From the IMG/VR virus record IMGVR_UViG_2596583652_000001, positions 64,001-114,107 of that record: a stretch of DNA of 50,107 bases. One strand, written 5' to 3'. The notes beneath the pieces are model-generated. The model was not told where the DNA came from, ran no database searches, and saw only the letters and a program-made list of their open reading frames with translations. A program made the translations under genes and the position numbers. Within the stretch, counting starts at the first letter, position 1. The number at the start of each line of letters is the position of its first letter. This stretch comes from a virus. Lineage: Duplodnaviria; Heunggongvirae; Uroviricota; Caudoviricetes. Positions 1 through 50,107 of the stretch are shown piece after piece.

Positions 1-306
1 ACCTGCGTCATCCCCAATGTCGCCGCCTATCGCATCATGGGCTCCGAGGCGGTCGACGACGGAGAAGGCGGCACCTATGAGCACGAGATCCGCGAGTATC
101 TGCCGGGCTGGTATCTCATCATCGCCCGGCCGGAGCGCGACCCGGCGCTCGAGGGCGAGGCGTGCGTTCTGATCGGCGATCGGGAGACGGGCGCGGTGCT
201 GCACGCGATCACCACGCCGGAGGATCTGGCGACGCTCTATCTGGAGCCGACCTTCGCCGGCTCGGACTATCCCTTCGGCGCGCCGATTATCGCCACCGTG
301 GAGTGA
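1..306 (+). CDS. Hypothetical protein, probably 5'-truncated by the window edge
   Basis: Frame of ORF 37..306 is open from base 1 (ACC TGC GTC...); GC3-rich codons. Confidence 0.55.
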   Translation, partial: TCVIPNVAAYRIMGSEAVDDGEGGTYEHEIREYLPGWYLIIARPERDPALEGEACVLIGDRETGAVLHAITTPEDLATLYLEPTFAGSDYPFGAPIIATVE

Positions 307-341
307 CGCGTCGGGCGCGGCGTGTTAGCTCTCATAAATCT

Positions 342-359
342 TATGTGAGCACTTACTTA
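342..359. promoter_or_regulatory. 18-bp operator copy upstream of phoH
   Basis: TATGTGAGCACTTACTTA matches the repeated TAAGTRWG-NN-CNNACWTA palindrome. Confidence 0.65.
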
Positions 360-416
360 CTTTTCCCGTTTCGGCTACATTGCGGGATCAGTTATCTCCC
401 TGGGGAGCCTCCCGAA

Positions 417-1307
417 ATGACCAAGTTCAGCAAGTCAGCCGCGCGCACCAACCGTCGCGAGGAACGCTCCCGTTCGCGTAACGACACCCCGCTGCTCCTC
501 GAGGCGATGAGCCGCGAGATTCCCGCCAAGCCAAGGGTGCGCGAGATCAAGCCGCTCACCGATGGCCAGAAGCGCTATGACGCCGCCATGCGCTCAGCCG
601 ACATCGTGTTCGGCATTGGACCGGCCGGCACCGGCAAGACCTGGCTGGCCGCCATGCGCGCCGCCGAACGGCTCGACAATCGGGAGATCGAGCGCATCAT
701 CGTTACGCGGCCGGCCGTCGAGGCTGGTGAGAGCCTGGGCTTCCTGCCCGGTGAGCTTGACGAGAAATACGAGCCCTATTTCCGGCCGGTCAGCGAAGCC
801 CTGGTGCAGTTCTTCGGCGCCTCGCATCTCGAGCTCCTGATCAAGAGCAAGAAGATCGAGGCGCGCCCGCTGGCGCTGCTGCGCGGCGCCTCCATCGATA
901 ACGCGGTCGTCATCGCCGACGAGATGCAGAACGCGACGCTGACCCAGTTCAAGCTGCTGCTCACCCGCGGCGGCAAGGGCACGAAGTTCATCATCAACGG
1001 CGACCCGCGCCAGACCGATCTTCCGGGTGGCCGCTCGGGACTGACCGAGGCACAGAAGATCCTCGGCAAGGTGAAGGGCGTAGAGGTCGTCACCTTCGAT
1101 CGTTCCGACATCGTGCGCTCCGGTCTTACGCAGCGCGTCGTGGAAGCCTTCGAGGATGCGCATGTGACAAGCGGCGCGAATCCGGCGGAAGGACGCGACG
1201 CCGCATCGATCTCACTCGCCTACCACTTTAGCGAGTTCGGGCTGGGTCACCTTCTCGAGGAAGTCCCGCGCCTGCCGCGCGCGGAGGTCGTCAGGTTCGG
1301 CTCCTAG
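417..1307 (+). CDS. phoH: PhoH-like ATPase
   Basis: FGIGPAGTGKT Walker A, RPAVEAGESLGFLPG, ADEMQN, GDPRQTDL motifs; ATG at 417 after GGGGAG chosen over ORF start 162. Confidence 0.93.
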   Translation: MTKFSKSAARTNRREERSRSRNDTPLLLEAMSREIPAKPRVREIKPLTDGQKRYDAAMRSADIVFGIGPAGTGKTWLAAMRAAERLDNREIERIIVTRPAVEAGESLGFLPGELDEKYEPYFRPVSEALVQFFGASHLELLIKSKKIEARPLALLRGASIDNAVVIADEMQNATLTQFKLLLTRGGKGTKFIINGDPRQTDLPGGRSGLTEAQKILGKVKGVEVVTFDRSDIVRSGLTQRVVEAFEDAHVTSGANPAEGRDAASISLAYHFSEFGLGHLLEEVPRLPRAEVVRFGS

Positions 1308-1322
1308 GGCTGTCGCGTCAAA

Positions 1323-1359
1323 TTCCAGAGCGCGAGCGCTATAAGTGACAGAGCGCTTA
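1323..1359 (+). promoter_or_regulatory. Phage-type promoter overlapped by operator
   Basis: TTCCA-N11-CTATAA (1323-1344); operator TAAGTGACAGAGCGCTTA 1342-1359. Confidence 0.65.
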
Positions 1360-1372
1360 TGAGAGTGATCTG

Positions 1373-2098
1373 ATGCCCTTGAATGACCAGGCCCCGATCG
1401 GCGAGATGGACCGCAGCTTGCCGATCGACGACGACTATGTGACCTACACGCTGAACCTCGGCAAGTTCCAGGACTTTGACCTCGGCCTGTTCGCCACCAA
1501 ATGGTTCGACTACCGGCATCTGACGCCTTTGCAGGCCACGCGCCTCTATACCGCCGCTCTGGAGCCCGTCTATCAGCGGATCTATGCCCGCGAGTTCGAT
1601 CGGGAGAAGGCCAAATACATCAAGGTGGCCGACCTCGATAAGCTGCTCGAGGGCCTGCGCCGCGGTGACTCCCACGCCAAGGCGACCTTCACCGCCTGCT
1701 GGCGCGGCCGACAGGTCGCCGACGCGCTCGGTATGCCCTACGAGATCTATCTCGACCTGATCGTGAGCGCCCGGCTCCGGCGCTGGCAGCGCACGCAGAT
1801 GCCGCGCCCGCAGCACCTCTACCACGAGTATGACGTCGAGAAGGTGCAGCTGCGCTGGGAGGAGATGCAGGCAAGCGACCTCTATCTCGCCGAGCACCCG
1901 GCCTACATGGTCCAGAACTACCAGGGTGCCCTGCACCAGAACGACTACCACGAGTGGCTGATCAAGCAGGCCAGGCTGCGCCAGAACACCGCCTATTACA
2001 TCGCCCGCTTCATCGATGAGGACCGGCTTCCTCTCGACAAGGTCAGCTCGCGGCTCGAGCCTCACCTGTTCGAGCAGGTCACAAGCTACCTGCAGTAA
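1373..2098 (+). CDS. Conserved phage-plasmid hypothetical protein preceding the helicase (possible helicase loader or replication accessory)
   Basis: 241 aa, TKWFDYR motif; position upstream of dnaB-primase recalled from SSU5-like elements; function not established. Confidence 0.6.
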   Translation: MPLNDQAPIGEMDRSLPIDDDYVTYTLNLGKFQDFDLGLFATKWFDYRHLTPLQATRLYTAALEPVYQRIYAREFDREKAKYIKVADLDKLLEGLRRGDSHAKATFTACWRGRQVADALGMPYEIYLDLIVSARLRRWQRTQMPRPQHLYHEYDVEKVQLRWEEMQASDLYLAEHPAYMVQNYQGALHQNDYHEWLIKQARLRQNTAYYIARFIDEDRLPLDKVSSRLEPHLFEQVTSYLQ

Positions 2099-2167
2099 CC
2101 CATCAGCGTTTCGCTACAATTGAGACAGTGTATTGCACGTCTCGCCTTGTAAGTGAGTGCATACTTA
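2098..2167 (+). promoter_or_regulatory. Promoter and operator of the dnaB-primase operon
   Basis: ACCCA-N11-CTACAA (2098-2119); operator TAAGTGAGTGCATACTTA 2150-2167 abutting the AAGGAG RBS. Confidence 0.7.
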
Positions 2168-2180
2168 AGGAGTTGAGCTA

Positions 2181-3506
2181 GTGAGTGACGCTGAGGCTTC
2201 GGCTCAATACGATTTCGACGTTCAGTTCCAGCACAAGATCGCCTCGCTGCTGATGCGTGACAGCGTGTTTGCGATGCGCACCAAGGATCTGATCAAGCCG
2301 GAATACTTCGCCGAGGCAGCCGTCGGCACGATGGTCGGCATCGTCCAGGAGCACATCAAGGTTTACAAGACCGTGCCGGACATGAAGATCCTGCCCACGA
2401 TCCTGAAGGATGCCCTCGCGCGCAAGCGCATCCGGCCCGACATGCTCGACGGCATCAAGGCCATCATCCGCGAGGCGATGACCGCGGATCTCTCGAATCC
2501 GGATTTCGTGACCGACAAGGTCGCGAGCTTCGCCAAGCACCAGGCGATCGAGCAGGCCATCATGGCCTCGCTCCCGCTGCTGGAGAAGGGCGAGTTCGAC
2601 AAGATCGCCCAGCTGATGAAGGAAGCCGGCCAGGTCGGCGCCGTTCTCGATGGCGGCGATTACGACTACTGGCAGGAGATTGGCAACCGCACCCAGCTGC
2701 GCAAGGACCTGGCCGCCGGCAAGGTGGTGCGCAACGGGATCACGACCGGCTATTCCGAGATCGATGGTCTGCTGTTTCACGCGGGCTGGGGTCGCAAGGA
2801 ACTCAGCTGCATGATGGGGCCGGCCAAGGCCGGCAAGTCGATGTCGCTGGGCGACTTCGGCAAGAATGCCGCGCTCGCCGGCTACAATGTGCTCTACGAC
2901 AGCCTCGAGGTCGCCAAGGAGATCATCGCCGACCGCACCGACGCGGCGCTGACCAGCACGCTGATGCGCGAGCTTCACAAGTCGGCCGATGATGTCGATC
3001 GGCTTGTCCGCGCCGCTGCGACGCGCGCAGGCCATATGAAATTCCGCGATCACGCCTCCGGCACGCTCAAACCCTCGACGCTGCACCGGCTGATCGAGGA
3101 TTATCGCTCGGACGGCATCATCTTCGACCTGGTGATTGTCGACTATGCCGACATCATGGCTGCGGAGTATCGCTCCGACAGCCTCCAGGAGAACCTGCGC
3201 ACCATCTACATCGACCTGCGCGCGATCGCCCACGAGTTCAACATCGCGCTGCTGACAGCGACCCAGACCAACCGTGACGGCGCCAAGGCGGTTACGGCCA
3301 AGGCGACCGACGTCGGTGATGACTGGAACAAGGCGCGCACCGTCGACATCATGATCGGCATCAGCGCTACCGACGCGGAGAAGACCGCCGGCGAGGCGCG
3401 CCTGTCCTGGCTCCTGTCGCGCAACACCGAGGACGGCTTCTCGATCAAGATCCGGCAGGACCGCTCCAAGATGCAGTTTCTCACCAAGGTGCTGGGGCGC
3501 ATCTGA
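2181..3506 (+). CDS. dnaB: DnaB-like replicative helicase
   Basis: GPAKAGKS Walker A, LYDSLE, VIVDYADIM Walker B, TATQTNR; GTG start after AAGGAG. Confidence 0.9.
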   Translation: MSDAEASAQYDFDVQFQHKIASLLMRDSVFAMRTKDLIKPEYFAEAAVGTMVGIVQEHIKVYKTVPDMKILPTILKDALARKRIRPDMLDGIKAIIREAMTADLSNPDFVTDKVASFAKHQAIEQAIMASLPLLEKGEFDKIAQLMKEAGQVGAVLDGGDYDYWQEIGNRTQLRKDLAAGKVVRNGITTGYSEIDGLLFHAGWGRKELSCMMGPAKAGKSMSLGDFGKNAALAGYNVLYDSLEVAKEIIADRTDAALTSTLMRELHKSADDVDRLVRAAATRAGHMKFRDHASGTLKPSTLHRLIEDYRSDGIIFDLVIVDYADIMAAEYRSDSLQENLRTIYIDLRAIAHEFNIALLTATQTNRDGAKAVTAKATDVGDDWNKARTVDIMIGISATDAEKTAGEARLSWLLSRNTEDGFSIKIRQDRSKMQFLTKVLGRI

Positions 3507-4624
3507 TGGCCAGCAGTCTGTGGGATGAGATCGAGGCGAACCTCGATATGGAGTTCTTTCTCGATCGCGAGAGCCTCGCCTACCGGATCACGCGCGGCGT
3601 GTCGGGCGAGCAGCTCAACATCAAGCAGTGCCCCAATCCGAACTGCGGTGACTCCCGCTGGCGCGTCTATTTCGGGACCGACACCGGCCGGGGCAACTGC
3701 TTCGTCTGCGGCAAGGGGTTCGGGAAGACGAGCTTCATCCGCGCCCATTTCGAGCACACGGACTGGGCGGCCACGGCGCGCGAGTGCGAGGCGCTGTTAA
3801 AGGAGCAGGGCTGGCGACCGCGGCGAAAGGCCGTGGTGGCGGTCGAGCATGGCGATGTCGTGCTGCCGATCTCCATCGAGCTTCCCACGCCCGAGGGGTC
3901 GAACCTCGCCTATCTCGAGACACGCGGCATCGACGCCGAGATCTGCCGCTATTTTCGCCTGCGCTTTTGCGAATATGGATGGTGGAAGTTCACGGATCCG
4001 GATGGCGCCGTGAAAACGCAGTCCTTCGACCAGCGCGTGATCATTCCGGTCTTCGACCTCGACGGCAAACTGGTGACGTTCCAGGGCCGCGACGTAACCG
4101 GTATGAGCCAGTCCAAATACCTGTTCCCGAAGGAGCTGCCCGGCACGGGCCGCTATCTCTACAACGCCCACAACGTGGTCGCGACCGACCATGTGGTGAT
4201 GGGGGAGGGCGCTTTCGACGTGGCCGCCCTCAAGATCGCCTTCGATGAAGATCCGGCGCTGCGCGACATCGTGCCAATCGGCTCCTTCGGCAAGCACCTG
4301 TCCTATGGCGACCCCGGCGCCAATGATCAGCTGGGGCGGTTCAACGCGCTCAAGGCGCGCGGGCTGAGATTCGTGACGATCATGTGGGACGGAGAGGAGA
4401 GGGCGCTCGAGGCCGCGCTGAACGCTGCCAAGCTGCTCTCCGGCATCGGCCTGACCGTGCGCATCGCGCTGCTGCCTCATGAGCGCGATCCCAATGAGGT
4501 GCTCCCCGAGGTCGTGCGCAAGGCGCACTACGCGGCGAGCACCTGGACGCCGGCGCTCGATATCCGGTGGAGGCTGCGCAACCCCTACTCGCCGCGTGAG
4601 CGCGTGCGCCTGGGACTATGTTAG
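3506..4624 (+). CDS. dnaG: DNA primase (zinc-binding plus TOPRIM)
   Basis: N-terminal CPNPNC...CFVC zinc site, FQGR, GEGAFD and WDG TOPRIM motifs; TGATG-coupled to the helicase. Confidence 0.9.
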   Translation: MASSLWDEIEANLDMEFFLDRESLAYRITRGVSGEQLNIKQCPNPNCGDSRWRVYFGTDTGRGNCFVCGKGFGKTSFIRAHFEHTDWAATARECEALLKEQGWRPRRKAVVAVEHGDVVLPISIELPTPEGSNLAYLETRGIDAEICRYFRLRFCEYGWWKFTDPDGAVKTQSFDQRVIIPVFDLDGKLVTFQGRDVTGMSQSKYLFPKELPGTGRYLYNAHNVVATDHVVMGEGAFDVAALKIAFDEDPALRDIVPIGSFGKHLSYGDPGANDQLGRFNALKARGLRFVTIMWDGEERALEAALNAAKLLSGIGLTVRIALLPHERDPNEVLPEVVRKAHYAASTWTPALDIRWRLRNPYSPRERVRLGLC

Positions 4625-4669
4625 CGCTCACATCTTTCCTCGCTCATTCCACTGAGCGTCGCGCTATAA
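4617..4669 (+). promoter_or_regulatory. Operator and promoter of the WGR/ligase operon
   Basis: Operator TATGTTAGCGCTCACATC 4617-4634; TTCCA-N12-CTATAA 4647-4669. Confidence 0.6.
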
Positions 4670-4690
4670 ATCAAGCAACAGAAATGCTCG

Positions 4691-5260
4691 ATGAGCAGGA
4701 ACGCAGCAATGTCGACCTATCCGATAGCAGTAGATAGCGTCGCCCTTGAGCACAAGGGTGGCACGAAGGCGTATTATGTCACCCGCATCTCGACCAATGA
4801 CGGGAGACATCTCCTCGTCAATCGATGGGGAAAGGTCGGCGTCTTTGGTGAGGTCCAGGTCTTCAAGTTCACCGACAGAAAGACGGTCGAAAAAGAGTTC
4901 GAGAAGAAGATTCGCGCCAAGCGCACGGGTGGTTACGAGCTCAAGGCGAACGGCTCTGGATTGCCCAATCATGGCGCCGCAACCTTCGTGGCCTCCGACG
5001 CGCAGGAGCTCGTCAAGAAGCTCACCGTTCCCCTGTTCGACAAGCTCGGCAAGGACGCCATCAGCTTCCTCGACCCCGCGATCGACACCTCCCGCATGCG
5101 CGAGGCTGAACCTCCTCAGCTCGACGAGGAGGGTCGCAAGATCAATCGCAACACGGCGCGCAAGGCCGATCTGTCCGACGCGATCGCCGCCGAGAAGGAG
5201 GCCGAGCGCAAACAGGTCGAGCAGACCTACGCCAGCAATCCGCTCTTCGGGAGGTTCTAA
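4691..5260 (+). CDS. WGR-domain protein
   Basis: KAYYVTRI...VNRWGKVG...EFEKKIRAKRTGGY pattern; C-terminal YASNPLFGRF tail; start may be 4709. Confidence 0.7.
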   Translation: MSRNAAMSTYPIAVDSVALEHKGGTKAYYVTRISTNDGRHLLVNRWGKVGVFGEVQVFKFTDRKTVEKEFEKKIRAKRTGGYELKANGSGLPNHGAATFVASDAQELVKKLTVPLFDKLGKDAISFLDPAIDTSRMREAEPPQLDEEGRKINRNTARKADLSDAIAAEKEAERKQVEQTYASNPLFGRF

Positions 5261-5823
5261 TGCGCAGGTTCAAGACGCTGGCGAGCGACAACCAGTTCTC
5301 GTTCATCTGCCCGATCTTCAACGTCGCCACGCGAATGGCCGCCTGCATGAAGCTGCGGGATCTCGTCTGGAAGGGAAAGGGCCCTGATGTTCGCAAGGGC
5401 TGCCAGGCGTGCATGAAGTCCAGCAAGTGCCCGGCCGCAGCGATCGTTGACCGCATTCACTACGGCGGGAAGGACGTCGCTGATGACTATGGCTCGGATC
5501 AGCCGGTCATGGGCAAGCTCGGTGCCGATGTGCTGGACCGCATCCGGCGCGTCATCGTGCAGGATGTCCATATCCAGCAGTGCGGGGTTCCGCCCGAAGA
5601 GCAACAGCTCATCCTGAGCGCCAATCCCCGCATCGACGAGCAGCTCAAGACCGCGCCGACCGACGGCAAGGCCAAGCGCTACGTTGCCTCCGATTACGAG
5701 GAGACGCCGCGACGCCGCGCGCCCAAGCCCAAGAGCGCGCCGCAGGACATCGCGTCGCCGGCACCCAGCAGCCGCGTCAACGACGCCGCCCGCACCGGCG
5801 ATCTCGCCGCCGCCATCAGCTAA
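5260..5823 (+). CDS. Hypothetical Cys-containing protein with C-terminal AARTGDLAAAI tail
   Basis: CPIF, CMK, CQAC, SKCP cysteines; overlaps neighbouring stop; phage codon usage. Confidence 0.6.
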   Translation: MRRFKTLASDNQFSFICPIFNVATRMAACMKLRDLVWKGKGPDVRKGCQACMKSSKCPAAAIVDRIHYGGKDVADDYGSDQPVMGKLGADVLDRIRRVIVQDVHIQQCGVPPEEQQLILSANPRIDEQLKTAPTDGKAKRYVASDYEETPRRRAPKPKSAPQDIASPAPSSRVNDAARTGDLAAAIS

Positions 5824-5832
5824 GAGGACATC

Positions 5833-7359
5833 ATGGACGCCTATACCGTATCGCGCCGGATCGAGGAGATTGCGGCGACCGGCTCGCGCATCGAGAAGGA
5901 ACGTCTCCTGAGCGAGCTCGCGGCCTCGGATCTCGGCAAGTTCGTGCTCAACTGGGCCTACAACCCGTTCATCACCTACGGCCTCACCGCTGCTCCCACG
6001 CCCAGCGACGAGGAGCTCAATATCAACTTCCGCCGGGAGCTGATCGAGCCGCTGCTGCTCAAGCTCTCCCGGCGTGAACTGACAGGCAAGGCGGCCGAGC
6101 GCGAGGTTGGCGAGGTGATGCGCGCGCTCAATCCCGACGGCGCCCGCCTGCTCTATCTCGTCCTGTCCAAGGATCTGAAGTGCGGCATCGCCGAGACCAC
6201 GATCAACGCGGTGATGCCCGGCCTCATTCCGATCTTCTCGGTGATGCGTGCGCACACCTTTGACGTCAAGAAGGTCAAGTCCTGGCCGCAGAAGCTCGAA
6301 TACAAGCTCGACGGCAACCGCAACACATTCATCGCCAAGGACGGCCACGGCGGTTTCTTCACCCGCACCGGCAAACGGGTGCTCTCGCTCGACTTCCTGG
6401 TGCAGGGTGTCCTCCGGGCCGCCCAGGTCGCTCTCGAAACCACGACGATGAAGGAGCTCCAGCGCACCCTGTCGCAGGACAATGGCCGCACCCTCAACTT
6501 CATGCTCGATGGCGAGGCGATGATGGGCCTGTTCGCCAACACGGGCGTCTTCAAGCGCACGACCGAGGACGCGGTCGGCGCCGAGCTGCACCTCTACGAC
6601 ATCATGTCGCTTCCTGACTTCGACGCGATCGGTTCGGTCGGCTACCCGCTCGAGCAGCGCCGCAAGATGCTGGTCGAGTTCGTGCGCCAGGCCAAGGCGG
6701 GCCTGCCCGAGAACCTCAAGGAGATGATCCAGATCTCGCCGCAGTTCTTCGTGAACAACGAGGCAGAGGTGCATGAATGGTTCGAGAAGGCGCGCGCCAA
6801 GACGCTCGCCTCCTACCTGGCGCGCGGCGATGCGCAGAAGGAAGCCGAGCTCGCGGCTGCGACCATCGACAAGGAAACCGGCAAGCCCAAGGTGCTCGAG
6901 GGCATCATGGTCAAGGATCCGGGCGGGCTCTACGACAAGAAGAAGTCCTATGGCTGGATGAAGATGAAGGCCGAGGAGACCGAAGATCTGCGGATCGTCG
7001 GCTTCTATAACGGCGAGGCCGGCAGCAAATACGAGTTCACGATGGGCGGCGCCATCGTCGAGCGCAATGGCGTGCTCATCCGCGTCGGAGGAGGGTGGTC
7101 CGACAAGGATCGTGCCGACTGTTGGGAGCTCTGGAAGCAGGATGCGGCGCTGCTCGGCATCGATCCGCTGGTTGGCTTCAAGCCGGGTGTCCACTTTGAG
7201 CTGGGGCGCATCAAGGCGGTAGAGGCCACGAACTTCCTCGGCCGGCTGCTCGAGGTCGAGTTCCACGAGGTGACACCCGACGGCTCGCTACGCCATCCCC
7301 GCGCGGTTCGTTTCCGCGACGACAAGGACGGCGAGCTCGAAACCCGTGAGGCAGCATGA
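5833..7359 (+). CDS. ATP-dependent DNA ligase
   Basis: EYKLDGNR (KxDG adenylation), LDGEAM, YDIM, EGIMVKD, KKSYGWMKMK, EVTPDGSLRHPR. Confidence 0.93.
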   Translation: MDAYTVSRRIEEIAATGSRIEKERLLSELAASDLGKFVLNWAYNPFITYGLTAAPTPSDEELNINFRRELIEPLLLKLSRRELTGKAAEREVGEVMRALNPDGARLLYLVLSKDLKCGIAETTINAVMPGLIPIFSVMRAHTFDVKKVKSWPQKLEYKLDGNRNTFIAKDGHGGFFTRTGKRVLSLDFLVQGVLRAAQVALETTTMKELQRTLSQDNGRTLNFMLDGEAMMGLFANTGVFKRTTEDAVGAELHLYDIMSLPDFDAIGSVGYPLEQRRKMLVEFVRQAKAGLPENLKEMIQISPQFFVNNEAEVHEWFEKARAKTLASYLARGDAQKEAELAAATIDKETGKPKVLEGIMVKDPGGLYDKKKSYGWMKMKAEETEDLRIVGFYNGEAGSKYEFTMGGAIVERNGVLIRVGGGWSDKDRADCWELWKQDAALLGIDPLVGFKPGVHFELGRIKAVEATNFLGRLLEVEFHEVTPDGSLRHPRAVRFRDDKDGELETREAA

Positions 7360-7766
7360 CCGGCTACACCACAGCCGCCGCGCGCTATGCGGCGTCGCCC
7401 GGCTCCGCCACGCCCATTCCTCAATATGTCGAGGCGGTCTGGCAGGATACTTGGGGCCACCTCGCGCCAAAGCCCAGGGCCGTCTATCGCGGCTCTGTGC
7501 TCTTTACCCTTGGCATTCATGGCGATCTCGTCGCCATCGACTGGTCCTTCAAGCTGGAGGATGACACGGAGCTCGTCGGCAGCCCGTGGTTCCACGAGGA
7601 TCTGCACGAACAGATGGCGATCTGGGCCGAGCAGAAGAAGTGGTTTTACGGTGGCATCTGGCGCTTCGACGGCTCGTTTGAGCGCCTGAAGAATGGCAAG
7701 AGCCGGTGGCGTGGTAAAGTTCGGCCCATGCGTGCTGTCTATCGGTTTGGTGGAATGACGAAATGA
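7356..7766 (+). CDS. Hypothetical protein
   Basis: 136 aa, ATGA-coupled to the ligase. Confidence 0.55.
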   Translation: MTGYTTAAARYAASPGSATPIPQYVEAVWQDTWGHLAPKPRAVYRGSVLFTLGIHGDLVAIDWSFKLEDDTELVGSPWFHEDLHEQMAIWAEQKKWFYGGIWRFDGSFERLKNGKSRWRGKVRPMRAVYRFGGMTK

Positions 7767-7978
7767 TGCAGACGGGCGATCTCCAGCCGGGTCTCAAGCT
7801 GGCAATCCGCCAGGCCACCAACACGATCAGTCGCGTCACCTATGAGATCGAGGTTGAGATCGTCTGGGTTGAGAACGGCCATGTTCATTATCGGCGAATC
7901 GGTGACGGCGCGGTCAAGCAAACGCCCATCGAGCGCTTCCTCGACGTGGTGAATAACCAGCCGCCTGCGCACCGCTGA
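7763..7978 (+). CDS. Small hypothetical protein
   Basis: 71 aa, ATGA-coupled to the previous ORF; ends 2 bp from the convergent repC stop. Confidence 0.55.
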   Translation: MMQTGDLQPGLKLAIRQATNTISRVTYEIEVEIVWVENGHVHYRRIGDGAVKQTPIERFLDVVNNQPPAHR

Positions 7979-7980
7979 AC

Positions 7981-9117
7981 TCACTCCCGCGGCCGTCGAT
8001 TTCGCAGAATGAGCTTGTGAATTTCAGCCTCGAAGTTCACGCGGCCCTCCTTGATCAGCCGGCACATCGAGCGGAAATAGCCACCCGGATTCTGGATCGG
8101 CCGCGCCCCTGGCGCCGGCCGGTTCTGCATTTGCACCACCCATAGCAGCACGCCGGCCGCCAGCACGGGACCGATCGCCGCGATGCCCTCGCCCCAGGCG
8201 TCGGCATGCACGCCGAACCCGCCGCGGTGCCGCGCCGCCTCGTTCACGAGATCCCGCTCGTTGTGGATGGGCTCCAAATAGGCGAGGGCGTCCGGGCACG
8301 CTTTGAGCAGGTCACTGAGCGTGGTCTGGGAGGCGCGAGGCGGCTGCCCCTCACACTTCGAAGGCTCCTTGTTACAAGACTGGTCAAGGGATTCGTTGTT
8401 ATTGTCTTTCTGCCGGCATTCATTGCCGCCATAGGCGGTATTGTATTGAGCCTCGGCTTCGCCGCGCAGCGCCTTCCAGGCGCCAAGGAAGGGCTCCGGC
8501 GAGCGAGAGGGGCTGCGCCGCGGCGTTTCCTTCGCCAGACGCTCATACCGCTCCCTCAGCGGGCCGATGTTCAGTCGTGGAAACCACTCGGCCAGCGTGT
8601 TGAGCACCTCGAGCGTGGCGCGCCGGTCGATGGTGATCTGGTCGAAGCCGCGCTCATTCTCGCGCTCGTGCTCCTGCAGTGCGGTGAGCTGCTGCTGCCA
8701 CTCCTCCTGGCGCTCGATGAGAGGGGAGAGGTCGAAGCCATAGGCGGTGACGATCTGGCCCTTGGCGTTGCGCTGGGCGAAGCGCTTGCCGTTGGGCGAG
8801 TCCTTGGCGCGCAGAATGCCCATGGTGATCAGCTGGCGCGCGGCCAGGCGCACCGTGCGCTCCCCGAGCCCTGTGCGCTCGCACAGCAGCTCGTTGGATG
8901 GCCACACCAGCATCCGGCCCTCGATGGGCCGGCCGGCGTAGAAGGTGCACAGGGTTTCGAGCACGAAGCGCGCCGCAGCCGTCGGCTGCATCACACGCGC
9001 GCACAGGCGCGCCGCCTCGAAAAGCTCCAGCTTCTCGGCCTTCTTGATCTCGGCCGGCGTCGGGCCGACAGGCGGCAATGACCGCCAGCCCGTGGACTGC
9101 GTTCTCATCCGATTCAT
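7981..9117 (-). CDS. repC: repABC-family replication initiator RepC
   Basis: LVWPSNELLCERTG...LITMGILRAKDSPNGKRFAQR...AYGFDLSPL winged-helix region and C-terminal IQNPGGYFRSM; start 9117 or 9108, since the ORF-track start 9225 runs through the regulatory leader. Confidence 0.9.
   Translation of the reverse strand: MNRMRTQSTGWRSLPPVGPTPAEIKKAEKLELFEAARLCARVMQPTAAARFVLETLCTFYAGRPIEGRMLVWPSNELLCERTGLGERTVRLAARQLITMGILRAKDSPNGKRFAQRNAKGQIVTAYGFDLSPLIERQEEWQQQLTALQEHERENERGFDQITIDRRATLEVLNTLAEWFPRLNIGPLRERYERLAKETPRRSPSRSPEPFLGAWKALRGEAEAQYNTAYGGNECRQKDNNNESLDQSCNKEPSKCEGQPPRASQTTLSDLLKACPDALAYLEPIHNERDLVNEAARHRGGFGVHADAWGEGIAAIGPVLAAGVLLWVVQMQNRPAPGARPIQNPGGYFRSMCRLIKEGRVNFEAEIHKLILRNRRPRE
8350..8450. 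other. Putative oriV (AT-rich tract inside repC)
   Basis: Locally AT-rich (ttgttacaag...gattcgttgttattgtctttc) with GANTC at 8390; RepC origins are known to lie inside repC. Confidence 0.45.
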
Positions 9118-9163
9118 CCCGATCTGCGGGACAAAGCTCCGCCCTCCCTCGCCAGTGCGAGAG

Positions 9164-9193
9164 TTGACAAACCAGCGGTGATTCGGGATAAAT
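9164..9193 (+). promoter_or_regulatory. Sigma70 promoter for counter-transcribed RNA
   Basis: TTGACA (9164-9169)-N17-GATAAA(T), antisense to repC within its leader. Confidence 0.65.
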
Positions 9194-9198
9194 CGAAC

Positions 9199-9268
9199 CT
9201 GCGAGAACGGTGGTTCCCGAATCACCGAGAATTCAAAAGGCTCCCAGACGGCAATCTGGGGGCCTTTT
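9199..9268 (+). ncRNA. Predicted ctRNA (antisense replication-control RNA of the repC replicon)
   Basis: About 70 nt between the TTGACA promoter and an intrinsic terminator, immediately upstream of and antisense to repC, as in repABC/repC replicons; ends approximate. Confidence 0.6.
9235..9268 (+). terminator. Intrinsic terminator of the ctRNA (possibly bidirectional)
   Basis: AAAAGGCTCCCAGA-cggcaa-TCTGGGGGCCTTTT. Confidence 0.75.
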
Positions 9269-9279
9269 CGCTTTGTGCC

Positions 9280-9489
9280 CTACCTCATTTCCTCCACGAA
9301 GCGGCTCACGGCGGCAGATATCGCCTCGGAGCGGTTCTTGAACTGCCCGGCACGGACGGCCTCATCCAGCCGCTCGGTTAGGGTGTTCTCAACCCAGATC
9401 GAAAGCTGCTTGCGACCCTCAGCTTCCCGCGCTTGGCGGTAGGCGGCGGATCGTTTACGAGCGAGGGCTGTCTGCACAGTATTCACCAC
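9280..9489 (-). CDS. CopG/MetJ-like ribbon-helix-helix protein upstream of repC
   Basis: RKQLSIWV beta-ribbon then TLTERLDEAV and NRSEAISAAV helices. Confidence 0.7.
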   Translation of the reverse strand: MVNTVQTALARKRSAAYRQAREAEGRKQLSIWVENTLTERLDEAVRAGQFKNRSEAISAAVSRFVEEMR

Positions 9490-9713
9490 CAGTGGACGCT
9501 TGGTGTCGCTAGTGATGTCCGATTCGTGGCGATTCGGGAAGGGCGTTTCTAGGAACGCCTCGCAGGACGCGCCGGGCGCCGGCTATATCCAGGATTCGCA
9601 GAAGGAAGATTATGGAAAGTAAGCCTTTGATTTAACTAATGAATTTGTTAACCATAGCCCATTGACGCCCCGTGGACAATCACCTTTCCAATGGCGCCTT
9701 CTGGAGAAAAAAG

Positions 9714-9731
9714 TATGTGTGCATTGACTTA
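9714..9731. promoter_or_regulatory. Operator between divergent RHH/repC and repressor genes
   Basis: TATGTGTGCATTGACTTA, overlapping a TTGACT -35-like hexamer. Confidence 0.65.
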
Positions 9732-9779
9732 CTTTCGATCTCTCATTAGGCGTAAGGGCATTCCTGCCTGCCTTTCTCG

Positions 9780-9802
9780 ACCCCACGACGCGCTCGCTAT
9801 AT
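9780..9802 (+). promoter_or_regulatory. Phage-type promoter of the repressor gene
   Basis: ACCCC-N12-CTATAT. Confidence 0.5.
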
Positions 9803-9851
9803 CTGAATTAATGAGACGCTCGAGCAACGAGAACAACGAGGAATTAAGAAA

Positions 9852-10307
9852 ATGAAGCGTTCCGGGAAGTCCGACACCTTGGCGGCCAAGCGCCTTAGCT
9901 TGCGCGATTTCGTAATCCAGCGGGTTGACGAGCTCAAGCCGCGGAAGAGCCAGAAGGACATCGCGGCCGAGGCGGGCTATCCCAGCCAGAACATGATCTC
10001 CCAGCTGAAGCTGGGCACCAGCAAATTGGCGATCGATCGCGTGCCCCTGCTCGCCAAGGCTCTCGACGTCGATCCCGCCTATCTGCTTCGCCTGGCTTTT
10101 GGGCAGTATTATACCGGGGAGACGATCGAGTTCCTCGACCAGGTCTACACCGGCCAGACCACAGATAACGAGCGCGAGATCCTGAACTTCATCCGAGAGG
10201 TTTCGGGCGATCGCGACCCCAAGCTGAACGAGGGCTCAAAGGCGCTGCTGCGCGAAGCGTTCGGTGTTGCCTCCGCCGATGAAGACACAACCGCCCAGAG
10301 CGCCTGA
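9852..10307 (+). CDS. XRE-family HTH transcriptional regulator (candidate phage repressor)
   Basis: SQKDIAAEAGYPSQNMISQLKLGTSKLAIDRVPLLAKALDV Cro/CI-type HTH; flanked by operator copies. Confidence 0.8.
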   Translation: MKRSGKSDTLAAKRLSLRDFVIQRVDELKPRKSQKDIAAEAGYPSQNMISQLKLGTSKLAIDRVPLLAKALDVDPAYLLRLAFGQYYTGETIEFLDQVYTGQTTDNEREILNFIREVSGDRDPKLNEGSKALLREAFGVASADEDTTAQSA

Positions 10308-10348
10308 CAACTTCTGCGTCGCTCGTTGTTGCTTCGCCAATAAGGCTG

Positions 10349-10372
10349 AAAGCCCGTCTGCACGGGCTTTTT
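10349..10372 (+). terminator. Intrinsic terminator after the repressor
   Basis: AAAGCCCGT-ctgc-ACGGGCTTT followed by TTATTT. Confidence 0.8.
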
Positions 10373-10387
10373 ATTTCCATTCCAACA

Positions 10388-10405
10388 TAAGTGACTAATC
10401 ACTTA
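10388..10405. promoter_or_regulatory. Operator with perfect 7-bp palindromic arms
   Basis: TAAGTGA-CTAA-TCACTTA. Confidence 0.75.
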
Positions 10406-10429
10406 TTTCAGGGTCAGTGAGAAATCGAA

Positions 10430-10699
10430 ATGGCAGTGACGGAAGCGATTCCTACCGAAGCAATGATGGATCCTGCTGAGGCATACGAGTTGGCGTCGAC
10501 GCTCGTTCGCCAGGATCGGGTCGAGCTCGAAGGTGTTGATGTGATCAGTGGTTATCATCGGGAATGGGGTTTTGTGACCATCGTCATTCCTTCCTTTGGT
10601 CGGTCCCTCGTCGTCAAGCCTCTCGCAGGACACGATGCTTTCGATCACCGGGAGACATCTAGCCTTTTGCAGTCCAATATGCTCTCGCGTATTGATTGA
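10430..10699 (+). CDS. Small hypothetical protein
   Basis: 89 aa, AT-richer codons, directly downstream of the operator. Confidence 0.5.
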   Translation: MAVTEAIPTEAMMDPAEAYELASTLVRQDRVELEGVDVISGYHREWGFVTIVIPSFGRSLVVKPLAGHDAFDHRETSSLLQSNMLSRID

Positions 10700-10707
10700 A
10701 TACTGAG
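10672..10707 (+). promoter_or_regulatory. Degenerate promoter/operator upstream of the cobT-like gene
   Basis: GTCCA-N12-GTATTG followed by a weak operator-like sequence. Confidence 0.3.
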
Positions 10708-10730
10708 CAATAACAAGAGAGAGCGCGACA

Positions 10731-13109
10731 ATGAACCGTGAGATCATCGAGCTTCGCGAGGTTATTCAGAAGCTCGTGCCGCTTCTGACCAATCGTGGTC
10801 TCAAGGTCACCCAGCGCGGCAGCCAGGCATTCGTGCTCACGGATCTGCGCACGCGCCAGCCTGTGTCGGTCAATATCCCGAGCGTCGGCGATGGCGCCTC
10901 GCCCGAGTTCATCCGCGCCATCCAGGGCTTCATCGATCACGAGGTCGCCCACGTTCTCATCACCGACTGGAACTATTACGGAGGCGGCCCGACGCCGCAG
11001 GAGGCGAAAGATCCGAAGGTTCGCGCCTTCCAGAACACCCACAACATCGTCGAGGACACGATGATTGAGCGGGAGATCGTCAAGATCTTCCCGGGCTCCG
11101 AGCGCAACATTAGCGATACCCGCAAGTTCTTCCTCGAGCGCATCACCTCCGAGGCGCTCAAGACGGCCAAGAACGAGCAGGAAGCTTTCATCTATCTCCT
11201 GGTGCCGGCGATGCGCGCGCTTGCCGGCCACGTCGAGATGGAAGACTACATGGACCGCGGCGGCCACTGGAAGAACCCGCTTGTCGACAATCTGGTGAAC
11301 AGCCTCAAGCCGTCGACGCTCGCGGCGCTCAAGACCTGCAGCAGCACCAAGGAAACGCTGGAGATCGCGCGCGAGGTCCACGAGATCCTGTATCCGCCGG
11401 CTCCGCCCGCACCGCCGGCTCCGGCGCCCTCTCCTGAGAAGGGTGATGGGGAGGATAAGCCGGACGACACCGCCGGTCCCGGCGAGGGCGACAAGGAGCG
11501 CAAGCACGAAGAGGCTGGTGACGATGGCGAGGGTGAAGCTGCGCCCGACGCTGAGAATGGTGAGGACGAAGACAAGCCGGAAGACGCCGAGGGCAGCGAA
11601 GACGAAGAGGCCGAGGCGGCCGGCACTGAGGATGATGACGACTCCGAAGATGCTGAGGAAGAGGCTCCGCAATCCGCCGCACCCGAGGGCGAAGATGAGG
11701 ATGAGGAGTCCAAGGACGACGCTGGTGATCAGGACGATGACGGCCGCGACGGCGACAGCGGCAAGGATGGCGAGAGCCAGGAAAAGGATGACGCGGGCGA
11801 GAGCGGTAAGAGCTCTGCCGGCGACGACGCCGACGATGACGCTGAGGATGGCGCGGTCGGTGGCGCCGAGGGCGATGAAGATGGCGAGGACCAGGCCGAC
11901 GGCTCCGGTGCCTCTGGTGACGATGAGGGCGGTGAAGGTGGCGCCGGTGGCGCAGGTGAGAACGAAGACGGCGAGCAGTCCGACGACAGCTCTGCCGGCT
12001 CCACGCCGCAGGTCATCACCGCCGGCGCTGATGGCGGCGGCGTAGGTGAGATTGAGACGGCGGATGAGAGTGACGACAAGAAGGGCGGCGGAGGCGGTGT
12101 CGGCAATGCCGCCGGCAAGTCCATGTTCGAGTTCAAGGACGACGCCTTCGAGGGACAGGATCTCTCGGCCCAGATCGCCGTCTTGATCTCCGAAGAAGCG
12201 GTCGAGGCGCTCGATCGCGACCACTACACCGTCTTCACCCGCGAGCTCGACAAGATCGCGCCGCTGGTTCCGCCGGAGAAGATCAACGATAGGTGGATTC
12301 CGGATATGGAGGACGAGGTTCGCTCCATGACCAGCCGGATGCAGAAGGACATTGAGCGCCTGATGGCGGCTCAGTCCTACATCATCCGCACGCCCGGTCA
12401 TCGCGCGGGCAAACTGCATGCGCCTTCGCTCTACCGGGTGCCGCAGGGCGACGGCCGTGTGTTCTCGCAGCGCGAGGAGCACAAGTCGAAGGACACCGCC
12501 GTGATGCTCCTGATCGACAATTCCGGCTCGATGAAGGGCCAGAAGATGCGCCTTGCGATGATGGCGGGTTACGCTCTCTCGACGACACTGGAGCGCGTCA
12601 GCATCGCTCATGAGGTGATCGGGTTCACGACCGGCGACTATTACGGCATCCCCAGTTCCCTGCAGGAGGCCATGCAGGAGGACGCTCGCAAGTCTGGCGT
12701 CCGGTGGGACCGGATGCTGCCGATCGTCATGCCCGTCTACAAGGAGTTCGACGAGCGGGTGACGCCCCTGGTCAAGAAGCGCATCGCCTACTCCATGAAT
12801 GCGCAGAACGGCCTGCAGGGCAATATCGATGGCGAGAGCCTCGAGTATGCGGCCATGCGGCTCATCAAGCGGCGCGAAAAGCGCAAGGTTATGCTCGTGC
12901 TCTCCGACGGTCAGCCGGCTGGCTCCAACCACGCCGGCCCGCACCTGAAATACGTGGTCCAGAACCTCACAAAGATCGGGATCGAGACCATCGGCATCGG
13001 CATCATGGACCGCGCTGTGGAGCGCTACTACCCCAAGAGCGTGGTCCTCAACAATGTGTCAGAGCTGCCCAATGAAGTGATGGGCGCTCTCAAGAAAATC
13101 CTTCAGTGA
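10731..13109 (+). CDS. cobT: CobT-like protein: N-terminal domain, long acidic linker, C-terminal vWA
   Basis: FIDHEVAH motif; vWA MIDAS LLIDNSGSM; GNIDGESL; MLVLSDGQP; IGIGI. Confidence 0.85.
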   Translation: MNREIIELREVIQKLVPLLTNRGLKVTQRGSQAFVLTDLRTRQPVSVNIPSVGDGASPEFIRAIQGFIDHEVAHVLITDWNYYGGGPTPQEAKDPKVRAFQNTHNIVEDTMIEREIVKIFPGSERNISDTRKFFLERITSEALKTAKNEQEAFIYLLVPAMRALAGHVEMEDYMDRGGHWKNPLVDNLVNSLKPSTLAALKTCSSTKETLEIAREVHEILYPPAPPAPPAPAPSPEKGDGEDKPDDTAGPGEGDKERKHEEAGDDGEGEAAPDAENGEDEDKPEDAEGSEDEEAEAAGTEDDDDSEDAEEEAPQSAAPEGEDEDEESKDDAGDQDDDGRDGDSGKDGESQEKDDAGESGKSSAGDDADDDAEDGAVGGAEGDEDGEDQADGSGASGDDEGGEGGAGGAGENEDGEQSDDSSAGSTPQVITAGADGGGVGEIETADESDDKKGGGGGVGNAAGKSMFEFKDDAFEGQDLSAQIAVLISEEAVEALDRDHYTVFTRELDKIAPLVPPEKINDRWIPDMEDEVRSMTSRMQKDIERLMAAQSYIIRTPGHRAGKLHAPSLYRVPQGDGRVFSQREEHKSKDTAVMLLIDNSGSMKGQKMRLAMMAGYALSTTLERVSIAHEVIGFTTGDYYGIPSSLQEAMQEDARKSGVRWDRMLPIVMPVYKEFDERVTPLVKKRIAYSMNAQNGLQGNIDGESLEYAAMRLIKRREKRKVMLVLSDGQPAGSNHAGPHLKYVVQNLTKIGIETIGIGIMDRAVERYYPKSVVLNNVSELPNEVMGALKKILQ

Positions 13110-13178
13110 CAGCACCTTAGCCGTCACGAAAGAATCTGGCGGGATTCGCATTTGGTCGCTTGTGACCCAAGCTAAAAG

Positions 13179-13196
13179 TAAGTATGTAGATACATG
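13179..13196. promoter_or_regulatory. Operator upstream of the cobS-like gene
   Basis: TAAGTATGTAGATACATG right after GCTAAAA. Confidence 0.6.
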
Positions 13197-13238
13197 ACAA
13201 CGCGCACGCGACATGCGCGACAATCTGGAGAGCCAGCC

Positions 13239-14501
13239 ATGAGTGAAGCAGCGACCCTCGACGCCGCGCCGAGCGCGGCCGTCGTCCCTGCCGCCGTCAA
13301 TGACGGCAAGATCACCTGCCACATCGACAACGCCCGCGTGCATTCGATCCAGCGGCATATCGGCGATCACTATGCCGCCGAGTGGACGATCGAGCGCTAC
13401 AAGCAGGAATTCCCGGGCGAGCCGCTGCTCTCGCCGGTGGCCGAGCGGCTTCTCCAGGAGCGGGCTCAGGAGCGCGCCAAGCAGCAGGCGAGCGAGCAGG
13501 TTCCCCGTCAGCCGGCATCTCCCGCGGCGATTGCCGGCCTGGTGACCGCGGCGACCGCGCTCACGCCCAAGACGGTGATGCTCAACGAGGCGTTCGGCCT
13601 CGGCAATGCGTCAGCGGCCATGAATGGCGAAGGCCGGCCAATCCCGATCACGACGTTCACGGGGCATGACCGCGCGTCGCTCGACTATCTGCCGGATCTC
13701 GATGCGGACTTTGTGTTCAACATCGACCTGCTCAAGAAGGTCATCATCGGCTTCGAGCTGAACATTCCGACCTATCTCTGGGGCTTTCACGGCACCGGCA
13801 AGACGACGGTGCTCGAGCAGGCGTCGGCGCGCACCGGCCGGCCGTTCATCCGCGTCCAGCACACGATCAACATGCAGGAGTCCGAGGTGCTCGGGCAGTG
13901 GACCGTCAAGGACGGCGCCACGCACTTCCAGCTCGGCCCGCTGCCGATGGCGATGATCAATGGCTGGGTCTACTGCGCCGACGAATACGACTTCGCCATG
14001 CCGGCCGTGACCGCGCTCTATCAGCCGGTGCTCGAGGGCAAGGCGCTGCTCATCAAGGACGCGCCCCCGATGTTCCGGCGCATCGAGCCGCATCCGAACT
14101 TCCGCTTCGTCGGCACCGGCAACACCAACGGCATCGGCGACGAAACCGGCCTCTACCAGGGCACGCTCGTCATGAACGCCGCCAACTTCTCGCGCTTCGG
14201 CATCACCGAGGAGGTCACCTACAACGAAGCGAAGGTCGAGGAGAGCATCCTCATCAGCCGCACCAAGATCGACCGGGCGACCGCCTCGAAGATCGTCAAG
14301 TTCGCCAATGACGTGCGCAAGCTGTTCCGCGACGGCAAGATCTCCATGACGGTCTCGCCGCGTGAGCTGATCCGCGCCGCGCAGCTGGGCATCGCCTATG
14401 GCGCCAAGTGGCAGATCGGGCTCGAGCTCGCTTTCGCCAATCGTCTGTCCCGTGTCGACAAGAAGGCGGTGATGGAATTCGCGCAGCGGATCTTCGGCTG
14501 A
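13239..14501 (+). CDS. cobS: CobS/MoxR-like AAA+ ATPase
   Basis: LWGFHGTGKTT Walker A, YCADEYDFA Walker B, HPNFRFVGTGNT, SPRELI sensor; ATG 13239 after GGAG. Confidence 0.88.
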   Translation: MSEAATLDAAPSAAVVPAAVNDGKITCHIDNARVHSIQRHIGDHYAAEWTIERYKQEFPGEPLLSPVAERLLQERAQERAKQQASEQVPRQPASPAAIAGLVTAATALTPKTVMLNEAFGLGNASAAMNGEGRPIPITTFTGHDRASLDYLPDLDADFVFNIDLLKKVIIGFELNIPTYLWGFHGTGKTTVLEQASARTGRPFIRVQHTINMQESEVLGQWTVKDGATHFQLGPLPMAMINGWVYCADEYDFAMPAVTALYQPVLEGKALLIKDAPPMFRRIEPHPNFRFVGTGNTNGIGDETGLYQGTLVMNAANFSRFGITEEVTYNEAKVEESILISRTKIDRATASKIVKFANDVRKLFRDGKISMTVSPRELIRAAQLGIAYGAKWQIGLELAFANRLSRVDKKAVMEFAQRIFG

Positions 14502-15133
14502 TGCAGCGCCGGTTCAATCCCGCCGACAGCGCGAAGCAGATCAAGGCGTTCGCGGCTCGTGTGCATCGCCGGCTCAAGGCGGCCGGCGCTGCGTCCCACG
14601 CGGTCGAGGACGTCGAGCAGGAGCTGTGGTGCATCTGGTGCAAGGCGTGCGACGCCTATGACCCGACCCAGGGTGCGTCGTTCAAGACGTTCCTGCACAA
14701 GGGCATGCAGCTCTACATCAACCGCTATGTCGAGAAGCATGTCAGTCGGCGCCATGCCGAGGTGGTCGCTCTGTCGATCGATTACTCCTATGGCGACGAG
14801 GACGACAATGCGACGCTCGGCGACGCTGTCAGCGCCGGCGACAAGTCGGCGGAGGATGAGCTGGCCGAGACCGACCTGTTCGGCAAGGTCATCGATCGGC
14901 TCTCCGCGCGCGCCCGCCTGTTCGTGACGCTGCTGCACGAGGAGCCGGCCGAGCTCGTCAATGAGGTGAAGCACCTCGAGCAGAAGGGCGATTACGCCAG
15001 GTCGCGCGGCCTGCCCTTCAAACAGTCCCTGCGCGTGACCAGTCGCATGGTGTTCGAGCTCATGGCGGCCGACCACGCCGAGCGCCGGGCCATTCTGGAA
15101 GAGATCAATCATGTCACCCGAAAGCTCGCCTGA
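14501..15133 (+). CDS. Phage-encoded sigma70-family-like factor
   Basis: VEDVEQELWCIWCKACDAYDPTQGASFKTFLHKGM resembles sigma region 2; LSIDYSYGDEDDNATLGDAV and IDRLSARARLFVTL resemble region 3 to 4.1; TGATG-coupled to cobS. Confidence 0.65.
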   Translation: MQRRFNPADSAKQIKAFAARVHRRLKAAGAASHAVEDVEQELWCIWCKACDAYDPTQGASFKTFLHKGMQLYINRYVEKHVSRRHAEVVALSIDYSYGDEDDNATLGDAVSAGDKSAEDELAETDLFGKVIDRLSARARLFVTLLHEEPAELVNEVKHLEQKGDYARSRGLPFKQSLRVTSRMVFELMAADHAERRAILEEINHVTRKLA

Positions 15134-15671
15134 GACCATCGACACGAACGTTCCCGAGTTCGCGCCCGGGTGCTTCGGTTCCGCCCTCGCCTATCGCGAG
15201 ACGGACAGCATCTGCACGGCCTGCGTCTTCGCCGGGCGCTGCAAGCCGCTGCACCTGCAGGCCCAGGCGGCGTTGCGCGCGCGCTTTGGCATCGAGCTCA
15301 CCGAGACGCAGAAGCGCCGGATCCAGCGCGCAGCGAACCCGCCCGCGCATCCCGCGGAGATGACCGTGCCCAAGAAGGTCCAGGCGCTGATCGATCGCTT
15401 CGACAACACCAATTCCCGGGTGGCCGAGCAGCTGGGCCAGGGCGTCAATCCGTTCGCGACCACGCTGCCCTTCATGCGCATCGTCTGCCACCTGCTGCTC
15501 AATTACGCCAAGCCGATCGACCGCGGGCTGTTGGCGACGGCCTTCGCCTCGCGCCTCAACTGGCAGCAGGACACGGCCGAAGCCCATGCGCGCATGGCAA
15601 TCCAGGCTCTCACTCATATCGGCGCGGTCGACAATATCGACGGCGCGATCGCACTGCGGAGGATCGGCTGA
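15111..15671 (+). CDS. Conserved phage hypothetical protein with N-terminal Cys cluster
   Basis: PGCFGS...CTACVFAGRC; possible C-terminal winged helix. Confidence 0.6.
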   Translation: MSPESSPETIDTNVPEFAPGCFGSALAYRETDSICTACVFAGRCKPLHLQAQAALRARFGIELTETQKRRIQRAANPPAHPAEMTVPKKVQALIDRFDNTNSRVAEQLGQGVNPFATTLPFMRIVCHLLLNYAKPIDRGLLATAFASRLNWQQDTAEAHARMAIQALTHIGAVDNIDGAIALRRIG

Positions 15672-15943
15672 TGGGTATTCGCTTCGAGTTTACCGTGGTG
15701 CGCCCGGGCGAGACCCGTGCCGGCTATGGCTATGCCGATGTCGCCGACGCGGCAGTGAGAGGCCCGGTCACCGAAGGGCTGGTCATCAATATCGAGAAGG
15801 TTCTGCGCGACGCGCTCGAGCCGCCCGGCAGCGACGTCCAGATCTCCTCGTGGTCAGTGCGGCCGGTCGAGAAGTCGGATTTGGTCTGCCAGGGCGGCGT
15901 CCTGCCGGACATTCTGCCGATCATTCTCTCCTGCCGCTCATAG
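15671..15943 (+). CDS. Small hypothetical protein
   Basis: MGIRFEFTVVRPG..., TGATG-coupled. Confidence 0.5.
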   Translation: MGIRFEFTVVRPGETRAGYGYADVADAAVRGPVTEGLVINIEKVLRDALEPPGSDVQISSWSVRPVEKSDLVCQGGVLPDILPIILSCRS

Positions 15944-15951
15944 GAGCACCC

Positions 15952-18900
15952 ATGCACTCGATCCTTGCCGCGCGCACCGACTTCTCGGTGGGCGAGTCCA
16001 TCCTGGGCACTGAGCGCCTGGTCGAGCTCGCGGTCGAAGCGGGCCAGAAGGCCGTCGCCATGACAGACACGATGAGTGTCACGGGCATGGTGGACTTCAC
16101 CAAGCGCACCAAGGCGGCCGGCCTCAAGCCGATCATCGGCACGCGGCTGCGCCTGATGGATGATCCCGCCTGGCGCCCGGGCACCGGCGAGAAGAAGAAG
16201 GACATGCCGCCGTCCTATTTCCTGACGGTCTATGCGCGCACCGAGGCGGGCATGAAGGGCATCTTCCGGCTGCTCACCCTCGCCAATTCCGAGGACCGCT
16301 TCTACTACGAGCCGAAGCTCGGCTTTGACGACCTGCGTAAGGAGCTGCGCGACCGGCTCACGCCTGACGATCTCGCTATCGTGCTGGGCGACGCGCACAG
16401 CGTTCTCACCCATCCCGACGCCGGCGTGATCATCGAGGACCTCAAGGCGGTCTGCGCCGATGTCTACGCGCCGCTGATCCCGGTCGACACGCCCTATTTC
16501 GGCCGGCTGAACCAGCTGGCGCTCGAAGCCTTCGGCACGCACCAGATCGAGCCGATCGTCATTCGTCCGGCCTTCTACGGCCAGGGCGAGGCGGACGCGC
16601 AGGAGATCATGAGCGCAATCACCGCCAACAACAAGGTCACCGACCCCTGGCACCGCTCGACCTTCAACCGCGACTTTCATGTGGTTGGCGAGGCGGCGCT
16701 CGGCGCTGAGGCGATGAAGGCGGCAAAGCATCTGCTGCGGCGCGGCGTCCCGGCTGTCGGCCCCGCGATCAGTCGCGGTCTGCGCAACACCGATCGCCTG
16801 GTCGCCAGCATCAGCTACGAATGGACCAAGGCGGAGCCGTCGCTGCCGAAGATGGCGGCCGACGAGTTCGCGGTCGTGGTCGAGGAGTGCAAGAAGGGCT
16901 TCAAGGAGCGCTTCGCCGCGCCGGTCTTCGGCCATCAGCCGAGCGCGAAGGAGCTGACGGAGATCTATCACCCGCGGCTTGTCTACGAGCTCGAAACCCT
17001 CAAGCGGCTCAATTTCTCCGGCTACTTCCTGCTCGTGCAGGACGTGGTGCAGTTCGCCAAGCGCTCCGGCATTCTCGTCGGCCCGGGCCGCGGCTCCGTC
17101 GGCGGCTCCCTCGTCGCCTATCTCATGGGCATTACCGAGTGCGATCCGCTGCGTTTTGGGCTGCTGTTCGAGCGCTTCATCAACCCCGACCGTATCGACC
17201 TGCCCGACGCCGACCTCGACTTCATGTCCGAGCGCCGGCACGAGGTGGTCGAGTATCTCGTCGCCAAGTATGGCCGCGACCGCGTCGCCGGTGTTTCCAA
17301 CTTCGGCACGCTGGCGGCTGCCTCGGCGATCCGCGATGTGAGCCGCGTCACCGGCATCCCCGAGAAGGACTATTCCGTCTCGAAATTCGTGCCCAAGCTG
17401 CACGGCGCTAATGTGCCCCTGCCCAAGTGCCGCGAGCAGGTCGGCGAGATCGACAGCTTCGCCAACCAGTATGCGCCGCTCTGGCCGATCATGGAGCGGC
17501 TCGAGGGCACGATCCGCAACTTCTCTCAGCACGCGGCCGGCATCGTCGTCGGTGGTGTGGATCTGGTCGAGCGCGCGGTCGTGGAGCGGCGCAAGGAAGA
17601 GAGCGTCGTGTGCTGGGACAAGCGCATCGTTGAGGATCAGGGCCTGATCAAGATGGACATTCTGGGCCTGCGCACGCTGGACCTGGTGAGCCAGGCGCTC
17701 GCCTACATCAAGGAGCGCACCGGCAAGACCGTCGATCTGCACCGCATTCCGCTCGATCACCCCGACGTGCTGGCGAACTTCGCCAAGGGCAACACGACCG
17801 GCATCTTCCAGTTCGAGTCCGGCGGCATGCGCCGGCTGCTGAAGGAGCTCGGCTCGGATGGCTGCATCACCTTCGACGACATCACGGCCGCGACCGCTCT
17901 CTACCGGCCCGGCCCGATGGAGTCGGGCATGATGGACAGCTTCTACAAGCGCAAGCAGGGGCTCGAGCATATCGACTACGACCATTCGCTGATGGAGCCG
18001 GTCCTGCGCGAGACGTTCGGCGTGATCGTCTACCAGGAGCAGGTCATGAAGATCTCCCAGGTGATCGCCGGCTACAGCGGCGCCGACGCCGACAAGCTGC
18101 GCAAAATCATGGGCAAGAAGCTGCCCGAGGAGATGCGCAAGGAGCGGCAGAAGTTCGTCGATGGGTGCGTGGCGACGATCGGGTGCGCCGAGGACTGGGC
18201 CGGGCGGCTGTTCGACAAGATCGAAGGCTTCGCGGGCTACGGCTTCAACAAGAGCCATTCGGTCGAATACACGCTGATCTCCTACCAGTCGATGTGGCTC
18301 AAGACCTTCCATAGCGTGGAGTTCTATGCCGCCGGCCTCACGCTCATGGATGAGGACAAGCTCCCTGCCCTGCTGCGCGACGCGGCCCAGGGTGGCGTCA
18401 AGGTGACCACACCCGACATCAACATCTCCACCAACCGCTTTGAGATCATCACCGACACCAGCCTCGCCATGCCCTTCCAGCGCATCAAGGGTCTGTCGGA
18501 GAAGACGACGAACGCCATTCTCGAGGCGCGTGCCGCCGGCCCGTTCGTGAGCAAGGAGGATTTCCTCGCCCGCGTCGAGAAGCGCCGCTGCAATGTCTCC
18601 CATCAGGCCAAGCTCGATCAGGTGGGTGCCTTCGCGCGCATCGAGCCCTCGCAGCCTGCAGCCGACGATCCCTCGCGCATCCGGGATCAGATTGAGCTTC
18701 TGCCCGGCCTGATCACCGCCAATGTGCCCGTCCAGCGCGACATGCACACCGACAAGGTGACAAAGGCGGCGATCGGGGAGCTGGTGGACGAGTATCGGGC
18801 GCAGTTCGGCCCGGGCGCCGAGGTCGTGGACGGCATGCCGGTGAAGCCCTCCTTCGGACGCACGGCGCGCTTCATGCTCGTGATGGACGCGCCCAATGGC

Positions 18901-19314
18901 GAGGAAGAGGGCGTCGGCATGATGGGATTCACGCGCTCCTCGGCGCCGATCATCGACGCGCTGGCTGTCGTGGGCCTCGACCGGGCGGACGCCTACTGGA
19001 CCTCGGTCATCAAGCGACCCAAGCGCGGCAAGCAGATCAGCCAGGAGGAGGCGAGCGCCTATTCCCCCTATCTCCAGCGCGAGATCGAGATCCTCAAGCC
19101 GCCCGTCATCGTGCTCTGCGGCTCCCAGGCTGTCCGGCTGTTCCTGCCCGACTTCAAGGGCAAGGCGTCCGACGCGGCCGGCAAGGTGGTCTACTCCAAG
19201 GAGTTCGAGGCCAATCTCGTCATCGGGTTCTCACCCGGGGAGATCTATTACGACGAGGACAAGCAGTCGAACATGAACGACGTGTTCGCCGCGGTCGCGG
19301 ATCTTCTTTCTTAA
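15952..19314 (+). CDS. dnaE: DNA polymerase III alpha-like (family C) with C-terminal uracil-DNA-glycosylase-like domain
   Basis: GPGRGSVGGS, FERFINPDR, PDADLDF, QHAAG, KMDILGL, GIFQFE, ALYRPGP, YQEQVM, GYGFNKSH; ATG 15952 after AGGAG. Confidence 0.95.
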   Translation: MHSILAARTDFSVGESILGTERLVELAVEAGQKAVAMTDTMSVTGMVDFTKRTKAAGLKPIIGTRLRLMDDPAWRPGTGEKKKDMPPSYFLTVYARTEAGMKGIFRLLTLANSEDRFYYEPKLGFDDLRKELRDRLTPDDLAIVLGDAHSVLTHPDAGVIIEDLKAVCADVYAPLIPVDTPYFGRLNQLALEAFGTHQIEPIVIRPAFYGQGEADAQEIMSAITANNKVTDPWHRSTFNRDFHVVGEAALGAEAMKAAKHLLRRGVPAVGPAISRGLRNTDRLVASISYEWTKAEPSLPKMAADEFAVVVEECKKGFKERFAAPVFGHQPSAKELTEIYHPRLVYELETLKRLNFSGYFLLVQDVVQFAKRSGILVGPGRGSVGGSLVAYLMGITECDPLRFGLLFERFINPDRIDLPDADLDFMSERRHEVVEYLVAKYGRDRVAGVSNFGTLAAASAIRDVSRVTGIPEKDYSVSKFVPKLHGANVPLPKCREQVGEIDSFANQYAPLWPIMERLEGTIRNFSQHAAGIVVGGVDLVERAVVERRKEESVVCWDKRIVEDQGLIKMDILGLRTLDLVSQALAYIKERTGKTVDLHRIPLDHPDVLANFAKGNTTGIFQFESGGMRRLLKELGSDGCITFDDITAATALYRPGPMESGMMDSFYKRKQGLEHIDYDHSLMEPVLRETFGVIVYQEQVMKISQVIAGYSGADADKLRKIMGKKLPEEMRKERQKFVDGCVATIGCAEDWAGRLFDKIEGFAGYGFNKSHSVEYTLISYQSMWLKTFHSVEFYAAGLTLMDEDKLPALLRDAAQGGVKVTTPDINISTNRFEIITDTSLAMPFQRIKGLSEKTTNAILEARAAGPFVSKEDFLARVEKRRCNVSHQAKLDQVGAFARIEPSQPAADDPSRIRDQIELLPGLITANVPVQRDMHTDKVTKAAIGELVDEYRAQFGPGAEVVDGMPVKPSFGRTARFMLVMDAPNGEEEGVGMMGFTRSSAPIIDALAVVGLDRADAYWTSVIKRPKRGKQISQEEASAYSPYLQREIEILKPPVIVLCGSQAVRLFLPDFKGKASDAAGKVVYSKEFEANLVIGFSPGEIYYDEDKQSNMNDVFAAVADLLS

Positions 19315-19317
19315 GCT

Positions 19318-19340
19318 ACCCAGCGCACGCGACGCTATAA
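19318..19340 (+). promoter_or_regulatory. Phage-type promoter without operator
   Basis: ACCCA-N12-CTATAA. Confidence 0.6.
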
Positions 19341-19366
19341 TTCAAGCGAGCAACAGGAATTCACGC

Positions 19367-19918
19367 ATGAGCGAAACCCCGACAACCGGCGACGCGGCCG
19401 CACAGCCGACCGTCTACCAGGTCCGTGACTACATCGACGCCGCGCAGATGAAGCGCGATCTGGCGTTCAGCACCAATGACCTCACCACGGCGATGATGGA
19501 GCAGTCCGCGCTGTTCTCCCATTACGGCGTTCTCGCCGCCCAGGCATCGCACCAGGTGGATGTGGTGAAGATGCTGCTCGAGAACACCGAGGCGGCGGTC
19601 TACAAGGCCGAGCGCGACCGGCTGGCCAGCTCCGGCGAGAAGTTCACCGAGACGCTTCTGGAGAAGATTGTCTCGCGCCACTCGCGCGTCATCTCCATGA
19701 AGAAAGCCCTCAACGAGGCCAAGCGCATCGAGTCCATCGGCAAGATCGCGGTCGAGGGCTTCCGGCACCGGCGTGACATGCTGGTGCAGCAGGGCCTGAT
19801 CTCCCGCGAGGAGATGAAGGGCGAGCTCAAGATCGCCGAGCGCAACGTGCGCGAGGATGTCCAGGCCCAGCAGCGCGAGGCGGTGCTGCAGCAGATGGCC
19901 CAGAGAAACGCAGCCTGA
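19367..19918 (+). CDS. Helical protein, possibly a UvsY-like recombination mediator
   Basis: KFTETLLEKIV...LNEAK...EGFRHRRDML pattern; between the polymerase and SSB. Confidence 0.5.
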   Translation: MSETPTTGDAAAQPTVYQVRDYIDAAQMKRDLAFSTNDLTTAMMEQSALFSHYGVLAAQASHQVDVVKMLLENTEAAVYKAERDRLASSGEKFTETLLEKIVSRHSRVISMKKALNEAKRIESIGKIAVEGFRHRRDMLVQQGLISREEMKGELKIAERNVREDVQAQQREAVLQQMAQRNAA

Positions 19919-19922
19919 CGAA

Positions 19923-19965
19923 ATCTCTGTTTCGCTGCGCTATAATGTAAGTGACTGCATACATA
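19923..19965 (+). promoter_or_regulatory. Promoter plus operator
   Basis: ATCTC-N12-CTATAATG then TAAGTGACTGCATACATA (19948-19965). Confidence 0.65.
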
Positions 19966-19987
19966 TTTCACCCCGAAAGGCTCTGAC

Positions 19988-20212
19988 ATGCCCAACCCCT
20001 TCAAGCGCCCGGCCAACGTCGACACCATTCTCGCGCCGATGGCCAAGATCGTCGCCAAGCTGAACGCCTTCGCCGAGAAGAGCCGCGCCACGGCGGATGA
20101 GAAGGCCGTCGAGGCCAATCGTCTGCGCGACGAGGCCGACGCCTGCCGCTTCGAGGCGGCCCGCGCGGAGCGCCTCAGCAAGAAATACGGCTCGCTGGTC
20201 ACCGGCGACTGA
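19988..20212 (+). CDS. Small coiled-coil hypothetical protein
   Basis: 74 aa, RBS GAAAGG, own promoter/operator. Confidence 0.6.
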   Translation: MPNPFKRPANVDTILAPMAKIVAKLNAFAEKSRATADEKAVEANRLRDEADACRFEAARAERLSKKYGSLVTGD

Positions 20213-20226
20213 GCGCAAATCGCGCA

Positions 20227-20249
20227 ATCCCGCGCAAATCGTGCTATAC
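20227..20249 (+). promoter_or_regulatory. Phage-type promoter of the SSB gene
   Basis: ATCCC-N12-CTATAC, embedded in three GCGCAA(A)TC repeats (20213-20240). Confidence 0.55.
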
Positions 20250-20287
20250 ATAAATAGCTAACTACAGTTTTCTGTATCAGCGGCACG

Positions 20288-20315
20288 AAGCATCAAGCAC
20301 CAAGCACCAAGCACC
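20288..20315 (+). repeat. Tandem heptamer repeat in the SSB 5' leader
   Basis: AAGCATC-AAGCACC-AAGCACC-AAGCACC. Confidence 0.85.
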
Positions 20316-20330
20316 AGGAAAGACAGCCAC

Positions 20331-21404
20331 ATGGGTCTCAATCCCCAGCTTCTCCAGATGGTCTCCCAGGCCAAGTCCAAGTATGCCGGCAACTCCGGCA
20401 AGGCCATCAAGCCCAAGGAAGGCCGCAATACCTACCGCATCGTCGCGCCCACGCATCAGCAGGCGCCGTGGGTCGATCCCGTGACCGGCAAGTGGTGGGC
20501 CGATCTCGGCGTCCACTGGATCAAGAGTGATCCGAACGGCAAGCCGATCGCCGTCGTCGGTGACTGCGACACCGTCTACCAGCAGCCCTCCCCGCTCAAC
20601 ACCGCGATCGAGATGGCGATCCACAGCGCCGTCGACGAGGATTCCAAGAAGCTCTACGAGGAGTGGAAGGCCCGCAAGTCGATCCTGCTCAACGTGGTCG
20701 ATCGCTCGACCCCGGGTGATGACCCCGACGTGCTCGAGCTGACCACGACCACCTTCTCCAAGGTGCTCGAGCTCTACACGATGTATGCCGAAGCCGGCCA
20801 GGACATCACCGATCCGGCGAGCGGCCAGGACATCGTCATCACCCGCACCGGCAAGGGCCTCAACACCAACTACGACGTCGCCATCGCGCCGCTCGCGCCG
20901 GGCGCCTCGCACAAGCCGGTTCCGCTCGCGAGCCTGCAGAAGGCGACCGACCTGATGGACTTCATCCAGAAGAACTACTTCCGCGGTGAAGAGCAGAAGG
21001 CCCTGAACGCGATCGCCCAGATCGCCGGCGTGGCCCTGCCGCGTCTTGGTGCGGCTCCGGCCGGCGCTCTCGCCGCCCGCACGCCGACGGCCGCGCTGAC
21101 CTCTGCGTCGGCCTCCGTCGCCGAGGCCGATCCGGTGACGACCGTGGCGCCGGCGGTGACCGCGCCTGTTACCCCGGCGGCCGCTGCGGCGCCCGTCGTG
21201 GACCAGGCGGCCATCGACCTTGCTGCGCGCCGCGCCGCGATCCTCAAGCGTCAGCAGGAAGAGCTGGCCGAGATCGAGGCGGCGGAAGCGGCGGCTGCCT
21301 CCAAGGCCGCTGCGCCGGCCCCTGCGGCTGCTCCCGCGGCCACTGTGCTGCCGGAAGCGGAGGTCGACAGCATCCTGAGCGAGCTCGACAACCTCGTCGG
21401 CTGA
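20331..21404 (+). CDS. Single-stranded DNA-binding protein (T4 gp32-like)
   Basis: KPKEGRNTYRIV, aromatic WWADLGVHW, DITDPASGQDIVITRTGKGLNTNYDV, Ala/Pro linker and acidic tail EVDSILSELDNL. Confidence 0.7.
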   Translation: MGLNPQLLQMVSQAKSKYAGNSGKAIKPKEGRNTYRIVAPTHQQAPWVDPVTGKWWADLGVHWIKSDPNGKPIAVVGDCDTVYQQPSPLNTAIEMAIHSAVDEDSKKLYEEWKARKSILLNVVDRSTPGDDPDVLELTTTTFSKVLELYTMYAEAGQDITDPASGQDIVITRTGKGLNTNYDVAIAPLAPGASHKPVPLASLQKATDLMDFIQKNYFRGEEQKALNAIAQIAGVALPRLGAAPAGALAARTPTAALTSASASVAEADPVTTVAPAVTAPVTPAAAAAPVVDQAAIDLAARRAAILKRQQEELAEIEAAEAAAASKAAAPAPAAAPAATVLPEAEVDSILSELDNLVG

Positions 21405-21470
21405 TTGCTGCGCGAGGGTTAGCTCCGGGCCTTCGCGTAGCGTGATCCCGGCGTCGCGGCCGGATCACAC

Positions 21471-21510
21471 AGAGGGCGGTGCAGTCCCCGGCACCGCCCT
21501 TCTTCCTTCA
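21471..21510 (+). terminator. Terminator-like hairpin after SSB
   Basis: GGGCGGTGC-agtccccg-GCACCGCCC followed by TTCTTCCTT. Confidence 0.55.
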
Positions 21511-21524
21511 GAAAGGGAATTTCG

Positions 21525-22484
21525 ATGGCCCCGAAAGGCTACCTCATCATCGATGGCAACAGCCTCGGCCACTACTACAACAACGGCGCCAAGCTCACGA
21601 TCGGCAACGCCCAGGTGCAGGCCATCTTTGGCTTCCTGAAATGCGTCCGCTCGATGTGCGCGACCTACGCCAATCTGCAGCCCGTCGTCGTCTGGGACGG
21701 CGCGTCATGGCGCAAGATGCTGCTGCGCTCCTACAAGGAGATCCGCGATCGCGCCGTCACGCCCAATGAGCTCAAGCTGGCCGCGGCCAAGGCGGAATAC
21801 AAGAAGCAGGTGCCGGCCATCCAGAAGGCGCTCCGCTTGATGGGCGTTCCCCAGGTCAGCGCGCTCAACATGGAAGCCGATGACCTCGGCGCGATCATGG
21901 CCGACCGCTACGCGGCGCAGGGCGCTCTGGTGGTCCTCGTCACCGGCGACAAGGACTGGCTGCAGCTGGTCGGCCCCAAGGTGATCTGGAAGGACCCGAT
22001 CAACGACCGGATGGTCACGGCCAAGAACTTCGAGGACTTCACCGGCGTGAAGACCACGCGCCAGTTCGTGGAGATGAAGGCGCTCGCCGGTGACCAGGGC
22101 GACAGCGTGCCTGGCGTCGGCGGTATCGGCGAGAAGGGTGCGATCGACTTCCTCAACACCTATGGCAGCGTCGCCGATTTCACCAGCCAGTGCCTGCTCG
22201 AGAAGACCATCGACATCAAGAAGCTGCCCAAGAAATACCGGGCGCTGGTCGAGGACGAGAACAAGGCCATCGCCTTCGCCGGCAACATCAATCTCGTGGA
22301 TCTGCGCTCTCCCGCGCGTCCCGCGCCCGTCAATCTGCACATCGACAAGGGAACGCCCGACGCGGCCAAGCTGCGCCTGCTGTGTGAGACGCTGCTGTTC
22401 CAGTCGATCACCAAGAACTTCGACGAATGGATCTCGGTGTTCCCGCGCCTGCGGGGCACTGAAGCGGCTCCGGCAGCCGCCTGA
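21525..22484 (+). CDS. 5'-3' exonuclease / flap endonuclease (PolA N-terminal-like)
   Basis: LIIDGNS, VVWDG, EADDLG, TGDKDWLQL, LAGDQGDSVPGVGGIGEKGA. Confidence 0.92.
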   Translation: MAPKGYLIIDGNSLGHYYNNGAKLTIGNAQVQAIFGFLKCVRSMCATYANLQPVVVWDGASWRKMLLRSYKEIRDRAVTPNELKLAAAKAEYKKQVPAIQKALRLMGVPQVSALNMEADDLGAIMADRYAAQGALVVLVTGDKDWLQLVGPKVIWKDPINDRMVTAKNFEDFTGVKTTRQFVEMKALAGDQGDSVPGVGGIGEKGAIDFLNTYGSVADFTSQCLLEKTIDIKKLPKKYRALVEDENKAIAFAGNINLVDLRSPARPAPVNLHIDKGTPDAAKLRLLCETLLFQSITKNFDEWISVFPRLRGTEAAPAAA

Positions 22485-22499
22485 GCATCTTCGCCGATA

Positions 22500-22517
22500 T
22501 GAGTGAGCAATCACTCA
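22500..22517. promoter_or_regulatory. Operator upstream of recA
   Basis: TGAGTGA-GCAA-TCACTCA, perfect 7-bp arms. Confidence 0.7.
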
Positions 22518-22542
22518 CAACCGACCCAGTAAAGGACAGAGA

Positions 22543-23649
22543 ATGAGCAGTCCCGAAGAACTCGCCAAGGCCCTTGCCGGTATCATCGGTGAGAACGATG
22601 AAGAGGCGACCGTCAAGCAGTTCCTTGATACCGGCTTCCCGCCGCTGAACAACGCCTCTGTCGCCCGTTGGGATGGCGGCTTCCCCGTTGGTCGTCTGAT
22701 CGAGATTGCCGGCCCGCCCTCCTCCGGCAAGACCGCTATCGCGACGGCGGCCATGGGAGCGGCCCAGGCTGCCGGCGGTGTCGCAGGCTTTATGGATCAC
22801 GAGCGTTCGTTCTCGATGGCGCTCGCGCCCAGGCTCGGCCTCAACATCAAGCCCGGTCACTTCATCTACAAGAAACCCGAAACGTTCGAACAGTCCGTCG
22901 GCATTTTCCACCTCGCCGTGAGGACCATCCGCGACAAGAAGCTGATCAAGCCGGACGCGCCGATCTGCTGGGTTTTCGATAGCCTCGCGGCGATGGTTCC
23001 GCAGTCGGTCCTCTACGATGACAAGGGCAATCTGCGTCCGCCCGAGAAGCGGAACATGAACGACAACACGGCGCTGGCTCGGGCGACCTCGGCGCACTTC
23101 CCGGCGATCGCCCAGATCGCCGAGCAGTATGGCGTGTGCGTCATCTTCCTGAACCAGATGCGCAAAAAGATCGGCGTCATGTTCGGGGACCCGCGCAAGA
23201 CCACTGGCGGCGACTCTCCCGAGTTCTATTTCTCGCAGCGCCTCTGGCTCTCAGCCGCTCAGATCAAGGCCGGCAAGGAGAGCAAGGAGGTCGTGGGTAT
23301 GGAAGTGACCGGGGCCTTCGTGAAGAACAAGGTCGCCCGGCCTTTTGCGAAGGCCAAGTGGCGGTTCATGTTCATGCCCGACGGCACCGGCCGCTTCGAC
23401 GCCGAGGCGAGTCTGGTCGAGTTCCTCAATGAGCAGAAGCTGCTGCCGACCGCCAGGCCGGACGGCAAGCCGGTTCGCCAGGGCTATGTGCTCTGGGAGG
23501 GCAAGGAGGTCGCGCGCAGCCAGCTGCCGCGTCTCATCGAGGCGGAAGGCCCGGCCGGCTTCGCCAAGCTCACCAAGCTGCTGCCGGCCGCCTATGAGGC
23601 GCCGGTGATCTCGGAGACGGAGCTCGACGGCGAGCTGGAGGCAGCGTAA
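22543..23649 (+). CDS. recA: RecA/UvsX-like recombinase
   Basis: GRLIEIAGPPSSGKT Walker A, FMDHE, VFDSLAAM, FLNQMRKKIGVMFGDP, TTGG, VKNKVARPF. Confidence 0.93.
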   Translation: MSSPEELAKALAGIIGENDEEATVKQFLDTGFPPLNNASVARWDGGFPVGRLIEIAGPPSSGKTAIATAAMGAAQAAGGVAGFMDHERSFSMALAPRLGLNIKPGHFIYKKPETFEQSVGIFHLAVRTIRDKKLIKPDAPICWVFDSLAAMVPQSVLYDDKGNLRPPEKRNMNDNTALARATSAHFPAIAQIAEQYGVCVIFLNQMRKKIGVMFGDPRKTTGGDSPEFYFSQRLWLSAAQIKAGKESKEVVGMEVTGAFVKNKVARPFAKAKWRFMFMPDGTGRFDAEASLVEFLNEQKLLPTARPDGKPVRQGYVLWEGKEVARSQLPRLIEAEGPAGFAKLTKLLPAAYEAPVISETELDGELEAA

Positions 23650-23996
23650 TGGGCGTGAAGCTCACCGGCGCAGAATACAAGGCGTTCATCGCCTCGGACT
23701 GGGGCCATCCCGACGCCTATTGGGATGACACCTCGTTCAAGGTCGATGGTCAGAAAACCGACGACATCGATGACCAAGCGCTGAATGATGATGCCATTGT
23801 GGAAATCCTCGCGGGGTATTTCTTCGCCGACCAGAAGATGTCGACGCGGGGCGTAAAAGCGACCACCTTCGTCAAGAAGTGGCTCAAGAAACATACGACC
23901 TTCACCGTCACTGTAATCGTGCCGAAGGAGCGCCGGGACGAGCTGATGTCCCTTCTTGAGGGTATGGCGAGCAAGGGTGTATCGGTAGCGCGGTGA
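23649..23996 (+). CDS. Hypothetical protein
   Basis: 115 aa, TAATG-coupled to recA. Confidence 0.6.
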   Translation: MGVKLTGAEYKAFIASDWGHPDAYWDDTSFKVDGQKTDDIDDQALNDDAIVEILAGYFFADQKMSTRGVKATTFVKKWLKKHTTFTVTVIVPKERRDELMSLLEGMASKGVSVAR

Positions 23997-24499
23997 GGAA
24001 AGCTCCCGGCTTCACGGCCGGGAGCACAACGATAAGGAACGGCACTTTGAAAGACTTTTCGGCTCAGTTCGACGCGGGCACATACTTCGGCCACAGCACT
24101 TTATTCGCCGGCACGGCGAACACGGAGTCGTTGGTGGTCCACGTTGCCGCGCCCACGGAGAAGGCTGCTCTTGATGCGGTTCATGGCGTTTACGGACATT
24201 TGGTGAGCACCAGAGAACTGTCCAGCAAGCTCACACCGCCTGTTATCGTTCAAGTTCACCCGTCCGGGCCGGATGAGATTTCGGTAGTCGCGGCAAGATT
24301 GCATTATATCCTGGGCTCCATCCGAATTCTGGCGATCTTGCGGGAGGAGATTAATGGGGCCACGACTGGCGTGTCTGTGGTGGCGGAAGACGGCGAGCGC
24401 CGGCGGGTGATTATGATGACTTCGTCATCACAATTCGCCGATGCCAACAAATACATCAGCCCCTGGGCCGTATATCAGGAAGTGCTCAAGCACTTCTGA
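23993..24499 (+). CDS. AT-richer hypothetical protein (true start may be TTG near 24047)
   Basis: Open 168-codon frame with atypical codon usage; AAGGAAC RBS before TTG AAA GAC. Confidence 0.4.
   Translation: MRKAPGFTAGSTTIRNGTLKDFSAQFDAGTYFGHSTLFAGTANTESLVVHVAAPTEKAALDAVHGVYGHLVSTRELSSKLTPPVIVQVHPSGPDEISVVAARLHYILGSIRILAILREEINGATTGVSVVAEDGERRRVIMMTSSSQFADANKYISPWAVYQEVLKHF
24002..24026. terminator. GC-rich hairpin after the recA operon
   Basis: GCTCCCGGC-ttcacg-GCCGGGAGC; U-tract only on the minus strand side. Confidence 0.4.
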
Positions 24500-24509
24500 T
24501 CCCACGCAC

Positions 24510-24532
24510 TCCCCTACCCCGTTCTGCTATAA
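24510..24532 (+). promoter_or_regulatory. Phage-type promoter
   Basis: TCCCC-N12-CTATAA. Confidence 0.55.
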
Positions 24533-24562
24533 ATGAATTTGACGACGCAGAACGGGGTATTC

Positions 24563-25030
24563 ATGAAAGTCATCTCCATCTGGCAGCCCTTCGCCGAGCT
24601 GCTGGTCCGCAGATACAAGGTCTTTGAGACGCGCTCGTGGGCCCCTCCCCGCTCCTGCATCGGCCTGCGGATGGGCATCGCCTCGACCAAGACGCTCCGG
24701 CCCGAGCAGCGGGCTCATTTCAACGATCCCGAGTTTCAGGCCCATTACAGCAAGCTGGGCCTGCCTGAGCGGCTCGAAGATCTCTCCCACGGCTATCTGC
24801 TGGGCACCGCCGTGCTCGACTCCTACGAGCTCATCACCGCCGAGTTCCTCGAGGATGTGTCCGACGAGGAGCAGCAATATGGCTGGTTCAACCTCGGCGG
24901 CTATGCCTGGCGGATGGTCGATCCCATCAGGCTCGAGCACCCGGTGCCCATCCGTGGTGCGCAGGGCATCTACGAGTGGAAAGGACAGTTGCCCGGCCAT
25001 GAACATGAAGAACGTCCAGCGCCGGTATAA
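24563..25030 (+). CDS. ASCH-domain protein
   Basis: MKVISIWQPFAELLVRRYKVFETRSW signature, RGAQGIYEW. Confidence 0.8.
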   Translation: MKVISIWQPFAELLVRRYKVFETRSWAPPRSCIGLRMGIASTKTLRPEQRAHFNDPEFQAHYSKLGLPERLEDLSHGYLLGTAVLDSYELITAEFLEDVSDEEQQYGWFNLGGYAWRMVDPIRLEHPVPIRGAQGIYEWKGQLPGHEHEERPAPV

Positions 25031-25394
25031 GCGCGGCCGCATCGTGATCGGCATGGTCTACAAGCTCAAGGACGGGCGGGAGGTCTATCTCGCCCGGCGC
25101 AGTCAGAAGCACCTCTTCCGCAATGGCGAAAAGACCTTCTCGGATGCGCTCGCCATGGGCAAGGCGGCCTGGGCGATCGATGATGACACCCTGCTCCGGC
25201 TGCGCAGCGAGGGTGTCGATTGGGTCGGCATCTATGTGACCGACTCCCGCGAGTTCTATCTCACCACCATGGCGCATTATCAGGACACGCGGATCGCCAA
25301 GGTGCTGAACTACGAGGCCCGCGGCGGCTCGCTGCAGCGCTATCTGCCCACCGAGCATTTCGGGTATTTCGCGCGCCCGACGCGCATTCGCTGA
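24999..25394 (+). CDS. Conserved phage hypothetical protein
   Basis: MNMKNVQRRY..., AWAIDDDTL, QRYLP; overlaps the ASCH gene end. Confidence 0.6.
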   Translation: MNMKNVQRRYKRGRIVIGMVYKLKDGREVYLARRSQKHLFRNGEKTFSDALAMGKAAWAIDDDTLLRLRSEGVDWVGIYVTDSREFYLTTMAHYQDTRIAKVLNYEARGGSLQRYLPTEHFGYFARPTRIR

Positions 25395-25405
25395 ACCCGC
25401 GCTCA

Positions 25406-25448
25406 ATCCAAATGCGCACGCGCTATAACGTAAGTGAGTGCATACATA
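25406..25448 (+). promoter_or_regulatory. Promoter plus operator of the sbcDC operon
   Basis: ATCCA-N12-CTATAACG then TAAGTGAGTGCATACATA (25431-25448). Confidence 0.72.
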
Positions 25449-25458
25449 GAGAGACAAC

Positions 25459-25806
25459 ATGTCTGATGAAGAAGCTCATGCCGCTTTTATGGCTCGCTGG
25501 CGAGAAGATGAACTAGCCATCAAAGCCTTTATGCGGGCAGGAATGTCCGCGTGCGAGGCGCGTCGTGCTTATCGAGGCGTTCAGGACAAGTTCAACCGAT
25601 TTTCTGCCATCACCGAAATCAGCGACGTTGTATTTATAGAATACGACAACTGCAGTTGGGCGTTTCGTTTACTAGGCCCCCGCCCGGCTGACCGCGATGA
25701 CATACCAGTTTTCCTTTTGGAAAGCTCGGTTGCTTACTTCACTGGCGAGCGACGCCCGTTGCCTACCGGGAGAGAGTTTCGCTTCACCGATCTAAGGATT
25801 GAATGA
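25459..25806 (+). CDS. AT-richer hypothetical protein
   Basis: 115 aa, first gene after the operator, ATGA-coupled to sbcD. Confidence 0.5.
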   Translation: MSDEEAHAAFMARWREDELAIKAFMRAGMSACEARRAYRGVQDKFNRFSAITEISDVVFIEYDNCSWAFRLLGPRPADRDDIPVFLLESSVAYFTGERRPLPTGREFRFTDLRIE

Positions 25807-26900
25807 TGATCTACGGCGTCGTCTCCGACATTCACTGCCATGCCTGGTCCCTGTTCTCGCGCATCAACCCCGATGGCGTGAACTCGCGCCTGCGCATCAC
25901 GCTCAATGAGCTGGAACGCGCCGCAACTGTCGTGCTTGCCAATGGCGGCCGCACGCTGGTGATCCCCGGCGACATTCTGCACACGCGCGGCACCATCGAT
26001 CCCGAGGTGCTCAACCCGCTGCGCAAGACGATCGAGGGTATCCTCGACGACGGCGTGAGCATCTATGCCATCCCCGGCAATCACGACCTCAAGTCGGAGG
26101 ATTCCCAGGAGCTCTCGAGCGCCATCCAGAACCTGGCGCAGATCTCCATCGAGGGCGCGCAGTTCAAGATCTTCAACCGGGTCGATGTCATTGCGGTCGA
26201 AGGGCAACGCCTGGGCTTCGTGCCGTGGCGCAACCGGCGCGAGGATCTGCTGAAGGATCTCGAGACGCTCGCCAAGCAGTGCCAGAAGCCGGCCGAGACC
26301 GACGTGTTCATTCACGCCGGCATCGAGGGCGTGCTGCCGAACATGCCGGCCTCCGGCCTGACCGACAAGATCCTCGGCGACTTCGGCTTCCGGCATGTCT
26401 TCGCCGGCCACTACCACAATCACAAGGTCATGCAGCACGGCGTGATCTCGGTCGGCGCCACGACGCACCATAACTGGGGCGACGTTGGCAGTCGGGCCGG
26501 CTTCCTGCTGGTCGGTGGCAGCGCCGGCGCCGTGACGTTCCAGGACACCCACGCGCCCAAGTTCGTCGACGTGTCGGGCATGTCCGAGGAGGACATCCAG
26601 CTTGGATGCGACGGCAACTATGTCCGCTTCCGCGGGCCGCAGATGACCCAGCAGCAGATCACGGAGTTGCGCGAGCAGTTCAAGGACTGGGGTGCGCTGG
26701 GCACGTCGATCGAGGTCCCCCGGGCGATCGCAACGGCGCGCGCCGGGGCCCCACGCACGGCCGGCGTCTCGCTGGCGACCTCCGTCCAGCTCTTTGTCGA
26801 CGCCAGCGCCTCGATCCCGGCGCATGTCGACCGGGCCCGGGTGAAGGAGCGCGCGGCTGAGGTGCTCGCGGCCAGCCAGGCTGTCTACGAAGACGCCTGA
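25803..26900 (+). CDS. sbcD: SbcD/Mre11-like metallophosphoesterase nuclease
   Basis: SDIH, GDILH, PGNHD, FIHAG, AGHYHNH motifs. Confidence 0.88.
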   Translation: MMIYGVVSDIHCHAWSLFSRINPDGVNSRLRITLNELERAATVVLANGGRTLVIPGDILHTRGTIDPEVLNPLRKTIEGILDDGVSIYAIPGNHDLKSEDSQELSSAIQNLAQISIEGAQFKIFNRVDVIAVEGQRLGFVPWRNRREDLLKDLETLAKQCQKPAETDVFIHAGIEGVLPNMPASGLTDKILGDFGFRHVFAGHYHNHKVMQHGVISVGATTHHNWGDVGSRAGFLLVGGSAGAVTFQDTHAPKFVDVSGMSEEDIQLGCDGNYVRFRGPQMTQQQITELREQFKDWGALGTSIEVPRAIATARAGAPRTAGVSLATSVQLFVDASASIPAHVDRARVKERAAEVLAASQAVYEDA

Positions 26901-26954
26901 CGATATCCACGTATGTCTTTGATGATATAAGACAAATCGAAATCAGAGGCCGCG

Positions 26955-27287
26955 ATGCTCTACACCGTTCGCTACACGACCAAGTCGATCGTCACCAAGT
27001 ATGACGGCCGCGGCAACAAGGTCGGCACCTATACCGACGACGTTCCGGTCGTGATCACCGCGCTGCCGCATATCACGGCGATGCAATACAAGGACTGCGA
27101 CAACTTCAAGATCGAGCCCTACTTCGCCGATCCTGGTCGCGGTGAGCCGGCGCCGCGGCGCACGCACGCCGAGAGCTCGGGCCGGGAGCGCACCCGCGCG
27201 CCTACGACCAAGCCGGCCGGCAAGCCCTCGGTCAATGATGCTGCCCGCACCGGCGATCTCGCCGCTGCGATCAATGGAGGCGCGTGA
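26955..27287 (+). CDS. Hypothetical protein with AARTGDLAAAI tail
   Basis: 110 aa, RBS AGAGG. Confidence 0.6.
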   Translation: MLYTVRYTTKSIVTKYDGRGNKVGTYTDDVPVVITALPHITAMQYKDCDNFKIEPYFADPGRGEPAPRRTHAESSGRERTRAPTTKPAGKPSVNDAARTGDLAAAINGGA

Positions 27288-27290
27288 GAC

Positions 27291-27461
27291 ATGATCACCG
27301 AGGGGCAGGTGGTTGAGGCTTATCGCGCCTGGCTTCGACTAAAGATCCGGGAGCAGCGTCAGGGCTTGATCGAGACCCAAAGCCAGGCCGACGAGCGGCA
27401 AGATGCTCAATACCACTGGCAAACCTTTGAGCTGCAATACCTCGCGCAGGAGACGCGCTGA
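27291..27461 (+). CDS. Small hypothetical protein (not in ORF track)
   Basis: MITEGQVVEAYRAWLRLKI...QETR, 56 aa, fills the gap before sbcC. Confidence 0.45.
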   Translation: MITEGQVVEAYRAWLRLKIREQRQGLIETQSQADERQDAQYHWQTFELQYLAQETR

Positions 27462-27462
27462 C

Positions 27463-29400
27463 ATGAATTTCCCCGAGCTCGAAATCGAGAACTTCCTCGC
27501 CATCACCTCTGCGAAGGTGGAGCTGGCGGATCGCGGCCTGGTGCTCATCCAGGGCGTGAACCACGACGACACCTCGACCCTCTCGAATGGCGCCGGCAAG
27601 TCGTCCATTCCCGACGCGCTGTGCTGGTGCTGGTTCGGCACGACGGCGCGCGGCGCATCCGGTGACGAGGTGATCAACGACATCGCCGGCAAGGGCACGC
27701 GCGTCATGTCCAAGCTGGTCGACGGCCACCTCACCTACACCGCGACCCGGCACCGCAAGCACAAGACCGGCAAGAACACCTTCACCCTGTCGGTGTTCGA
27801 CGGCCTCAAGGAGACGAACCTCACCAAGGGCACTGAGAAACTCACCCAGGAGGTCGCCAACCAGATCATCGGCGCGTCCCTCGAGGTGTTCGCCGGCTCG
27901 ATCTATGCCGGGCAGGAGCAGATGCCCGACCTGCCGGCGATGACCGACAAGCAGCTCAAGCTGCTGATCGAGGAGGCGGCCGGCGTGACCGCGCTCGAGG
28001 GCGCCTACAAGAAGGCCCGCGAGGATTTCAGCGCCGCCCAGGCCGTGCTCGGCGAGATCGATCTTGCCATCACCACGCTCGCCTCGAGCCTCACCTGGAT
28101 CGAGGGGCAGATCGCCAGCACCCAGGCCGAGAGCGCCCGCTGGCTGACGAACCGCGACGCCCAGATCGAGCAGATGAAGACGCAGGCCGGCGCCATCGTC
28201 GCGAAGATCCGGGCGCTCGACATCGAGATGAAAAGCCTGCCCGACGCCGAGACGCTCAAGACGGCGATCGCTGGCCTCGACGCCCGGATCGGCGCCGTGA
28301 GCGCCGAGAACACCCGGCTGGCCGAACTGGAGCGCGAGGTCATGGCCGCCGCTCTGATGGAGAAGGCCAAGCGCAACCAGCTCAATGTCACCTCCCTGTC
28401 GCTGCAATCCGCGACCAAGGGGCTGGCCAATATCCGCCACCAGATCGGCTGCCCGTGCAGCAGCTGCGGGCGCCCGCTCACGGAAGCGGAGCTTGGCAGC
28501 ACCACCCAGGCCCAGCAGGCGCGGATCGACGAGCTGAACGAGACCATCGCCACGCTCACCCGTGAGATTGGCGAGGCCGAGAACACGCACAAACGCGCGC
28601 AGGCGGCCGTCGACACGTTCAAGCTGTCGATGACCGATATCAGCGCGGCGAGCGCTGAGCGCGCGGCCCTGACGGCCGAAATGAACACCGTGAACGCAAA
28701 GCTGCACGAGCGCGAGACGCTGCTGGCCTCGGCCACGGTTGCGCGCGACCAGATAGTCGCCAAGGCAAAGGAGGCGTCCCCTCACCTCTCGCAACTGGCC
28801 AAGCTCGAGGCCGAGCGCACGGACGTCGCCGCCAAGATCGCGCTCAAGCAGAAGGTGCGCGCCGAGCAGGAGGCGAAGGTCGCCGTCGAGGCCGAGGTGG
28901 TGAAGGTCTTCGGCCCGGCCGGCGTGCGTGCGCACATCCTCGATGAGGTGACGCCTTTCCTGAATGCCCAGACCGCGCAGTATCTGTCGACCCTGTCGGA
29001 TGGCAACATTGAGGCGATCTGGTCCACCCTGACCCCGAACGCCAAGGGCGAGCTCAAGGAGAAATTCTCCATCGACGTCGTGAACGCGACCGGCGGCAAG
29101 ATCTTCAAGAGCCTGTCCGGCGGCGAGAAGCGCAAGGTCCGCGTCGCCACGGCGCTCGCCCTGCAGGACCTGGTCGCCACGCGCGCGAGCAAGCCCATCG
29201 ACCTCTTCATCGGCGACGAGATTGACGATGCCCTGGATCCCGCGGGTATCGAGCGTCTGACGATGATCCTCGAGGACAAGGCTCGCGAGCGCGGCTCGGT
29301 CTTCGTGATCTCCCACAACGAGCTCAGCGACTATATCCGCCAGACGCTGGTGATCGAGAAGAAGGGCGGGAAGACCATCATCACGGGGAATGCCGCATGA
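27463..29400 (+). CDS. sbcC: SbcC/Rad50-like SMC ATPase
   Basis: NGAGKSS Walker A, YAGQE Q-loop, CSSC zinc hook, coiled coils, LSGGE, FIGDEIDDALD, VISH. Confidence 0.9.
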   Translation: MNFPELEIENFLAITSAKVELADRGLVLIQGVNHDDTSTLSNGAGKSSIPDALCWCWFGTTARGASGDEVINDIAGKGTRVMSKLVDGHLTYTATRHRKHKTGKNTFTLSVFDGLKETNLTKGTEKLTQEVANQIIGASLEVFAGSIYAGQEQMPDLPAMTDKQLKLLIEEAAGVTALEGAYKKAREDFSAAQAVLGEIDLAITTLASSLTWIEGQIASTQAESARWLTNRDAQIEQMKTQAGAIVAKIRALDIEMKSLPDAETLKTAIAGLDARIGAVSAENTRLAELEREVMAAALMEKAKRNQLNVTSLSLQSATKGLANIRHQIGCPCSSCGRPLTEAELGSTTQAQQARIDELNETIATLTREIGEAENTHKRAQAAVDTFKLSMTDISAASAERAALTAEMNTVNAKLHERETLLASATVARDQIVAKAKEASPHLSQLAKLEAERTDVAAKIALKQKVRAEQEAKVAVEAEVVKVFGPAGVRAHILDEVTPFLNAQTAQYLSTLSDGNIEAIWSTLTPNAKGELKEKFSIDVVNATGGKIFKSLSGGEKRKVRVATALALQDLVATRASKPIDLFIGDEIDDALDPAGIERLTMILEDKARERGSVFVISHNELSDYIRQTLVIEKKGGKTIITGNAA

Positions 29401-29666
29401 GCATGATCGCGCCCCTTGTCTGGGAGGTAAGTGGCAGGTGGGAAACCGCCCGCACCTGCTTCGGCACCTATCAGGTCTGGAAGTCGGGCGATGAGTGGCG
29501 TTGGGGCTATTGCTTCGACGAATATCACGATGAAGATGACTTCTCCTGCGACAGCCTCGAGGAAGGCAAGCAGCTCGCTTGGGTTAATTGGTGCGAGCGT
29601 TTGGCGAAGTGCCTGACCCCTGAAGCCTGGGCGCTCTGCGCTCATCAGATTCCAGAGGTCGCATGA
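29397..29666 (+). CDS. Small phage hypothetical protein
   Basis: 89 aa, ATGA-coupled. Confidence 0.5.
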   Translation: MSMIAPLVWEVSGRWETARTCFGTYQVWKSGDEWRWGYCFDEYHDEDDFSCDSLEEGKQLAWVNWCERLAKCLTPEAWALCAHQIPEVA

Positions 29667-29938
29667 GCGGAAATCCGAACTGGCTCGAGGGTCTTTCCCA
29701 CACGCCTCATCCCGACACCTGGTCCTACGACAAAGCCGGTGGCAACATCGTCTGTCCGTCGGCAAAAGGCGGCACCCGGCCGCTGATCGACATGCGCGGC
29801 TGGGGCTACCTCACTGGTCACGGCCATGGGGCGCTGGGCCTCACGCTCAAGGAAGGGCGCAAAGAGCAGGACGTGCTCGCCGAATTCCTGCTGCAGGCGT
29901 GCCGCGCGGCTGCAGCCAAACCGGAGGTGAAGCCGTGA
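29663..29938 (+). CDS. Small phage hypothetical protein
   Basis: 91 aa, IDMRGWGYLTG motif, ATGA-coupled. Confidence 0.55.
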   Translation: MSGNPNWLEGLSHTPHPDTWSYDKAGGNIVCPSAKGGTRPLIDMRGWGYLTGHGHGALGLTLKEGRKEQDVLAEFLLQACRAAAAKPEVKP

Positions 29939-30162
29939 CCACGGCCAAATACGAGATCGAGGTGGTGCGCAAGATCCACGACAATGTCGGCGGGGAGCAC
30001 CTGTTGGTCTGTGAGGATCGCGACGGGCTCGGCCTGGTGCGTATCGACGGCCAGAAGGAGTTCGGCGGCGAGATACAGATCGACCCTCACATGGCGCTCG
30101 AGCTGGCGAAGGCCATCGAGCTTTGCGCCAAGGAAATTCTGGAGAAGAGCGATGACCACTGA
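29935..30162 (+). CDS. Small phage hypothetical protein
   Basis: GTGA-coupled start after GGAGG. Confidence 0.55.
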   Translation: MTTAKYEIEVVRKIHDNVGGEHLLVCEDRDGLGLVRIDGQKEFGGEIQIDPHMALELAKAIELCAKEILEKSDDH

Positions 30163-30400
30163 ACCGCGCCCCATCAGCGAAGCCAAGAAGGACGGCACCG
30201 TCATCTTCGGCCTGGGTAAGGACGATGCCTGGCCGCAGCCGATGCGCTGGCTCACCTATGACGAGGCGACCGCGGAGGAGATCGGCGAGGATGGCTACTG
30301 GAGCTACGCGGAGGATCTCATCGGTGACGTCGCCGGCGATGCGAACCCGGTCGTGTTCTGGCCGATGTTCGAGTGGACGAAGGAGCAGCTCGGGCGCTGA
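30152..30400 (+). CDS. Small phage hypothetical protein (PISEAKKDGT type)
   Basis: MTTEPRPISEAKKDGTVI; overlapping start. Confidence 0.55.
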   Translation: MTTEPRPISEAKKDGTVIFGLGKDDAWPQPMRWLTYDEATAEEIGEDGYWSYAEDLIGDVAGDANPVVFWPMFEWTKEQLGR

Positions 30401-30412
30401 TAGCCCGGGCTA

Positions 30413-30455
30413 TTCCCTAGCTGCATCTGCTATAATGTAAGTATGCACTAACTTT
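30413..30455 (+). promoter_or_regulatory. Promoter plus operator
   Basis: TTCCC-N12-CTATAATG then TAAGTATGCACTAACTTT (30438-30455). Confidence 0.65.
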
Positions 30456-30482
30456 CGGTCTATCCAAGTGGGATATCTTCGC

Positions 30483-30962
30483 ATGGCACGCGCCAAAACC
30501 GTCATCGACCCCGCCCTTAAGGCGCTCACCGAAGAGGTCGGCGCCGAACTCGTCCAGCTCGGCGGCGACATCTTCTCCGAGATCGAGCCCGCCGAGCCGA
30601 TGACGGTTAAGTATCCCGACGGCGTCTACAAGAAGAAGCCGATCCTGCCCGGGCTCGAGTTCGCCCTGCGCTCTGTCTATGTCGGCGCCAGCGGCAAGAC
30701 CATTTTCTGCTTCGAGCCCGAGGACGCCCAGGAATGGTCCCTGCTTGAGGTTCCGGCCGGCGAAGTCGATCACCGCTTCCCGCTATTCGGCTCGGTCGTG
30801 GCGAAGTTGTTCAACATCGCCACTGACGAGGAGGACTTCACCAATGTGTGGAAGCTCATCCTGTCCTCCGCCGCCGAGCGCAAGCAGAAGGCCCAGGAGG
30901 AGGCGCGCCAGGCCGAGAACCAGACCTATCGCGACAACCCGACCTTCGGCCGCTTCGGCTGA
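30483..30962 (+). CDS. Hypothetical protein with NPTFGRF tail
   Basis: About 159 aa; C-terminus QTYRDNPTFGRFG. Confidence 0.6.
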   Translation: MARAKTVIDPALKALTEEVGAELVQLGGDIFSEIEPAEPMTVKYPDGVYKKKPILPGLEFALRSVYVGASGKTIFCFEPEDAQEWSLLEVPAGEVDHRFPLFGSVVAKLFNIATDEEDFTNVWKLILSSAAERKQKAQEEARQAENQTYRDNPTFGRFG

Positions 30963-30988
30963 CCCCGCATCCCAACCACGGAAATCCT

Positions 30989-31564
30989 ATGTCCAAGGTT
31001 CTCATCGCCGGCCTCGACGGCTCCAAGACCAATTTCGGGGTCGCCCGGCTCCTGCTCGACATCGACACGCTGGAGCTGACGGTCGACGACCTGCTCCTCG
31101 TGAAGACCGAGAAGGACAAGAGCAAGCAGGTGCGCAAGAGCTCCGACAATCTCAAGCGTGCGCAGGAGATTGCCGTTGGTATCCGCCCGGCCCTGCAGGG
31201 CTGCGTCTCGGCCTTCATCGAGGTGCCGTCGGGCGGCCAGTCCTACGACGCGGTGCTCGGATTCGGCATCGTCATCGGTCTTTATGCCTCGCTGACCATC
31301 CCCACGATCGAGGTCTCGCCGGGCGAGACGAAACTCGCCTCGGTCGGCACCCGCACCGCCTCGAAGCAGGAAATGATCGAGTGGGCAGTCGAGAACTATC
31401 CCAAGGCGCCCTGGCGCGTGACCAAGCGCGGCGGCGTCATGGTGCCCACGCTCGACAACGAGCACCTCGCCGACGCCATCGCGATTGCTCATGCCGGCAT
31501 CCGCACGCCGGCCTTCCGGCAGACGCTCGCCATTCTCACGGCGTCAAGCGCAAAGGCCGCGTGA
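30989..31564 (+). CDS. ruvC: RuvC-like Holliday junction resolvase
   Basis: IAGLDGSKTNFGVA, AFIEVP, VSPGETK, ASKQEMI, EHLADAIAIA RNase H-fold catalytic residues. Confidence 0.8.
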   Translation: MSKVLIAGLDGSKTNFGVARLLLDIDTLELTVDDLLLVKTEKDKSKQVRKSSDNLKRAQEIAVGIRPALQGCVSAFIEVPSGGQSYDAVLGFGIVIGLYASLTIPTIEVSPGETKLASVGTRTASKQEMIEWAVENYPKAPWRVTKRGGVMVPTLDNEHLADAIAIAHAGIRTPAFRQTLAILTASSAKAA

Positions 31565-31587
31565 TCCGTAAATAATGCCCTGGAATA

Positions 31588-31605
31588 TCAGTATGTAATC
31601 ACATA
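31588..31605. promoter_or_regulatory. Operator upstream of nrdB
   Basis: TCAGTATGTAATCACATA (overlaps AGTATGT-AATC-ACATACT palindrome). Confidence 0.6.
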
Positions 31606-31646
31606 CTATCCGGGCCCTTTCGTTCTTTGCCGAGTGAAGCCTGACC

Positions 31647-32612
31647 ATGCTTTTTGATCGCCAGATCACGCGACTGCCCGACCATTATCCACGGGCCCAG
31701 ACCTTCATCGAAGCCATGCAGGATGGCTTCTGGACCGCCAAGAAGTTCCATTTCGACAGCGACAAGACCGACTTCGAGTTGAACCTGACCGAACAGGAGC
31801 GGGTGATGCTGACCCGCGTCCTCGCGGCGATCGCCCAGATCGAGGTCGCGGTGAAGAAGTTCTGGGTGCGCCTGGGCGATCACCTGCCGCATCCCTCGAT
31901 CACCGACCTCGGCATCACCATGGGCTACATCGAGGTCATTCACAACAACGCCTACGAGAAGCTCCTCAAGAAGCTGGGCCTGACCCATGTCTTCGAGGAG
32001 AACATGAAGGTTCCCGCCCTCGCCGGCCGCGTGGGCTATCTGACCAAGCACAGCGAGCGCAACTATTCCGACGACCGCAGGCAGTTCATCTACTCGCTGA
32101 TCCTCTTCACCCTCTTCGTGGAGAACGTGTCGCTGTTCAGCCAGTTCTACGTCGTTCTGAACCTGAACCGCTTCAAGGGCGTCCTCAAGGACACCGCCCA
32201 GCAGGTCAAATACACGCGCAACGAGGAGCTGCTCCACGCCCAGGCCGGCATGTGGATCATCAACACCCTGCGCGCGGAATACCCCGAGCTGTTCGACGAG
32301 GAGCTGGAGCGCAAGATCAAGCACGAGTGCCACGTCGCGCTCGGCGCGGAATGCGAGCTCATCAACTGGATGGTCGGTGACTACCAGGGTGAGAAGCTCA
32401 ATGCGGAGCTGCTCAAGGGCTACGTCGCGCAGCGGCTGAACGAGAGCCTGGAAGGCATCGGCTACGAGCCGGTCTTCCACGTCACCGAGGAGGTCAAGAA
32501 GGAGACCTTCTGGATGACCGAGGGGCTGCTGGCGCCGGCCAAGGTCGACTTCTTCCACTCCGAGCCCACGGCCTACACGCAGGCCGACACCCCCGACGAC
32601 GACAACTGGTGA
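31647..32612 (+). CDS. nrdB: Ribonucleotide reductase class I beta subunit
   Basis: FWT, IEVIHNNAY (ExxH plus radical Tyr), VENVSLFSQF, RNEELLH, DFF. Confidence 0.93.
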   Translation: MLFDRQITRLPDHYPRAQTFIEAMQDGFWTAKKFHFDSDKTDFELNLTEQERVMLTRVLAAIAQIEVAVKKFWVRLGDHLPHPSITDLGITMGYIEVIHNNAYEKLLKKLGLTHVFEENMKVPALAGRVGYLTKHSERNYSDDRRQFIYSLILFTLFVENVSLFSQFYVVLNLNRFKGVLKDTAQQVKYTRNEELLHAQAGMWIINTLRAEYPELFDEELERKIKHECHVALGAECELINWMVGDYQGEKLNAELLKGYVAQRLNESLEGIGYEPVFHVTEEVKKETFWMTEGLLAPAKVDFFHSEPTAYTQADTPDDDNW

Positions 32613-34336
32613 GAGCCCCGATCATGCACGACCGTCCCGACTACGCCTATCTCAACGGGGTTGCGCTCAAGACCCTCTCGCGCGGCTATCTGCGCGAGGG
32701 CATTCTCGACAGCGAGCTCAAGACCGAGGCTATCAAGCGCCTCGACGTGATGATCTCCGCCGCCGAGAAGACGCTCGGCCGTGAGCTGCCCTGGGTCCGC
32801 ACCGGCGTGAAGCGCGGCTGGGTCTCGCCCTCCTCGCCGGTCTGGAGCAATTACGCGGCCGGGCGCGGCCTGCCGATCTCCTGCAACGGCTCGTTCATCG
32901 CCGACAAGCGCTCGGCCATCCTGATGAAGGTCGCCGAGATCGGCGAGATGAGCGGGCGCGGCGCCGGCACCTCGGCCTATATGGGCGCTCTCCGCCCGTT
33001 TGGCGCGCCGATCTCCTCGGGTGGCCGGTCGGAAGGCCCGGTTCACTTCGCCCGGCTGATCCAGGAACAGGTCCAGGTCATCAGCCAGTCCAATGTGCGC
33101 CGCGGCAACTGCGCCATCTATCTCGACATCGAGCATGCCGACATCGACCGCTGGATGGAGATGCGCAAGATCGCCGGCGGCGAGCACCATGTGATCCAGC
33201 ACCTGTCCTTCGGCGTGTGCATCGGCCGGCAGTGGTGGGCTGAAATGAAGGCCGAGGCCAAGGGCGGCCCGAAGCGCTCGCTCATGGCGCGGATCCGCAA
33301 CAAGCGGCGCGAGAGCGGCTACCCCTACATCCTCTTCACCGACAACGCGAACGATGTCCGGCCGCAGGTGCTCAAGGACAAGGGGCTCAAGATCCACGCC
33401 TCCAACCTTTGCACCGAGATCATGAACCACTCGACGCCGGACGAGTCGTTCGTGTGCAACCTGTCGTCGGTCAATCTGCTCTGGTGGCATGAGTGGAAGA
33501 ACACCCCGTTCATCCGGGAGATGATCTATTTCCTCGACGCGGTGCTCACTGAATACATCGAGAAGATCGAGGCGCTGCGCGACGAGGACCCGGAAGGCTT
33601 CCTGTTGATGGAGGCGGCCTACAACTTCGCCCGGCGCTGGCGCTCGGTGGGCTTGGGCGTGCTCGGCTATCACAGCCTGTTCCAGTCGAAGATGATCGCC
33701 TTCGAGAGCCAGGCGGCGCGCGACCTCAACATCGAGATCCATCGCTTTATCCGGCAGGAGTCCCACGCCGCGTCCCGCGCGATGGCCAAGGAATATGGCG
33801 AGCCGGAAGGTCTGGTTGGCACCGGCTACCGGCACATCAACCTGAACGCCATCGCGCCGACGACCAGCTCCTCGATCATCTGCGGGCAGGTGTCGCAGTC
33901 CATCGAGCCCTGGGACGCCAACATCTTCGAGAATGACAATGCCAAGGGTGTCTTCACCCAGCGCAACGTCCATCTGGAGGAGCTGCTGGAGAAGAAGGGC
34001 CACAACACGACCGAGGCATGGACCTCGATCCTGCAGGCCGGCGGCTCGGTGCAGCATCTGGACTTCCTGTCCGATCACGAGAAGGCGGTCTTCAAGACCT
34101 TCGTCGAGATCGACCAGAAGGAGATCATCATCCAGGCGGCCGATCGCCAGCGCTTCATCGACCAGGGCCAGAGCCTGAACATCAAGCTCCCGCCCGAGGC
34201 GACGATGAAGGAGGACATGGACCTGCTGTTCCTGGCGGAGGAGCTCGGCCTCAAGAGCCTCTACTACCGCAAGGGGCTCAACAAGGCGCAGGAGCTCGCC
34301 CGGGCGAACGCTTCCTGCCTGGCGTGCGAGGCGTGA
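32609..34336 (+). CDS. nrdA: Ribonucleotide reductase class I alpha subunit (short, no ATP cone)
   Basis: PISCN, SNVRRG, SNLCTEI, CNLSS, AIAPTTSSS, IDQGQSLN, KSLYY, C-terminal CLACE. Confidence 0.95.
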   Translation: MRAPIMHDRPDYAYLNGVALKTLSRGYLREGILDSELKTEAIKRLDVMISAAEKTLGRELPWVRTGVKRGWVSPSSPVWSNYAAGRGLPISCNGSFIADKRSAILMKVAEIGEMSGRGAGTSAYMGALRPFGAPISSGGRSEGPVHFARLIQEQVQVISQSNVRRGNCAIYLDIEHADIDRWMEMRKIAGGEHHVIQHLSFGVCIGRQWWAEMKAEAKGGPKRSLMARIRNKRRESGYPYILFTDNANDVRPQVLKDKGLKIHASNLCTEIMNHSTPDESFVCNLSSVNLLWWHEWKNTPFIREMIYFLDAVLTEYIEKIEALRDEDPEGFLLMEAAYNFARRWRSVGLGVLGYHSLFQSKMIAFESQAARDLNIEIHRFIRQESHAASRAMAKEYGEPEGLVGTGYRHINLNAIAPTTSSSIICGQVSQSIEPWDANIFENDNAKGVFTQRNVHLEELLEKKGHNTTEAWTSILQAGGSVQHLDFLSDHEKAVFKTFVEIDQKEIIIQAADRQRFIDQGQSLNIKLPPEATMKEDMDLLFLAEELGLKSLYYRKGLNKAQELARANASCLACEA

Positions 34337-34338
34337 TC

Positions 34339-34668
34339 ATGGCTGAGCCCATCAACAGCACCATCTCGCCCTGGATGCCTGAACAGGATCGGGTTCGGCT
34401 GGCCGTCCTTGGCAAGCTCGCAGAGGAGGCCGGGGAACTGGCCTCCCGCGCCGCCCGCTGCATCATTCAGGGCATCGACGAGACCGATCCCGACACCGGC
34501 CGCAGCAACGCCGACGAGCTCGGTCGGGAGATCGCTGATGTCATGGCCTGCGCCGCCGCGCTCGAAGCCCTTCTTCGCGTCAACTACAGCAAGCAGCGCG
34601 TCACCGACAAGGTGAGCGGCTTCGCCCGTTGGCATTGCATGATCCGGGAGCGCGATGCCAATGGCTGA
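34339..34668 (+). CDS. MazG-like NTP pyrophosphohydrolase
   Basis: KLAEEAGELA...ELGREIADV acidic helices. Confidence 0.6.
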   Translation: MAEPINSTISPWMPEQDRVRLAVLGKLAEEAGELASRAARCIIQGIDETDPDTGRSNADELGREIADVMACAAALEALLRVNYSKQRVTDKVSGFARWHCMIRERDANG

Positions 34669-34900
34669 CTTCCACATCATGACCAAGCCTGGATGCACCT
34701 ACTGCACCCAGGCCAAGGCGCTGCTCAAAGAGCGCGGCCACAGCTTCTCCGAGCTCCACCACCTCTCGGAGGAAGCCATCGAGGAGTTCAAGGCGCAGGG
34801 CTGGCGAACCTTCCCGCAGATCTTTCATGGCACCGTTCATGTCGGCGGGTTCGACCAGCTGGGCGCCTACCTTGCCGGCCTCGACACCGACGACTTCTGA
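34661..34900 (+). CDS. Glutaredoxin / NrdH-like redoxin
   Basis: TKPGCTYC, RTFPQIF, HVGGFDQL. Confidence 0.9.
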   Translation: MADFHIMTKPGCTYCTQAKALLKERGHSFSELHHLSEEAIEEFKAQGWRTFPQIFHGTVHVGGFDQLGAYLAGLDTDDF

Positions 34901-34919
34901 TTGACTCCCGGGCCGGCAT

Positions 34920-34934
34920 GTTCCGTATATGTTC
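34920..34934 (+). promoter_or_regulatory. Alphaproteobacterial LexA (SOS) box
   Basis: GTTC-CGTATAT-GTTC (GTTC-N7-GTTC) over the -10 region, TTGACT at 34901, ATG 2 nt downstream. Confidence 0.75.
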
Positions 34935-34936
34935 TC

Positions 34937-35314
34937 ATGACGGAACAGGCCGAGCTCGGGATCATCTGTGTGGAGTGCGGCTGCGGCCGGCGCACCTGGC
35001 TGCGCGACAGCGAGATCAATTTCACCCCGCCTGAGCGCTTGGTGGGGCGTTTGCGTTGCCAGGGCTGCGGATCCCGCGACGTCAGTCTCCTGCGCCCATG
35101 GAAGGCAGCTCTTAACGATCCCCTCTTCGGCGAGGCTACCTTTAAGATCGAGGTCTGGAACGACGCCGGGATGCGGCTCGAGGAGTTGGTGGCGACATCT
35201 TCCGGCTCCATTGTCGCCCATGCGGCCTATGACGCGGCATTGATCGCCCGGCCCAATCGCTACATCACCCTGCGCCAACGGGCGCGCGTGCTGCGAAAGA
35301 GCAGAGACGGCTGA
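34937..35314 (+). CDS. LexA-regulated small protein with N-terminal zinc ribbon
   Basis: CVECGC...CQGCGS; C-terminal FKIEVW...AHAAYDAA...PNRYITLRQRARV. Confidence 0.65.
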   Translation: MTEQAELGIICVECGCGRRTWLRDSEINFTPPERLVGRLRCQGCGSRDVSLLRPWKAALNDPLFGEATFKIEVWNDAGMRLEELVATSSGSIVAHAAYDAALIARPNRYITLRQRARVLRKSRDG

Positions 35315-35337
35315 AACAATCTCGACACCCTGCATCA

Positions 35338-35380
35338 ACCCAAACTCGCACGCGCTATAACGTAAGTAAGCACATACATT
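35338..35380 (+). promoter_or_regulatory. Promoter plus operator of the thyX/dut operon
   Basis: ACCCA-N12-CTATAACG then TAAGTAAGCACATACATT (35363-35380). Confidence 0.7.
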
Positions 35381-35396
35381 AAAGCGAGCGCAGAGA

Positions 35397-35915
35397 ATGA
35401 GCGACGAGACCGCCCAGAGCGACTTCGAGACCATGATGGCCATGCCAGGCACGTTCGTCTTCGGCGAGAACCAGGTCGCCATGCTGGCGGCCGTCGTGGC
35501 GAACATGGGCGCGATCGCTTTTGCCCATCGGGCGAAAGCCGAGACCTTCCGCGATGCGAGCACCGGCGAGCTGGACCGCGACGCGCTGTTCATGGACGCC
35601 GACACGGTGCGCCTCCTGCTGCCGAGCTCGGACGACGCGATCGGCCTGATCGGCGTCATTCATCACGTCATGACCAAGCTGGGCGAAAGCCACGGCTTCG
35701 ATCCGGAGCAGGTGATGCTGTCGCTTCCGACCGTCACCGGCGCCAAGCACGCCGCGCGTGTGACCGAGCTGCTGAACCACAACAACAGCCAGCTGCAGGA
35801 GAACCGCAATCAGCGGGCGGTGATCCGCGATCTTCTCAAGGCGCTCCAGGACGGAAACACCAACGACACTCTGGAAGAAGCGATGGCGCGCGCGAAGGAG
35901 CTCATCGGTGCGTAG
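35397..35915 (+). CDS. Hypothetical protein
   Basis: 172 aa, phage codon usage. Confidence 0.6.
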   Translation: MSDETAQSDFETMMAMPGTFVFGENQVAMLAAVVANMGAIAFAHRAKAETFRDASTGELDRDALFMDADTVRLLLPSSDDAIGLIGVIHHVMTKLGESHGFDPEQVMLSLPTVTGAKHAARVTELLNHNNSQLQENRNQRAVIRDLLKALQDGNTNDTLEEAMARAKELIGA

Positions 35916-36051
35916 GCGGCCCAGACGCTGGTTCACGAACCTCTTCTTTCACGACTGGAGCGCCGAGCCGCCGGTCGATCAGGTCATCGACCTGCTCAAG
36001 GACATCCGGATTCTCCTGCTCCTCATTCTCATCTTCGGGGTCATCACATGA
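35908..36051 (+). CDS. Small membrane peptide (not in ORF track)
   Basis: MRRRPRRWF...IRILLLLILIFGVIT; GTG after AAGGAG, ATGA-coupled to the next gene. Confidence 0.45.
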   Translation: MRRRPRRWFTNLFFHDWSAEPPVDQVIDLLKDIRILLLLILIFGVIT

Positions 36052-36251
36052 TCGAGCGCCGTATCACCACAGGCCCGACACCGCCTCAGAACGCCGAGCG
36101 CCACGATTCTCTGAAGGAGATCGCCGGCCGGCTGGTGAAGCTGTCCTATCGCGACATGCTGACATTCGCGGCGCTGGTTAGCCAGGACAAGCCTTCGGGC
36201 GAGGTCGCCCAGAGCCTGCTCGTCGCGGCCGACCGGCTCCTCAAGGACTGA
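36048..36251 (+). CDS. Small hypothetical protein
   Basis: 67 aa. Confidence 0.55.
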   Translation: MIERRITTGPTPPQNAERHDSLKEIAGRLVKLSYRDMLTFAALVSQDKPSGEVAQSLLVAADRLLKD

Positions 36252-36254
36252 TCC

Positions 36255-36680
36255 ATGAGTGACGAGAAGGCATTCACCGGGCCGCCCATGCACCCCGACG
36301 ACAAGCGGGCGCTCAAGCGGTTCATGACCGGCCAGATCCAGAACATCCTCGCCAATGAATACGGCGTCGGCGGCTCGAAGCGGCTCAAGAGCATCGTCGA
36401 GGATGCGGTTCGCGCCGAGGTCGCTCGTCGGACGAAGTTCATGGAGGAGCCGGCGTTTCTCGAGCGCATGGCTGGCGCGCTAGTGACAGGCTATCGCACC
36501 GGCAAGAACCGCGAAGATGCTGCCAAGCTAATGGCGCAGATCGCTCGCGAGGAGATGAAGCTCGCGATCAAGGAGGTGGTCGGCGAGGCAGCCTCCCGCC
36601 TGCACATCACCCTCTCCATTGAGGCGCCTCCACCGGCCCCTGACGAGCCGCCGAAGCCCGACAACTTCGCCCGTTTCTGA
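36255..36680 (+). CDS. Hypothetical protein ending in DNFARF
   Basis: 141 aa. Confidence 0.55.
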   Translation: MSDEKAFTGPPMHPDDKRALKRFMTGQIQNILANEYGVGGSKRLKSIVEDAVRAEVARRTKFMEEPAFLERMAGALVTGYRTGKNREDAAKLMAQIAREEMKLAIKEVVGEAASRLHITLSIEAPPPAPDEPPKPDNFARF

Positions 36681-36703
36681 TTTTCCAGATCACAGGACAC
36701 CCC

Positions 36704-37633
36704 GTGACCACGATCTCCTCCACCACCATTCTGCGCTCGCGCAATCTGGCGAAGCCCGACAAGGTGCTCTCGACCCTGCTGCTGCGCTATCCGCGGTTCA
36801 TCCATGCCGAGTTCATGACGCACCGGGTCATGACCCGGAATGCTGCCTCGAGCCGCGCGATCCCGATCAAGAAGCTGATCCAGGACGTGGTCGACAATCC
36901 GGTCGTGCCGCTGTTCTGGGGCAAGAACCAGCCCGGCATGCAGGCTGGCGAGGAATGCACGAGCGAGGTCGGTGTTCGGAATGTTCACCTCGACTATGAC
37001 GAGGAGAATACCTTCGGCCGGACGCATGACCTGGTATCGCGCGAAGCGGCCTGGCTCGAAGCTCGCGCCCATGCCGTGGAAGCTGCACAGGCATTCGCCG
37101 ACGCCGGCTACCACAAGCAGATCGTCAACCGCCTGCTCGAGCCCTTCGCCCATATCACCGTGCTCGTGAGCTCGACGGAGTGGGAGAACTTCCTCGAACT
37201 GCGCGACGATCCGGCCGCCGAGCCGCACATTCAGGTGCTGGCGCGCGAGATCCGCAAGTGCCTCGAGGACGAGAGCACGATCCAGGATCTTAAGCCGGGT
37301 GAGTGGCACCTGCCGTTCATCACCCCGGAGGAGCTCGCAAGCACCAAGCGCGGCTCGCCGACCGATCCGCTGATGTTCCCGGGTCATGACGTTATCCAGC
37401 TGTCCGCCGCCCGGTGCGCCTCAACCTCCTTCAAGACGGTCGACGGGTTCGACATGACGTTCGAGAAGGCGGAGGAGATCTTCGACAAGCTGGTGACGTC
37501 GAAGCCGATCCATGCCTCGCCGTTCGAGCATGTCGCCGAAGCCGACGCCTTCTATGCCGACAAGAGCCGTTGGGCGACGCCGCAGCAGCACGGCAACTTC
37601 GTCGGCTTCCGCCAGTATCGCCACATGCTCTGA
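36704..37633 (+). CDS. thyX: Flavin-dependent thymidylate synthase (phage ThyX-like)
   Basis: HAEFMTHRVMTRNAASSRAIP, KQIVNRLLEPF, SAARCASTS, HASPFEH. Confidence 0.85.
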   Translation: MTTISSTTILRSRNLAKPDKVLSTLLLRYPRFIHAEFMTHRVMTRNAASSRAIPIKKLIQDVVDNPVVPLFWGKNQPGMQAGEECTSEVGVRNVHLDYDEENTFGRTHDLVSREAAWLEARAHAVEAAQAFADAGYHKQIVNRLLEPFAHITVLVSSTEWENFLELRDDPAAEPHIQVLAREIRKCLEDESTIQDLKPGEWHLPFITPEELASTKRGSPTDPLMFPGHDVIQLSAARCASTSFKTVDGFDMTFEKAEEIFDKLVTSKPIHASPFEHVAEADAFYADKSRWATPQQHGNFVGFRQYRHML

Positions 37634-37639
37634 GGCGAT

Positions 37640-37847
37640 GGCGATGCAGGTGATCAACGACTTTCACATCGAGCTGGAGCAGCGCGCCGACGGTTCCTAT
37701 GCGCGCATGCTCGACGCCGAGACCGACGAAGTGATCTTCGACTGGTCCGGTCCCCACTCCAACTTCGACGCCGCCCAGGCGGCTATCCGTCAGTCCCTCG
37801 AGCAGATCGCCGTCGCCCGCGCGAAGGCCATCCTCGGCATCAAGTGA
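37640..37847 (+). CDS. Small hypothetical protein
   Basis: [12 protein letters not shown]..., between thyX and dut; start 37638-37644 uncertain. Confidence 0.5.
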
Positions 37848-38311
37848 GTATCAACATGGGTGGGAACACCAAGAGCATCATCAATGTCGGCTACAAGCGC
37901 CTGCGCCCGGACGCGCAGATGCCGCTCTACGCCACGGCCGAGGCCGCCGGCGCCGACCTCTTCGCCGTCGAGGACGTGACGCTGACGCCCGGCAAGCGCG
38001 CCCTCGTGAGCACCGGCATCTCCATCGAGCTCGATCCCGGCTTTGAAGCCCAGATCCGGCCGCGCTCCGGTCTTGCCTTCAAGCATGGCGTCACCGTGCT
38101 CAATGCGCCGGGCACGATCGACAGCGACTACCGCGGCGAGCTCAAGGTGCTGCTGATCAACCACGGCGACACGATCTTCGGCATTCGCGCCGGCGACCGC
38201 GTCGCCCAGCTGGTGATCGCGCCGGTCACGACCGCGCATTTCTTCCACGTCGACGAGGATCTCTCCACCACCGACCGCGGCGAAGGCGGTTTCGGCTCGA
38301 CGGGCGCCTGA
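37844..38311 (+). CDS. dut: Trimeric dUTPase
   Basis: [40 protein letters not shown]; start 37844 or 37856. Confidence 0.96.
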
Positions 38312-38312
38312 C

Positions 38313-38528
38313 ATGCCGGAGCTCTCACAGGAGATCAGTCGGGCGATTGCCCTCAAGAAGGGGAACAACGAGTTCGCGCTGTTCTTCTTCGGCCCGGACC
38401 AGTGGACGGCGGAGATTGGCAACACCAGCCACTACGTCAACCTCGGCGAGTCCTCCGGCGAGCTCGTCGGCGCCGGCAAGACGCCAGAGCTCGCCGTCGC
38501 CGACCTTCTGCGCCAGCTGGGAGGTTGA
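38313..38528 (+). CDS. Small hypothetical protein
   Basis: 71 aa. Confidence 0.5.
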   Translation: MPELSQEISRAIALKKGNNEFALFFFGPDQWTAEIGNTSHYVNLGESSGELVGAGKTPELAVADLLRQLGG

Positions 38529-39151
38529 TCGTGCTCTATGGCCTGGCCGGCTCATCCGGCACTGGAAAGACCACGCTCGCCAAGCGCATCGCCGCGGAGC
38601 TGGACATCACCTATATGCCCACCTCGATCACGGAGTGCGCCAAGCGGCACGGCTTCGACCCCGTCGGCATTCTTTCGCTCCAGGATCGGATCGTCCTGCA
38701 GCTGCATCTGCTGCAGGACCACCTCGACATGCTCGACGCGGCACCGCGGCCGCTCATCGTGGACCGCACGCCGATCGACTTCATCGGCTACATGATGGCC
38801 GAGGTCGACATGAACTCGCATCTGCGCCTCTCCGCAGAGGAGATCGAGCGGATCGAGCAATACAAGCGCCTGTGCCAGACCGCAGCGGTCAAGCACTACG
38901 ACGCCATCTTCATGCTCGGGCAGCTCGACACCTATGAGGTGGCGAACACCCGGCCGGCGGCCAACCGCGCCTATCAGACCCACTCGCAGCTGGTGATGCT
39001 GGGCGCGCTGACGGAACTGTCGGGGAGGCTCGACCACGTCGTTCTGCGCGTGACCGACCTCGAGCAGCGGGTGGAGTTTCTGCACGACACCATCGCCAAG
39101 CGCCTGGATGAGATCCAGACGCTGCACAAGTCGACGCCTTACATTCACTGA
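38525..39151 (+). CDS. P-loop nucleoside/nucleotide kinase-like protein (AAA_28/NadR-like)
   Basis: YGLAGSSGTGKTTL, IVDRTPIDFIGY; in the nucleotide operon. Confidence 0.7.
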   Translation: MIVLYGLAGSSGTGKTTLAKRIAAELDITYMPTSITECAKRHGFDPVGILSLQDRIVLQLHLLQDHLDMLDAAPRPLIVDRTPIDFIGYMMAEVDMNSHLRLSAEEIERIEQYKRLCQTAAVKHYDAIFMLGQLDTYEVANTRPAANRAYQTHSQLVMLGALTELSGRLDHVVLRVTDLEQRVEFLHDTIAKRLDEIQTLHKSTPYIH

Positions 39152-39176
39152 GTATTTCCTCGCGCATCCTTCTGCG

Positions 39177-39224
39177 TCCCAAAGCAGATAGCGCTATAAA
39201 AGAAATGCAGTGAGCGCATACTTA
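39177..39224 (+). promoter_or_regulatory. Promoter plus operator
   Basis: TCCCA-N12-CTATAA; operator GCAGTGAGCGCATACTTA 39207-39224. Confidence 0.62.
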
Positions 39225-39277
39225 AGCGCACAGACGACTAACAACGCGACAAAGCATCGCCCCAACCGGAGAATTAC

Positions 39278-39721
39278 ATGGACACCAATGCGAATGGCGC
39301 CGACGTGCGCAAGCCGATGACGATCGCCGAACTGGAGGCCGAACACGAGGCGGGCGCAAAAGCTCATGCCGAGCGGGTGGAAGCGCACAAGCGCCGTGAA
39401 ATGCTCGAGCAGATCGTGGAGCTGAAAACGCAGTTCGCCGGCCGGCGCGAGAAGCTCAAGGACGAGCGGAAGGCGATGAAGACGAAGGCTGGCCACCTCA
39501 AGGCGGCGCTCGACTTCCTCGCGAGCGTCGAGAATGACGAGCTGACGACCGACCAGCTTCGGGAAGTGCGCAAGATCGCCTCGAACCTGGCGGCGGGTCA
39601 CGAGAATGGCGTGGCGCCGGGCGAGATCGATGCCCGGCCGATGTCCTTGGCTGAATTCTCGGGGCTTACGATCAACCTCGGCAAGATCCTCCCCGGCGAG
39701 CTCCGCTTCGCCCACCGCTGA
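39278..39721 (+). CDS. Coiled-coil hypothetical protein
   Basis: 147 aa, RBS GGAGA. Confidence 0.6.
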   Translation: MDTNANGADVRKPMTIAELEAEHEAGAKAHAERVEAHKRREMLEQIVELKTQFAGRREKLKDERKAMKTKAGHLKAALDFLASVENDELTTDQLREVRKIASNLAAGHENGVAPGEIDARPMSLAEFSGLTINLGKILPGELRFAHR

Positions 39722-39808
39722 TCGGCTTCTCACCGAAGCGCAAACGTCAGCGTCAGGCGTGACGGCGGGGAGAGCACCCGCATCCCATTCGATTTCGGGA
39801 AGAGCGAG

Positions 39809-39988
39809 ATGGCAGAGCAAGAGGGCATGACCCGCACCGCCCTATTCGCCAAGAGCAAGCAGAAGCCCAAGCCGGTGCAATACAGTCACTCCTATGCGGA
39901 GATCGTGACGCTCTCGACCCGCGCCATGTTCGCCGAGAAGCGCCTGATCGAGCGCACCCTGACGATGGAGAGCCTGAAATATCTCTAG
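39809..39988 (+). CDS. Small hypothetical protein (not in ORF track)
   Basis: MAEQEGMTRTALFAK...ESLKYL, 59 aa. Confidence 0.4.
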   Translation: MAEQEGMTRTALFAKSKQKPKPVQYSHSYAEIVTLSTRAMFAEKRLIERTLTMESLKYL

Positions 39989-39995
39989 GCGCGGA

Positions 39996-40145
39996 TCAGT
40001 CGAGCTCGCTCACACACGCGGCCCAACGGTAGGGAACGCCGGGCTCGCGAACGCAGTCGATATTAGCAGTTCCGAGCTGCGCAGCGATAACAACGGCGAT
40101 TGCAAAACTGATCGCAAGTAAAAAGGTGAGCTGCAGATGCGTCAT
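39996..40145 (-). CDS. Small membrane peptide (not in ORF track)
   Basis: MTHLQLTFLLAISFAIAVVIAAQLGTANIDCVREPGVPYRWAACVSELD; strong GGAGG RBS and TTGACA promoter on the minus strand. Confidence 0.55.
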   Translation of the reverse strand: MTHLQLTFLLAISFAIAVVIAAQLGTANIDCVREPGVPYRWAACVSELD

Positions 40146-40182
40146 TACACCCCTTTCCTCCCCAAGGCCCGCCTGGGTTGTA

Positions 40183-40268
40183 TCCGTAACCGTCCCCGGT
40201 TATGGTGTCAATAAGAGGGGACGGTTATGGAGGGGAGAATTGACAGAATTTCCGGGGACGGATAGTCG
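40183..40268. promoter_or_regulatory. Divergent TTGACA promoters with mirrored CCGGGGACGG boxes
   Basis: Minus TTGACA 40211-40206 and plus TTGACA 40240-40245, each followed after 6 nt by CCGGGGACGG; a third GGGGACGG at 40217. Confidence 0.6.
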
Positions 40269-40275
40269 GACTCGC

Positions 40276-40458
40276 ATGGGTCGTCCGCCATTGCATGTGA
40301 AGGAAACCAAGGTTCGTCTGACCGACGAACAGCGCGCTCGCATTGAAGCGCTCGTGGGTCCCAATCGAATGGCGACATTCATCCGTGAGGCGGTTGAAGA
40401 AAAGCTCAAGCGGGAAGAAGCGCCGCGGCGCTCCGAGAACAAGGACTCTGCCTGTTGA
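40276..40458 (+). CDS. Ribbon-helix-helix DNA-binding protein
   Basis: MGRPPLHVKETKVRLTDEQRARIEALVGPNRMATFIREAVEEKL. Confidence 0.7.
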   Translation: MGRPPLHVKETKVRLTDEQRARIEALVGPNRMATFIREAVEEKLKREEAPRRSENKDSAC

Positions 40459-40657
40459 TGCTGGTCTCCGGGCCAACAGGCATTTGAGACGAGCGGCGGC
40501 CTCTTAGGCAGTGAAGTGAAGCCAGAGGCGACTTCTGCTCCAAGGATGGAGCAACGTTAGAGCTCGCCGCTCTCCAATTCTGACACGGTCTAACAGGACA
40601 GGGCGGCAGGCCGGATCAGCTCCCTGCCCTGCTCCGAACCAAGGCGCCGTGCCAGAG

Positions 40658-40697
40658 GGGTGCGTGCGGGGAAGAGTATCGCGTCCCGCACGCACCC
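40658..40697. repeat. Perfect 13-bp inverted repeat
   Basis: GGGTGCGTGCGGG-N14-CCCGCACGCACCC. Confidence 0.8.
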
Positions 40698-40743
40698 AAT
40701 CCCATCAAAAGATCCAGCATCGAAATCGAAGCGACCTGACGCA

Positions 40744-40781
40744 TCCCAACGTGCGCAGCGCTATAAGTATGTCATCACTTA
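40744..40781 (+). promoter_or_regulatory. Promoter plus operator of rIIA-rIIB
   Basis: TCCCA-N12-CTATAA; operator TAAGTATGTCATCACTTA 40764-40781. Confidence 0.7.
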
Positions 40782-40802
40782 TTCAGCGCTCGCGACAAGC
40801 GT

Positions 40803-43229
40803 ATGGAGAAAGCAATGGAAGTCAGCGTCACCAGCGAACCCGCATCGCACGTCATTCTCGGCGGCCAGGTGTCGGGCGCCTTCAACATCGAGCAGTCCGC
40901 CCACGGGTTCCGCATCCTTTCCGACACTCTCTACCGCGACAAGATCCGCGCCGTGGCGCGCGAGTATCTGTGCAACGCCTATGACTCGCACATCGTCGCT
41001 GCCAAGCCCGAGCACCCTGTCGAAGTGACGCTGAACGACACCACGCTGACCATCTCCGATCAGGGCGTCGGCATCCCCGACGACCAGATCATCAACGTCT
41101 ACTGCACGCTTTTCGGCTCCACCAAGCGCGCCGATGAGCGCCAGACTGGTGGCTTCGGACTCGGCTCGAAGGTTGGCTTCGCCTACACCGGCCACTTCCA
41201 GGTCACGAACCACCACGCCGGCGTCAAGACCATCTATGTGATGCACGTCGGCGGCGCCGTCTCCGAAGGCAAGCCGGTCTGCCAGAAGATGGTCAGCCTG
41301 CCGACCGAGCGCACCGGCGTCGACGTCTCCATCGAGCTGAAATCCAAGGACGACGCCTTTCGGTTCCGTCAGAACATCCGGCGGCTGGCCTACGAGGGTG
41401 GCATCCCGGTGAAGCTCAACGGCGAGCTGCTGCCGGTCGTCGATTACGCTGCTCTTGAGGCGCGCGGCTACGGGCTCGTTCGAGGCGAAAGCGACTACGG
41501 CACCGGCGTCTTCGTGCGTGTCGGGCAGGTCCGATACCCGATCGATGCCCACCTTGACCTCGATGAGAACGTGAGGAAGGCGCAGGATCTCACCCTGGCC
41601 GGCTACGACCTTGTGCTGATGCCGCCTGTTGGCACCGTGCGGCCCACGCCCTCGCGCGAGAGCATCTCCTACGAGGAAGACACGATCAGGGTCATCAATG
41701 ACCTGCTCGCCCGCTTCGTCCGTGACGTTGACGGCCGCAAGAGCGGCGCCCGGCGCCGGGCCATACTCGGCGCGATGAAAGAGCGGACGCTGCTCGAGGT
41801 GACCCGCGACACGACGAAGAGCTTCTCCAAGAGCGCCTCGCCTCCCGTGGTCTGCGATCCGACTGAGATCGCGAATATCCGCGCCGAGAGAGCCATGAAT
41901 AATGGGGAGAGCCCGAAGGGTATCGAACTGTTCCATGCCACCTGCGCCACCTTCCCGGGTGCGCGGCGCTATTGGCGCTTTGTGTCGACCTATCGGCACG
42001 CGCCGAACCGGCCCCAGAAGAAGAACGCCCGACGTGTTTATCAGCGGGCCCAGTTCGACCGCGCCGGCTATATCAAGCGTCGGGTCCTGCGCCTTGCGGC
42101 CATTGCGGGGATCAACCCCAAGAACATCTTCGTTCGGGAATCCGACACGAGCTCTCTTTCCTCTTTCCTGCGGGCGGAGCCCAAGCGCAGGGAGGGTGAA
42201 TACAACTCGCGCGCCGAGAGGCGCGCCGCCTACTATAACCAGCTTCGCTCTATCACCATTCACGTTGCTGACGTTCGCGCCGGCACCGGGGTCGCGGGCC
42301 CGGGCTTCTACTTCATCCAGAAGGACTCCTGTCAGGCGCTGGGACAGCTGCAGGCGCTCGCCATCAAGTGGGACGTTTTGGTCCGGCGGATCGCGAAGCC
42401 GGTCTATGAGCGCAAACCGCGCGTCCCGAAGGCCGAGAGGCCGCCCAAGCCCGAACCCGCGGCGCATCTGTTCTCGACCGTGACGCTGAAGGCAGGTGAT
42501 CGCGGCGGTGGTGGTGAATTCGCCTTCGCCTATAGCGTTCAGCAGATGCCGGTGCCGACCACCTATGTCCGGCTGCCGCACGTTCAGCGGGACTTCGCGC
42601 GCTGTTTCCTCACCCCCTCGCGCTATTTTCCCCGGCAGCTCCAGCGGCTCAAACCGCTGTTCGGGGATGTCGCCGTCGTCAGGACGAAGGCTGATGAACG
42701 CCGGATTGAGGAGTTGAAGACGCCGAGGCTCGTCGACGTCCTGCTCGATTATCTGGAGCGGAAGTCCAAGCGTCCCGCGCTGGCCGCTCGGCGCGCACTG
42801 GCTCTTCAGCGCTACAGCGGCGACGGTCTTAACGGAAGCACCGCTCGCATCAACATGCTGCACCATTCGATGCAGTCGGCTCTGGCGACCTTCGGCATTT
42901 TCGAGACCGTGCCCGAGGCTGACGAGCAGCTCTTTGCCGCCTGGCAGATGGCATTCAGCCTCTTCGACCGCAGCAGGTATTACCGGCAGACCAGCGTCTG
43001 CGACCTGCTCGGCGTCGGGAAGGATGAAGAGGCGCGCTTCGCCACCATCACTGCGGCCGTCGACAAATCCGGGGTGTTGAAGCTGACCGGCACCGACGAG
43101 CACATCATGCCGCTGCTGACTGTCGCCGGCGGCAACCTCTCTGTCAGCGACCACACCATGCCGGCCCTGCTGTCCTTCTTGAAGCACAGCCACCGGACCC
43201 TCACACCCGCTCTCAAGAAGGCAGCCTGA
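40803..43229 (+). CDS. rIIA: RIIA-like protein (N-terminal GHKL ATPase)
   Basis: FRILSDTLYRDKIRAVAREYLCNAYDSH, ISDQGVGI, STKRADERQTGGFGLGSK; followed by rIIB. Confidence 0.82.
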   Translation: MEKAMEVSVTSEPASHVILGGQVSGAFNIEQSAHGFRILSDTLYRDKIRAVAREYLCNAYDSHIVAAKPEHPVEVTLNDTTLTISDQGVGIPDDQIINVYCTLFGSTKRADERQTGGFGLGSKVGFAYTGHFQVTNHHAGVKTIYVMHVGGAVSEGKPVCQKMVSLPTERTGVDVSIELKSKDDAFRFRQNIRRLAYEGGIPVKLNGELLPVVDYAALEARGYGLVRGESDYGTGVFVRVGQVRYPIDAHLDLDENVRKAQDLTLAGYDLVLMPPVGTVRPTPSRESISYEEDTIRVINDLLARFVRDVDGRKSGARRRAILGAMKERTLLEVTRDTTKSFSKSASPPVVCDPTEIANIRAERAMNNGESPKGIELFHATCATFPGARRYWRFVSTYRHAPNRPQKKNARRVYQRAQFDRAGYIKRRVLRLAAIAGINPKNIFVRESDTSSLSSFLRAEPKRREGEYNSRAERRAAYYNQLRSITIHVADVRAGTGVAGPGFYFIQKDSCQALGQLQALAIKWDVLVRRIAKPVYERKPRVPKAERPPKPEPAAHLFSTVTLKAGDRGGGGEFAFAYSVQQMPVPTTYVRLPHVQRDFARCFLTPSRYFPRQLQRLKPLFGDVAVVRTKADERRIEELKTPRLVDVLLDYLERKSKRPALAARRALALQRYSGDGLNGSTARINMLHHSMQSALATFGIFETVPEADEQLFAAWQMAFSLFDRSRYYRQTSVCDLLGVGKDEEARFATITAAVDKSGVLKLTGTDEHIMPLLTVAGGNLSVSDHTMPALLSFLKHSHRTLTPALKKAA

Positions 43230-43230
43230 T

Positions 43231-44460
43231 ATGTCCACCATCATTCATGTGGCTGGCGCCCTCGTCAGCACCAACGGCGTCACGCTGTTCAAGGCCGACG
43301 GCACCTCCTCCGTCTATTCGAGCGACGCCTATGAGACGGCGCGGGTGCTGGAGAAGGTGATGATGCCGCTGGCCCGCGGCGAGATCCCGGTTACGATCGA
43401 CATGGCCGAGTTTTCGCTCCAGGCGGCGCTGACGGCCGCGATCCCGAACGCCATCATTGAGACGCAAGCGGACGGCACCGAGGCGCTGGTCGTCGGCACG
43501 GGCGAGAACAAGATCGAGGTGGCTAATCCCAAGCGCCTCGAGAAGCAGATGGAGCATGCGCTCCACGGGAAGAACGCCAAGGGGTTCAAGCGCTTCCTGA
43601 AGGAGTTCGCCAAGCTCAACCATGCGCACACGGTCGACGAGCTGCTGGGTTTCATGGAGACCGGCGATCTGCCGATCTGCAACGACGGCTCGATCCTGGT
43701 CTACAAGTTCCTGGACCGGCGCGAGGACGGCGAATTCTTTGTCGACAAGCACACTGGCAAGGTGAAGCAGAGGCTCGGCTCGCGCGTGTCGATGCCCTCG
43801 AGCCGCGTTAGCACCAACCGGCGCGAAGCCTGCGGCAGCGGCCTGCACGTCTGCTCGCACCGCTATGGCAGCTACGGCAACACCCTCTTCCTGGCCAAGG
43901 TCTCGCCGGCGGATGTGATCACCGTGCCGAAAGGCGAGAATTCCAAGATGCGTGTGTGCGCCTATCACCTGGTCGCGCAGCTGCCCGACGAGCTCTACCG
44001 GGTGGTCGCCAATCGCCAGTCGCTCATGACGAACGAGGAAGGCCGCAAGCTCGTCGAGCGGATCATCAATGGCGATCACACGCCGGTCCTCGAGGACGTC
44101 AAGGTCGGCGGCAGCACCTACGAGAACAAGGACACGAAGATCGCGACGCGCAAGCTGCCCAAGCCCAAGAAGCTCGTGAAGACCAAGGGCGTGAAGGTGA
44201 GCGTGTCGGAAGCGGCCTCGGCGAAGTCGAAGATCACGCCCACAACGGTGCGTGCCCAGCTCGCCACTGCTGCGATGACTGGCGACTATTCCGCCGCGAT
44301 CAACGCCCCGGCGCCGAGTCCCGCGGCCGCCGGTGGTGCCTACGAGGCCAAGCTCGCCAAAGCGCAGGATCTCTACAACGCCGGCAAGTCGATCCGCGAG
44401 ATCTCCAAGGAGCTCTCCATGTGCCGCAAGAGCCTCTCGCGCAATCTCCGCACGAAGTGA
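43231..44460 (+). CDS. rIIB: RIIB-like protein with C-terminal HTH
   Basis: ELLGFMETGDLPICNDGSILVYK, VSMP, CGSGLHVC, KVSPADV, KMRVCAY; GKSIREISKEL HTH. Confidence 0.82.
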   Translation: MSTIIHVAGALVSTNGVTLFKADGTSSVYSSDAYETARVLEKVMMPLARGEIPVTIDMAEFSLQAALTAAIPNAIIETQADGTEALVVGTGENKIEVANPKRLEKQMEHALHGKNAKGFKRFLKEFAKLNHAHTVDELLGFMETGDLPICNDGSILVYKFLDRREDGEFFVDKHTGKVKQRLGSRVSMPSSRVSTNRREACGSGLHVCSHRYGSYGNTLFLAKVSPADVITVPKGENSKMRVCAYHLVAQLPDELYRVVANRQSLMTNEEGRKLVERIINGDHTPVLEDVKVGGSTYENKDTKIATRKLPKPKKLVKTKGVKVSVSEAASAKSKITPTTVRAQLATAAMTGDYSAAINAPAPSPAAAGGAYEAKLAKAQDLYNAGKSIREISKELSMCRKSLSRNLRTK

Positions 44461-44477
44461 GCCGAGGAGGCCAGCCC

Positions 44478-44627
44478 ATGCGCCGCGTCATTCAGCACGC
44501 CGGTTCCCTCCTCTGCGCCCTGCTGACGATCGGCATCGTCGTCGCGGGTCTCTCCATTCTCGAAGCGATGCGCCGCGCCCCCATCGACTGCAGCGCCAGC
44601 TTCTCGACCAAGGAAATCTGCAAGTGA
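44478..44627 (+). CDS. Small membrane protein
   Basis: MRRVIQHAGSLLCALLTIGIVVAGLSIL...IDC...C; RBS GAGGAGG. Confidence 0.55.
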   Translation: MRRVIQHAGSLLCALLTIGIVVAGLSILEAMRRAPIDCSASFSTKEICK

Positions 44628-45445
44628 CCACCCAGAACATCGTAAACGACCAGGGCGAGCTCGTCGGAGAGCGTCGCATCGACCCCATCTATGGCGCCGT
44701 GCTCTCCGAGGAGCCGATCGCCGTCGGGCGCAGCACCGCCCTCACGGCCCTCGAGCGTGACGAACGCTATCGCAACACCGAGGCTCCCATCACCTACAGC
44801 TACGAGGTGTTCCAGAAGCCGCCCCGCGCCGGCCGCTACATGCACACCTCGAACGGGAAGAAATACTACCCGCTCGATCCCCGTGCCGAGGAAGTGCATA
44901 TCGAGGTCGTCGCCCATCACCTGGCGACCCGCGCGCGCTACAACGGCGCGACCCAGCATCCCGAGTTCGAGGACCGGATCTTCTATTCCGTCGCCGAGCA
45001 CTCGGTCCTCGTCTCCCACTACATCGAGTCAGTGCTCGGAAAGCCGGAGTTCGCCCTCGAAGGGCTGCTGCACGACGGCTCGGAAGCCTATAATGGCGAC
45101 CTGATCCGGCCGCTGAAATACGACCCGGCCTTCCGCGCGCCGTTCCAGCATGTCGAGGCGCTGAACGAGATCGCCGGCGCCCAGCGGTTCAATCTGCTCT
45201 ACCCCTACCCGGACGTGGTGAAGATCGCCGACGAGGCCGTCACTGCCGCCGAGGTCGAGCAGATCATCGTGACGGACCCGGCCGAGGACTGGTCCGGCAA
45301 GCTGCATGACGACAGCCGCGTCGCGCCGTTCCGGATCGACATGCTGCTGCCCTTCGCCGCCAAGCAGCTGTTCCTGCGGCGCTATGAGCAGATCATGAAG
45401 ACCCGGCATCTTTACCGCGCAGTCCCAAGCGCGCTCGCGCTATAA
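44624..45445 (+). CDS. HD-domain 5'-deoxynucleotidase-like hydrolase
   Basis: FYSVAEHSVLV, GLLHDGSEAYNGDLIRPLK, KIADE; GTGA-coupled start. Confidence 0.85.
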   Translation: MTTQNIVNDQGELVGERRIDPIYGAVLSEEPIAVGRSTALTALERDERYRNTEAPITYSYEVFQKPPRAGRYMHTSNGKKYYPLDPRAEEVHIEVVAHHLATRARYNGATQHPEFEDRIFYSVAEHSVLVSHYIESVLGKPEFALEGLLHDGSEAYNGDLIRPLKYDPAFRAPFQHVEALNEIAGAQRFNLLYPYPDVVKIADEAVTAAEVEQIIVTDPAEDWSGKLHDDSRVAPFRIDMLLPFAAKQLFLRRYEQIMKTRHLYRAVPSALAL

Positions 45446-45465
45446 TGTAAGTATGCGCTAACATC
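45423..45465 (+). promoter_or_regulatory. Promoter plus operator
   Basis: TCCCA-N12-CTATAATG then TAAGTATGCGCTAACATC (45448-45465). Confidence 0.68.
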
Positions 45466-45475
45466 AGGAGCACGC

Positions 45476-45697
45476 ATGCGAAGCGCCGACGACTGGCCGA
45501 GCCATGCCGAGGAGCTCGGCCGCAAGAGCCTCGAGGTGCTCGAGAAGTGGATGAAGGCTTACAACGCCGGGAAGATCACCCGGCGCGAGCTCTACATCCT
45601 TGTCTCGGGCCTCTACGACGCGATCAGCGGCCTGGCACCCAACGCGGATCTCGACGTCATCGGCGCGGTTCATCAGGAGCTGCGCACCAATGGCTAA
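45476..45697 (+). CDS. Small hypothetical protein
   Basis: 73 aa, RBS AGGAG. Confidence 0.6.
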   Translation: MRSADDWPSHAEELGRKSLEVLEKWMKAYNAGKITRRELYILVSGLYDAISGLAPNADLDVIGAVHQELRTNG

Positions 45698-46247
45698 GAA
45701 GTTTCTGAAGGACCGCTGGATCAAGGACGCGATCTCGCGCCGCTACATCATCCCGCGCGAGGACGGCACCATCCTGCGCTGCACGCGGGCTGATCCGGTC
45801 ACCGGCTTCCCGCTGTCCGAGGACTACCGGGAGATCGTGGTCCAGGTCCACAAGAAGTCGGGCCGGGTCTATTTCAACATGACCTACCGGGGCTTCACCA
45901 AGTCGTTGCTGGTCAACCGGGTGATCGCCCTCGCCTTCCTGCCGAACCCGTTCAACCTCCCGCAGGTGAACCACATCGACGGCAACAAGGAGAACAACGC
46001 GCTGCGTAACCCGGACGGGACGATGCAGCTTGAATGGTCCTCCGGCTCCGACAACGAGAAGCACGCACACCGCACCGGCCTCAAGTCCGGCCGCGGCTCG
46101 TCGAACGCCAATGCGAAGCTCGCACCGCACCAGGTGCTCGAGATCCGCTCCTCCATCGATCCCGTGGACGTGCTGATGCGCCGGTATGGCGTCAGCCGCT
46201 CCACGCTCAACAACATCCTCAAACGGAAAACCTGGACGCACATCTGA
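45690..46247 (+). CDS. Free-standing HNH endonuclease (I-HmuI-like) with C-terminal HTH
   Basis: VIALAFLPNP...VNHIDGNKENN...LEW...DNEKHA; NANAKL...YGVSRSTLNNI. Confidence 0.8.
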   Translation: MAKKFLKDRWIKDAISRRYIIPREDGTILRCTRADPVTGFPLSEDYREIVVQVHKKSGRVYFNMTYRGFTKSLLVNRVIALAFLPNPFNLPQVNHIDGNKENNALRNPDGTMQLEWSSGSDNEKHAHRTGLKSGRGSSNANAKLAPHQVLEIRSSIDPVDVLMRRYGVSRSTLNNILKRKTWTHI

Positions 46248-46486
46248 TGAAGAAGATCCTGATCGTCACCTCCGTCACCATCATCGCTCTCGGCCTCGCT
46301 GGCTGCGAGGATGGCTCCTATTTCAGCCCCAACACCACGCAGATGAAGTCCGACAAGGTCGGCCGCCTCGAAGCGACCGGCGAGGACGTGCGCGTCTACG
46401 AGTTCACGCCGCAGACCGCTCCGAAGAAGCAGTGCGCCTTCGTCGCCGGCGAGAACAAGGGCGGCCTCGTCTGCTGGGATAAGTGA
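46247..46486 (+). CDS. Small lipoprotein
   Basis: MKKILIVTSVTIIALGLAG-C lipobox. Confidence 0.7.
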   Translation: MKKILIVTSVTIIALGLAGCEDGSYFSPNTTQMKSDKVGRLEATGEDVRVYEFTPQTAPKKQCAFVAGENKGGLVCWDK

Positions 46487-46746
46487 TGACCAGTGAATGG
46501 AAGCTCGGCGACCGTGTCGCTATCAGCCCGTCGAGTGAATGGCACGCCGACTGGCGGGATTGGGCCGGCTATGTCTGCGAGCTCCATATGTGCCCAAGCG
46601 GCAAGATCGACGTTGGGGTCAGCAATCACTATCCGCCCAAGCACCTTGGCGACATCACGGACGGCTTTGAGCCGGTCGACCTGATTGCTGCTCCCGCTGA
46701 CGAAGCGGCCGGCGCGCAGGCTCAAGAACCCAGGAGCACGTTATGA
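46483..46746 (+). CDS. Small hypothetical protein
   Basis: 87 aa, coupled on both sides. Confidence 0.5.
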   Translation: MMTSEWKLGDRVAISPSSEWHADWRDWAGYVCELHMCPSGKIDVGVSNHYPPKHLGDITDGFEPVDLIAAPADEAAGAQAQEPRSTL

Positions 46747-47303
46747 TCCTCGCCGGCGTCGACATCGAGACAACCGGCCTGCTGGCCGCCGATCACCGGA
46801 TCATCGAGGTCTATATCGGCCTCTGGAACGGCAGCACCAAGGTGTTCAGCTTCGAGCAGCGCATCGACCCGCAGCGCGGCATCGCGGCCGACGCCCAGCG
46901 TGTCCACGGCATCAGCGCGAGCGACCTCATCGGGAAGCCCACCTGGGACACGGTCGGGCCTGCGGTCTTCAAGGTCCTCAACAAGGCGTCGATGTTCGTC
47001 TGGCACAATGGCGACGAGTTCGACGGTCCCTTCCTTGATCAGGAGCTCAAGCGCATCGGCCTGGAGCTGCCCAAGCGGCCGGCGATCGACACCATGGCGA
47101 ACGGCATATTCGCCACGCCCGATGGCAAGAAGCCGCGCCTTTCCGAGCTCTGCTTCGCCGCCGGCATTCCCTACGACGCCGCCCAGGCCCACGCCGCTGC
47201 CTATGATGTGGACGTGATGATGGAGGCGTTTCTGCGTATCCAGTCCTGGGGCGAGCACTTCCAGCTGCCTGCGCTGCAGGAAGGGATCTCTCTTGCCGCA
47301 TGA
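46743..47303 (+). CDS. dnaQ: DnaQ-like DEDDh 3'-5' exonuclease
   Basis: DIETTGL, HGIS, WHNGDEFD, IDTM, HAAAYD. Confidence 0.88.
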   Translation: MILAGVDIETTGLLAADHRIIEVYIGLWNGSTKVFSFEQRIDPQRGIAADAQRVHGISASDLIGKPTWDTVGPAVFKVLNKASMFVWHNGDEFDGPFLDQELKRIGLELPKRPAIDTMANGIFATPDGKKPRLSELCFAAGIPYDAAQAHAAAYDVDVMMEAFLRIQSWGEHFQLPALQEGISLAA

Positions 47304-47316
47304 CAATCCTGCCGCG

Positions 47317-47339
47317 TTCCAGAGCGCGAGCGTCTATAT
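47317..47339 (+). promoter_or_regulatory. Phage-type promoter
   Basis: TTCCA-N12-CTATAT. Confidence 0.55.
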
Positions 47340-47394
47340 TCAAAACATCAGCGAAGACAAGAAGATAGACGCAATCAGCAAGGAGTTGAACGCG

Positions 47395-48171
47395 ATGCCG
47401 CAGACCCAGAATGCCACTGTGACCGTCGGCGCCGCCGACATCGAAGCGCTGGATATGGCGCTTATGGATCTCGACCTGTCCGATGCCTCGGCCGGCGCCG
47501 ATGAGGCACCCCTCGAGGAGGTCGTGGAGGACGACGACGAGGTGGTCGAGCAGACGGCCGAGCCGGTCGTTCATGCCGGCGCCGTCCTCAATCCGGACGA
47601 ACTGACCGACCTCGACATCGCCATCGAGCGTGCCGAGGTCTACGAGAACCAGACCGCGACGGTCGGCGGCGACCCGACCGCGACCACGCCGGCGGCTGCC
47701 AAGAGCGCGAAAAGCGCCAAGAGCTCCAAGAAGCCCAGCACCGGCGCGGCGAGCACCCCGCGGACCCCGCGCGATCTGTCGGCGGTCGCGCCCGAGTTCT
47801 TCGCGCTGCTGACGGATCTCGATCCGGCGATCGACATGACCGCCTACAAGGCCGGCGTGATCTCCACTCGGCCGACCCAGGTGAAGGTCGCCGAGAAGTT
47901 CGACAACCTCTTCCAGGCGCTCAGCGTCGGCAAGGCGCCGTCGAGCTACGTCATGATCGCCTTCAAGCTGCTGGATGAGAAGAAGACCGTCTCCTCGAGC
48001 GACATCATCGGCGCCTACAAGGCGTCCGGTCTCGGCGAAGGCACGGCGCGCTCGCAGTGCGGCCAGATCATGAACCTCTTCGCGACGGTGGCGATCGCGT
48101 CCCGGGTCGGCCAGGTGCTGACCCTGAACGACAAGAGCGCCCTCGCCCAGCGCATCCGCGACCTCAAGTAG
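47395..48171 (+). CDS. Hypothetical protein (acidic N-terminus, Lys/Ser linker, possible winged-helix C-terminus)
   Basis: ATG 47395 after AAGGAG; low-complexity acidic and basic tracts. Confidence 0.6.
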   Translation: MPQTQNATVTVGAADIEALDMALMDLDLSDASAGADEAPLEEVVEDDDEVVEQTAEPVVHAGAVLNPDELTDLDIAIERAEVYENQTATVGGDPTATTPAAAKSAKSAKSSKKPSTGAASTPRTPRDLSAVAPEFFALLTDLDPAIDMTAYKAGVISTRPTQVKVAEKFDNLFQALSVGKAPSSYVMIAFKLLDEKKTVSSSDIIGAYKASGLGEGTARSQCGQIMNLFATVAIASRVGQVLTLNDKSALAQRIRDLK

Positions 48172-48184
48172 ACGAGGTCGCGCC

Positions 48185-48221
48185 GGGCGTCAGTGAGTTC
48201 CGCTCCGTCTCACTGACGCCC
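48185..48221. repeat. Perfect 13-bp inverted repeat (terminator or processing hairpin)
   Basis: GGGCGTCAGTGAG-N11-CTCACTGACGCCC. Confidence 0.75.
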
Positions 48222-48250
48222 TCCCCGCATCCCAATCCTTCGAGGACATC

Positions 48251-48853
48251 ATGTGTGAATGGAAAGTGCCCGTGGCATCCGTCACGGCAGGCACCCGGCT
48301 CGTCTGTGACAACGGCTTCTCCTGCCTGGAAGATGGGCAGGTCGTCGAGGTGCTGGCTGACGCCGATGGCAGCCTTTATGTCGATTGCGGCGGCCCTGAG
48401 CGGCATCACCACTACATCGATGGCCAGCTGACCGTCGACGGCACACATTACGTCGGCTTCAAGCTCGAGACCGTGGGCACTCCGTCCAGTGACCGCTCTC
48501 CCGTTTTCGTCTTCGGCTCGAACCTCGCCGGCCGACATGGCGCCGGCGCTGCTCTGTTTGCCTATCAGCACCGCGGTGCTGCTCTGGGCGTTGGCACCGG
48601 CATGACCGGCAACTCCTACGCCATTCCGACCAAGGATGAGCGCATTCGGACCCGTGGTCTGGTGGAGATCGAGCGGTCGGTCATCGAGTTCATCCGCTTT
48701 GCCGAAGCGCACCCGGAAATGACGTTTCAGCTGACGCCGATCGGCTGCGGTCTCGCCGGCTACAAGCCCGAGCAGATCGCGCCGATGTTCAAGGGCGCGC
48801 CGGCGAACGTGCTCATTCCCCAGGAGTTCGCGGCCGTCCTGTCCGGCGCGTGA
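48251..48853 (+). CDS. Two-domain protein with C-terminal macrodomain-like (A1S_2505-type) domain
   Basis: VFVFGSNLAGRHGAGAA, SYAIPTK, FQLTPIGCGLAGY, IAPMF. Confidence 0.7.
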   Translation: MCEWKVPVASVTAGTRLVCDNGFSCLEDGQVVEVLADADGSLYVDCGGPERHHHYIDGQLTVDGTHYVGFKLETVGTPSSDRSPVFVFGSNLAGRHGAGAALFAYQHRGAALGVGTGMTGNSYAIPTKDERIRTRGLVEIERSVIEFIRFAEAHPEMTFQLTPIGCGLAGYKPEQIAPMFKGAPANVLIPQEFAAVLSGA

Positions 48854-48863
48854 CCAGCACAGA

Positions 48864-49550
48864 GTGTTTCACATGAGCTACCGCATTCATCGCGGGATTG
48901 GCTACGGCATGCCGTGGGCCAAATTCAATGAGCTGACCGCCCTCCCGAGAGACGAGAATGGCGCCTCCGAGAGCCTGTATTCCGTGTTCGGGTCGGCGAC
49001 GGATGAACAGCTGACCGTGCCGGATGAGCACTACAAGGAGCTTTTCTATGGCGAGTCTCGCAGGCCCGTCATTCTCGAGAAGCGCCTGCTGTCCGAGACC
49101 TTCACCAATGGCGGCCGCGAGAAGGCGGAGATCGTCTCAGGTCATCAGCTCTTTCAGATCGTCTCCACGCCCGATGATACAGAGCACGTCATGTTCTTCC
49201 CCAACGCCGACTACGGCCGGCGCTGGTATCGCTGGGATGACATGCTCGACTACCAGTTCGAGGCGTATCGCGACAGCGTGCCGGAAGGTGACGTGGTCAG
49301 CCGCGGCGACTCGTGCCCGCCCCGAGATTTCGCCAACTACCTGCCTTACGGCCACTACCCCTTCGCCAACGACCTGATGCTCGCCGACGGCACGCCAGTG
49401 GCCTGGAATCATTTCACCATCGTCGAGCGGCACCCGGAATGGCTGCCGGCCGTGCCGAGCGAGATCCGCTGGTATCTCCAGAAGCTCGGCGTGCTGACCG
49501 ACGCGGGTGTTAACGAGCTGCGCCCGCTGCTCGCGCAGTGGTGGGGCTGA
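48864..49550 (+). CDS. Hypothetical protein
   Basis: 228 aa, phage codon usage. Confidence 0.6.
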   Translation: MFHMSYRIHRGIGYGMPWAKFNELTALPRDENGASESLYSVFGSATDEQLTVPDEHYKELFYGESRRPVILEKRLLSETFTNGGREKAEIVSGHQLFQIVSTPDDTEHVMFFPNADYGRRWYRWDDMLDYQFEAYRDSVPEGDVVSRGDSCPPRDFANYLPYGHYPFANDLMLADGTPVAWNHFTIVERHPEWLPAVPSEIRWYLQKLGVLTDAGVNELRPLLAQWWG

Positions 49551-49552
49551 GC

Positions 49553-49684
49553 ATGCGAACGCTGGCGGAGGCGATTCTGGCCTTTTGGGTATGGCTCACG
49601 GAACCCTACAGCGCCAACTGCCCAGCGTGCGAGCGGCGCGGCGAACCCTGTGAGGACTGCAAATGGCACCAGGCAATCAAATGA
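49553..49684 (+). CDS. Small Cys-rich protein (not in ORF track)
   Basis: MRTLAEAILAFWVWL...CPAC...CEDC, 43 aa, ATGA-coupled. Confidence 0.4.
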   Translation: MRTLAEAILAFWVWLTEPYSANCPACERRGEPCEDCKWHQAIK

Positions 49685-49929
49685 GCACCGAAGGTATCTC
49701 CGCCGATCCCGCGCCAGCGCCGGCAAAGACCGCTTCCAGACTCACCATGCGGTGCTCGTATTGCGACAGCGAGAACGTCATGCGCGATGCCTGGGCCACC
49801 TGGAGCGTCGAGGACCAGAGCTGGTGCCTCGGCAATGTGTTCGATGCCGCCTTCTGTGAGGACTGCGAGAACGACACCAAGATCGTCGAGGGGGTGATTG
49901 GCTCGCAGGAGGGTCAAGCCGATGGCTGA
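49681..49929 (+). CDS. Small zinc-ribbon protein
   Basis: CSYC...CEDC. Confidence 0.55.
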   Translation: MSTEGISADPAPAPAKTASRLTMRCSYCDSENVMRDAWATWSVEDQSWCLGNVFDAAFCEDCENDTKIVEGVIGSQEGQADG

Positions 49930-50107
49930 GCGGCGATACGTGGTCGCCTATGGCGACCTCCTGTCCCGTGCCGTTGAGCGCGCGCCGGAAAGCTACGGCG
50001 ACAATCTTCTGACACGCGCGGAGGCGGCTCAGCGCATCGTCGAGGAAATGGACTCAGCGATCGCCTGGGCCCGGGAATCTCGCCGCAAGGCCATGCGTGT
50101 CCTGCGG
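49922..50107 (+). CDS. Hypothetical protein, 3'-truncated by the window edge
   Basis: ATG 49922 after GGAGGG; open to the end of the window. Confidence 0.45.
   Translation, partial: MAERRYVVAYGDLLSRAVERAPESYGDNLLTRAEAAQRIVEEMDSAIAWARESRRKAMRVLR

What the first reader, a model, noticed from the sequence alone, without database searches (positions are those of the whole stretch)
342..45465. Genome-wide regulon: 16 copies of an 18-bp palindromic operator at operon starts
Seen: the 18-mer T(A/G/C)(A/T)GT(G/A/T)(A/T)(G/C)-N2-NNNAC(T/A)T(A) recurs only in intergenic or gene-boundary positions at 342, 1342, 2150, 4617, 9714, 10388, 13179, 19948, 22500, 25431, 30438, 31588, 35363, 39207, 40764 and 45448. 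Two copies have perfect 7-bp arms (TAAGTGA-N4-TCACTTA, TGAGTGA-N4-TCACTCA). Five sit in the identical context GCTATAA(T/C)G-TAAGT, covering the transcription start. Known: dimeric HTH repressors bind such palindromes, and P1 C1 silences many scattered operators. Inference: one repressor, most likely the XRE protein at 9852-10307 (operators at 9714 and 10388 flank it), shuts off the whole lytic replication programme during plasmid-state lysogeny.
Basis: partly seen in the sequence, partly recalled or inferred. Interest (0 to 1): 0.85.

Follow-up and report, generated by a model that had tools for sequence, protein, structure and literature searches.

The report
Dispersed repressor operators of a phage-plasmid
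An 18-base palindrome sits in front of nearly every operon of a 114-kb plasmid-like phage and is most likely the docking site through which one phage-encoded repressor keeps the virus silent; the principle is known from phages P1, L5 and phiC31, but this regulon appears undescribed.

Summary
The window is the last 50 kb of a separate 114-kb contig with overlapping ends, an SSU5/RHEph10-type phage-plasmid. The palindrome TAWGTRWGY.RCWYACWTA occurs at 15 strong sites in the window; site 1342 is only a half-site. There are 35-36 sites on the replicon, all between genes, against about 0.02 expected and about five weak loci in the 4.39-Mb chromosome.

The two halves match one half-site independently and do not co-vary as a hairpin, so this is a DNA site for a dimer. 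Sites lie 2 bp after a CTATAA -10 box or fill a -35/-10 spacer, which are repressor positions. Thirteen relatives carry 10-54 copies of lineage-specific versions with the same geometry.

The XRE protein at 9852-10307 is the only XRE-type HTH found on the replicon. It has a P22 c2/434-like fold and is kept beside the cobT operon whatever the replicon type. One recognition-region residue tracks operator base 6, but through only one or two evolutionary changes. Binding and repression remain inferred.

This scan had already found the regulon, on the neighbouring window of this genome and on many SSU5-type plasmids. I found no published description.

The parts
342..359 (.). operator TATGTGAGCACTTACTTA, 57 bp upstream of the PhoH-like gene (417-1307)
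   Evidence: 27-28 bits; 0 mismatches to the consensus; syntenic site in V1VFA-S at 65381; PhoH by Pfam
1342..1359 (.). weak site: a left half-site only, fused to a CTATAA box, upstream of the 241-aa conserved gene 1373-2098
   Evidence: 12.4 bits and lost from the refined matrix; CTATAA at 1339; no syntenic site in V1VFA-S
2150..2167 (.). operator TAAGTGAGTGCATACTTA, 13 bp upstream of the DnaB-like helicase gene (2181-3506)
   Evidence: 29 bits; 0 mismatches; DnaB_C by Pfam
4617..4634 (.). operator at the end of the primase gene, about 29 bp upstream of a CTATAA box (4664) that precedes the WGR-domain gene
   Evidence: 19-20 bits; CTATAA map; same arrangement in V1VFA-S at 69603
9714..9731 (.). 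operator between the leftward RHH-repC genes and the rightward XRE gene; its right half ATTGACTTA holds a -35-like TTGACT that is conserved in relatives
   Evidence: 20 bits; sequence context; same right half next to XRE in V1VFA-S, pLM21S1, Shinella, L064, L065 and L067
9797..9802 (+). CTATAT -10-like box of the XRE gene's own promoter (CCCCAC-N10-CTATAT), with no operator after it
   Evidence: promoter function inferred
9852..10307 (+). XRE-family HTH protein of 151 aa, the candidate repressor (P0001)
   Evidence: Pfam HTH_3 E=4.8e-5; only HTH_3 hit on C18; AF2 pLDDT 89; N-domain matches P22 c2 and 434 at 1.6-1.8 A rmsd; homologues in 303 plasmid records
10350..10375 (+). terminator-like GC hairpin and T-run directly after the XRE gene
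   Evidence: read (GCCCG-loop-CGGGC followed by TTTTTAT); inferred, not tool-scored
10388..10405 (.). operator TAAGTGACTAATCACTTA (perfect 7-bp arms), 24 bp upstream of a small ORF and the cobT-like operon
   Evidence: 24-25 bits; syntenic site in V1VFA-S at 75808
10430..10699 (+). conserved-position small ORF (89 aa) of no known family, the first gene after the XRE gene's terminator
   Evidence: no Pfam or PHROG hit; a 66-84-aa ORF sits at this place in relatives
13179..13196 (.). operator 42 bp upstream of the operon holding the CobS/MoxR-like ATPase, the sigma-like factor and DNA polymerase III alpha
   Evidence: 21-22 bits; Sigma70_r2 by Pfam; synteny with V1VFA-S
19948..19965 (.). operator 2 bp after a CTATAA box (19940), upstream of a small ORF and the gp32-like ssDNA-binding protein gene
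   Evidence: 24-25 bits; gap of 2 bp; gp32 by Pfam
22500..22517 (.). operator TGAGTGAGCAATCACTCA (perfect 7-bp arms), 25 bp upstream of the RecA-like gene
   Evidence: 16-18 bits; RecA-like by synteny with V1VFA-S
25431..25448 (.). operator 2 bp after a CTATAA box (25423), upstream of a small ORF and the SbcD-like phosphoesterase gene
   Evidence: 26-28 bits; gap of 2 bp
30438..30455 (.). operator 2 bp after a CTATAA box (30430), 27 bp upstream of gene 30483-30962
   Evidence: 23-24 bits; gap of 2 bp
31588..31605 (.). operator upstream of the ribonucleotide reductase genes
   Evidence: 22 bits; RNR by synteny with V1VFA-S
35363..35380 (.). operator 2 bp after a CTATAA box (35355), 16 bp upstream of gene 35397-35915
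   Evidence: 24-25 bits; gap of 2 bp
39207..39224 (.). operator 7 bp after a CTATAA box (39194), upstream of gene 39278-39721
   Evidence: 19-21 bits; gap of 7 bp
40764..40781 (.). operator overlapping a CTATAA box (40761) by 3 bp, upstream of the 805-aa gene
   Evidence: 23 bits
45448..45465 (.). operator 2 bp after a CTATAA box (45440), 10 bp upstream of gene 45476-45697
   Evidence: 21-22 bits; gap of 2 bp

Best explanation
The 18-bp palindrome is the operator of one phage-plasmid-encoded dimeric helix-turn-helix repressor. Each half-site (TAWGTRWGY) is read by one subunit. The sites either begin 2 bp after a CTATAA -10 box, so they cover the transcription start, or fill the spacer between a TTGnnn -35 and a -10. 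A bound dimer would therefore exclude RNA polymerase. About 36 such sites head nearly every replication, recombination, nucleotide-metabolism, packaging and tail operon, so one protein can silence the whole virus while it replicates as a plasmid. The most likely binder is the 151-aa XRE protein at 9852-10307, which has its own promoter and terminator and no operator over its -10 box. Shown: the sites, their enrichment, their intergenic placement, their independence from hairpin pairing, their conservation and fixed geometry in relatives, and the fold and conservation of XRE. Inferred: that XRE is the binder, that binding represses, and that this maintains plasmid-state lysogeny.
For: Enrichment and placement. 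No pairing covariation between halves: 201 of 315 pairs observed against 211 +/- 6 when halves are re-paired at random. Most sites do not fold as RNA, at 0 to -2 kcal/mol, and there is no Rfam hit. Geometry: gaps of 2 bp after CTATAW (5 sites in C18, 6 in V1VFA-S, 8 in pLM21S1) and 1 bp after TTGnnn (3-5 sites per genome) recur across lineages although the operator sequence differs. Four of the six strict sigma-70-like hits in C18 20-60 kb coincide with operators. CTATAA promoters also exist without the site (4664, 9797, 19335, 24527, 47334), so the site is a separable module. Relatives: 22-54 sites per replicon with lineage-specific half-sites. XRE: the only HTH_3 on C18, with no HTH_31, HTH_17 or S24 peptidase there. 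Its N-domain has the P22 c2/434 fold, and the whole protein resembles the two-domain repressors Stl and DdrO. It is kept beside the cobT operon next to RepC, RPA, Rep3 or IncFIB RepA replicons. In pHCM2, pMT1 and E. coli it is divergent from the cobT operon, with the site right after its own TAATAT box. Residue 45 is N where operator base 6 is A (8 lineages, C fraction 0-0.30) and K, R or Q where it is C (5 lineages, 0.68-0.96). Five of these loci were chosen by the residue before their DNA was read, four N and one K. C18 has Q51 where 90% of the family has M, and its operator is unusual at positions 6-8.
Against: There are no binding, expression or induction data. On the XRE tree the residue-45 versus base-6 pattern needs only two changes, and one origin is not excluded, so it may be shared ancestry. 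Ruegeria plasmid homologues have an almost identical recognition helix but no TAAGT-type site; they carry a different palindrome. XRE is not a clear divergence outlier between lineages with different operators (ranks 13/73 and 27/74). The strict promoter scan finds no more sigma-70-like sites than chance, and the AT-rich operator itself contributes to the hexamers. Sites 4617 and 9714 lie upstream of the nearest -10 box, not over it. The half-sites are asymmetric: the GAG form occurs 13 times in the upstream half and twice in the downstream half, which a simple homodimer does not explain. V1VFA-S and RHEph10 were isolated as plaque-forming phages, and their lysogeny is only presumed.
Confidence: 0.6

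Rival explanations
1. The sites are repressor operators, but the binder is another conserved protein of the element. Candidates are one of the two ParB_N-domain proteins (C18 29415-30143 and 30140-30814, acting like KorB of plasmid RK2) or a ribbon-helix-helix protein.
For: Both ParB_N proteins are conserved in all nine relatives compared, E. coli and Aeromonas included. They have about 130 C-terminal residues with no assigned domain, and an operator lies 17 bp upstream of the first one. KorB-type ParB proteins bind dispersed palindromes (established knowledge). Two RHH proteins are encoded on the replicon.
Against: The ParB_N proteins fall in PHROG families of phage 'ParB-like partition protein/nuclease' with no detected HTH. 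They stay more conserved than the median gene between lineages with different operators (ranks 43-54 of about 73), which is not expected of a specificity determinant. The RHH next to repC is absent from the IncFIB RepA elements that keep the motif.
Confidence: 0.14
2. The palindrome binds an activator or a dual temporal regulator of the lytic cycle rather than a lysogeny repressor. It could, for example, turn off +1-type promoters and turn on spacer-type promoters.
For: The two placements are largely split between gene classes: after CTATAA at replication genes and in the -35/-10 spacer at structural genes. Related phages form plaques and have not been shown to lysogenise. Some sites lie upstream of a -10 box (4617, 9714).
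Against: Both common placements overlap the RNA polymerase footprint, which is typical of repression. The spacers are 16-18 bp, not the overlong spacers used by MerR-type activators (established knowledge). The candidate protein has a Cro/CI-type fold. The same site heads early and late operons alike.
Confidence: 0.13
3. The motif is part of the promoter itself, recognised by RNA polymerase carrying the phage sigma-like factor (14501-15133).
For: A sigma-70 region-2 protein is encoded in an operator-controlled operon. Five sites share an identical CTATAA context.
Against: The palindrome occurs at different offsets from -10 and -35 boxes, and CTATAA boxes occur without it. Its twofold symmetry is not a property of sigma recognition. 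E. coli, pHCM2 and pMT1 relatives keep the motif, yet no sigma homologue was found in the E. coli element.
Confidence: 0.05
4. The motif acts in RNA, as a 5'-UTR hairpin for processing, attenuation or translational control.
For: Many sites lie 10-30 nt upstream of start codons and would be partly transcribed. The perfect copy at 10388 folds at -5 kcal/mol.
Against: There is no pairing covariation. Most copies do not fold. There is no Rfam family. Sites occur in divergent intergenic regions and upstream of promoters.
Confidence: 0.02

Closest known systems
Phage-plasmid P1: C1 repressor and its many dispersed operators (established knowledge)
   Same: This is also a plasmid prophage in which one repressor acts at many operators scattered round the genome, in front of separate operons.
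   Different: P1 operators are asymmetric 17-bp sites and C1 is not an XRE/Cro-type protein. P1 late genes are controlled indirectly through Lpa, whereas here palindromic sites sit directly at structural operons too. There is no sequence relationship.
Streptomyces phage phiC31: conserved inverted repeat (CIR) operators bound by the c repressor
   Same: Many near-identical palindromic operators of about 17 bp lie in intergenic regions ahead of early genes, one of them at the repressor gene.
   Different: The repressor family and the host are different, and phiC31 integrates. Here there are roughly twice as many sites, and late operons are included.
Mycobacteriophage L5 / Cluster A gp71 repressor with operators and 'stoperators' (established knowledge; PMC6550527 listed, not read)
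   Same: There are 20-35 repressor sites across the whole genome, with lineage-specific site variants that define immunity groups.
   Different: Stoperators are 13-14 bp, asymmetric and orientation-dependent, and they can act within transcribed DNA. The sites here are symmetric and sit on core promoters.
RK2/RP4 global regulators KorA and KorB (established knowledge)
   Same: Palindromic operators are repeated at many promoters of one replicon at a few fixed offsets. KorB belongs to the ParB family, and two ParB_N proteins are encoded here.
   Different: RK2 is a conjugative plasmid, not a phage. It has 12 KorB sites and 7 KorA sites. No HTH was detected in the ParB_N proteins here.
P22 c2 and 434 repressor/Cro DNA-binding domains (PDB 3jxb, 2r1j, 2cro)
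   Same: The N-terminal domain of the candidate repressor superposes at 1.6-1.8 A rmsd (TM 0.78-0.82 by target). P22 c2 also reads an 18-bp palindromic operator (structure title, plus established knowledge).
   Different: Sequence identity is 24-28% over about 65 residues only. The C-terminal domain is different and all-helical, with no S24 autocleavage domain. There are about 36 operators rather than 6.

Membership tests
XRE / Cro-CI type HTH repressor | HTH_3-type helix-turn-helix domain | tested here: met
   Pfam PF01381 E=4.8e-5, 23.7 bits against a cut-off of 23; genome scan 25 bits; PHROG 'transcriptional regulator/repressor' families
XRE / Cro-CI type HTH repressor | Five-helix 434/P22 c2-like fold of the DNA-binding domain | tested here: met
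   AF2 model pLDDT 89. Foldseek: 3jxb TM 0.81 and rmsd 1.6 A; 2cro TM 0.78. E-values are only 0.009-0.015 because the match covers one domain
XRE / Cro-CI type HTH repressor | Homodimer that binds a twofold-symmetric operator | not testable with these tools
LexA/CI-type SOS-cleavable repressor | C-terminal S24 peptidase domain | tested here: not met
   PF00717 has no match on C18. The C-terminal half of XRE is all-helical. If it is the repressor, induction must use another route
Dispersed-operator prophage regulon (P1 C1, phiC31 CIR, L5 type) | Many copies of one site over the whole replicon, far above chance and nearly absent from the host chromosome | tested here: met
   35-36 sites
Dispersed-operator prophage regulon (P1 C1, phiC31 CIR, L5 type) | Sites overlap promoters at operon heads | tested here: inconclusive
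   Fixed offsets from CTATAW and TTGnnn boxes are conserved across lineages. The promoters are predicted only, and the strict scan is not above chance overall
Dispersed-operator prophage regulon (P1 C1, phiC31 CIR, L5 type) | A site at the repressor gene itself (autoregulation) | tested here: met
   9714 and 10388 flank the gene. In pHCM2, pMT1 and E. coli a site directly follows the gene's TAATAT box
Dispersed-operator prophage regulon (P1 C1, phiC31 CIR, L5 type) | Repressor shown to bind the sites and to keep the prophage silent | not testable with these tools
SSU5 / RHEph10-type phage-plasmid | Synteny of the head-tail, helicase-ParB_N, DnaB-primase-ligase and cobT-cobS-PolIII-alpha-exonuclease-RecA blocks, plus a plasmid replicon | tested here: met
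   RepC by Pfam. ParA plus an RHH partner. 95-bp terminal overlap of the contig

The most novel reading that the evidence does not exclude
The supergroup carries a set of operator 'dialects': TAAGTAAG, TAAGTRWG, TMAGTCAG, TMARTCAAT and TCAGTAAR. Each is matched by changes in the recognition region of the one XRE repressor (residue 45 N for A, K/R/Q for C at base 6; Q51 in this element). On this reading the 35-55 sites per genome and the repressor have co-evolved as immunity specificities. Phage-plasmids from Rhizobium to Yersinia pMT1 would then fall into heteroimmune groups, and the family would supply a natural series of orthogonal repressor-operator pairs.
Probability: 0.35. Interest if true: 0.6.

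Novelty: new member of a known kind. Interest (0 to 1): 0.5.

Why it matters
SSU5/RHEph10-type phage-plasmids are among the commonest phage-plasmids. They include Salmonella Typhi pHCM2, Yersinia pestis pMT1 and many enterobacterial and rhizobial elements, yet I found nothing published on how they stay silent as plasmids. A single palindromic operator at almost every operon, with a candidate repressor beside the cobT operon, gives a concrete and testable switch. It predicts which promoters are silenced and which genes escape: repC, parA and the repressor gene itself. It also predicts how immunity groups could differ between lineages.

Tried and rejected
No RNA holder is listed for this DNA, so nothing can be said about expression.

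A protein search of 400 genomes of the same class found homologues in only four. None of those sits in a phage-plasmid or has the family's palindrome.

Stand-alone XRE homologues on ordinary plasmids gave a mixed picture. Gemmobacter and Lichenihabitans have a TAAGTAA half-site next to the gene. Cereibacter has none. Ruegeria has a different palindrome, ATGCAG-N6-CTGCAT, after a CTATAT box.

I asked whether XRE is a divergence outlier between lineages with different operators. The effect is slight.

The residue-45 versus base-6 covariation separates the lineages completely but rests on only one or two changes on the tree.

The sequence search of solved structures gave only spurious designed-repeat hits.

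My first shuffle control was invalid because it preserved the sites. Both were replaced by the Markov null.

The strict sigma-70 scan does not exceed chance in number of hits.

Two papers were read and set aside: a 49-kb phage-plasmid study and a 42-kb Roseobacter phage-plasmid with a C1-type repressor. Both concern unrelated elements.

Full report
WHAT THE WINDOW IS. The window is G000:C18:64001-114107, the last 50 kb of a separate 114,107-bp contig. That contig has 63.4% G+C, against about 67-69% for the large chromosomal contigs. Its two ends overlap by an exact 95 bp, as expected of a circle or a terminally redundant genome. It is weakly similar in DNA, and syntenic in proteins, to the Rhizobium siphophages V1VFA-S, B1VFA and RHEph10. 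It also resembles plasmids of about 115 kb from Rhizobium, Shinella, Sinorhizobium (pLM21S1) and Methylobacterium, and more distantly the enterobacterial SSU5-type plasmids. The window encodes PhoH, a DnaB-like helicase, primase, ligase and RepC (minus strand, behind a small RHH gene). It also encodes an XRE-type protein, CobT- and CobS-like proteins, a sigma-70 region-2 protein, Pol III alpha, a gp32-like protein, an exonuclease, a RecA-like protein, SbcCD-like proteins and ribonucleotide reductase. The other half of the contig holds ParA with an RHH partner, a helicase, two ParB_N proteins and the packaging, head and tail genes. The authors of V1VFA-S and B1VFA describe them only as 'possible prophage-plasmids' (PMC12509600).

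THE OBSERVATION. Their alignment is a true 9+9 palindrome, TAWGTRWGY.RCWYACWTA, with about 18 bits of information. With up to three mismatches the consensus hits 15 loci in the window, against 0.17 expected from shuffles. Site 1342 is only a half-site fused to a CTATAA box, and I do not count it.

A position matrix finds 35-36 distinct sites on the whole contig. Thirty-four lie in the 16.5 kb that my crude gene caller leaves intergenic, where a first-order Markov null gives 0.02. Two fall in 'coding' DNA, both in doubtful ORFs. The remaining 4.39 Mb of the genome holds only a handful of weak matches.

DNA SITE OR RNA HAIRPIN. If the palindrome served as a hairpin, the two arms of each copy should co-vary. 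They do not. Across 35 sites, 201 of 315 positions pair, which is no more than the 211 +/- 6 obtained when left and right halves are re-paired at random. Each half independently matches a half-site that comes in two forms, TAAGT-GAG and TAAGT-ATG. As RNA most copies do not fold, at 0 to -2 kcal/mol; only the perfect copy at 10388 reaches -5. Rfam finds nothing in the window. Some sites lie in divergent intergenic regions or upstream of promoter boxes. This is the signature of a twofold-symmetric protein reading DNA. One feature remains unexplained: the GAG form is almost confined to the upstream half, 13 against 2.

POSITION RELATIVE TO PROMOTERS. Two placements recur. In the window, five sites begin exactly 2 bp after a CTATAA box, and three more lie 7 bp after one or overlap it by 3 bp. 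These boxes are preceded by CCCAA at about 11 bp. In the structural half of the contig the site begins 0-2 bp after a TTGnnn hexamer, and its last two bases start a TAttat-like hexamer, so it fills a 16-18-bp spacer. The strict sigma-70 scanner finds only six hits in C18 20-60 kb, which is no more than chance. Four of those six coincide with operators, although the AT-rich site itself contributes to the hexamers.

CTATAA or CTATAT boxes also occur without the palindrome, at 4664, 9797 (the XRE gene's own), 19335, 24527 and 47334. The palindrome is therefore a module separable from the promoter. The same two offsets recur in relatives whose operator sequence differs: 2 bp after CTATAW, or 4 bp in pAMS5a, and 1 bp after TTGnnn. 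Sites that cover the start point or the spacer are, by established knowledge, repressor positions. The spacers are not the overlong ones used by MerR-type activators.

RELATIVES. Every relative examined has its own version, found de novo by counting X5-Nn-rc(X5) words.
- V1VFA-S and pLM21S1 have TAAGTAAK..MTTACTTA at 39-40 sites, at syntenic places.
- Shinella has a similar motif.
- Methylobacterium pAMS5a has TMAGTCAG..CTGACTKA, 54 sites in all, with 40 exact AGTCA-N4-TGACT words. A Methylobacterium oryzae plasmid has TAAGTCA-N4-TGACTTA.
- RHEph10 and a Pararhizobium plasmid have TMARTCAAT.ATTGAYTKA.
- Aeromonas and Raoultella plasmids have TCAGTAAR..YTTACTGA.
- E. coli pYLPI6a, S. Typhi pHCM2 and Y. 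pestis pMT1 have a looser TARGTAAGT..., at about ten sites per 36-40 kb.
T1, A3 and T5 are constant, and positions 2, 4 and 6-9 change between lineages. The system is therefore old, and its specificity has drifted.

WHICH PROTEIN. The XRE protein at 9852-10307 (P0001) is the only HTH_3 match on the contig. HTH_31, HTH_17 and S24 peptidase have no match there. With 100 homologues the AlphaFold2 model reaches pLDDT 89 and is all-helical. Its first 65 or so residues superpose on the P22 c2 and 434 repressor/Cro DNA-binding domains at 1.6-1.8 A rmsd. The full length resembles the two-domain repressors Stl and DdrO.

Homologues occur in 303 plasmid records, mostly of the SSU5 supergroup, and in all ten rhizobiophage records of this type. 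An exhaustive search finds 1,041 representative proteins. Wherever a long contig is available the gene sits in the same place: replicon gene, XRE, a small ORF of 66-84 aa, then cobT, cobS, sigma and Pol III alpha. This holds whether the replicon is RepC, RPA, Rep3 or IncFIB RepA. XRE therefore belongs to the phage backbone, not to the plasmid module.

In this window the gene has its own CTATAT box with no operator behind it, a terminator-like hairpin after it, and operators on both sides. In pHCM2, pMT1 and E. coli it is divergent from the cobT operon, and an operator follows its TAATAT box directly, which is the classic autoregulated layout.

A COVARIATION TEST. In the recognition region, residue 45 is N in lineages whose half-site has A at position 6. 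It is K, R or Q where position 6 is C, and S in this element, where position 6 is G or A. In the wider family, residue 45 is N in 25, K in 25, S in 19 and R in 17 of 100 sequences. I picked five N and five K/R representatives before reading their DNA. With one family-level detector that leaves position 6 free, five of these ten loci, four N and one K, gave enough half-sites to score. Combined with the relatives read earlier, the eight N lineages have a C fraction of 0-0.30 at position 6. The five K/R/Q lineages have 0.68-0.96. The separation is complete (Mann-Whitney one-sided p = 0.002, ignoring kinship).

The pattern is chemically sensible: Asn with adenine, and Lys, Arg or Gln with the guanine opposite C. 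However, on the XRE tree the C-type lineages form nearly one weakly supported group. The pattern needs only two changes, and one origin is not ruled out. It is therefore suggestive, not independent proof. This element's protein also has Q at position 51, where 90% of the family has M. By analogy with 434 repressor that is a base-contacting position of the recognition helix. Its operator is the odd one out at positions 6-8.

Against the assignment, two Ruegeria plasmid homologues have almost the same helix as pLM21S1 but no TAAGT-type site.

RIVAL BINDERS. The two ParB_N proteins are conserved in all relatives, and KorB of RK2 shows that ParB-family proteins can be global repressors. Here, however, no HTH is detected, and they belong to phage 'ParB-like partition/nuclease' PHROGs. 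They also stay better conserved than the median gene between lineages with different operators, whereas XRE is slightly below the median. The RHH next to repC is missing from the IncFIB elements that keep the motif. An activator or dual temporal regulator cannot be excluded without expression data.

KNOWN OR NEW. The principle is known from P1 (C1), from phiC31 (CIR operators) and from mycobacteriophage L5 and its cluster (stoperators). RK2 KorA and KorB do the same on a plasmid. In the papers I could search I found no description of this motif or of the lysogeny control of SSU5/RHEph10-type elements. Within this scan it is not new: the neighbouring window of this genome and many SSU5-type plasmids have been reported with the same reading. 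I file it as a new member of a known kind.
- the proof against a hairpin role;
- the fixed promoter geometry across lineages;
- the catalogue of operator dialects;
- the residue-45 versus base-6 correspondence, with its phylogenetic caveat.

VERDICT. My estimates are about 0.85 that this is a protein operator, about 0.7 that it represses, and about 0.55-0.6 that XRE is the binder.

Noticed in passing
window 1339, 4664, 9797, 19335, 19940, 24527, 25423, 30430, 35355, 39194, 40761, 45440, 47334: A promoter-like family, (T)CCCAA-N11-(G)CTATAA/T, has no TTGACA-type -35 at 17 bp. It occurs both with and without the palindrome. The same CCCAAT-N10-CGCTATAT layout precedes XRE homologues on Ruegeria plasmids, where no phage sigma gene was annotated in the 12-kb stretches read, so it may be a host promoter type rather than one read by the phage sigma.
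   Followed up: partly
C18-wide, e.g. window 2150, 25431; C18 35715, 38479: The half-sites are asymmetric. The TAAGT-GAG form is almost confined to the half that lies upstream with respect to transcription (13 against 2), and TAAGT-ATG dominates the downstream half (19). Relatives such as V1VFA-S are symmetric. This is unexplained.
   Followed up: partly
window 9714-9731 and the equivalent sites in V1VFA-S, pLM21S1, Shinella, L064, L065, L067: The operator upstream of the XRE gene keeps a right half (A/G)TTGACTTA, which contains a -35-like TTGACT, even in lineages whose other operators differ. It may mark a conserved promoter that the site controls.
   Followed up: no
window 10430-10699: A small ORF (89 aa here, 66-84 aa in relatives) with no Pfam or PHROG family always follows the XRE gene and heads the cobT operon, directly behind an operator. 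It is a candidate Cro-like or antirepressor partner of the switch.
   Followed up: partly
L007+L008 (E. coli pYLPI6a), e.g. 25485, 41843, 67247: A second and more abundant palindrome, AAACAA-N-TTGTTT, has 13 exact AACAA-N1-TTGTT copies in front of genes in the E. coli SSU5-type plasmid, beside the weaker GTAAG-YA-CTTAC family. It is nearly absent from the pHCM2 and pMT1 stretches read (3 and 1 copies).
   Followed up: partly
G000 C8:590461, C8:630057, C17:129634, C17:131499: These are the few chromosomal matches to the operator matrix (15.5-21 bits). The two on C17, 1.9 kb apart, share ACTAAGT..CACTTAA and may belong to another element.
   Followed up: no
C18 ends (window 50013-50107 and C18 1-95): The contig ends have an exact 95-bp terminal overlap, consistent with a circular replicon or terminal redundancy.
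   Followed up: yes
L053, L064-L067, L071 (metagenomic relatives): The XRE, small ORF, cobT, cobS, sigma and Pol III alpha block is joined to different replication initiators (RepC, RPA, Rep3; IncFIB RepA in enterics). This shows replicon swapping next to a fixed regulatory module.
   Followed up: partly
L009 about 5960-5985 and L010 about 5930-5955 (Ruegeria plasmids): Stand-alone XRE homologues (44-46% identical) have an 18-bp palindrome, ATGCAG-N6-CTGCAT, a few bases after their CTATAT box. This looks like an autoregulated gene with a different operator despite a very similar recognition helix.
   Followed up: partly

Follow-up and report, generated by a model that had tools for sequence, protein, structure and literature searches.

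How does a phage-plasmid switch on lytic operons whose promoter-like sites carry a -10 element and no -35 element? The DNA analysed here (50,107 nucleotides, in the following called the window) is part of a circular 114-kb alphaproteobacterial phage-plasmid of the RHEph10/X66 type. Phage-plasmids of this group are widespread, with RHEph10/X66 in rhizobia, SSU5 and its kin in enterobacteria and nickie in Pseudomonas. We found no description in the literature of lytic gene control in the RHEph10/X66, SSU5 and nickie group, and no published promoter motif for SSU5, pHCM2, RHEph10, nickie, B1VFA or Cyrano, in a survey that covered the literature incompletely and mostly by title and abstract. The original prediction had proposed a phage-specific promoter class at 15 operon starts, in which a CC-containing pentamer precedes a CTATA or CTACA box by 12 bp (11 bp in two cases) and the TTGACA -35 is missing.

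Reality and location of the CC-class sites

All 15 coordinates carry the pentamer and the box on the + strand, and the spacing is as described, 11 bp at 1323 and 2098 and 12 bp elsewhere. Each of the 15 sites lies just 5' of sense-strand genes, and TTG at 16-19 bp spacing occurs in 0/15; the host has a TTG(A/C)C-17-TA peak. A strict form of the pattern was found 12 times in the window, compared with a mean of 0.02 (maximum 1) in 100 dinucleotide shuffles; the host chromosome contains 0.13 for every 50 kb. For the looser pattern as first proposed, the count is 15 against 0.76 in shuffles. When the 114-kb element was scanned with a matrix made from relatives only, 13 sites were found where 0.7 would be expected at the host rate. 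All of these were intergenic and 11 are among the 15. CTATA occurs 27 times on the + strand and twice on the - strand. A loose match inside dnaE (18055) was taken as chance. A phage-specific class without a -35 element is supported, and the sites are almost certainly promoters.

The CC-class sites have GCTATAA as their -10, and 14/15 carry the G at -14 (the T of TATAA is counted as -12, and all start sites are predicted ones). The -10 has TA at -12/-11 and does not require T at -7 (-7T), as in alphaproteobacterial RpoD promoters.

CC-class sites head replication, recombination, nucleotide and early operons, and virion genes are without them. On the + strand, where all features described here lie, the first site (1311-1345, 5' of ORF 1373-2098) is an 11-bp variant with a degenerate upstream box (box 2, see below) and an operator-like palindrome (1342-1359) that overlaps the -10. 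The second (2086-2120, 5' of dnaB-dnaG) is the 11-bp variant GCTACAAT, with a palindrome at 2150-2167. Both boxes read TTCC at 4636-4670, 5' of the WGR-ligase operon. Further sites precede the XRE-like gene 9852-10307 (9769-9803), ORF 19367-19918 (19307-19341), ORF 19988-20212 (19912-19946; box 1 is ATCTC, box 2 is good, palindrome 19948-19965), ssb (20216-20250, without box 2), the ORF cluster at 24.5-25.4 kb (24499-24533), ORF 25459 and sbcD (25395-25429, palindrome 25431-25448), the ORF 30483 operon (30402-30436, palindrome 30438-30455), ORF 35397 (35327-35361, palindrome 35363-35380), ORF 39278 (39166-39200, three phased boxes visible), rIIA-rIIB (40733-40767, palindrome 40764-40781), ORF 45476 (45412-45446, palindrome 45448-45465) and the gene of a winged-helix paralogue (47306-47340). 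About half of the CC-class sites have no overlapping palindrome. Two degenerate sites were absent from the original prediction: one 5' of cobT (10661-10695), with both boxes and a weak -10, and one 5' of ORF 26955 (26894-26928), whose orthologous site in RHEph10 and X66 retains both boxes. About 11 further degenerate copies lie in the early region beyond the window.

The cobS-sigma-wHTH-dnaE operon has a hybrid promoter (13160-13196) that combines a TTG -35 (13160-13165), a CCC box, a 17-bp spacer and a -10 at 13183-13188, the latter covered by a palindrome (13179-13196). The pattern TTG-17/18-TA was found 5' of cobS in 34/40 related loci.

Phased CC boxes in the element and its relatives

The pentamer and the -10 are real, but the motif had been drawn too small, as a second upstream CC box was overlooked. 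Box 1 has the consensus W-Y-C-C-M and ends 12-13 bp 5' of the -10. Box 2, W-N-C-C-Y at -41 to -37, is present in 12/15 sites (background 0.19, p=5.5e-7); it lies 11 bp 5' of box 1, so that 6 bp separate the two and both flank the -35 slot. A weaker third CC peak is found at ~-49. The sites carry one to three short W-N-C-C boxes on the same helix face, at ~-28, ~-39 and ~-49. By class of upstream region, the two-box pattern occurs in 11/21 early, 8/24 replication and 1/11 late regions. Sites of this element picked by the -10 alone show CC peaks at -28 (13/25) and -39 (10/25), whereas host intergenic sites selected in the same way have a flat profile without CC phasing. Among 83 sites from relatives C(-27) is present in 80/83, CC peaks lie at -28/-27, -39/-38 and -49/-48 with values near zero in between, and G-33/C-32 is enriched. 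These tandem, helically phased boxes are the main clue to the mechanism.

The same promoter layout is found in dozens of rhizobial-type relatives, and the boxes are common to phages of alpha- and gammaproteobacterial hosts. Pseudomonas phage nickie has the same CC peaks and upstream geometry. Its top unseeded motif is CC-N-TAnAAT and its -10 is of the host type TAnnnT; the -7T count from the seeded run is partly circular and the unseeded run is the valid one. In SSU5 the CC signal is modest (8/45 at -27, p=0.001); a seeded motif run there ended on a palindrome, not on the CC boxes. The peaks of BUCTxx99 lie at -19 and -29, one helical turn nearer, and a Paracoccus relative retains the upstream box alone. 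The Kluyvera, Xenorhabdus and Yersinia loci, at 23 kb each, are too small for a verdict on CC boxes, and the 'Undibacterium' label of locus L094 is a bin assignment and was excluded as host evidence.

Candidate box reader and phage sigma factor

The best candidate for a box reader is P0004 (ORF 15111-15671). It has an N-terminal four-cysteine motif and a C-terminal winged helix, and its gene overlaps the sigma gene. In the predicted structure (pLDDT 88) the winged helix is C-terminal; winged-helix domains dominate the list of fold matches, the best being PerR/Fur (Z 8.5). MotA is not among the matches listed for P0004, the one protein compared in this way. The fold match of the model (Z ~8) indicates a winged helix rather than a target site or an activator role. 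A family sequence search against solved structures gave nothing significant, and Foldseek against the PDB gave no match at E<=0.001. The family has 704 representatives at E<=0.001, with homologues in X66, RHEph10, nickie and BUCTxx99. A search of 10 related host genomes gave no P0004. In SSU5, where no orthologue was found, the only member found is the counterpart of the paralogue 47395-48171 (phrog_5235). This paralogue has a related C-terminal winged helix (hhalign E 2.6e-4) and is the second candidate box-binder. The recognition helix of the nickie homologue differs from the alpha-type one despite the similar boxes. On balance, we think it quite probable that some phage winged-helix protein reads the CC boxes. 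ORF 1373-2098, conserved across the group, is a further possible activator, with no usable atlas match.

The neighbouring gene 14501-15133 encodes the phage sigma factor P0001, with a region 2 (Pfam Sigma70_r2, E 2e-7), a 3.2-like linker and a remodelled region 4; hhalign gave 95.7% against host RpoD. A single-sequence fold was poor (pLDDT 53) and left out of the analysis. In region 4 there is an insertion, and the counterpart of RpoD E585 has been lost. The sigma factor is an unlikely box reader, because three family profiles and a further profile of our own detected a sigma gene neither in nickie nor in SSU5. It adjoins P0004 in 43/44 loci (the remaining locus is cut short). In three relatives the two are fused, as P0071, P0142 and P0143, which represent two lineages with 33% identity.

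In the sigma tree the 8 loci with a CTATT(C/A) -10 form one clade (100/98) as opposed to 21 with CTATAA. This clade has lost R24, N74 and R75, of which N74/R75 align with region 2.4 of RpoD. Conserved positions had switched at 4/32 in sigma versus 34/1457 in ten other genes (p=0.008), for what is a single evolutionary event spotted post hoc; cobT is likewise switched (13/209 positions). X66 and N1_10 differ in their -10 type although R. phaseoli is the recorded source of both. As far as the sequences indicate, the -10 subtype tracks the phage-sigma clade and not the host species, in one evolutionary event. Since the sigma factor also adjoins or is fused to P0004, the two probably act jointly in this lineage. 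Adjacency and fusion may instead reflect a shared role at other promoters.

Possible mechanisms and known promoter systems

We propose that the CC-class sites would serve an SSU5/RHEph10-type phage-plasmid as lytic promoters of the pre-replicative ('early/middle') phase. The four-cysteine/winged-helix protein 15111-15671, and perhaps its paralogue 47395-48171 as well, would bind the boxes head-to-tail, substitute for -35 recognition and recruit RNA polymerase. In the alphaproteobacterial lineage the GCTATAA -10 would be read by the adjacent sigma factor, forming one unit with P0004; in relatives without a sigma gene, nickie among them, these boxes would work with the host-type TAnnnT -10. In the corresponding cascade a repressor on the palindromes would silence the prophage-plasmid until induction, when host RpoD would transcribe the cobS-sigma-wHTH-dnaE operon from its hybrid TTG promoter; the sigma and wHTH products would then turn on the CC class. 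We hold this full model, phage sigma included, tentatively and at slightly less than an even chance. SSU5/RHEph10/nickie-type phages could also have a common, previously undescribed switch, a detachable zinc/winged-helix '-35 reader' on phased CC boxes. Depending on the lineage, it would work with host sigma70 or with a dedicated phage sigma, to which it is sometimes fused, giving a sigma that carries an additional DNA-binding domain; this is conceivable rather than probable. What emerges is a promoter class, a family of candidate activators and a testable cascade, and with them the prospect that a large phage family has a system of gene switching not described so far. If true, a sigma factor whose upstream specificity comes from a partner, and of which natural fusions and a natural -10 specificity variant exist, would redirect RNA polymerase in a new way and might serve as an orthogonal expression system for alphaproteobacteria.

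The original prediction had offered the encoded sigma factor, or an activator plus host RpoD, as the reader. In the second case, P0004 or the paralogue would bind the boxes and recruit the host RpoD holoenzyme like MotA or CII, and the phage sigma would serve other promoters. This fits SSU5 and also nickie, which combines boxes and a P0004 homologue with a host-type -10, no sigma gene having been found. The geometry is like that of MotA and CII, alphaproteobacterial RpoD also accepts GCTATAA without -7T (PMC8407463), and host TTG promoters share with the CC-class sites C/T at -13 and the rarity of -7T (4/31). However, the sigma-activator fusions are left unexplained, as are two -10 subtypes that follow the sigma clade within one host species. 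Moreover, no other motif remains for the phage sigma, since several late promoters resemble TTG-17-TAnnnT. We regard recruitment of host RpoD alone as rather unlikely; in this lineage the sigma and activator options probably combine.

It is improbable that the phage sigma alone reads both elements, with its remodelled region 4 on GCA-N-YCC at ~-33 to -27 and a short spacer. The insertion and the loss of the E585 equivalent, the enriched G-33/C-32, the -10 that follows the sigma clade and the precedent of phiEco32 gp36 (PMC12276001) speak for it. It is weakened by nickie, which has the same geometry, and by SSU5, which has the boxes as well, the sigma gene having been found in neither. One sigma4 domain would also leave unexplained the repeats over three turns and the one-turn shift in BUCTxx99. 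Of little probability, too, is host polymerase acting unaided or with CarD, alpha-CTD or a host regulator on a strong extended -10, in which case the CC boxes would be a signal of structural kind or for a host factor. With its G-14 the -10 is indeed strong, and CarD dependence has been proposed for alphaproteobacterial promoters without -7T (PMC8407463); but CC phasing is absent from host intergenic -10 sites, and phages of both alpha- and gammaproteobacterial hosts have retained the boxes. A prophage in the plasmid state would also pay a high price for constitutive expression of its dnaE-linked, rII and nuclease operons, and an overlapping palindrome is missing from about half of the sites. 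That the sites are replication, partition or packaging binding sites, or chance AT-rich patches, is very unlikely given their strict sense-strand orientation, their position shortly 5' of start codons, their retention at orthologous operon heads and a -10-like core that varies with lineage.

The 12-bp spacing had been thought to fit no sigma70 arrangement, which does not hold: with its end 13 bp 5' of the -10 hexamer, a box takes the MotA-box position of T4 middle promoters, where a MotA box is paired with a sigma70 -10 and MotA/AsiA appropriate sigma (PMC2988021). As in T4, the -35 is replaced by a phage box that ends 12-13 bp before the -10, replication and nucleotide genes are preceded by many copies, and the candidate activator has two domains and a similar size. 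Unlike the single TGCTT MotA box, W-Y-C-C-M is repeated at 10-11 bp; where MotA has a double-wing domain, the candidate combines a four-cysteine motif with a winged helix, and a phage sigma is probably involved. The lambda CII-type site, TTGC-N6-TTGC, also ends 13 bp before the -10. CII repeats are direct and straddle the -35 (PMC3335776, citing Jain 2005), and here too two direct repeats 6 bp apart flank the -35 slot (12/15), the lower of them ending 13 bp before the -10. However, the repeat here is C-rich with an 11-bp period and a third box, ~30 lytic promoters compare with three lysogeny promoters, and the protein fold differs. Winged-helix activators of the PhoB/PhoP type bind head-to-tail, and their sites are direct repeats with an 11-bp period overlapping the -35 (PMC3335776). 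Period and position agree, and head-to-tail binding would be the analogous mode, whereas the candidate here is phage-encoded without a receiver domain and the boxes are shorter and C-rich. Alphaproteobacterial RpoD promoters (PMC8407463) share the CTA-core -10 without -7T preference, but TTG is found in 0/15 of the sites and phased CC boxes are absent from host promoters. Finally, phiEco32 gp36 is a phage sigma that works on middle/late promoters with gp79, which binds RNA polymerase and not DNA boxes (PMC12276001). P0001 resembles it in size (~210 aa) and in its sigma2, linker and sigma4-like parts, and also has a second phage protein as putative partner. Unlike in phiEco32, the putative partner folds as a DNA-binding protein according to its model and is joined to sigma in the natural fusions, the promoter sequence differs, and the CC boxes also occur in nickie and SSU5, where the profiles found no sigma gene.

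Extent and conservation of the promoter motif

The 15 CC-class promoters of the original prediction, which combine a CC pentamer with a CTATA- or CTACA-type -10, were all located as claimed, and none has TTG at 16-19 bp spacing, in agreement with the predicted lack of a -35 element. The narrow form of the pentamer-N12-CTATAA pattern matched 12 times in the window, as against 0.02 times in shuffles and 0.13 times per 50 kb of host DNA. While pentamer (box 1) and -10 were confirmed, the motif reaches further than had been noticed: a second box and a weaker third CC peak had been overlooked. With the T of TATAA set by assumption to -12, box 2 reads W-N-C-C-Y at -41 to -37 and occurs in 12 of the 15 sites (p=5.5e-7, anchored on the -10); the weaker peak lies near -49. 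The window is bases 64001-114107 of contig C18. When C18 sites were chosen by the -10 alone, CC peaked at -28 (13/25) and -39 (10/25); the CC profile of host intergenic sites chosen in this way was flat. Among 83 sites chosen in the relatives by GCTATA alone, 80 had C at -27, and the CC peaks at -28/-27, -39/-38 and -49/-48 were separated by almost zero signal. Thus the CC boxes lie on one helix face, and the 6 bp separating boxes 1 and 2 fall in the -35 slot. A matrix trained on the relatives alone found 13 sites in C18, all of them intergenic. The feature is real and conserved.

In its geometry the CC class is like T4 middle or CII-type promoters, but it is a member of neither. Box 1 stops 12-13 bp short of the -10 hexamer, which is where the MotA box sits in T4 middle promoters (PMC2988021). 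Boxes 1 and 2 straddle -35 as do the repeats in the lambda CII arrangement, and direct repeats of 11 bp are typical of PhoP-type winged-helix activators (both PMC3335776). Our literature search found no paper describing a promoter of the CC class.

By upstream region, the two-box pattern was present in 11/21 early, 8/24 replication and 1/11 virion cases; a number of virion genes are preceded by promoters of another type, TTG-17-TAnnnT, whose spacer contains a palindrome. In the early region outside the window (C18 752-21200), about 11 sites have both CC boxes well preserved, a weaker -10, and -7T in five cases. These may be a subclass read by host RpoD.

The CC class in related elements

C18 is a circular 114-kb element (95-bp end overlap) from a 4.5-Mb alphaproteobacterial genome of 68% GC, and the window carries genes for phage replication, recombination and nucleotide metabolism. 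DnaE identity is 65-72% to the Rhizobium phages X66, B1VFA and RHEph10 and 36-43% to BUCTxx99, nickie and SSU5. X66 has the same gene order as C18; B1VFA and V1VFA-S have been described as probable phage-plasmids (PMC12509600). A canonical TTGACA promoter at 9154-9184 faces repC, which is on the minus strand, and has a counterpart in X66 and RHEph10; it is likely the antisense RNA promoter of the repC replicon.

The CC class is present in X66 with the -10 GCTATAA and in RHEph10 and N1_10 with CTATTC. An unseeded search of Pseudomonas phage nickie gave CC followed by TAnAAT as its top motif, and CC there peaks at -28/-27, -38/-37 and -49. The signal at -27 in SSU5 is modest (8/45, p=0.001), the peaks in BUCTxx99 are one turn nearer the -10, at -19 (12/30) and -29 (7/30), and a Paracoccus relative has retained the upstream box alone. 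In the late region of nickie (L086), the -10 elements upstream of 21623, 29071, 37200 and 39022 have TTGAC or GTCA(A) in front of them near -22, not -35, a layout reminiscent of P1 late promoters, which have a -22 element.

Candidate readers of the CC boxes and the -10

The ORF 14501-15133 encodes a real sigma factor, with a Pfam region 2 match and an hhalign match to host RpoD (95.7%) that spans region 2 and a 3.2-like linker and runs into the beginning of region 4. The original prediction had the promoter read by this factor or by an activator plus host RpoD. That the sigma reads the boxes is unlikely, because nickie and SSU5 have boxes and no sigma was found there with PF04542, phrog_351, phrog_3741 or our own family profile. 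Among the unknown proteins common to the window and nickie, ORF 15111-15671 stands out. It has four conserved cysteines at the N-terminus and, in the predicted structure (pLDDT 88), a C-terminal winged helix; PerR and Fur are the best structural matches (Z 8.5, with an rmsd of 3.1 across 76 residues), and the further ones are mainly other winged-helix domains. X66, RHEph10, nickie and BUCTxx99 all have a member of its family. A second candidate, 47395-48171 (phrog_5235), belongs to a family of paralogues whose winged helix is related and which also occurs in nickie and SSU5; a further copy lies at C18 19459-20316, and a CC-class site is upstream of each copy. From fold, distribution and repeat geometry we infer that 15111-15671 or the paralogue binds the CC boxes.

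Our tentative preference is that such an activator acts together with the phage sigma. The sigma gene adjoins the winged-helix gene in 43/44 loci, which are close relatives and not independent, and three proteins of 384-408 aa from two lineages are fusions of sigma with the four-cysteine/winged-helix protein (L093:10001-11227, L135:10001-11188, L136:10001-11155); their genomes retain CC-class sites, with GCTATA(G/A)T. In the sigma tree, the eight loci with CTATT(C/A) sites form one clade (100/98), as against 21 with CTATAA, and this clade has lost R24, N74 and R75. N74 and R75 align to RpoD region 2.4, the part that recognises the -10 at its upstream end. Conserved positions switched in this clade at 4/32 in sigma versus 34/1457 across ten further genes (p=0.008), but the covariation goes back to a single event in evolution and was tested post hoc, so that it is suggestive only. 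R. phaseoli is recorded for both X66 and N1_10, hence host RpoD does not explain why their -10 types differ. Adjacency and fusion, the match of -10 to sigma clade and the X66/N1_10 pair favour a role of the phage sigma in the alpha lineage.

Less probable, yet viable, is an activator working with host RpoD: alphaproteobacterial RpoD is compatible with a GCTATAA that lacks -7T (PMC8407463), -7T is present in 4/31 of the host's own TTG promoters, and the TAnnnT -10 of nickie is host-like, whereas the X66/N1_10 difference speaks against it. Recognition by sigma alone is improbable in view of the boxes in nickie and SSU5, recognition by the host alone is slightly more so, and that the sites are not promoters at all is hardly credible.

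The palindrome and a possible order of expression

Unseeded motif searches ranked an 18-bp operator-like palindrome, with 27 sites across the whole element, first in C18, X66, RHEph10 and SSU5, though not in nickie; its versions are lineage-specific in X66, RHEph10 and SSU5. In the window it lies at 342-359, 1342-1359, 2150-2167, 9714-9731, 10388-10405, 13179-13196, 19948-19965, 22500-22517, 25431-25448, 30438-30455, 35363-35380, 40764-40781 and 45448-45465, and it overlaps the -10 or start region at 7 of the 15 CC-class sites. In SSU5 (L003, L088, L089), several CC-type early promoters are closely followed on their 3' side by a second palindrome, whose core is AAACAA-TTGTTT. Outside the window, upstream of C18 35766, 38529, 39507 and 49788, the palindrome fills the spacer of virion TTG-16/18-TAnnnT promoters, a position from which it may exert direct repression or activation of late genes.

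The cobS-sigma-winged helix-dnaE operon has a hybrid promoter at 13160-13196, in which a TTG -35 is followed by CCC and, after a 17-bp spacer, a -10 under the palindrome; TTG-17/18-TA was found at this promoter in 34/40 related loci. A possible interpretation is that upon derepression host RpoD would make sigma and activator from the hybrid promoter, and that these would then activate the CC class and perhaps boost expression of the operon that encodes them. The XRE-like gene 9852-10307, a repressor candidate, is headed by a CC-class promoter (9769-9803) and may therefore be a lytic-phase gene and not the immunity repressor.
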